Assembly (NCBI GenBank): GCA_964343885.1
Contig: CAYFLC010000003.1
Coordinates: forward strand, 1-33,512
DNA: 33,512 bases
Reading direction: 5' to 3'
Source: an uncultured Bifidobacterium sp.
GTDB lineage: Bacteria; Actinomycetota; Acidimicrobiia; Acidimicrobiales; Ilumatobacteraceae
Made by a program: the position numbers and the translations under genes. Positions within the stretch are counted from its first letter, which is position 1, and each line of letters begins with the position of its first letter. Under the pieces are notes generated by a model, which ran no database searches, had not been told where the DNA came from, and saw nothing but the letters and a program-made list of their open reading frames with translations. Shown piece by piece: positions 1 to 33,512 of the stretch.

Positions 1-2
1 CT

Positions 3-248
3 TCTGCACCGTTCATCATCGGACTTGCATGCGGATGGTGGGCTGCGAGCGGATGGAAGAATCCGTTTGCGGTTCAAACGGGAATCGTGGTGTGGATGGC
101 CACCGTCGTGATCGGAATGTTGCTGCGCAACTTCATGTGGGATCGCGGAACTGCCGTTGCATTCATCATCGTTGCAACCGTCTTCAACGCACTCACCCTG
201 ATTGGCTGGCGCGTCGTACGCGAGAACATCACACAGCGACGGGCGTAG
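3..248 (+). CDS. Hypothetical integral membrane protein, C-terminal fragment (5' end lies outside the window)
   Basis: The frame is open from the window edge to TAG at 246-248. The translation SAPFIIGLACGWWAASGW...IVVWMATVVIGMLLRNFMW...AVAFIIVATVFNALTLIGWRVVREN shows three hydrophobic helix-like segments. It is absent from the ORF track because it has no start codon in the window. Confidence 0.5.
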   Translation, partial: SAPFIIGLACGWWAASGWKNPFAVQTGIVVWMATVVIGMLLRNFMWDRGTAVAFIIVATVFNALTLIGWRVVRENITQRRA

Positions 249-280
249 ATTCTCGGCGCGACTCTGCGTCGTAAGGGATT

Positions 281-321
281 TCGGTGTGTAAGTGCTCGTT
301 TTCCGAGCTTTTACACACCGA
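281..321. terminator. Bidirectional stem-loop between convergent genes (membrane protein and ilvD)
   Basis: tcggtgtgtaa gt gctcg ttttc cgagc tt ttacacaccga forms an 11-bp outer stem plus a 5-bp inner stem, separated by a 2-nt internal mismatch, with a 5-nt loop. It lies in the 86-nt gap between stop codons at 246-248 (plus strand) and 335-337 (minus strand). There is no U-tract on either side. Confidence 0.6.
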
Positions 322-334
322 GAACCCTCAAGAG

Positions 335-2041
335 TTAGAAGTTGGTGATCGCCCCGGTTTCGGCGCCCTGCACGAGCTTTGCGTACTTGCCAAGCACTCC
401 TGTCGTGTAGCGCGGTGGGTTCGGCTGCCAGCCGACCTTGCGCTTGGCCAGTTCGTCGTTGCTGACCAGCAAGTCGAGACGCTTCTCGTGCACATCGATG
501 AGGATGCGGTCGCCGTCGCGTACGAACGCGATCGGCCCACCGTCGACCGCCTCGGGTGCGACGTGTCCGATACAGAAGCCCCACGTGCCGCCACTGAATC
601 GACCATCGGTGATGAGCGCACAGTCGTAGCCGCGCCCTGCACCCTTCAGCGCACCGGTAATCGCGAGCATCTCGCGCATTCCCGGGCCGCCCTTCGGGCC
701 CTCGTAACGAATGACGAGCACGTCGCCCGGCTTGATCTTGCCGGCAAGGATCTCGGCCATCGCGCCGTCTTCTCCGTCGAACACACGCGCATTTCCCTCG
801 AAGTGCATCTGGTCGTGCGTGAGGCCCGCAACCTTGACGACCGACCCCTTCGGCGCGAGCGACCCGGTGAGCACGTTGATGCCGCCGTCGCTGTGAATCG
901 GGTCGGACAACGGGTGGATGACGTCACCGTCGGGCCCGGGCGGGTTGATGTCGGCGAGATTCTCGGCCATGGTCTTGCCGGTCACGGTCATGACGTCACC
1001 GTGCAACAAGCCCGCGTCAAGCAGCATCTTCAACACAACGGGAACGCCGCCGATGCGGTCGATGTCGGACATGTGGTACTTGCCGCCCGGCTTGGTGTCG
1101 GCGATATGCGGCACCTTCGCAGCGATGCGGTTGAAGTCGTCGAGGCTGAGCTCGACGCCGATTTCATTAGCAATCGCGAGCAAGTGCAGCACGGCATTGG
1201 TGCTGCCTCCGAAAGCGTTGGTGACGGCGATGGCATTCTCGAACGCCTTCTTCGTCATGATGTCTTTCGGACGAAGGCCAAGGCGCAGCATGTTCACCAC
1301 AGCCTCGCCTGCGCGGCGCGCGTCATCGTCGCGACGACCGTCGATTGCCGGCGGCGAGGCGGTGCCCGGAAGGCTCATGCCCAATGCTTCGGCGATCGAT
1401 GACATGGTGTTTGCGGTGAACATTCCGCCGCATGCACCCTCACCCGGGCAGGCCTTCTCTTCGATTGCTTTCAGTTCGGCATCGTCGATCGTGCCGAGCG
1501 CATGCGCACCGACGGCTTCGAAAACGCTGGTGATATCGAGTGCCTTGCCGTCGTGATGACCGGGCATGATCGAACCGTTGTAGACGAACACCGACGGAAG
1601 ATTCAGGCGCGCGGCCGCCATCAACATCGCGGGAATGCTCTTGTCGCATCCTGCAAGGCCGACGAAACCATCGAATCGCTCGGCATGGACAACCGTTTCG
1701 ACCGAGTCGGTGATGACCTCGCGGCTGACCAGTGACGCGCGCATTCCTTCGTGACCCATCGAAATTCCGTCGCTGACCGTGATGGTGCCGAACTCGAGGG
1801 CAACACCACCGGCATCGCGGACACCACGCTTGGCGTGATCGGCCAACTTCCGCAAGGTCATGTTGCAGGGCGTGACTTCATTCCATGCCGATGCGATACC
1901 GATCTGCGGCTTCTGCCAATCGTCGTCGCCGAGGCCGACCGCGCGAAGCATCGCGCGCGCCGGCGCCTTCTGCGGGCCGTCGGTGACGTCGCGACTGCGC
2001 GGCTTGATGTCGACTGGAGTGCCGTCCGGTGTTGTTGCCAT
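335..2041 (-). CDS. ilvD: Dihydroxy-acid dehydratase (IlvD/Edd family), 568 aa
   Basis: Family motifs [28 protein letters not shown] and [10 protein letters not shown] are present across the full length. I chose the start at MATTPDG (ATG 2039-2041 on the minus strand) because the 26 extra codons of the track ORF are Arg-rich and overlap the upstream gene. Confidence 0.93.
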
Positions 2042-2051
2042 GGACGAGAGG

Positions 2052-2903
2052 CTATTGGGCGGGAACGGCGACCTTCTCGTTCGTCGCGACCGACGACGTT
2101 TTTGTTGCGCGATCTCCACGCAGGAATGCCCACGTGATCGGAATCAGGTAGGCAAAGTACGCGATGACCCGAATTTTCTCGGCCTCGTTGTGCCATCCGA
2201 AGAATCCTGAGATGAAGTCGTAGAAGGTTCCGCTGGACCATGCACCCGACGTGACGGTCCACGCCGGCGCAACGAGCCATCCGGACTCGAACCCGAGCAA
2301 TTCTCGATATTCGTGGAAGAACTTGCCGAACAGACCAGCTGCGAAGAGGATCAACAACACGCCGGTCACGTTGAAAAAAACCCGAAGATTCAAGCGGTTA
2401 CCGCCCGCATAAACGAGTCGACCGAGGACTGCTGCGACAGCCAAGCCGAATAAGCCTCCGATGACCACGCTCGAGCCACTCGCCGAGGCTGTTTCAGCCG
2501 AAATGAGGAAGAGCACCGTTTCCAAACCTTCGCGCAAGACCGCAACGAACGCAATCGTCGCAAGCGCTCTGTGCGTCTCTGCACGGTCGACCTGTGCGCG
2601 GAGTTCAGCTCCGAGACCGCGCGAATTCTTTCGCATCCAGAAGATCATCCACGTCAGAACCGCGGCCGCCGTGATGGCGATCGTCCCCTCGATGAACTGT
2701 TCGGCCTTGCCCGTGAACTCGCCGACGAACACGTGGAACGCGATACCGCCGATCAAGCAGATGACGGCGGCGGTACCGGCTCCGCGCCAGACGGCGGCGA
2801 CATCGGCCTGACGGCCACTCTTCACCAGATACGCGATGAGGATCGCCAGAACGAGGGCGATCTCGAGACCTTCGCGCAATGTGATGAGAAAACTTGCTCC
2901 CAA
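2052..2903 (-). CDS. FTR1/EfeU-family high-affinity iron permease, 283 aa
   Basis: Two REGLE (RExxE) motifs are present ([10 protein letters not shown] and [10 protein letters not shown]) in a polytopic hydrophobic protein. It uses a TTG start preceded by GGAGG 7 nt upstream. Its stop lies 10 nt before the ilvD start. Confidence 0.82.
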
Positions 2904-2953
2904 CGGGGGACCTCCGGGGTGAGGACGAGTTGTGCGGATAAGTGTAAGGACTA

Positions 2954-2991
2954 CCTAACGCAATGTTAGGGCTGCCAAACAAACTTGTCAA
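2954..2991 (-). promoter_or_regulatory. Candidate sigma-A-type promoter (TTGACA-17 nt-TAACAT) overlapping a CCTAAC-N5-GTTAGG palindrome, upstream of the iron permease
   Basis: Read on the minus strand: gTTGACAagtttgtttggcagcccTAACATtgcgttagg. The -10 hexamer overlaps the left half of the inverted repeat CCTAACattgcGTTAGG (2954..2970). It lies about 50-85 nt upstream of the TTG start. Confidence 0.4.
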
Positions 2992-3025
2992 CTCGATGGA
3001 AGTCGAACCGGCAGACGAGAAAACG

Positions 3026-4282
3026 CTATCGCCGATCGGCGGGCACGCCGAAGCCGAAGAGGTTGCTGCCGACCTTGCGCATCTGAATTTCCTCGCTGCC
3101 TTCGGTGATGCGGTAGCGGCGGTGGTGTCGGTAAATGTGCTCAAAGGGCATGTGTCGCGAGTAGCCGACTCCCCCGCACGTTTGCATCGCACGGTCGGCG
3201 GCTTCGCAGGCCAGGCGATTGCCGCGGTAGTTGCACATCGCCACGAGGTGTGTGACTTCCATGTGGTGCTTCTGGTCGAGCGACCACGCCGTGTAGCGCA
3301 CCAACTGGCGCAACATCGCGGCCTCGGTGTGCAACTCCACGAGTGGGAACTGGATGCCCTGGTTGCTCGACAGCTTCTTGCCCCACGTGACGCGACTGTT
3401 CGCGTACTTCACTGCCTCGTTGATGCAGAACTGCGCGGCACCGAGCGACGACGCGGCTTGGCGAATGCGGTTCTCGTGGACGAAGTGCTGTGCCAACTCG
3501 AGGCCGTGGTCAACACGGCCGAACACCGCATCGCTGCCGACGCGCACGTCTTTCATGCTCACTTCCGCATGATCGGTGGGCATGTTGAAGGTCCACCAGA
3601 AAAAATCGACGTTGAAACCGGGCGAATCGGTGGGCACGAGGAAGGCTGTGATTCCGACGGGGTCGCCGGGCTTGCCGCTGGTGCGGGCGAAGATGATGTC
3701 GTGCGTGGCGTGATGCAGGCCACTGTTCCAACGCTTCATGCCGTTCAGCACCCACTCGTCGCCGTCACGGTAGGCGGTTGTTTCCAGATACGTCGCGTCA
3801 CTTCCGTGGTTCGGCTCGGTGAGCCCGAACGCAAGACGGCGCGTGCCATCGAGGAATCCGGGCATCCATGCAGCCTTCTGCGCTTCGGTACCGAAGTCGC
3901 GCATCATCAACACGGTGGGAAAGTTGCCGACGATGCTCGACTCGTTCTGCAAGTCGTTGTGAAGACCGAGACCCTTCGTGGCGAGGTGTTCGCGAATGAT
4001 GGCCATTTCGAGGTTGCTCGCATCGCGGCCGCCGAACTCCTTGGGCAACGCCAGACGCAACCAACCCGCGGCGTCGGCACGACGGCGCATTTCGCGCAAC
4101 AACGCCTCCCAGTCGGCCCGCGGCACACCGTCGTTCTCGAAGTCTGTGCGCGCCCACTCACGCCGGTGATCGAAGAACCGCATGTTGTCGTCTTGATTCT
4201 GCAGCGGCGTGATTTCCGCATCGATGAATGCATCGAGCGCGTCGAGCGTTGCCTGAATTTCATTCGGGATCGCAAAGTCCAT
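3026..4282 (-). CDS. Acyl-CoA dehydrogenase family protein, 418 aa
   Basis: ACAD signatures FGLTEPNHGSDATYL and YRITEGSEEIQMRKV are present. I chose the start at MDFAIPNEIQ (ATG) because the 74 upstream codons of the track ORF are Arg/Pro-rich and overlap the divergent gene. Confidence 0.88.
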   Translation of the reverse strand: MDFAIPNEIQATLDALDAFIDAEITPLQNQDDNMRFFDHRREWARTDFENDGVPRADWEALLREMRRRADAAGWLRLALPKEFGGRDASNLEMAIIREHLATKGLGLHNDLQNESSIVGNFPTVLMMRDFGTEAQKAAWMPGFLDGTRRLAFGLTEPNHGSDATYLETTAYRDGDEWVLNGMKRWNSGLHHATHDIIFARTSGKPGDPVGITAFLVPTDSPGFNVDFFWWTFNMPTDHAEVSMKDVRVGSDAVFGRVDHGLELAQHFVHENRIRQAASSLGAAQFCINEAVKYANSRVTWGKKLSSNQGIQFPLVELHTEAAMLRQLVRYTAWSLDQKHHMEVTHLVAMCNYRGNRLACEAADRAMQTCGGVGYSRHMPFEHIYRHHRRYRITEGSEEIQMRKVGSNLFGFGVPADRR

Positions 4283-4392
4283 ACCCCGAGGGTAGGCGAC
4301 GGGTTTCACGGCCTGAGAACGCGCCGACCATCGGTTACCGAGCGGTAGGAAAGGCAAGATGGATCCGTAATACAACAGCAAAGGCAGAACAA

Positions 4393-5265
4393 ATGGCAGC
4401 AACCCAGGTATCCCGTGTCGGCGTCGTTGGATGCGGCTTGATGGGATCCGGCATCGCCGAGGTGTGCGCAAAGGCCGGCCTCGACGTGATGGTGCGCGAG
4501 GCAAACCCGGCCGCGATGGAAGCCGGCCAGAAACGCCTGATCTCGTCGCTCGACCGTGCGCTCGGCGCGAACAAGATCACCGAAGACGAGCGCGACTCGG
4601 CCCTGGCGCGGCTGAGCTTCACCACCGACATGGCCGACTTCGCCGACCGCCAACTCGTCGTCGAAGCAATCGTCGAGGACGAAGCGATGAAGACCGATGT
4701 CTTCGCGCAACTCGACAAGTACCTCAACGACGACAACGCGATTCTCGCAACGAATACTTCGTCGATCCCCGTGATGAAGCTCGGCATGGCGACGAAGCGA
4801 CCCTCGCAAGTCGTGGGTATTCACTTCTTCAACCCCGTTCCTGTGTTGCGTCTGGTCGAACTCGTACCGTCGCTCTTGACCTCGCAAGAGACCATCTCGC
4901 GCGCCGTCGACTTCGCCGAGACGACACTGCGCAAGCGCGTCATCCGCTCGAACGACCGTGCGGGCTTCATCGTCAATGCGTTGCTCGTGCCCTACATCCT
5001 CTCCGCGGTGCGCATGATGGAATCGGGTTACGCATCGGCGGAAGACATCGACCTCGGCATGGTCGAAGGTTGCGCGCACCCGATGGGCCCGCTGCGCCTC
5101 GCCGACCTCATCGGCCTCGACACCATCGTCGCGATCGCCGAAAGTCTCTACATGGAATTCAAAGAACCGCTGTACGCGGCACCGCCGCTCTTGTCGCGCA
5201 TGGTCGATGCAGGTTTGCTCGGCCGCAAGGCAGGGCGCGGTTTTTACGACTACACGAAGAAATAA
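4393..5265 (+). CDS. 3-hydroxyacyl-CoA / 3-hydroxybutyryl-CoA dehydrogenase (NAD-binding), 290 aa
   Basis: An N-terminal Rossmann motif VGVVGCGLMGSGIAE and the family motif GIHFFNPVPVLRLVELV are present. I chose the start at MAATQVSRVG (ATG 4393). Confidence 0.9.
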   Translation: MAATQVSRVGVVGCGLMGSGIAEVCAKAGLDVMVREANPAAMEAGQKRLISSLDRALGANKITEDERDSALARLSFTTDMADFADRQLVVEAIVEDEAMKTDVFAQLDKYLNDDNAILATNTSSIPVMKLGMATKRPSQVVGIHFFNPVPVLRLVELVPSLLTSQETISRAVDFAETTLRKRVIRSNDRAGFIVNALLVPYILSAVRMMESGYASAEDIDLGMVEGCAHPMGPLRLADLIGLDTIVAIAESLYMEFKEPLYAAPPLLSRMVDAGLLGRKAGRGFYDYTKK

Positions 5266-5292
5266 GAAAAGACGAGAAAGAAGGAACGAGCC

Positions 5293-6441
5293 ATGGCTGA
5301 CCAGCAGTTTTCGCTCGACGAAGAACAACTCGCGTTCCGCGACGTGATCCGCCGTTTCGCGGAAGAAAAGATCGCACCACTCGCCGCCGAAACCGACCGC
5401 ACGGGCGAATACTCGTGGGATTCGTTCAAGGCACTGCAGCAAATGGAACTCACGGCCCTGTCGTATCCCGCCGAGTACGGGGGCAGTGGTGCTCCCCTCG
5501 TCACACAGGCGGTCGTCGCCGAAGAACTCGCGCGTGTGTGTGCAAGTACCAGCCTCATGTTCCTCATTTCGAAACTCGGCATGCTTCCCGTCATCAACTT
5601 CGGTAGCCATGAGTTGAAGTCGAAGTACTTGCCCCGCATCTGCAGCGGCGAGTCGCAGTGCAGCTATGGCTTGTCGGAAGCCGACGCCGGAAGCGACGTT
5701 GCGTCAATGACAACGCACGCAATCCGCGACGGCAACGACTGGATCATCAACGGCTCGAAGATCTGGATCACCAACGCAAGTATCAGCGATCTCTACACCG
5801 TGTTCGCACGCACAAGCGACGACCGCCACAAGGGCCTCACCGCTTTTCTCGTCGAAGCCGATTGGGGTGTGCATGTCGACAAGCTCGAACACAAGCTCGG
5901 AATCAAGGGCTCGCCCACCGGCGTCATCCGCTTCGATGACATGCGCGTTCCCGATGCAAACCGAATCGGCGAGGTGGGTCAAGGCTTCACCATCGCAATG
6001 CACACCCTCGACCGCAGCCGGCCAACGATCGGTGCGCAGGCCGTGGGGATCGCCCAGGGTGCGATCGACTTCGCCGTCAACTACATGAAGGAACGCAAAA
6101 CCTTTGGCGCCGCATTGTCGACGCGTCAAGGCTTGCAATGGATGGTTGCCGAAGCGCAAATGCAGGTCGAGGCAGCACGCACGATGGTGTACCGCGCGTG
6201 TGCCGCTGTCGACGCAGGCGACCAGCACGGCGATCTTTCGACCCTCGGTGCCATGGCGAAGTGGTTCGCGTCGGACGTGGCGATGAAGGTCACCACCGAC
6301 TGCGTACAGCTCTTGGGCGGCTACGGCTACACCAACGATTTCCCTGTCGAGCGCATGATGCGCGACGCGAAGATCACACAGATCTACGAGGGCACGAACC
6401 AGATCCAGCGCATGGTCGTGTCGAAAAAGATCTTCGGCTAA
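5293..6441 (+). CDS. Acyl-CoA dehydrogenase (short/branched-chain type), 382 aa
   Basis: Motifs YGLSEADAGSDVASM and ITQIYEGTNQIQRMVVSK are present. An AGGA ribosome-binding site lies upstream of the ATG, 27 nt after the preceding gene. Confidence 0.92.
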   Translation: MADQQFSLDEEQLAFRDVIRRFAEEKIAPLAAETDRTGEYSWDSFKALQQMELTALSYPAEYGGSGAPLVTQAVVAEELARVCASTSLMFLISKLGMLPVINFGSHELKSKYLPRICSGESQCSYGLSEADAGSDVASMTTHAIRDGNDWIINGSKIWITNASISDLYTVFARTSDDRHKGLTAFLVEADWGVHVDKLEHKLGIKGSPTGVIRFDDMRVPDANRIGEVGQGFTIAMHTLDRSRPTIGAQAVGIAQGAIDFAVNYMKERKTFGAALSTRQGLQWMVAEAQMQVEAARTMVYRACAAVDAGDQHGDLSTLGAMAKWFASDVAMKVTTDCVQLLGGYGYTNDFPVERMMRDAKITQIYEGTNQIQRMVVSKKIFG

Positions 6442-6459
6442 CCCACAACCAACAAGTCG

Positions 6460-7599
6460 TCACAGCGACGACGTTGCCGGGGCGAGACACCCGACGATGA
6501 ACGCGAGGCGACGCGATTCGCCCGAAATGTCGGACATGTGGTTGCAATCGAGGTCGACCACTGCAACAACCTTGTCGTTCTCCCACCAGAACTTCACGCC
6601 GGCGTGGCCCTTGTTCCAGTCGTTCAATTCACCGAGCAGGAAGTCGCTGCAGTCGATGCCACGTGTGATGGTCGCCGACAGGCGACAAATGGGGTGTCTG
6701 CCGCCGTGCACCTCGGCGCGTACCTGAACCAAGTCGACGAGAAATTCGACGGCACGGTCGCCGTCGCGTGTGAAATCGATTCCGGCGTTCGACAATTCGC
6801 GGCGCATCGTGCTTCCCCATTCGAGCGCCACCGGATCGATGAACGGACACGTGAGCGTCCAACCTTTGCCAACCACACGGCATCCGCTGCCGTTCGGTCC
6901 GTCGATCTGGAATTCGATGGTGTCGTCGCCGTCGTCGGACGTTGTAAAGTCGCGAAGAACACGTGCAACGATGCTGACCGCGCTGTGGAAGCTGGCCGTG
7001 CCGTCGGTTTCAGCCGACACCGAGACCGTCGCGCGACCTTGGGCATGGCCCGACCAATCGCTATGAAAGGCAATGCGACCGTTCTCGACCACGCACCACA
7101 GAGGTGGCCCGTATCCGGGGAAGTCGACGCCGATCGGCGGCGTGCGAGCGGCATCGAGAATGTCGGCGAGGCGCGCACCGGAAACCCTGGCCGTGCACTC
7201 GACCGACTCGAGTTCGAAGACCTGACCGGGTTCGAAGGTGGGAAGGTCGTACGCCAGTGTGACGTCGGGAAAGGTGATCACGAATGATTCGTCGTCGCCG
7301 AGCGACAACCTGCCGTCGGTTTCGGACTTGGCAACATCGGTGATGGCATTCGCTGCGCGCGCGGTGAACGGCACGCGAAACGAACCAACGACACCCGATT
7401 CGACCGCCACGTATTCGAAGTGAAATCTGGACGAAGAGATGTGCCAGACGCGGCGACCACCCGCAACTTCGAGCCACATACGGAACCATCCGTTGTCTTT
7501 CGCTTCGAACGCAGTGACGAAGTGCCAGAGGCGCCACCATTCGTCGAACGGAACATGCTGCGGATTCGCGGCGAACCCATCGCGGTTGCCCGGGCTCAT
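6460..7599 (-). CDS. Hypothetical protein, 379 aa (C-terminal region possibly YbjN-like; unverified)
   Basis: This is a long ORF with coding-like composition. I chose the start at MSPGNRDGF, whose ATG overlaps the stop of the upstream small ORF (ATGA). No family motif was recognised with certainty. Confidence 0.6.
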   Translation of the reverse strand: MSPGNRDGFAANPQHVPFDEWWRLWHFVTAFEAKDNGWFRMWLEVAGGRRVWHISSSRFHFEYVAVESGVVGSFRVPFTARAANAITDVAKSETDGRLSLGDDESFVITFPDVTLAYDLPTFEPGQVFELESVECTARVSGARLADILDAARTPPIGVDFPGYGPPLWCVVENGRIAFHSDWSGHAQGRATVSVSAETDGTASFHSAVSIVARVLRDFTTSDDGDDTIEFQIDGPNGSGCRVVGKGWTLTCPFIDPVALEWGSTMRRELSNAGIDFTRDGDRAVEFLVDLVQVRAEVHGGRHPICRLSATITRGIDCSDFLLGELNDWNKGHAGVKFWWENDKVVAVVDLDCNHMSDISGESRRLAFIVGCLAPATSSL

Positions 7600-7955
7600 C
7601 GGTACATCCTTGGGTGAACGCGCGACGAGCCGACGCCCGGTTCGAACGGTGATGACACAGGGTCGGGAGTCGGCACGAAATCGGACGACGTGACATCGTC
7701 GTCGGCACCGTCGGCACCCATCGCACACGGAGCACCGACGCGCAGAGCGAGGTCTTCGAGTGTGTTGGCCAGACGCGCCGCAGCCGTGATGTCGAGCCCA
7801 CCGAATGAGACAAGTTCACCGTCGAGTGACACCCACGCGCTCTTGTCGGCCGCAGTCGGCACGATCGACAAGTCACCCAGTGCGCGCACCAGGCGGCGGA
7901 ACACGGCCGCCGCGGCTGCCTGTGTGGGGTCTGACGGGGACGGTGCGGTGGACAA
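7596..7955 (-). CDS. Small hypothetical protein, 119 aa
   Basis: A TTG start is preceded by AAGGAG 7 nt upstream (aAAGGAGcccacaTTG on the minus strand). It is in frame with the C-terminal part of track ORF 7596..8432. Its stop overlaps the downstream start (ATGA). Confidence 0.5.
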   Translation of the reverse strand: MSTAPSPSDPTQAAAAAVFRRLVRALGDLSIVPTAADKSAWVSLDGELVSFGGLDITAAARLANTLEDLALRVGAPCAMGADGADDDVTSSDFVPTPDPVSSPFEPGVGSSRVHPRMYR

Positions 7956-8094
7956 TGTGGGCTCCTTTGTGCCGATCGGAAGCCCAGAGTGCCAAGGGGG
8001 TGTCATACGTCTGCCTCGGGTGGCGACCCTCACACCAAAACCACTATTTTCAGGGGTCTCGCCGCCGGTCCCGGTGGCCTCACAGGGGGCAGAA

Positions 8095-9009
8095 ATGTTC
8101 GACTTCAAGGGAAAGACCGTTCTCATCACCGGCGCTTCGTACGGCCTCGGTGCCAGCTTCGCCGAAGGCTTCGCGGGCGCAGGCGCCAACCTGATCCTCA
8201 CGGCCCGTAGCAAGGACCTCCTCGAGCAGACCGGTGAGGCGTGCCGCAAGCTCGGCGCAAAGGTTCTGTGCGTCACGGGCGACGTGTCGATCGAAGACGA
8301 TGTGAAGCGTGTCGTCGCAGCGGGCATCAAAGAGTTCGGTGGCATCGACACCCTCGTCAACAACGCCGGCATCTCCGACGTGAAGGGCATCGGCGCCGAG
8401 CGCTTCCCCACCGACTCGTTCGACAACATCATGGCGGTCGACCTCCGCGGCGCGTTCCTCTACATGCGCGAAGTCGGCCTGCACATGTTGCTGAAGAAGA
8501 GCGGCAACATCGTCAACATCTGCTCGATCATGGGAAGCGGCGCGAACGAAATGAACATCATCGCCTACACCGCAGCGAAGGGTGCGCTGCGCAACATCAC
8601 CCAGCAGCTCGGTTGCGAGTGGGCCGACCGTGGTGTTCGCGTCAACGCCGTCAGCCCCGGTTTCATCATCACTGAAATGACCCGCGTCGCACTCGAAGGC
8701 ATGGGCATGGACAAGTGGATCGCCTCACGCACACCGATGCGTCGTCTCGGCGAGGTGAAGGAAATCGTTGCACCCGTCATGTTCTTGGCCTCCGACATGG
8801 CCGGGTACATCACGGGTCACGACCTCCTCGTCGACGGCGGTACCAATGCGGCGAACGGCTACTACCAGTTGCAGCCGATCCACCACGCGTGGAACGCCGA
8901 CACGGCTCCCATGGCACCGGGCGCGTACCCCGGTCTGCTCCCACGACCCGACTGGGCAACTCCGTTGCTGCCCGGCATCCCGGGCGTTCACTACCCGCTG
9001 CCCGAGTAA
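8095..9009 (+). CDS. SDR-family oxidoreductase with a roughly 50-aa Pro-rich C-terminal extension, 304 aa
   Basis: Motifs TVLITGASYGLG (TGxxxGxG-type), NNAG and Y..AK (YTAAKGA) are present. I chose the start at MFDFKGK (ATG 8095); the 135 upstream codons of the track ORF are Ala/Ser/Arg-rich and not SDR-like. Confidence 0.85.
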   Translation: MFDFKGKTVLITGASYGLGASFAEGFAGAGANLILTARSKDLLEQTGEACRKLGAKVLCVTGDVSIEDDVKRVVAAGIKEFGGIDTLVNNAGISDVKGIGAERFPTDSFDNIMAVDLRGAFLYMREVGLHMLLKKSGNIVNICSIMGSGANEMNIIAYTAAKGALRNITQQLGCEWADRGVRVNAVSPGFIITEMTRVALEGMGMDKWIASRTPMRRLGEVKEIVAPVMFLASDMAGYITGHDLLVDGGTNAANGYYQLQPIHHAWNADTAPMAPGAYPGLLPRPDWATPLLPGIPGVHYPLPE

Positions 9010-9021
9010 TCGCCATTTCGC

Positions 9022-10035
9022 GTGGGCGGCAAGCCACGTCAGTCGAACGAAGACGCGCTGCGTTCGCTGCGTGACTCTGTCGCGCCCCACGGTGTGCCGT
9101 CGGGTCCCGCACAACACGAGCCACGGAACAAACACGACAAGCGCATCATCACTGTCGAACTGCGCGAGCCTGCCGGCGACGAGGGCTGGCATTGGGTGGA
9201 AATCGATGGGCCGCTTCGTGGCATCGTCGATGCCGAGTTTCTGGTCGGCCTGACGAGCTTGCACGAATGCGACACGCTGCGCCTGCAGATTGACGTCGAT
9301 AAGAACGAGTTTCGAATCATCCAAACCGTTCCCCGCTCGCACAAAGGTCTCAGCGACAAGGAACGACGCGAACGCATCCGTGAGATCCGCAAGCTCGAAC
9401 GACCCAAAGTCGACAAACCCATCACGCATCTTGATGCGGCACCGCCACCGGGACTCCGGCGGGTCATCGGTGCCGTCGTCGCAATGATCGATGGCGACTT
9501 GATCACGTGGCGCGCGATCGATGGCGGCGAATCGGCAACTTCCACTTCACCACGCGCAAGCGAACTTTCGTCCGGCGATTCAATCAAGGTCGTGCTGCAG
9601 GAACGCGACGGCAAACTGGAATTCATCGATTTTGTCGCCCACACACTCGAGTCCCGCCCCACCGTGACGGAAAAGCCGAAGCTCGGCGAACTGGCTCTCG
9701 ATGCGATGTACAACCTCGAAGCGGGCGACGTGGTTGATGCATGGCTGTCGTTCGACGGCATTCCCGGCGTCGACGATGCCGGACGCGAAGGAAAGACCCG
9801 GCCGGCAATATTCGTGGCCAAACGCGGAACACGTGTGTTGCTGCGCGGAATCACCGATGGCGAGAACTCGTATGCAAAGCGACTCGGCACCGCGGCAATT
9901 CGTGACTGGCGCGACGCAGGTCTGAAGAAGCCCAGCGTTGTGATGGCCTACGACCAAGAAGTCGACATCGCCGATGTGTGGGTACGTCGTGGACGACTCA
10001 CAGAATTCGACCGCCGACACCTGCGCATCGGCTGA
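9022..10035 (+). CDS. Hypothetical protein with a MazF/PemK-like C-terminal domain, 337 aa
   Basis: It uses a GTG start 12 nt after the SDR stop. The C-terminal ~105 aa (GDVVDAWLSF..GREGKTRPAIFVAK..LLRGIT....GLKKPSVVMAYDQEVDIADV.VRRGRLTEFDRRHLRIG) follows the MazF/PemK pattern G-D-hydrophobic...RPxhhh...hPhT...S.h...Q..hD...h....G.L. The N-terminal ~230 aa has no recognised family. Confidence 0.6.
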   Translation: MGGKPRQSNEDALRSLRDSVAPHGVPSGPAQHEPRNKHDKRIITVELREPAGDEGWHWVEIDGPLRGIVDAEFLVGLTSLHECDTLRLQIDVDKNEFRIIQTVPRSHKGLSDKERRERIREIRKLERPKVDKPITHLDAAPPPGLRRVIGAVVAMIDGDLITWRAIDGGESATSTSPRASELSSGDSIKVVLQERDGKLEFIDFVAHTLESRPTVTEKPKLGELALDAMYNLEAGDVVDAWLSFDGIPGVDDAGREGKTRPAIFVAKRGTRVLLRGITDGENSYAKRLGTAAIRDWRDAGLKKPSVVMAYDQEVDIADVWVRRGRLTEFDRRHLRIG

Positions 10036-10047
10036 ACGTTCGCGGCA

Positions 10048-10533
10048 CTAGATCACGGGTTCATCGAGTGCGCGCTTGGCCGCCACCGGATCGGGCGTGA
10101 ATCCCGGGGTGTCTCGGCAGAACTCGACCATGATGCCGTTCGGGTCGAGGTAGTACTGCGAATGGCACCAGCCATGGTCGACATCCATGATCGGTTCGAT
10201 GCCTGCTGCCGCAAGCGCTGCCTTGGCACGAGCCTGACGTTCGACATCGGCCGAGAACGCAATGTGATTGACCCACACGGGAAGTCCGTTGCCGGTCGAC
10301 ACGTCGGATCGCCAACCCTCTTTCTCGCCCATCTTGTTCATCTCGAAGAAGGCGATACACGAACCGTCACCAAGATCGAAGAACAGGTGCCTGAACCACG
10401 AATCGGTATCGGGGATTCGCGTGACCTCGGTGTGAACCAGCGGAAAACCGAGAACGTCTTCATAGAAGTGGCGGGTCTCTTCGCCGTTCTTGCAGGCGTA
10501 GGCAACGTGATGAAGCCCTGTTGTTCTGTTCAT
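10048..10533 (-). CDS. VOC (glyoxalase/bleomycin-resistance/dioxygenase) family protein, 161 aa
   Basis: The N-terminal sequence LHHVAYACKNGEETRHFYEDVLGFPLVH is typical of the VOC beta-alpha-beta-beta-beta module. The start MNRTTG has an ATG that overlaps the upstream stop (ATGA). Confidence 0.72.
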   Translation of the reverse strand: MNRTTGLHHVAYACKNGEETRHFYEDVLGFPLVHTEVTRIPDTDSWFRHLFFDLGDGSCIAFFEMNKMGEKEGWRSDVSTGNGLPVWVNHIAFSADVERQARAKAALAAAGIEPIMDVDHGWCHSQYYLDPNGIMVEFCRDTPGFTPDPVAAKRALDEPVI

Positions 10534-11153
10534 CGCACCCTCAGTTTCATTGCCGGACCATCGGGCCCGTCGATTTCCTTCATCGGTTCTTCCACATCGT
10601 CGAACTCGGTTCGCAACGCGCGACTCATCACCGCATGCATCTCGTACATCGTCGTGATGTAGGTGAGTTCGAGAATCTCCTCGTCGCTGAGGTGACGCTT
10701 CAGCGCGTCGAACACTCCGTCTGCAACACGACCACCGTCGAACACCAGCGCATCGGCATAGGCGAGTACTGCACGTTCGAGTTCGGAGAAGCAATCAGCC
10801 GTTGCCCAATGATCAATCGCCGCGATCTTCTCTTCGTCGATCCCGACGGATCGGCACGACTTGCGATGTTGCGAGTAGACGAACCGGCTCTGGCGTGTCC
10901 AGCCGACGCGCGTTTGGGCGAGTTCCCGCAACTGCGGGTTCAACCGCCGATCGGCACTGCGATACAACGCGAATCCCCGCACCGAATGATCGAAGATCTC
11001 GGGCACGAGCGCGAAGACCGTCCACCAGTCACCGGGCGTTCCCGTGGCGGTTCCCGGCTCGGCGACCGGGTCACGATCGCCGAACAGCAGGTTGTACATC
11101 GGCAGAACCGAGGGGTCGGCTTCGGATCGAGAAACTTGACGCAAACGTGGCAT
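10530..11153 (-). CDS. AhpD-like / carboxymuconolactone decarboxylase family protein, 207 aa
   Basis: The CMD-like core is LNPQLRELAQTRVGW...FVYSQH...ELERAVLAYADAL....SDEEILELTYITTMYEM. I chose the start at MPRLRQV (ATG) with a purine-rich tract upstream. Confidence 0.65.
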   Translation of the reverse strand: MPRLRQVSRSEADPSVLPMYNLLFGDRDPVAEPGTATGTPGDWWTVFALVPEIFDHSVRGFALYRSADRRLNPQLRELAQTRVGWTRQSRFVYSQHRKSCRSVGIDEEKIAAIDHWATADCFSELERAVLAYADALVFDGGRVADGVFDALKRHLSDEEILELTYITTMYEMHAVMSRALRTEFDDVEEPMKEIDGPDGPAMKLRVR

Positions 11154-11206
11154 GACGCACCCCCGCCTCTTTCTACCACCCGTGCCGTATCGGCAAGACT
11201 GGCTGC

Positions 11207-13018
11207 ATGTCGGCCGCGAACCTCGGGCACCGCTCACCCCTGATCGGCACGGTCGTCGCCGTGAACGCGTCGCCCGGCGATGCCGTACGCGCGGGGCACG
11301 AAGTCATCGTCCTTGAATCGATGAAGATGGAGCACCCCGTCATGGCCGACGCCGACGGAACCATTGCTTCCATCACCGTTGCGGTTGGCGACACCGTCGA
11401 AGAGAACCAGATCCTCTTCACGATCACCCCCGGCACCGTCGCAAACGCAAGCGACGAAACCCAGAAAGCCGCTCCCACGGCCGAGCGCGCCGACTTGACC
11501 CGCTACCGCGAGCGGCGCAACCTCACCACCGACGCCGCCCGACCACAGGCCGTCCAAAAGCGGCACGATCGTGGCCAGCGAACAGCCCGCGAGAACATCG
11601 CCGATCTTGTCGACCCGGGCTCGTTCCACGAAGTCGGTGCATTCGGCGTCGCGGCCCAACGCCAGCGACGCAGTGCCGACGACCTGATCGCCAACACGCC
11701 GGCCGATGGCCTGGTCGGCGGCATGGCAAAACTCAACGGCGCACCCATCGCGGTCGCTTCGTACGACTACACCGTTCTGGCGGGCACGCAGGGCCTCATC
11801 AATCACATCAAGAAGGACCGCCTCTTCGCCTTCACCGAAGAGATGCGCCTCCCCTTCGTGTTGTTCGCAGAAGGCGGTGGCGGTCGCCCGGGTGACACCG
11901 ATTCGCACGGAGTCACCGGAATGGACTGCATGGCCTTCGCGCTCTTTGGCGCCCTCTCCGGCCTTGTACCGATCGTCGGCATTGCGTCGGGCTACTGCTT
12001 CGCGGGCAACGCTGCGCTCTTGGGTTGTTGTGACGTCATCATCGCATCCGAAAATTCGAACATCGGCATGGCCGGCCCCGCGATGATCGAAGGTGGCGGA
12101 CTCGGCCGCGTCGAGGCAACCGCCATCGGCGACATCGAAGTGCAGACGACCAACGGTGTCGTCGACATTCGCGTTCGCGACGAAGCGGAAGCCGTGGAAG
12201 CCACCAAGCGTTACCTCGATTACTTCCTGCGCCGACGCATCGAACCGCGGCCCGGCAACGACGAGGCCCTACGTGACGTTGTTCCCGAACAACGCACACG
12301 CGTTTATGCCGTTCGCGATGCGATCCAGAACCTCGCCGACGGCGGCGACTGGCTGGAACTCCGGCCAACTTTCGGCATCGGCATCGTCACCGCCCTCACA
12401 CGCATCGGCGGACACGCGGTCGGCATCATTGCGAACAATCCCGCATACCTTGGTGGCGCAATCGACAGCGACGCAGCCGACAAGGCGGCGCGATTCACAC
12501 AGCTCTGCGATGCGCACGACCTGCCCATCGTTTCACTCTGCGACACGCCCGGCTTCATGGTCGGCCCCGAAGCAGAAAAGACCGCACAAGTGCGCCACTT
12601 CAGCCGCATGTTCGTCACTGCGGGCAGCATCACGGTTCCGTGGATCACCGTGGTGCTGCGCAAGTGCTACGGCCTCGGCGCACAGGCCATGGCCGGCGGA
12701 ACCCTGCACGGTCGCTACCCCACCCTCTCGTGGCCCACGGGCGAATTCGGCGGTATGGGCCTGGAGGGCGCGGTACGACTCGGCTACCGCAAGGAAATCG
12801 AAGCCGTGGCCGACCTCGACGAGCGGCTGGCTCTCGAGAACAAGCTCATCGCGGCCGCGTACGAACGTGGTGGGGCCTTGAACATCGCCGCACATGCCGA
12901 GATCGATGAAGTGATCGACCCCGCCGAAACGCGCCAGCGACTCATCGCCCTGCTCGACGCCGCTCCGACTCCCCCGCAACGTCAGGGCAAGAAGCGCCCG
13001 ATGATCGACACCTGGTGA
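11207..13018 (+). CDS. Biotinyl (BCCP) domain fused to an acyl-CoA carboxyltransferase domain, 603 aa
   Basis: The N-terminal ~75 aa form a biotin/lipoyl-attachment fold containing VLESMKMEH. The remaining ~510 aa resemble an acyl-CoA carboxylase beta subunit (DPGSFHEVGAF, ADGLVGGMAKLNG, LFAEGGGGRPGD, LCDTPGFMVGPEAEK). Confidence 0.85.
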   Translation: MSAANLGHRSPLIGTVVAVNASPGDAVRAGHEVIVLESMKMEHPVMADADGTIASITVAVGDTVEENQILFTITPGTVANASDETQKAAPTAERADLTRYRERRNLTTDAARPQAVQKRHDRGQRTARENIADLVDPGSFHEVGAFGVAAQRQRRSADDLIANTPADGLVGGMAKLNGAPIAVASYDYTVLAGTQGLINHIKKDRLFAFTEEMRLPFVLFAEGGGGRPGDTDSHGVTGMDCMAFALFGALSGLVPIVGIASGYCFAGNAALLGCCDVIIASENSNIGMAGPAMIEGGGLGRVEATAIGDIEVQTTNGVVDIRVRDEAEAVEATKRYLDYFLRRRIEPRPGNDEALRDVVPEQRTRVYAVRDAIQNLADGGDWLELRPTFGIGIVTALTRIGGHAVGIIANNPAYLGGAIDSDAADKAARFTQLCDAHDLPIVSLCDTPGFMVGPEAEKTAQVRHFSRMFVTAGSITVPWITVVLRKCYGLGAQAMAGGTLHGRYPTLSWPTGEFGGMGLEGAVRLGYRKEIEAVADLDERLALENKLIAAAYERGGALNIAAHAEIDEVIDPAETRQRLIALLDAAPTPPQRQGKKRPMIDTW

Positions 13019-13028
13019 GACCAACGCA

Positions 13029-14441
13029 ATGATGAGGCGACGATTTGCCGGACTCGCGGCATGCCTTCTTGCGGTTTCCGCCTGCGGAAGTTCCGACTCC
13101 ACCATCTCGTCGGTCGCGGCGATTGATTCCGTGGAACCAGGTAACACATCTACCACTTCGACCCTCCCGTTCGAACCCAAACCCCTCGAGTGGAAGTCGT
13201 GCAACGGCGTCGAATGCGCAAACCTCGAGGTACCACGTGACTACTTCGCGCAGCCCTCGGCAACATTCACCTTGAAACTCGAACGTCAGCGAGCGCTCAA
13301 GTCAGACGAACGCATTGGCGTGCTCCTCGTCAACCCGGGTGGACCCGGCGCACCAGGCAGTTCGCTCGCCCAGAACGCCGCGTACTACTTCAGCCGCGAC
13401 ATCCTCGATCACTTCGACATCGTCGCCTGGGATCCACGCGGCACCGGCGAATCCACACCCGCCGTCGATTGCATCGACAACTACGACGACTGGTTCCACC
13501 AGCCCTTCACCGCCGAATCGGCGAAGTCGTTCATCGACGGTTGCACCCAGCGCAGTGGTGACATTCTCGACCACGTGGGCACCATCGACTCGGCGCGCGA
13601 CATCGAGGCAATCCGCCGCGCTCTCGGTGAGAAGCAAGTGTCGTACTTCGGGTTCTCCTACGGCGGAGTGCTCGGCCTCGTGTGGCAGAGCATGTTCCCG
13701 TCGACAGTTCGCGCCAGCGTCCTCGATGCTCCGCCGAGCCCCATCGCCAGTCGCGCCGAACGCATCGCCAGCCAGGCCGAGGGGTTCGAACGCGTGCTGA
13801 ACGAATTCCTGAAGAAGAACGATCTCACGTCAACCTTCGACGCCCTGACAGCCACACCACCCTCGGGACTGACGAAGCACATGATCCTCGCCGCGGCTGT
13901 TTCGGCGCTCTACGACGAAGAGTCGTGGCCCGAACTTGCCGATGCCCTGAACGCCGCCAAATCCGGCGACACGTCGAAGATCACGGCCCTCTACGAGGGC
14001 TACTACTACCAAGACGCCGGCTACGAGGATTACCGCAATACTTTCGAGGCCTCGGTCGCCATCGCGTGCTTCGATGACACACAGCGCACTTCGATCGGTG
14101 ACATCTCTTCGTTCGCTCCGCGCCTGGCTACTTTCTTTGCGCCCGACGAACTCTGCACGCAGTGGCCGACCAAGTCGAAAGAGGCCTACTTCTTCAGAGG
14201 AACCACGGCGAATCCAACAGTGATCATCGGCGCGACCGAAGACCCAGCCTCGCCGTTTGTCGGTGTTCAAGCGGCAGCAAGCATTGCCGGCAACGTGCGC
14301 TTGATAACCGTAGACGCGCGTCGCCACACGAGTTACCTCAACGTCGACTGCGTAACCAAGTTCGTCGACGATTACCTGATCAAATTGAATCCGCCGCCGA
14401 ATGCAACCTGCGCCTCAACTCCACCAACTACCGCGTCGTAA
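13029..14441 (+). CDS. Secreted lipoprotein, alpha/beta-hydrolase tripeptidyl aminopeptidase (S33, TAP-like), 470 aa
   Basis: A signal peptide with lipobox is present (MMRRRFAGLAACLLAVSAC-GSS). The nucleophile elbow GFSYGG and a C-terminal TAP-like segment (GATEDPASP...RRHTSY) are also present. Confidence 0.8.
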   Translation: MMRRRFAGLAACLLAVSACGSSDSTISSVAAIDSVEPGNTSTTSTLPFEPKPLEWKSCNGVECANLEVPRDYFAQPSATFTLKLERQRALKSDERIGVLLVNPGGPGAPGSSLAQNAAYYFSRDILDHFDIVAWDPRGTGESTPAVDCIDNYDDWFHQPFTAESAKSFIDGCTQRSGDILDHVGTIDSARDIEAIRRALGEKQVSYFGFSYGGVLGLVWQSMFPSTVRASVLDAPPSPIASRAERIASQAEGFERVLNEFLKKNDLTSTFDALTATPPSGLTKHMILAAAVSALYDEESWPELADALNAAKSGDTSKITALYEGYYYQDAGYEDYRNTFEASVAIACFDDTQRTSIGDISSFAPRLATFFAPDELCTQWPTKSKEAYFFRGTTANPTVIIGATEDPASPFVGVQAAASIAGNVRLITVDARRHTSYLNVDCVTKFVDDYLIKLNPPPNATCASTPPTTAS

Positions 14442-16756
14442 GAAGAATGTCGCTCGCGCCCCTGGTTGAGACGGTCGACGTTCCAACCGCAAGATTTGTC
14501 GACGTGAAATTCGCCAACAAGACGGTCCTACCGTTCGGCAACACCTCGATGTCGATCGCATCTTCGGTCGCAGACCAGCCATTACTGACGTTGCCGATTC
14601 TTTCCGCCGCGAGCCAGGTTCCGCTAGGTCCAAGCTTGAGGAGCGCGATGTCGCGTTGATGATCGGAGGGAGCCAACGTGTACGTACCGTATGTCGGCGT
14701 GCCCCACTGCTGATATATCGCGGCGACAACTATGGTTCCATTGGCCTGAATCGCGAGGCCAGCGACTCCGTCATATTGATTTCGCGCTCCACCGGTTGAA
14801 ATCCATTGCCATGTGCCCAAGGACGAGAGCTTCGCAACGTACATTCCGTTGTTCGTCATCGTGGTTTGGCCGAACACCATTCCACTTCCGTATGTTCCCG
14901 TGACCACCAAAGAACCGTTCGGCAAGACCCGCAATCCCTTGACAAAACCCCGGACCCACGATGGAGACGTCACGGTCGTCTGCCATTTGAACGTTCCTGA
15001 CGAGTCAACCTTCGTGATGATCGCGTTGTATTGGCCTTCGCGGTATTCGTAGTCAGTCCAGATGTTCGAATTGAAGAGCCCGCACGTTCCGTACGCATAG
15101 ACATCACCTGCGCCGTCGACCTCGAGGCGCAATTCCTCGCAGTCTGCAACGATCGGCTTCGCCCAACTCCAAGAACCCGACGGACTCAGGCGCGCCATGA
15201 ACCCGTGGGCGCTCGATGGGCTCAGAGTTGTCGAGCCCAAAGTCGTTGGCGCGTACTGGAACTTGCCACTGACGTACACGCCCCCATCGGTGCCAACTGC
15301 CACGCCGAGTGGCACCGTGTTGTAGGCACAACCGCCGGATTGAGCCGCCCACACCCACGATCGATCGCTGCTCATTTTCGCAACGAAGAGCTCACCTGAC
15401 GCGCATGACGTGGTGAGCACGGTCGACCCAAGCGTCAACGTTCCGCCGAATCGACCGGCAATCACAATCGAGTCATCGGGGAAAACATCGGCTGCGAGCA
15501 CACCAACTTCCCCGCCGGATGACCCGGACGGATACCCCCAAAGGTCGGTGGAACCATGCGAGAAGTTTTGAGCCCACATCCAATTGCCGAGTGCGGACGT
15601 TCGGGCGATAAACGTTTGGGGCAAATAGTCCGACGGCGACGCCGGATCAACCCGACCCGCCAAGGTAGTGGCCCCAAATGCGGACGGCCCGACATGGGTG
15701 CCGAGGACGATCATCGATCCGTCGGAAAGTGGAAGAAGGCTGGTGGAGCGATCGTCTCCCACGCCGCCAGCCTGGGCAGGGAATGAATCGACCCCAAAAG
15801 TCACCTTTACATAGAGGCGTTTGTATGTGCCATAACAGGGGTCGCCAAAGACTGAGTTACTCGCCTCGATTGTTGCTGTTGACTTCTCGAGCAAAGCCTC
15901 TTCGACCTTGAATCCGGAATTCGTTGAGTGACATGTACCAACTGTGTAGATCCCATTCGAACCCGTTGGCGTTCCATAACTCGCAAAGTCGACCTTGGTC
16001 ACCACCTTGCCCGGCGGTGCATTGAGGGTCAGTACCGAGTCTTCGTTGATTTCGAACCAATCGGGATAGGTCACGGGCGCCACCACCTGAGCAGCGCCGA
16101 TCGTGACGTTGAGACCCTGAATTTCGGCGGGCAAGAAGTTACGGTCGCCAGCTTTGGCTACCTTCACAACGCATTGGCCGACATTCTGCGCGTACAACTT
16201 CCAGTCGCCGGTGTTCTGATCCTTAGACACTGTGCAAATTGCGGTCCCCGAACTGATAACCGTGTACGTCACCTCGCCCTGGCCTGCACCACCCACAAGA
16301 GACAACGGGATGTTCGTTTGAACCAATCCCGAGGTCGGCGTGAATCCGAAGTCGGGCGATGCGTTCGTGATCTGTGATGCCTTGTTGAGTATGAAAGTAG
16401 CCGTGACGTTTCCGGCTGTGAAATTGTCCGTGGCTTCTTGCCGAGCAATCACCCTGATGGTTCCTGCCATACCCAGACTGAGAATGTTCGTTCCCGGCGT
16501 GATCGAAGCGACCGCCGGAGACAACGGAGCCGATGACAACGGAACGATCGCATATGTGAAATCGGCGGGAGAATCCGATGTCGGTGCTGTCAATGCGAAG
16601 TTCGCGTCGCCATAGGTCTTACTCGGGATATTGAAACCGGTGATTGTTGGGCTGGCCTTGTCGATCGTCAAAGTTGACGTGACGCTCGCCTCGTTCCAGT
16701 TCGTCGTAGCGGCCTGAGTCGCAGTCAACGAGACCGTTCCCGCACGCAGGACGACT
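14428..16756 (-). CDS. Large surface/secreted protein: Ig-like repeats + SUEL-type lectin-like domain + beta-propeller repeats; 5'-truncated at the fold point
   Basis: This is the 766-aa track ORF, and its frame stays open through the symmetry axis. It contains Ig-like modules (SKTYGDANFALTA), a lectin-like segment (FASYGTP..GTCHS...SNSVFGDPCYGTYKRLYVKV) and at least six repeats of the type G.VYVSGKF....LG.T.L......FVAKLS.SG.W.W. Confidence 0.72.
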
Positions 16757-19085
16757 AGTCGTCCTGCGTGCGGGAACGGTCTCGTTGACTGCGACTCAGG
16801 CCGCTACGACGAACTGGAACGAGGCGAGCGTCACGTCAACTTTGACGATCGACAAGGCCAGCCCAACAATCACCGGTTTCAATATCCCGAGTAAGACCTA
16901 TGGCGACGCGAACTTCGCATTGACAGCACCGACATCGGATTCTCCCGCCGATTTCACATATGCGATCGTTCCGTTGTCATCGGCTCCGTTGTCTCCGGCG
17001 GTCGCTTCGATCACGCCGGGAACGAACATTCTCAGTCTGGGTATGGCAGGAACCATCAGGGTGATTGCTCGGCAAGAAGCCACGGACAATTTCACAGCCG
17101 GAAACGTCACGGCTACTTTCATACTCAACAAGGCATCACAGATCACGAACGCATCGCCCGACTTCGGATTCACGCCGACCTCGGGATTGGTTCAAACGAA
17201 CATCCCGTTGTCTCTTGTGGGTGGTGCAGGCCAGGGCGAGGTGACGTACACGGTTATCAGTTCGGGGACCGCAATTTGCACAGTGTCTAAGGATCAGAAC
17301 ACCGGCGACTGGAAGTTGTACGCGCAGAATGTCGGCCAATGCGTTGTGAAGGTAGCCAAAGCTGGCGACCGTAACTTCTTGCCCGCCGAAATTCAGGGTC
17401 TCAACGTCACGATCGGCGCTGCTCAGGTGGTGGCGCCCGTGACCTATCCCGATTGGTTCGAAATCAACGAAGACTCGGTACTGACCCTCAATGCACCGCC
17501 GGGCAAGGTGGTGACCAAGGTCGACTTTGCGAGTTATGGAACGCCAACGGGTTCGAATGGGATCTACACAGTTGGTACATGTCACTCAACGAATTCCGGA
17601 TTCAAGGTCGAAGAGGCTTTGCTCGAGAAGTCAACAGCAACAATCGAGGCGAGTAACTCAGTCTTTGGCGACCCCTGTTATGGCACATACAAACGCCTCT
17701 ATGTAAAGGTGACTTTTGGGGTCGATTCATTCCCTGCCCAGGCTGGCGGCGTGGGAGACGATCGCTCCACCAGCCTTCTTCCACTTTCCGACGGATCGAT
17801 GATCGTCCTCGGCACCCATGTCGGGCCGTCCGCATTTGGGGCCACTACCTTGGCGGGTCGGGTTGATCCGGCGTCGCCGTCGGACTATTTGCCCCAAACG
17901 TTTATCGCCCGAACGTCCGCACTCGGCAATTGGATGTGGGCTCAAAACTTCTCGCATGGTTCCACCGACCTTTGGGGGTATCCGTCCGGGTCATCCGGCG
18001 GGGAAGTTGGTGTGCTCGCAGCCGATGTTTTCCCCGATGACTCGATTGTGATTGCCGGTCGATTCGGCGGAACGTTGACGCTTGGGTCGACCGTGCTCAC
18101 CACGTCATGCGCGTCAGGTGAGCTCTTCGTTGCGAAAATGAGCAGCGATCGATCGTGGGTGTGGGCGGCTCAATCCGGCGGTTGTGCCTACAACACGGTG
18201 CCACTCGGCGTGGCAGTTGGCACCGATGGGGGCGTGTACGTCAGTGGCAAGTTCCAGTACGCGCCAACGACTTTGGGCTCGACAACTCTGAGCCCATCGA
18301 GCGCCCACGGGTTCATGGCGCGCCTGAGTCCGTCGGGTTCTTGGAGTTGGGCGAAGCCGATCGTTGCAGACTGCGAGGAATTGCGCCTCGAGGTCGACGG
18401 CGCAGGTGATGTCTATGCGTACGGAACGTGCGGGCTCTTCAATTCGAACATCTGGACTGACTACGAATACCGCGAAGGCCAATACAACGCGATCATCACG
18501 AAGGTTGACTCGTCAGGAACGTTCAAATGGCAGACGACCGTGACGTCTCCATCGTGGGTCCGGGGTTTTGTCAAGGGATTGCGGGTCTTGCCGAACGGTT
18601 CTTTGGTGGTCACGGGAACATACGGAAGTGGAATGGTGTTCGGCCAAACCACGATGACGAACAACGGAATGTACGTTGCGAAGCTCTCGTCCTTGGGCAC
18701 ATGGCAATGGATTTCAACCGGTGGAGCGCGAAATCAATATGACGGAGTCGCTGGCCTCGCGATTCAGGCCAATGGAACCATAGTTGTCGCCGCGATATAT
18801 CAGCAGTGGGGCACGCCGACATACGGTACGTACACGTTGGCTCCCTCCGATCATCAACGCGACATCGCGCTCCTCAAGCTTGGACCTAGCGGAACCTGGC
18901 TCGCGGCGGAAAGAATCGGCAACGTCAGTAATGGCTGGTCTGCGACCGAAGATGCGATCGACATCGAGGTGTTGCCGAACGGTAGGACCGTCTTGTTGGC
19001 GAATTTCACGTCGACAAATCTTGCGGTTGGAACGTCGACCGTCTCAACCAGGGGCGCGAGCGACATTCTTCTTACGACGCGGTAG
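16757..19085 (+). CDS. Mirror copy of the 5'-truncated surface protein (Ig-like / lectin-like / beta-propeller)
   Basis: Exact reverse complement of 14428..16756. Track ORF 16785..19085 begins at an arbitrary in-frame TTG, and the frame is open back across the axis to TAG at 16707-16709. Confidence 0.72.
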
Positions 19086-20484
19086 TTGGTGGAGTTGAGG
19101 CGCAGGTTGCATTCGGCGGCGGATTCAATTTGATCAGGTAATCGTCGACGAACTTGGTTACGCAGTCGACGTTGAGGTAACTCGTGTGGCGACGCGCGTC
19201 TACGGTTATCAAGCGCACGTTGCCGGCAATGCTTGCTGCCGCTTGAACACCGACAAACGGCGAGGCTGGGTCTTCGGTCGCGCCGATGATCACTGTTGGA
19301 TTCGCCGTGGTTCCTCTGAAGAAGTAGGCCTCTTTCGACTTGGTCGGCCACTGCGTGCAGAGTTCGTCGGGCGCAAAGAAAGTAGCCAGGCGCGGAGCGA
19401 ACGAAGAGATGTCACCGATCGAAGTGCGCTGTGTGTCATCGAAGCACGCGATGGCGACCGAGGCCTCGAAAGTATTGCGGTAATCCTCGTAGCCGGCGTC
19501 TTGGTAGTAGTAGCCCTCGTAGAGGGCCGTGATCTTCGACGTGTCGCCGGATTTGGCGGCGTTCAGGGCATCGGCAAGTTCGGGCCACGACTCTTCGTCG
19601 TAGAGCGCCGAAACAGCCGCGGCGAGGATCATGTGCTTCGTCAGTCCCGAGGGTGGTGTGGCTGTCAGGGCGTCGAAGGTTGACGTGAGATCGTTCTTCT
19701 TCAGGAATTCGTTCAGCACGCGTTCGAACCCCTCGGCCTGGCTGGCGATGCGTTCGGCGCGACTGGCGATGGGGCTCGGCGGAGCATCGAGGACGCTGGC
19801 GCGAACTGTCGACGGGAACATGCTCTGCCACACGAGGCCGAGCACTCCGCCGTAGGAGAACCCGAAGTACGACACTTGCTTCTCACCGAGAGCGCGGCGG
19901 ATTGCCTCGATGTCGCGCGCCGAGTCGATGGTGCCCACGTGGTCGAGAATGTCACCACTGCGCTGGGTGCAACCGTCGATGAACGACTTCGCCGATTCGG
20001 CGGTGAAGGGCTGGTGGAACCAGTCGTCGTAGTTGTCGATGCAATCGACGGCGGGTGTGGATTCGCCGGTGCCGCGTGGATCCCAGGCGACGATGTCGAA
20101 GTGATCGAGGATGTCGCGGCTGAAGTAGTACGCGGCGTTCTGGGCGAGCGAACTGCCTGGTGCGCCGGGTCCACCCGGGTTGACGAGGAGCACGCCAATG
20201 CGTTCGTCTGACTTGAGCGCTCGCTGACGTTCGAGTTTCAAGGTGAATGTTGCCGAGGGCTGCGCGAAGTAGTCACGTGGTACCTCGAGGTTTGCGCATT
20301 CGACGCCGTTGCACGACTTCCACTCGAGGGGTTTGGGTTCGAACGGGAGGGTCGAAGTGGTAGATGTGTTACCTGGTTCCACGGAATCAATCGCCGCGAC
20401 CGACGAGATGGTGGAGTCGGAACTTCCGCAGGCGGAAACCGCAAGAAGGCATGCCGCGAGTCCGGCAAATCGTCGCCTCATCAT
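19072..20484 (-). CDS. Mirror copy: lipoprotein S33 tripeptidyl aminopeptidase
   Basis: Exact reverse complement of 13029..14441, with an identical 470-aa protein. Confidence 0.8.
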   Translation of the reverse strand: MMRRRFAGLAACLLAVSACGSSDSTISSVAAIDSVEPGNTSTTSTLPFEPKPLEWKSCNGVECANLEVPRDYFAQPSATFTLKLERQRALKSDERIGVLLVNPGGPGAPGSSLAQNAAYYFSRDILDHFDIVAWDPRGTGESTPAVDCIDNYDDWFHQPFTAESAKSFIDGCTQRSGDILDHVGTIDSARDIEAIRRALGEKQVSYFGFSYGGVLGLVWQSMFPSTVRASVLDAPPSPIASRAERIASQAEGFERVLNEFLKKNDLTSTFDALTATPPSGLTKHMILAAAVSALYDEESWPELADALNAAKSGDTSKITALYEGYYYQDAGYEDYRNTFEASVAIACFDDTQRTSIGDISSFAPRLATFFAPDELCTQWPTKSKEAYFFRGTTANPTVIIGATEDPASPFVGVQAAASIAGNVRLITVDARRHTSYLNVDCVTKFVDDYLIKLNPPPNATCASTPPTTAS

Positions 20485-20494
20485 TGCGTTGGTC

Positions 20495-22306
20495 TCACCA
20501 GGTGTCGATCATCGGGCGCTTCTTGCCCTGACGTTGCGGGGGAGTCGGAGCGGCGTCGAGCAGGGCGATGAGTCGCTGGCGCGTTTCGGCGGGGTCGATC
20601 ACTTCATCGATCTCGGCATGTGCGGCGATGTTCAAGGCCCCACCACGTTCGTACGCGGCCGCGATGAGCTTGTTCTCGAGAGCCAGCCGCTCGTCGAGGT
20701 CGGCCACGGCTTCGATTTCCTTGCGGTAGCCGAGTCGTACCGCGCCCTCCAGGCCCATACCGCCGAATTCGCCCGTGGGCCACGAGAGGGTGGGGTAGCG
20801 ACCGTGCAGGGTTCCGCCGGCCATGGCCTGTGCGCCGAGGCCGTAGCACTTGCGCAGCACCACGGTGATCCACGGAACCGTGATGCTGCCCGCAGTGACG
20901 AACATGCGGCTGAAGTGGCGCACTTGTGCGGTCTTTTCTGCTTCGGGGCCGACCATGAAGCCGGGCGTGTCGCAGAGTGAAACGATGGGCAGGTCGTGCG
21001 CATCGCAGAGCTGTGTGAATCGCGCCGCCTTGTCGGCTGCGTCGCTGTCGATTGCGCCACCAAGGTATGCGGGATTGTTCGCAATGATGCCGACCGCGTG
21101 TCCGCCGATGCGTGTGAGGGCGGTGACGATGCCGATGCCGAAAGTTGGCCGGAGTTCCAGCCAGTCGCCGCCGTCGGCGAGGTTCTGGATCGCATCGCGA
21201 ACGGCATAAACGCGTGTGCGTTGTTCGGGAACAACGTCACGTAGGGCCTCGTCGTTGCCGGGCCGCGGTTCGATGCGTCGGCGCAGGAAGTAATCGAGGT
21301 AACGCTTGGTGGCTTCCACGGCTTCCGCTTCGTCGCGAACGCGAATGTCGACGACACCGTTGGTCGTCTGCACTTCGATGTCGCCGATGGCGGTTGCCTC
21401 GACGCGGCCGAGTCCGCCACCTTCGATCATCGCGGGGCCGGCCATGCCGATGTTCGAATTTTCGGATGCGATGATGACGTCACAACAACCCAAGAGCGCA
21501 GCGTTGCCCGCGAAGCAGTAGCCCGACGCAATGCCGACGATCGGTACAAGGCCGGAGAGGGCGCCAAAGAGCGCGAAGGCCATGCAGTCCATTCCGGTGA
21601 CTCCGTGCGAATCGGTGTCACCCGGGCGACCGCCACCGCCTTCTGCGAACAACACGAAGGGGAGGCGCATCTCTTCGGTGAAGGCGAAGAGGCGGTCCTT
21701 CTTGATGTGATTGATGAGGCCCTGCGTGCCCGCCAGAACGGTGTAGTCGTACGAAGCGACCGCGATGGGTGCGCCGTTGAGTTTTGCCATGCCGCCGACC
21801 AGGCCATCGGCCGGCGTGTTGGCGATCAGGTCGTCGGCACTGCGTCGCTGGCGTTGGGCCGCGACGCCGAATGCACCGACTTCGTGGAACGAGCCCGGGT
21901 CGACAAGATCGGCGATGTTCTCGCGGGCTGTTCGCTGGCCACGATCGTGCCGCTTTTGGACGGCCTGTGGTCGGGCGGCGTCGGTGGTGAGGTTGCGCCG
22001 CTCGCGGTAGCGGGTCAAGTCGGCGCGCTCGGCCGTGGGAGCGGCTTTCTGGGTTTCGTCGCTTGCGTTTGCGACGGTGCCGGGGGTGATCGTGAAGAGG
22101 ATCTGGTTCTCTTCGACGGTGTCGCCAACCGCAACGGTGATGGAAGCAATGGTTCCGTCGGCGTCGGCCATGACGGGGTGCTCCATCTTCATCGATTCAA
22201 GGACGATGACTTCGTGCCCCGCGCGTACGGCATCGCCGGGCGACGCGTTCACGGCGACGACCGTGCCGATCAGGGGTGAGCGGTGCCCGAGGTTCGCGGC
22301 CGACAT
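20495..22306 (-). CDS. Mirror copy: BCCP-carboxyltransferase fusion
   Basis: Exact reverse complement of 11207..13018, with an identical 603-aa protein. Confidence 0.85.
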   Translation of the reverse strand: MSAANLGHRSPLIGTVVAVNASPGDAVRAGHEVIVLESMKMEHPVMADADGTIASITVAVGDTVEENQILFTITPGTVANASDETQKAAPTAERADLTRYRERRNLTTDAARPQAVQKRHDRGQRTARENIADLVDPGSFHEVGAFGVAAQRQRRSADDLIANTPADGLVGGMAKLNGAPIAVASYDYTVLAGTQGLINHIKKDRLFAFTEEMRLPFVLFAEGGGGRPGDTDSHGVTGMDCMAFALFGALSGLVPIVGIASGYCFAGNAALLGCCDVIIASENSNIGMAGPAMIEGGGLGRVEATAIGDIEVQTTNGVVDIRVRDEAEAVEATKRYLDYFLRRRIEPRPGNDEALRDVVPEQRTRVYAVRDAIQNLADGGDWLELRPTFGIGIVTALTRIGGHAVGIIANNPAYLGGAIDSDAADKAARFTQLCDAHDLPIVSLCDTPGFMVGPEAEKTAQVRHFSRMFVTAGSITVPWITVVLRKCYGLGAQAMAGGTLHGRYPTLSWPTGEFGGMGLEGAVRLGYRKEIEAVADLDERLALENKLIAAAYERGGALNIAAHAEIDEVIDPAETRQRLIALLDAAPTPPQRQGKKRPMIDTW

Positions 22307-22359
22307 GCAGCCAGTCTTGCCGATACGGCACGGGTGGTAGAAAGAGGCGGGGGTGCGTC

Positions 22360-22983
22360 ATGCCACGTTTGCGTCAAGTTTCTCGATCCGAAGCCGACCC
22401 CTCGGTTCTGCCGATGTACAACCTGCTGTTCGGCGATCGTGACCCGGTCGCCGAGCCGGGAACCGCCACGGGAACGCCCGGTGACTGGTGGACGGTCTTC
22501 GCGCTCGTGCCCGAGATCTTCGATCATTCGGTGCGGGGATTCGCGTTGTATCGCAGTGCCGATCGGCGGTTGAACCCGCAGTTGCGGGAACTCGCCCAAA
22601 CGCGCGTCGGCTGGACACGCCAGAGCCGGTTCGTCTACTCGCAACATCGCAAGTCGTGCCGATCCGTCGGGATCGACGAAGAGAAGATCGCGGCGATTGA
22701 TCATTGGGCAACGGCTGATTGCTTCTCCGAACTCGAACGTGCAGTACTCGCCTATGCCGATGCGCTGGTGTTCGACGGTGGTCGTGTTGCAGACGGAGTG
22801 TTCGACGCGCTGAAGCGTCACCTCAGCGACGAGGAGATTCTCGAACTCACCTACATCACGACGATGTACGAGATGCATGCGGTGATGAGTCGCGCGTTGC
22901 GAACCGAGTTCGACGATGTGGAAGAACCGATGAAGGAAATCGACGGGCCCGATGGTCCGGCAATGAAACTGAGGGTGCGATGA
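22360..22983 (+). CDS. Mirror copy: AhpD-like / CMD family protein
   Basis: Exact reverse complement of 10530..11153. The ATG is at 22360. Confidence 0.65.
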   Translation: MPRLRQVSRSEADPSVLPMYNLLFGDRDPVAEPGTATGTPGDWWTVFALVPEIFDHSVRGFALYRSADRRLNPQLRELAQTRVGWTRQSRFVYSQHRKSCRSVGIDEEKIAAIDHWATADCFSELERAVLAYADALVFDGGRVADGVFDALKRHLSDEEILELTYITTMYEMHAVMSRALRTEFDDVEEPMKEIDGPDGPAMKLRVR

Positions 22984-23465
22984 ACAGAACAACAGGGCTT
23001 CATCACGTTGCCTACGCCTGCAAGAACGGCGAAGAGACCCGCCACTTCTATGAAGACGTTCTCGGTTTTCCGCTGGTTCACACCGAGGTCACGCGAATCC
23101 CCGATACCGATTCGTGGTTCAGGCACCTGTTCTTCGATCTTGGTGACGGTTCGTGTATCGCCTTCTTCGAGATGAACAAGATGGGCGAGAAAGAGGGTTG
23201 GCGATCCGACGTGTCGACCGGCAACGGACTTCCCGTGTGGGTCAATCACATTGCGTTCTCGGCCGATGTCGAACGTCAGGCTCGTGCCAAGGCAGCGCTT
23301 GCGGCAGCAGGCATCGAACCGATCATGGATGTCGACCATGGCTGGTGCCATTCGCAGTACTACCTCGACCCGAACGGCATCATGGTCGAGTTCTGCCGAG
23401 ACACCCCGGGATTCACGCCCGATCCGGTGGCGGCCAAGCGCGCACTCGATGAACCCGTGATCTAG
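22980..23465 (+). CDS. Mirror copy: VOC family protein
   Basis: Exact reverse complement of 10048..10533. There is an ATGA overlap at 22980-22983. Confidence 0.72.
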   Translation: MNRTTGLHHVAYACKNGEETRHFYEDVLGFPLVHTEVTRIPDTDSWFRHLFFDLGDGSCIAFFEMNKMGEKEGWRSDVSTGNGLPVWVNHIAFSADVERQARAKAALAAAGIEPIMDVDHGWCHSQYYLDPNGIMVEFCRDTPGFTPDPVAAKRALDEPVI

Positions 23466-23477
23466 TGCCGCGAACGT

Positions 23478-24491
23478 TCAGCCGATGCGCAGGTGTCGGC
23501 GGTCGAATTCTGTGAGTCGTCCACGACGTACCCACACATCGGCGATGTCGACTTCTTGGTCGTAGGCCATCACAACGCTGGGCTTCTTCAGACCTGCGTC
23601 GCGCCAGTCACGAATTGCCGCGGTGCCGAGTCGCTTTGCATACGAGTTCTCGCCATCGGTGATTCCGCGCAGCAACACACGTGTTCCGCGTTTGGCCACG
23701 AATATTGCCGGCCGGGTCTTTCCTTCGCGTCCGGCATCGTCGACGCCGGGAATGCCGTCGAACGACAGCCATGCATCAACCACGTCGCCCGCTTCGAGGT
23801 TGTACATCGCATCGAGAGCCAGTTCGCCGAGCTTCGGCTTTTCCGTCACGGTGGGGCGGGACTCGAGTGTGTGGGCGACAAAATCGATGAATTCCAGTTT
23901 GCCGTCGCGTTCCTGCAGCACGACCTTGATTGAATCGCCGGACGAAAGTTCGCTTGCGCGTGGTGAAGTGGAAGTTGCCGATTCGCCGCCATCGATCGCG
24001 CGCCACGTGATCAAGTCGCCATCGATCATTGCGACGACGGCACCGATGACCCGCCGGAGTCCCGGTGGCGGTGCCGCATCAAGATGCGTGATGGGTTTGT
24101 CGACTTTGGGTCGTTCGAGCTTGCGGATCTCACGGATGCGTTCGCGTCGTTCCTTGTCGCTGAGACCTTTGTGCGAGCGGGGAACGGTTTGGATGATTCG
24201 AAACTCGTTCTTATCGACGTCAATCTGCAGGCGCAGCGTGTCGCATTCGTGCAAGCTCGTCAGGCCGACCAGAAACTCGGCATCGACGATGCCACGAAGC
24301 GGCCCATCGATTTCCACCCAATGCCAGCCCTCGTCGCCGGCAGGCTCGCGCAGTTCGACAGTGATGATGCGCTTGTCGTGTTTGTTCCGTGGCTCGTGTT
24401 GTGCGGGACCCGACGGCACACCGTGGGGCGCGACAGAGTCACGCAGCGAACGCAGCGCGTCTTCGTTCGACTGACGTGGCTTGCCGCCCAC
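23478..24491 (-). CDS. Mirror copy: hypothetical protein with MazF/PemK-like C-terminal domain
   Basis: Exact reverse complement of 9022..10035. Confidence 0.6.
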   Translation of the reverse strand: MGGKPRQSNEDALRSLRDSVAPHGVPSGPAQHEPRNKHDKRIITVELREPAGDEGWHWVEIDGPLRGIVDAEFLVGLTSLHECDTLRLQIDVDKNEFRIIQTVPRSHKGLSDKERRERIREIRKLERPKVDKPITHLDAAPPPGLRRVIGAVVAMIDGDLITWRAIDGGESATSTSPRASELSSGDSIKVVLQERDGKLEFIDFVAHTLESRPTVTEKPKLGELALDAMYNLEAGDVVDAWLSFDGIPGVDDAGREGKTRPAIFVAKRGTRVLLRGITDGENSYAKRLGTAAIRDWRDAGLKKPSVVMAYDQEVDIADVWVRRGRLTEFDRRHLRIG

Positions 24492-24503
24492 GCGAAATGG
24501 CGA

Positions 24504-25418
24504 TTACTCGGGCAGCGGGTAGTGAACGCCCGGGATGCCGGGCAGCAACGGAGTTGCCCAGTCGGGTCGTGGGAGCAGACCGGGGTACGCGCCCGGTGCC
24601 ATGGGAGCCGTGTCGGCGTTCCACGCGTGGTGGATCGGCTGCAACTGGTAGTAGCCGTTCGCCGCATTGGTACCGCCGTCGACGAGGAGGTCGTGACCCG
24701 TGATGTACCCGGCCATGTCGGAGGCCAAGAACATGACGGGTGCAACGATTTCCTTCACCTCGCCGAGACGACGCATCGGTGTGCGTGAGGCGATCCACTT
24801 GTCCATGCCCATGCCTTCGAGTGCGACGCGGGTCATTTCAGTGATGATGAAACCGGGGCTGACGGCGTTGACGCGAACACCACGGTCGGCCCACTCGCAA
24901 CCGAGCTGCTGGGTGATGTTGCGCAGCGCACCCTTCGCTGCGGTGTAGGCGATGATGTTCATTTCGTTCGCGCCGCTTCCCATGATCGAGCAGATGTTGA
25001 CGATGTTGCCGCTCTTCTTCAGCAACATGTGCAGGCCGACTTCGCGCATGTAGAGGAACGCGCCGCGGAGGTCGACCGCCATGATGTTGTCGAACGAGTC
25101 GGTGGGGAAGCGCTCGGCGCCGATGCCCTTCACGTCGGAGATGCCGGCGTTGTTGACGAGGGTGTCGATGCCACCGAACTCTTTGATGCCCGCTGCGACG
25201 ACACGCTTCACATCGTCTTCGATCGACACGTCGCCCGTGACGCACAGAACCTTTGCGCCGAGCTTGCGGCACGCCTCACCGGTCTGCTCGAGGAGGTCCT
25301 TGCTACGGGCCGTGAGGATCAGGTTGGCGCCTGCGCCCGCGAAGCCTTCGGCGAAGCTGGCACCGAGGCCGTACGAAGCGCCGGTGATGAGAACGGTCTT
25401 TCCCTTGAAGTCGAACAT
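24504..25418 (-). CDS. Mirror copy: SDR-family oxidoreductase
   Basis: Exact reverse complement of 8095..9009. Confidence 0.85.
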   Translation of the reverse strand: MFDFKGKTVLITGASYGLGASFAEGFAGAGANLILTARSKDLLEQTGEACRKLGAKVLCVTGDVSIEDDVKRVVAAGIKEFGGIDTLVNNAGISDVKGIGAERFPTDSFDNIMAVDLRGAFLYMREVGLHMLLKKSGNIVNICSIMGSGANEMNIIAYTAAKGALRNITQQLGCEWADRGVRVNAVSPGFIITEMTRVALEGMGMDKWIASRTPMRRLGEVKEIVAPVMFLASDMAGYITGHDLLVDGGTNAANGYYQLQPIHHAWNADTAPMAPGAYPGLLPRPDWATPLLPGIPGVHYPLPE

Positions 25419-25557
25419 TTCTGCCCCCTGTGAGGCCACCGGGACCGGCGGCGAGACCCCTGAAAATAGTGGTTTTGGTGTGAGGGTCGCCACCCGAGGC
25501 AGACGTATGACACCCCCTTGGCACTCTGGGCTTCCGATCGGCACAAAGGAGCCCACA

Positions 25558-25917
25558 TTGTCCACCGCACCGTCCCCGTCAGACCCCACACAGGCAGCCG
25601 CGGCGGCCGTGTTCCGCCGCCTGGTGCGCGCACTGGGTGACTTGTCGATCGTGCCGACTGCGGCCGACAAGAGCGCGTGGGTGTCACTCGACGGTGAACT
25701 TGTCTCATTCGGTGGGCTCGACATCACGGCTGCGGCGCGTCTGGCCAACACACTCGAAGACCTCGCTCTGCGCGTCGGTGCTCCGTGTGCGATGGGTGCC
25801 GACGGTGCCGACGACGATGTCACGTCGTCCGATTTCGTGCCGACTCCCGACCCTGTGTCATCACCGTTCGAACCGGGCGTCGGCTCGTCGCGCGTTCACC
25901 CAAGGATGTACCGATGA
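25558..25917 (+). CDS. Mirror copy: small hypothetical protein (119 aa)
   Basis: Exact reverse complement of 7596..7955. AAGGAG is at 25546-25551 and the TTG start at 25558. Confidence 0.5.
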   Translation: MSTAPSPSDPTQAAAAAVFRRLVRALGDLSIVPTAADKSAWVSLDGELVSFGGLDITAAARLANTLEDLALRVGAPCAMGADGADDDVTSSDFVPTPDPVSSPFEPGVGSSRVHPRMYR

Positions 25918-27053
25918 GCCCGGGCAACCGCGATGGGTTCGCCGCGAATCCGCAGCATGTTCCGTTCGACGAATGGTGGCGCCTCTGGCACTTCGTCACT
26001 GCGTTCGAAGCGAAAGACAACGGATGGTTCCGTATGTGGCTCGAAGTTGCGGGTGGTCGCCGCGTCTGGCACATCTCTTCGTCCAGATTTCACTTCGAAT
26101 ACGTGGCGGTCGAATCGGGTGTCGTTGGTTCGTTTCGCGTGCCGTTCACCGCGCGCGCAGCGAATGCCATCACCGATGTTGCCAAGTCCGAAACCGACGG
26201 CAGGTTGTCGCTCGGCGACGACGAATCATTCGTGATCACCTTTCCCGACGTCACACTGGCGTACGACCTTCCCACCTTCGAACCCGGTCAGGTCTTCGAA
26301 CTCGAGTCGGTCGAGTGCACGGCCAGGGTTTCCGGTGCGCGCCTCGCCGACATTCTCGATGCCGCTCGCACGCCGCCGATCGGCGTCGACTTCCCCGGAT
26401 ACGGGCCACCTCTGTGGTGCGTGGTCGAGAACGGTCGCATTGCCTTTCATAGCGATTGGTCGGGCCATGCCCAAGGTCGCGCGACGGTCTCGGTGTCGGC
26501 TGAAACCGACGGCACGGCCAGCTTCCACAGCGCGGTCAGCATCGTTGCACGTGTTCTTCGCGACTTTACAACGTCCGACGACGGCGACGACACCATCGAA
26601 TTCCAGATCGACGGACCGAACGGCAGCGGATGCCGTGTGGTTGGCAAAGGTTGGACGCTCACGTGTCCGTTCATCGATCCGGTGGCGCTCGAATGGGGAA
26701 GCACGATGCGCCGCGAATTGTCGAACGCCGGAATCGATTTCACACGCGACGGCGACCGTGCCGTCGAATTTCTCGTCGACTTGGTTCAGGTACGCGCCGA
26801 GGTGCACGGCGGCAGACACCCCATTTGTCGCCTGTCGGCGACCATCACACGTGGCATCGACTGCAGCGACTTCCTGCTCGGTGAATTGAACGACTGGAAC
26901 AAGGGCCACGCCGGCGTGAAGTTCTGGTGGGAGAACGACAAGGTTGTTGCAGTGGTCGACCTCGATTGCAACCACATGTCCGACATTTCGGGCGAATCGC
27001 GTCGCCTCGCGTTCATCGTCGGGTGTCTCGCCCCGGCAACGTCGTCGCTGTGA
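25914..27053 (+). CDS. Mirror copy: hypothetical protein (379 aa)
   Basis: Exact reverse complement of 6460..7599. The ATG at 25914 overlaps the TGA at 25915-25917. Confidence 0.6.
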   Translation: MSPGNRDGFAANPQHVPFDEWWRLWHFVTAFEAKDNGWFRMWLEVAGGRRVWHISSSRFHFEYVAVESGVVGSFRVPFTARAANAITDVAKSETDGRLSLGDDESFVITFPDVTLAYDLPTFEPGQVFELESVECTARVSGARLADILDAARTPPIGVDFPGYGPPLWCVVENGRIAFHSDWSGHAQGRATVSVSAETDGTASFHSAVSIVARVLRDFTTSDDGDDTIEFQIDGPNGSGCRVVGKGWTLTCPFIDPVALEWGSTMRRELSNAGIDFTRDGDRAVEFLVDLVQVRAEVHGGRHPICRLSATITRGIDCSDFLLGELNDWNKGHAGVKFWWENDKVVAVVDLDCNHMSDISGESRRLAFIVGCLAPATSSL

Positions 27054-27071
27054 CGACTTGTTGGTTGTGGG

Positions 27072-28220
27072 TTAGCCGAAGATCTTTTTCGACACGACCA
27101 TGCGCTGGATCTGGTTCGTGCCCTCGTAGATCTGTGTGATCTTCGCGTCGCGCATCATGCGCTCGACAGGGAAATCGTTGGTGTAGCCGTAGCCGCCCAA
27201 GAGCTGTACGCAGTCGGTGGTGACCTTCATCGCCACGTCCGACGCGAACCACTTCGCCATGGCACCGAGGGTCGAAAGATCGCCGTGCTGGTCGCCTGCG
27301 TCGACAGCGGCACACGCGCGGTACACCATCGTGCGTGCTGCCTCGACCTGCATTTGCGCTTCGGCAACCATCCATTGCAAGCCTTGACGCGTCGACAATG
27401 CGGCGCCAAAGGTTTTGCGTTCCTTCATGTAGTTGACGGCGAAGTCGATCGCACCCTGGGCGATCCCCACGGCCTGCGCACCGATCGTTGGCCGGCTGCG
27501 GTCGAGGGTGTGCATTGCGATGGTGAAGCCTTGACCCACCTCGCCGATTCGGTTTGCATCGGGAACGCGCATGTCATCGAAGCGGATGACGCCGGTGGGC
27601 GAGCCCTTGATTCCGAGCTTGTGTTCGAGCTTGTCGACATGCACACCCCAATCGGCTTCGACGAGAAAAGCGGTGAGGCCCTTGTGGCGGTCGTCGCTTG
27701 TGCGTGCGAACACGGTGTAGAGATCGCTGATACTTGCGTTGGTGATCCAGATCTTCGAGCCGTTGATGATCCAGTCGTTGCCGTCGCGGATTGCGTGCGT
27801 TGTCATTGACGCAACGTCGCTTCCGGCGTCGGCTTCCGACAAGCCATAGCTGCACTGCGACTCGCCGCTGCAGATGCGGGGCAAGTACTTCGACTTCAAC
27901 TCATGGCTACCGAAGTTGATGACGGGAAGCATGCCGAGTTTCGAAATGAGGAACATGAGGCTGGTACTTGCACACACACGCGCGAGTTCTTCGGCGACGA
28001 CCGCCTGTGTGACGAGGGGAGCACCACTGCCCCCGTACTCGGCGGGATACGACAGGGCCGTGAGTTCCATTTGCTGCAGTGCCTTGAACGAATCCCACGA
28101 GTATTCGCCCGTGCGGTCGGTTTCGGCGGCGAGTGGTGCGATCTTTTCTTCCGCGAAACGGCGGATCACGTCGCGGAACGCGAGTTGTTCTTCGTCGAGC
28201 GAAAACTGCTGGTCAGCCAT
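27072..28220 (-). CDS. Mirror copy: acyl-CoA dehydrogenase (382 aa)
   Basis: Exact reverse complement of 5293..6441. Confidence 0.92.
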   Translation of the reverse strand: MADQQFSLDEEQLAFRDVIRRFAEEKIAPLAAETDRTGEYSWDSFKALQQMELTALSYPAEYGGSGAPLVTQAVVAEELARVCASTSLMFLISKLGMLPVINFGSHELKSKYLPRICSGESQCSYGLSEADAGSDVASMTTHAIRDGNDWIINGSKIWITNASISDLYTVFARTSDDRHKGLTAFLVEADWGVHVDKLEHKLGIKGSPTGVIRFDDMRVPDANRIGEVGQGFTIAMHTLDRSRPTIGAQAVGIAQGAIDFAVNYMKERKTFGAALSTRQGLQWMVAEAQMQVEAARTMVYRACAAVDAGDQHGDLSTLGAMAKWFASDVAMKVTTDCVQLLGGYGYTNDFPVERMMRDAKITQIYEGTNQIQRMVVSKKIFG

Positions 28221-28247
28221 GGCTCGTTCCTTCTTTCTCGTCTTTTC

Positions 28248-29120
28248 TTATTTCTTCGTGTAGTCGTAAAAACCGCGCCCTGCCTTGCGGCCGAGCAAAC
28301 CTGCATCGACCATGCGCGACAAGAGCGGCGGTGCCGCGTACAGCGGTTCTTTGAATTCCATGTAGAGACTTTCGGCGATCGCGACGATGGTGTCGAGGCC
28401 GATGAGGTCGGCGAGGCGCAGCGGGCCCATCGGGTGCGCGCAACCTTCGACCATGCCGAGGTCGATGTCTTCCGCCGATGCGTAACCCGATTCCATCATG
28501 CGCACCGCGGAGAGGATGTAGGGCACGAGCAACGCATTGACGATGAAGCCCGCACGGTCGTTCGAGCGGATGACGCGCTTGCGCAGTGTCGTCTCGGCGA
28601 AGTCGACGGCGCGCGAGATGGTCTCTTGCGAGGTCAAGAGCGACGGTACGAGTTCGACCAGACGCAACACAGGAACGGGGTTGAAGAAGTGAATACCCAC
28701 GACTTGCGAGGGTCGCTTCGTCGCCATGCCGAGCTTCATCACGGGGATCGACGAAGTATTCGTTGCGAGAATCGCGTTGTCGTCGTTGAGGTACTTGTCG
28801 AGTTGCGCGAAGACATCGGTCTTCATCGCTTCGTCCTCGACGATTGCTTCGACGACGAGTTGGCGGTCGGCGAAGTCGGCCATGTCGGTGGTGAAGCTCA
28901 GCCGCGCCAGGGCCGAGTCGCGCTCGTCTTCGGTGATCTTGTTCGCGCCGAGCGCACGGTCGAGCGACGAGATCAGGCGTTTCTGGCCGGCTTCCATCGC
29001 GGCCGGGTTTGCCTCGCGCACCATCACGTCGAGGCCGGCCTTTGCGCACACCTCGGCGATGCCGGATCCCATCAAGCCGCATCCAACGACGCCGACACGG
29101 GATACCTGGGTTGCTGCCAT
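28248..29120 (-). CDS. Mirror copy: 3-hydroxyacyl-CoA dehydrogenase
   Basis: Exact reverse complement of 4393..5265. Confidence 0.9.
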   Translation of the reverse strand: MAATQVSRVGVVGCGLMGSGIAEVCAKAGLDVMVREANPAAMEAGQKRLISSLDRALGANKITEDERDSALARLSFTTDMADFADRQLVVEAIVEDEAMKTDVFAQLDKYLNDDNAILATNTSSIPVMKLGMATKRPSQVVGIHFFNPVPVLRLVELVPSLLTSQETISRAVDFAETTLRKRVIRSNDRAGFIVNALLVPYILSAVRMMESGYASAEDIDLGMVEGCAHPMGPLRLADLIGLDTIVAIAESLYMEFKEPLYAAPPLLSRMVDAGLLGRKAGRGFYDYTKK

Positions 29121-29230
29121 TTGTTCTGCCTTTGCTGTTGTATTACGGATCCATCTTGCCTTTCCTACCGCTCGGTAACCGATGGTCGGCGCGTTCTCAG
29201 GCCGTGAAACCCGTCGCCTACCCTCGGGGT

Positions 29231-30487
29231 ATGGACTTTGCGATCCCGAATGAAATTCAGGCAACGCTCGACGCGCTCGATGCATTCATCGATGCGGAAA
29301 TCACGCCGCTGCAGAATCAAGACGACAACATGCGGTTCTTCGATCACCGGCGTGAGTGGGCGCGCACAGACTTCGAGAACGACGGTGTGCCGCGGGCCGA
29401 CTGGGAGGCGTTGTTGCGCGAAATGCGCCGTCGTGCCGACGCCGCGGGTTGGTTGCGTCTGGCGTTGCCCAAGGAGTTCGGCGGCCGCGATGCGAGCAAC
29501 CTCGAAATGGCCATCATTCGCGAACACCTCGCCACGAAGGGTCTCGGTCTTCACAACGACTTGCAGAACGAGTCGAGCATCGTCGGCAACTTTCCCACCG
29601 TGTTGATGATGCGCGACTTCGGTACCGAAGCGCAGAAGGCTGCATGGATGCCCGGATTCCTCGATGGCACGCGCCGTCTTGCGTTCGGGCTCACCGAGCC
29701 GAACCACGGAAGTGACGCGACGTATCTGGAAACAACCGCCTACCGTGACGGCGACGAGTGGGTGCTGAACGGCATGAAGCGTTGGAACAGTGGCCTGCAT
29801 CACGCCACGCACGACATCATCTTCGCCCGCACCAGCGGCAAGCCCGGCGACCCCGTCGGAATCACAGCCTTCCTCGTGCCCACCGATTCGCCCGGTTTCA
29901 ACGTCGATTTTTTCTGGTGGACCTTCAACATGCCCACCGATCATGCGGAAGTGAGCATGAAAGACGTGCGCGTCGGCAGCGATGCGGTGTTCGGCCGTGT
30001 TGACCACGGCCTCGAGTTGGCACAGCACTTCGTCCACGAGAACCGCATTCGCCAAGCCGCGTCGTCGCTCGGTGCCGCGCAGTTCTGCATCAACGAGGCA
30101 GTGAAGTACGCGAACAGTCGCGTCACGTGGGGCAAGAAGCTGTCGAGCAACCAGGGCATCCAGTTCCCACTCGTGGAGTTGCACACCGAGGCCGCGATGT
30201 TGCGCCAGTTGGTGCGCTACACGGCGTGGTCGCTCGACCAGAAGCACCACATGGAAGTCACACACCTCGTGGCGATGTGCAACTACCGCGGCAATCGCCT
30301 GGCCTGCGAAGCCGCCGACCGTGCGATGCAAACGTGCGGGGGAGTCGGCTACTCGCGACACATGCCCTTTGAGCACATTTACCGACACCACCGCCGCTAC
30401 CGCATCACCGAAGGCAGCGAGGAAATTCAGATGCGCAAGGTCGGCAGCAACCTCTTCGGCTTCGGCGTGCCCGCCGATCGGCGATAG
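29231..30487 (+). CDS. Mirror copy: acyl-CoA dehydrogenase family protein (418 aa)
   Basis: Exact reverse complement of 3026..4282. The ATG is at 29231. Confidence 0.88.
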   Translation: MDFAIPNEIQATLDALDAFIDAEITPLQNQDDNMRFFDHRREWARTDFENDGVPRADWEALLREMRRRADAAGWLRLALPKEFGGRDASNLEMAIIREHLATKGLGLHNDLQNESSIVGNFPTVLMMRDFGTEAQKAAWMPGFLDGTRRLAFGLTEPNHGSDATYLETTAYRDGDEWVLNGMKRWNSGLHHATHDIIFARTSGKPGDPVGITAFLVPTDSPGFNVDFFWWTFNMPTDHAEVSMKDVRVGSDAVFGRVDHGLELAQHFVHENRIRQAASSLGAAQFCINEAVKYANSRVTWGKKLSSNQGIQFPLVELHTEAAMLRQLVRYTAWSLDQKHHMEVTHLVAMCNYRGNRLACEAADRAMQTCGGVGYSRHMPFEHIYRHHRRYRITEGSEEIQMRKVGSNLFGFGVPADRR

Positions 30488-30521
30488 CGTTTTCTCGTCT
30501 GCCGGTTCGACTTCCATCGAG

Positions 30522-30559
30522 TTGACAAGTTTGTTTGGCAGCCCTAACATTGCGTTAGG
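30522..30559 (+). promoter_or_regulatory. Mirror copy: candidate promoter TTGACA-17-TAACAT with overlapping CCTAAC-N5-GTTAGG palindrome
   Basis: TTGACA is at 30522-30527, TAACAT at 30545-30550 and the palindrome at 30543-30559. GGAGG is at 30598-30602 and the TTG start at 30610. Confidence 0.4.
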
Positions 30560-30609
30560 TAGTCCTTACACTTATCCGCACAACTCGTCCTCACCCCGGA
30601 GGTCCCCCG

Positions 30610-31461
30610 TTGGGAGCAAGTTTTCTCATCACATTGCGCGAAGGTCTCGAGATCGCCCTCGTTCTGGCGATCCTCATCGCGTATCTGGTGAAGAGTGGCC
30701 GTCAGGCCGATGTCGCCGCCGTCTGGCGCGGAGCCGGTACCGCCGCCGTCATCTGCTTGATCGGCGGTATCGCGTTCCACGTGTTCGTCGGCGAGTTCAC
30801 GGGCAAGGCCGAACAGTTCATCGAGGGGACGATCGCCATCACGGCGGCCGCGGTTCTGACGTGGATGATCTTCTGGATGCGAAAGAATTCGCGCGGTCTC
30901 GGAGCTGAACTCCGCGCACAGGTCGACCGTGCAGAGACGCACAGAGCGCTTGCGACGATTGCGTTCGTTGCGGTCTTGCGCGAAGGTTTGGAAACGGTGC
31001 TCTTCCTCATTTCGGCTGAAACAGCCTCGGCGAGTGGCTCGAGCGTGGTCATCGGAGGCTTATTCGGCTTGGCTGTCGCAGCAGTCCTCGGTCGACTCGT
31101 TTATGCGGGCGGTAACCGCTTGAATCTTCGGGTTTTTTTCAACGTGACCGGCGTGTTGTTGATCCTCTTCGCAGCTGGTCTGTTCGGCAAGTTCTTCCAC
31201 GAATATCGAGAATTGCTCGGGTTCGAGTCCGGATGGCTCGTTGCGCCGGCGTGGACCGTCACGTCGGGTGCATGGTCCAGCGGAACCTTCTACGACTTCA
31301 TCTCAGGATTCTTCGGATGGCACAACGAGGCCGAGAAAATTCGGGTCATCGCGTACTTTGCCTACCTGATTCCGATCACGTGGGCATTCCTGCGTGGAGA
31401 TCGCGCAACAAAAACGTCGTCGGTCGCGACGAACGAGAAGGTCGCCGTTCCCGCCCAATAG
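30610..31461 (+). CDS. Mirror copy: FTR1/EfeU-family iron permease
   Basis: Exact reverse complement of 2052..2903. Confidence 0.82.
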
Positions 31462-31471
31462 CCTCTCGTCC

Positions 31472-33178
31472 ATGGCAACAACACCGGACGGCACTCCAGT
31501 CGACATCAAGCCGCGCAGTCGCGACGTCACCGACGGCCCGCAGAAGGCGCCGGCGCGCGCGATGCTTCGCGCGGTCGGCCTCGGCGACGACGATTGGCAG
31601 AAGCCGCAGATCGGTATCGCATCGGCATGGAATGAAGTCACGCCCTGCAACATGACCTTGCGGAAGTTGGCCGATCACGCCAAGCGTGGTGTCCGCGATG
31701 CCGGTGGTGTTGCCCTCGAGTTCGGCACCATCACGGTCAGCGACGGAATTTCGATGGGTCACGAAGGAATGCGCGCGTCACTGGTCAGCCGCGAGGTCAT
31801 CACCGACTCGGTCGAAACGGTTGTCCATGCCGAGCGATTCGATGGTTTCGTCGGCCTTGCAGGATGCGACAAGAGCATTCCCGCGATGTTGATGGCGGCC
31901 GCGCGCCTGAATCTTCCGTCGGTGTTCGTCTACAACGGTTCGATCATGCCCGGTCATCACGACGGCAAGGCACTCGATATCACCAGCGTTTTCGAAGCCG
32001 TCGGTGCGCATGCGCTCGGCACGATCGACGATGCCGAACTGAAAGCAATCGAAGAGAAGGCCTGCCCGGGTGAGGGTGCATGCGGCGGAATGTTCACCGC
32101 AAACACCATGTCATCGATCGCCGAAGCATTGGGCATGAGCCTTCCGGGCACCGCCTCGCCGCCGGCAATCGACGGTCGTCGCGACGATGACGCGCGCCGC
32201 GCAGGCGAGGCTGTGGTGAACATGCTGCGCCTTGGCCTTCGTCCGAAAGACATCATGACGAAGAAGGCGTTCGAGAATGCCATCGCCGTCACCAACGCTT
32301 TCGGAGGCAGCACCAATGCCGTGCTGCACTTGCTCGCGATTGCTAATGAAATCGGCGTCGAGCTCAGCCTCGACGACTTCAACCGCATCGCTGCGAAGGT
32401 GCCGCATATCGCCGACACCAAGCCGGGCGGCAAGTACCACATGTCCGACATCGACCGCATCGGCGGCGTTCCCGTTGTGTTGAAGATGCTGCTTGACGCG
32501 GGCTTGTTGCACGGTGACGTCATGACCGTGACCGGCAAGACCATGGCCGAGAATCTCGCCGACATCAACCCGCCCGGGCCCGACGGTGACGTCATCCACC
32601 CGTTGTCCGACCCGATTCACAGCGACGGCGGCATCAACGTGCTCACCGGGTCGCTCGCGCCGAAGGGGTCGGTCGTCAAGGTTGCGGGCCTCACGCACGA
32701 CCAGATGCACTTCGAGGGAAATGCGCGTGTGTTCGACGGAGAAGACGGCGCGATGGCCGAGATCCTTGCCGGCAAGATCAAGCCGGGCGACGTGCTCGTC
32801 ATTCGTTACGAGGGCCCGAAGGGCGGCCCGGGAATGCGCGAGATGCTCGCGATTACCGGTGCGCTGAAGGGTGCAGGGCGCGGCTACGACTGTGCGCTCA
32901 TCACCGATGGTCGATTCAGTGGCGGCACGTGGGGCTTCTGTATCGGACACGTCGCACCCGAGGCGGTCGACGGTGGGCCGATCGCGTTCGTACGCGACGG
33001 CGACCGCATCCTCATCGATGTGCACGAGAAGCGTCTCGACTTGCTGGTCAGCAACGACGAACTGGCCAAGCGCAAGGTCGGCTGGCAGCCGAACCCACCG
33101 CGCTACACGACAGGAGTGCTTGGCAAGTACGCAAAGCTCGTGCAGGGCGCCGAAACCGGGGCGATCACCAACTTCTAA
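31472..33178 (+). CDS. ilvD: Mirror copy: dihydroxy-acid dehydratase
   Basis: Exact reverse complement of 335..2041. The ATG is at 31472. Confidence 0.93.
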
Positions 33179-33191
33179 CTCTTGAGGGTTC

Positions 33192-33232
33192 TCGGTGTGT
33201 AAAAGCTCGGAAAACGAGCACTTACACACCGA
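33192..33232. terminator. Mirror copy of the bidirectional stem-loop
   Basis: Exact reverse complement of 281..321. Confidence 0.6.
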
Positions 33233-33264
33233 AATCCCTTACGACGCAGAGTCGCGCCGAGAAT

Positions 33265-33510
33265 CTACGCCCGTCGCTGTGTGATGTTCTCGCGTACGAC
33301 GCGCCAGCCAATCAGGGTGAGTGCGTTGAAGACGGTTGCAACGATGATGAATGCAACGGCAGTTCCGCGATCCCACATGAAGTTGCGCAGCAACATTCCG
33401 ATCACGACGGTGGCCATCCACACCACGATTCCCGTTTGAACCGCAAACGGATTCTTCCATCCGCTCGCAGCCCACCATCCGCATGCAAGTCCGATGATGA
33501 ACGGTGCAGA
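33265..33510 (-). CDS. Mirror copy: membrane protein C-terminal fragment
   Basis: Exact reverse complement of 3..248. Confidence 0.5.
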   Translation of the reverse strand, partial: SAPFIIGLACGWWAASGWKNPFAVQTGIVVWMATVVIGMLLRNFMWDRGTAVAFIIVATVFNALTLIGWRVVRENITQRRA

Positions 33511-33512
33511 AG

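Follow-up and report, generated by a model that had tools for sequence, protein, structure and literature searches.

The 33,512-nt window (the whole stretch of DNA that was analysed, corresponding to a whole contig) is very likely a fold-back misassembly in which the real DNA comprises positions 1-16756 only, and its palindrome almost certainly arose as an artefact of assembly or of the library. In the protein collection, the surface protein encoded next to the centre is recorded on one 33,512-nt contig with NCBI as the source. A comparison of the window with its own reverse complement gave 0 mismatches over all 33,512 nt, and the base counts are mirror-symmetric (A = T = 6516, C = G = 10240). 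The axis, 16756|16757, has no spacer (central sequence ...CGCAGGACGACT|AGTCGTCCTGCG...), and an exact self-complementarity of this length cannot have arisen by chance. Elsewhere in the arm, no spacer-less palindrome with a half-length >7 was found. The first-pass annotation had described a perfect, loop-less palindrome spanning the whole window and containing 15 unique genes with identical twins, a description that proved correct on every point checked. The unique arm contains 15 genes, 13 complete and two cut at the arm ends, and all twins are identical. Gene calls from two independent related contigs (L028 and L029, see below) were used for some of the assignments in the following list.

1-16756, no strand: real unique arm; part of the chromosome of an aquatic Actinomycetota bacterium, colinear with independent non-palindromic contigs
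16747-16766, no strand: fold-back junction; core ACT|AGT, without spacer
16757-33512, no strand: artefactual mirror copy; exact reverse complement of 1-16756, no fold-back in L034, depth of the palindromic ENA contig not doubled
3-248, plus strand: DUF3054 gene, 3' part; cut by the contig end, frame open as far as the stop (246-248), also called as a gene in L028 and L029
335-2041, minus strand: dihydroxy-acid dehydratase (ilvD), 568 aa; Pfam ILVD_EDD_N and ILV_EDD_C
2052-2903, minus strand: FTR1-family iron permease; Pfam FTR1, 5e-49
3026-4282, minus strand: acyl-CoA dehydrogenase, 418 aa; Pfam
4393-5265, plus strand: 3-hydroxyacyl-CoA dehydrogenase; Pfam 3HCDH_N and 3HCDH
5293-6441, plus strand: acyl-CoA dehydrogenase, 382 aa; Pfam, exact protein on 5 other contigs
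6460-7599, minus strand: hypothetical protein, 379 aa; weak TY-Chap1 match (PF22551, 1.6e-6)
7596-8006, minus strand: hypothetical protein, 136 aa; gene calls in L028 and L029, without PHROG family
8095-9009, plus strand: short-chain dehydrogenase/reductase; Pfam adh_short_C2
9022-10035, plus strand: conserved hypothetical protein, 337 aa; without Pfam or PHROG family, in all related contigs covering the site
10048-10533, minus strand: glyoxalase/dioxygenase-superfamily protein; Pfam Glyoxalase
10530-11099, minus strand: carboxymuconolactone-decarboxylase-family protein; Pfam CMD, start from the L028 gene calls
11207-13018, plus strand: biotinyl-domain and carboxyltransferase fusion protein, 603 aa; Pfam Biotin_lipoyl and Carboxyl_trans
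13029-14441, plus strand: secreted alpha/beta hydrolase (TAP-like), 470 aa; Pfam Abhydrolase_1 and Abhydrolase_4
14428-16756, minus strand: surface-protein gene, 5'-truncated by the axis; 775 codons without a start, Ig-like tandem modules, SUEL-lectin domain, beta-propeller-like C-terminal region

The content of the arm is ordinary, with genes of branched-chain amino-acid and fatty-acid metabolism beside a strain-variable surface protein. Searches against Pfam and PHROGs over the 16.7 kb examined identified no telomere resolvase (ResT/TelN/TelK/TelA-type), phage or plasmid gene among the 15 arm genes, and Rfam and tRNA scans identified no RNA gene in the arm.

The axis does not coincide with a biological landmark and splits both the open reading frame of the surface protein and one of its Ig-like modules in mid-domain. 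Neither a start codon nor a signal peptide is found at the axis end of this frame, which stays open across the axis; the first in-frame stop is located in mirrored sequence (16707-16709). The first 34 residues of the surface protein correspond to the last 34 columns of an Ig-like module of 85-92 residues (score 69, compared with a shuffle mean of 28.4 and SD of 4.5), the modules being delimited by self-alignment as a direct Pfam search does not recognise them. The SUEL_Lectin domain is matched by Pfam at 2e-10. The surface-gene region is ~10% divergent between strains, compared with ~0.1-0.4% in the remainder, and at least five other assemblies break within the same gene, a place typical for graph fragmentation given this strain variability.

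An independent contig of the same species (ERZ27292198 k119_734141, 19,015 bp, MEGAHIT-style, designated both L028 and L034) is colinear with the arm and differs from the window at 0-4 positions per kb across 3-12 kb. The first-pass annotation had stated that the natural-palindrome reading would fall if the surface-protein frame continued past 16756 in another assembly, and exactly such a continuation is found in L034: past the axis position the contig carries 730 nt of non-mirrored sequence (243 extra codons) without similarity to the mirrored arm, extending the homologous frame to at least 1018 codons. The 51 residues that the cut module lacks in the window are encoded in this continuation, as are two further modules. 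Identity between L034 and the window falls from 84-90% on the left side of the axis to 21-28% on the right side. The surface gene of L034 is a divergent allele (~88-90% identical near the axis) and not the allele of the window itself. The refutation of a natural palindrome by L034 is therefore strong, although not absolute since L034 carries a different surface-gene allele. Overall, the arm is colinear with at least five independent non-palindromic contigs (L028/L034, L029, L030, L031, L032, L036, and L037; 97.4-99.6% identity). Beyond window position 1, L028 extends by 1530 nt and L029 by 239 nt, and the related contigs show one continuation only in this outward direction.

Further searches at the axis returned no contig that continues the allele of the window. 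The hydrolase encoded next to the surface gene belongs to a 12-member cluster at 90% from many assemblies, and all contigs that encode its members P0082, P0075, P0081, and P0078 end before the axis. A search of genome contigs with the hydrolase gave a 76%-identical MAG contig as the sole match, which ends short of the axis. None of the close surface-protein homologues (P0002-P0005) covers the axis, each being either a fragment or a protein with a different N-terminal region. The axis-proximal 340 aa matched only SUEL-lectin domains of unrelated proteins among metagenome contigs, the axis-proximal 240 aa matched only distant Ig-like proteins, and a search with the N-terminal 300 aa of L034 yielded no contig in which the allele of the window extends upstream of the axis.

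A second palindromic contig is present in the ENA assembly ERZ9869192 (NODE_8280_length_6510_cov_4.66, a SPAdes-style name) and has exactly the axis of the window. The first-pass annotation had proposed to compare the coverage of the arms with that of neighbouring contigs; in ERZ9869192 this comparison points to a single copy (coverage of 4.66 in the palindromic NODE_8280, 4.26 in the adjacent non-palindromic NODE_2412), the ratio of 1.09, not 2, representing one low-depth comparison for which we infer the meaning of the SPAdes coverage value. A duplication is incompatible with a depth of 1x, whereas a molecule with a hairpin end would also give 1x. The NCBI contig (33.5 kb) and NODE_8280 (6.5 kb) are one mirrored SNP apart. 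Because their consensus sequences are near-identical with clustered differences, the two contigs probably derive from one read set or from sibling read sets. The axis shared by two assemblies is in itself an observation that counts against an artefact, as truly independent libraries would imply a reproducible cause.

The continuation in L034 and the undoubled coverage support the ranking of the first-pass annotation, which had placed an artefact first, and strongly indicate that the natural genome lacks the palindrome. We infer a graph mechanism in which the assembly of a low-coverage population would have broken inside the strain-variable, internally repetitive surface-protein gene, and the de Bruijn graph would have joined the strand at the break with its reverse complement (an "inverted loop" or self-conjugate edge). 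With no true continuation surviving, the assembler may have crossed this link and returned along the same sequence on the opposite strand. The expected output is the arm followed by its reverse complement, with both ends growing symmetrically to the next graph branch. Two ways of seeding the link can be envisaged. A polymerase switching templates at a short quasi-palindrome near CT|AG may have generated a fold-back chimeric read, or a few such reads. Alternatively, a perfect palindrome of natural origin and limited length (k-1 bases or more for the smallest k) may have been located at a coverage gap and kept through the multi-k iterations. The first 10 nt past the axis position in L034 agree with the mirrored sequence at 7 out of 10 positions and then drop to random level. 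This agreement at the switch point suggests a natural quasi-palindrome or microhomology and fits a switch at a quasi-palindrome.

Contigs of this kind have been described before. Two reports describe whole-contig palindromes, namely 81 contigs from Mycobacterium bovis isolates assembled with SPAdes (PMC9455707) and contigs in single-cell assemblies of hot-spring Synechococcus (bioRxiv 10.1101/2023.06.06.543983), which the authors deemed assembly errors and removed for inflating gene counts. These contigs share with the window that the entire contig is an exact palindrome and that the gene duplicates are reverse complements with identical DNA; our impression is that 33.5 kb probably lies at the long end, and the artefact analysed here differs in that it could be traced to a particular break, within a repeat gene that varies between strains, and checked against a colinear contig. 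Rahman and Medvedev (2022, PMC9528984) showed by theory and simulation that a k-mer with a self-complementary (k-1) suffix creates an inverted loop, that a "lonely" loop results in a palindromic unitig, and that inverted loops are traversed by both SPAdes and MEGAHIT, which then output palindromic unitigs. In the same study low coverage led to unsafe unitigs even with error-free reads, a setting that resembles the ~4-5x coverage found here. A purely graph-level cause, which needs a natural perfect palindrome of at least 20 bp at the axis, is unproven: in contrast to the loops of that study, the related L034 allele gives a 7/10 quasi-palindrome only. In multiple-displacement amplification, most chimeras have an inverted junction, for which priming takes place at 2-21 complementary nt (Lasken and Stockwell 2007, PMC1855051). 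The junction in the window is likewise inverted, and a few complementary bases may have served to prime it, with the 7/10 agreement being measured on the divergent allele of L034.

The first-pass annotation had named three artefact routes (amplification chimeras, unrecognised long-read hairpin adapters, and assembler fold-back), among which a missed hairpin adapter is the least likely since a low-coverage contig with a SPAdes-style name repeats the axis. In a long-read artefact, both strands of one molecule would have been read consecutively (as a nanopore template-complement chimera or through a missed SMRTbell adapter), and assembly or polishing would have turned the result into a single contig. 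This route would produce a perfect, spacer-less palindrome spanning the full contig, and 33.5 kb is plausible for a single molecule. However, without shared data a random fold point would not turn up again in NODE_8280, which comes from a separate de Bruijn assembly, and zero differences across 16.7-kb arms would demand heavy polishing, making this explanation improbable.

Hairpin telomeres and their replicated junctions occur in Borrelia, the linear chromosome of Agrobacterium, and phage N15, and a read around such an end appears as a spacer-less perfect palindrome. A real covalently closed hairpin end, read around by the sequencer, predicts the missing spacer, the 1x coverage and the recurrence between assemblies, whether it is the telomere of a linear replicon or caps a chromosome break in some members of the population. 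In contrast to known hairpin telomeres, the axis in the window interrupts a protein domain inside an open reading frame, the conspecific L034 runs through the site, and the 16.7 kb carry housekeeping genes without a telomere resolvase or a phage or plasmid gene. To our knowledge, the characterised linear actinobacterial replicons have ends capped by terminal proteins and not by hairpins. A hairpin end thus seems very improbable. Equally slight is the chance that the chromosome in part of the population was truly broken in the surface gene and hairpin-capped, or carries a true spacer-less palindrome, either of which might have arisen by in vivo template switching at the quasi-palindrome and would thus have a reproducible junction.

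In bacteria, a spacer-less palindrome of 16.7 kb is a highly unstable structure. A palindromic amplification, in which the strain's chromosome would have undergone a real and recent inverted duplication, would account for the identical arms and for the axis common to two assemblies but is extremely improbable, as the palindromic contig has 1.09x and not 2x the depth of its single-copy flanking contig, the symmetric ends differ between the assemblies (6.5 and 33.5 kb) and therefore represent assembly breaks and not repeat boundaries, two outer flanks were not found among the related contigs with their single continuation past position 1, the arms have neither a spacer nor divergence, and L034 is not duplicated.

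With a fold-back misassembly as the preferred explanation, the significance of the palindrome is one of data hygiene only. The first-pass annotation had cautioned against counting the right-arm genes as paralogues, and they are not: positions 16757-33512 are an exact mirror and L034 does not fold back. One arm only should be counted and the second discarded. An uncorrected contig doubles 15 genes and inflates paralogue and pangenome counts, adds ~16.8 kb of false sequence to its bin or genome, and contains a truncated surface-protein gene that would pose as a divergent gene pair. Screening contigs against their own reverse complement is a cheap way to catch such cases.

A comparison of the window with its own reverse complement revealed identity at all 33,512 positions, confirming the description in the first-pass annotation of a perfect palindrome without a spacer. 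The axis lies between positions 16756 and 16757 and the centre reads ...CGCAGGACGACT|AGTCGTCCTGCG... The window is the complete contig, as the surface protein is recorded in the protein collection on a single 33,512-bp NCBI contig. The unique arm comprises 16,756 bp with 61% G+C and contains 15 genes:

DUF3054 gene, 3' end only
ilvD
FTR1 iron permease gene
two acyl-CoA dehydrogenase genes
3-hydroxyacyl-CoA dehydrogenase gene
two hypothetical genes (379 aa and 136 aa)
short-chain dehydrogenase gene
9022-10035, + strand, conserved hypothetical gene (337 aa, GTG start)
glyoxalase-family gene
carboxymuconolactone-decarboxylase-family gene
11207-13018, + strand, biotinyl-domain/carboxyltransferase fusion gene (603 aa)
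13029-14441, + strand, secreted alpha/beta hydrolase gene
14428-16756, - strand, gene for a large surface protein with a SUEL-lectin domain, cut at the axis

Scans of the arm for tRNA genes and Rfam families gave no match, the hypothetical proteins of the arm matched no phage families, and nothing similar to a telomere resolvase or to a plasmid or phage module was found among the 15 genes. Related contigs carry the label of Actinomycetota MAGs and the arm is ordinary chromosome.

The axis interrupts the surface-protein gene. From the stop at 14428 its reading frame runs open as far as the axis and across it, with the first in-frame stop 16 codons into the mirrored sequence (16707-16709), and the listed 766-aa ORF therefore begins at an arbitrary TTG; at the axis the ORF has neither a genuine start codon nor a signal peptide. 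The N-terminal region of the protein is built of Ig-like modules in tandem, each 85-92 residues long, and the 34 residues adjacent to the axis (VVLRAGTVSLTATQAATTNWNEASVTSTLTIDKA) align to the last third of such a module (local score 69 versus a mean of 28.4, SD 4.5 and maximum of 48 among 500 shuffles). Neither the end of a natural replicon nor a natural palindrome that is stable would be expected to fall mid-domain.

Five other metagenomic contigs encode a protein identical to the window's 382-aa acyl-CoA dehydrogenase, and the hydrolase is a member of a 12-member 90% cluster. The arm is matched colinearly along its full length, from outside window position 1 as far as the axis, by the 19,015-bp contig ERZ27292198 k119_734141, which carries loci L028 and L034. 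The contig shows 0-4 differences per kb over window 3-12 kb and approximately 10% divergence over 13-16.7 kb, and it is not palindromic. L034 runs on past the axis position: in the 50-700 nt to the left of the axis 84-90% of its bases agree with the window, and in the 50-700 nt to the right 21-28%, the random level. Its surface-protein ORF (...FSVAMADASRARITSTGRLVILRAGSVSLTATQAATTNWNEASV...) has no stop in the 1018 codons before the contig end, against 775 codons before the axis in the window's ORF, and the continuation completes the interrupted module with its missing 51 residues and adds two modules upstream of it; this comparison is with a different allele of a hypervariable gene. A continuation of the ORF into non-mirrored sequence is the observation that the first-pass annotation had named as refuting a natural palindrome, and it is found here in an allele that differs from that of the window.

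A second palindromic contig, NODE_8280_length_6510_cov_4.66 (ENA ERZ9869192), mirrors itself perfectly over its whole length about exactly the same axis. A single substitution, mirrored 19 nt from either contig end (its positions 19 and 6492, window 13520 and 19993), is all that separates it from the central 6,510 bp of the window, and probably reflects an error at the contig end or a strain variant at the branch of the graph where the contig stopped. The remainder of the arm (window 1-13167) is found in the same assembly on a normal contig, NODE_2412, with a coverage of 4.26. NODE_2412 differs from the window in a clustered pattern (25 of 47 differences in the first kilobase, many kilobases with none), which suggests that the two derive from one population and probably from the same or sibling read sets; the common axis is therefore no proof of independent recurrence.

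Taken together, the run-through in L034, a coverage ratio of 1.09 between NODE_8280 and NODE_2412, and the axis cutting a gene support the artefact interpretation that the first-pass annotation had listed first. A fold-back at a hairpin adapter of a long-read library is a less likely origin because the SPAdes-named contig shares the axis. A real hairpin end would fit single-copy coverage and a reproducible junction, but the mid-domain axis, the run-through contig and the gene content of the arm stand against it. A real inverted duplication would give a coverage ratio of approximately 2, and the observed 1.09 argues against two copies, with the SPAdes k-mer coverage of a self-complementary edge read by inference. 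The two palindromes are very unequal (6.5 kb vs 33.5 kb) and their symmetric ends are thus assembly breaks rather than biological repeat boundaries; on the outer side of window position 1 only one continuation, with DUF3054 and an inositol-1-phosphate synthase gene, is seen among the other contigs, which also speaks against a duplication. Even jointly, a hairpin end and a duplication are highly improbable.

An assembly artefact could arise in a de Bruijn graph of both strands, where a dead end whose terminal bases are linked to their own reverse complement would create an inverted loop and, with no rival branch surviving, a palindromic unitig. SPAdes and MEGAHIT push through inverted loops, and low coverage produces unsafe unitigs even with perfect reads (PMC9528984). 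Whole-contig palindromes have been described as errors, with 81 such contigs from cultured M. bovis assembled by SPAdes (PMC9455707) and further cases from single-cell assemblies (bioRxiv 10.1101/2023.06.06.543983). The link might be seeded by fold-back chimeric reads or, at the smallest k, by a short perfect palindrome of natural origin. Most chimeras in MDA are inverted, with the junction primed by complementary stretches of 2-21 nt (PMC1855051). In the 10 nt past the axis the L034 continuation matches the mirrored sequence at 7 positions before similarity vanishes. The site thus has the appearance of a quasi-palindrome around CT|AG, and such a structure would suit either route. Low coverage (approximately 4-5x), internal tandem repeats and allelic diversity together make a dead end in the graph more likely. 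Positions 1-16756 alone should be retained, with the surface-protein gene marked as truncated at its 5' end by a contig break; the palindrome is no new biological feature and has value chiefly as a quality-control example.

Comparison of conspecific contigs identifies the surface-protein gene as a strain-variable hotspot, and it contains the break points of at least five other assemblies (L026, L035, L036, L037 and L038). Divergence rises sharply from 0-4 differences per kb at window 3-12 kb to 43-101 per kb where the hydrolase and surface-protein genes lie. The divergent stretch (window 13000-16756, mirrored at 16757-20513; L034 10001-13728) resembles a cell-surface island that varies between strains and may be exchanged by recombination, and many assemblies end within it. 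In all related contigs except L039 (ERZ11848521 NODE_12958) the surface-protein gene lies on the - strand, convergent with the hydrolase gene; in L039 the gene after the hydrolase (5521-5697) is on the + strand. A different gene appears to occupy the site in this strain, which may lack the surface gene or carry another in its place. The SUEL-type (D-galactoside/L-rhamnose-binding) lectin domain spans window 15700-16030 on the - strand (residues ~235-309 of the 766-aa ORF), with oomycete proteins (Achlya, Saprolegnia) among the matches to this part, and the C-terminal ~440 aa resemble SBBP/beta-propeller repeat proteins of Hymenobacter.

The 603-aa fusion combines an N-terminal biotinyl (BCCP-like) domain with a carboxyltransferase domain in one protein, an architecture kept in all related contigs, and no biotin carboxylase gene was found in the arm. 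The 337-aa protein belongs to no Pfam or PHROG family, yet it is kept in every related contig that covers the site. The first acyl-CoA dehydrogenase (window 3026-4282) is called as 293 aa in NODE_2412 (L029 3265-4146) versus 418 aa in the window, L028 and the related contig L030; the BLAST alignment contains one gap and the shorter call is probably a frameshift or consensus error of the 4x assembly.
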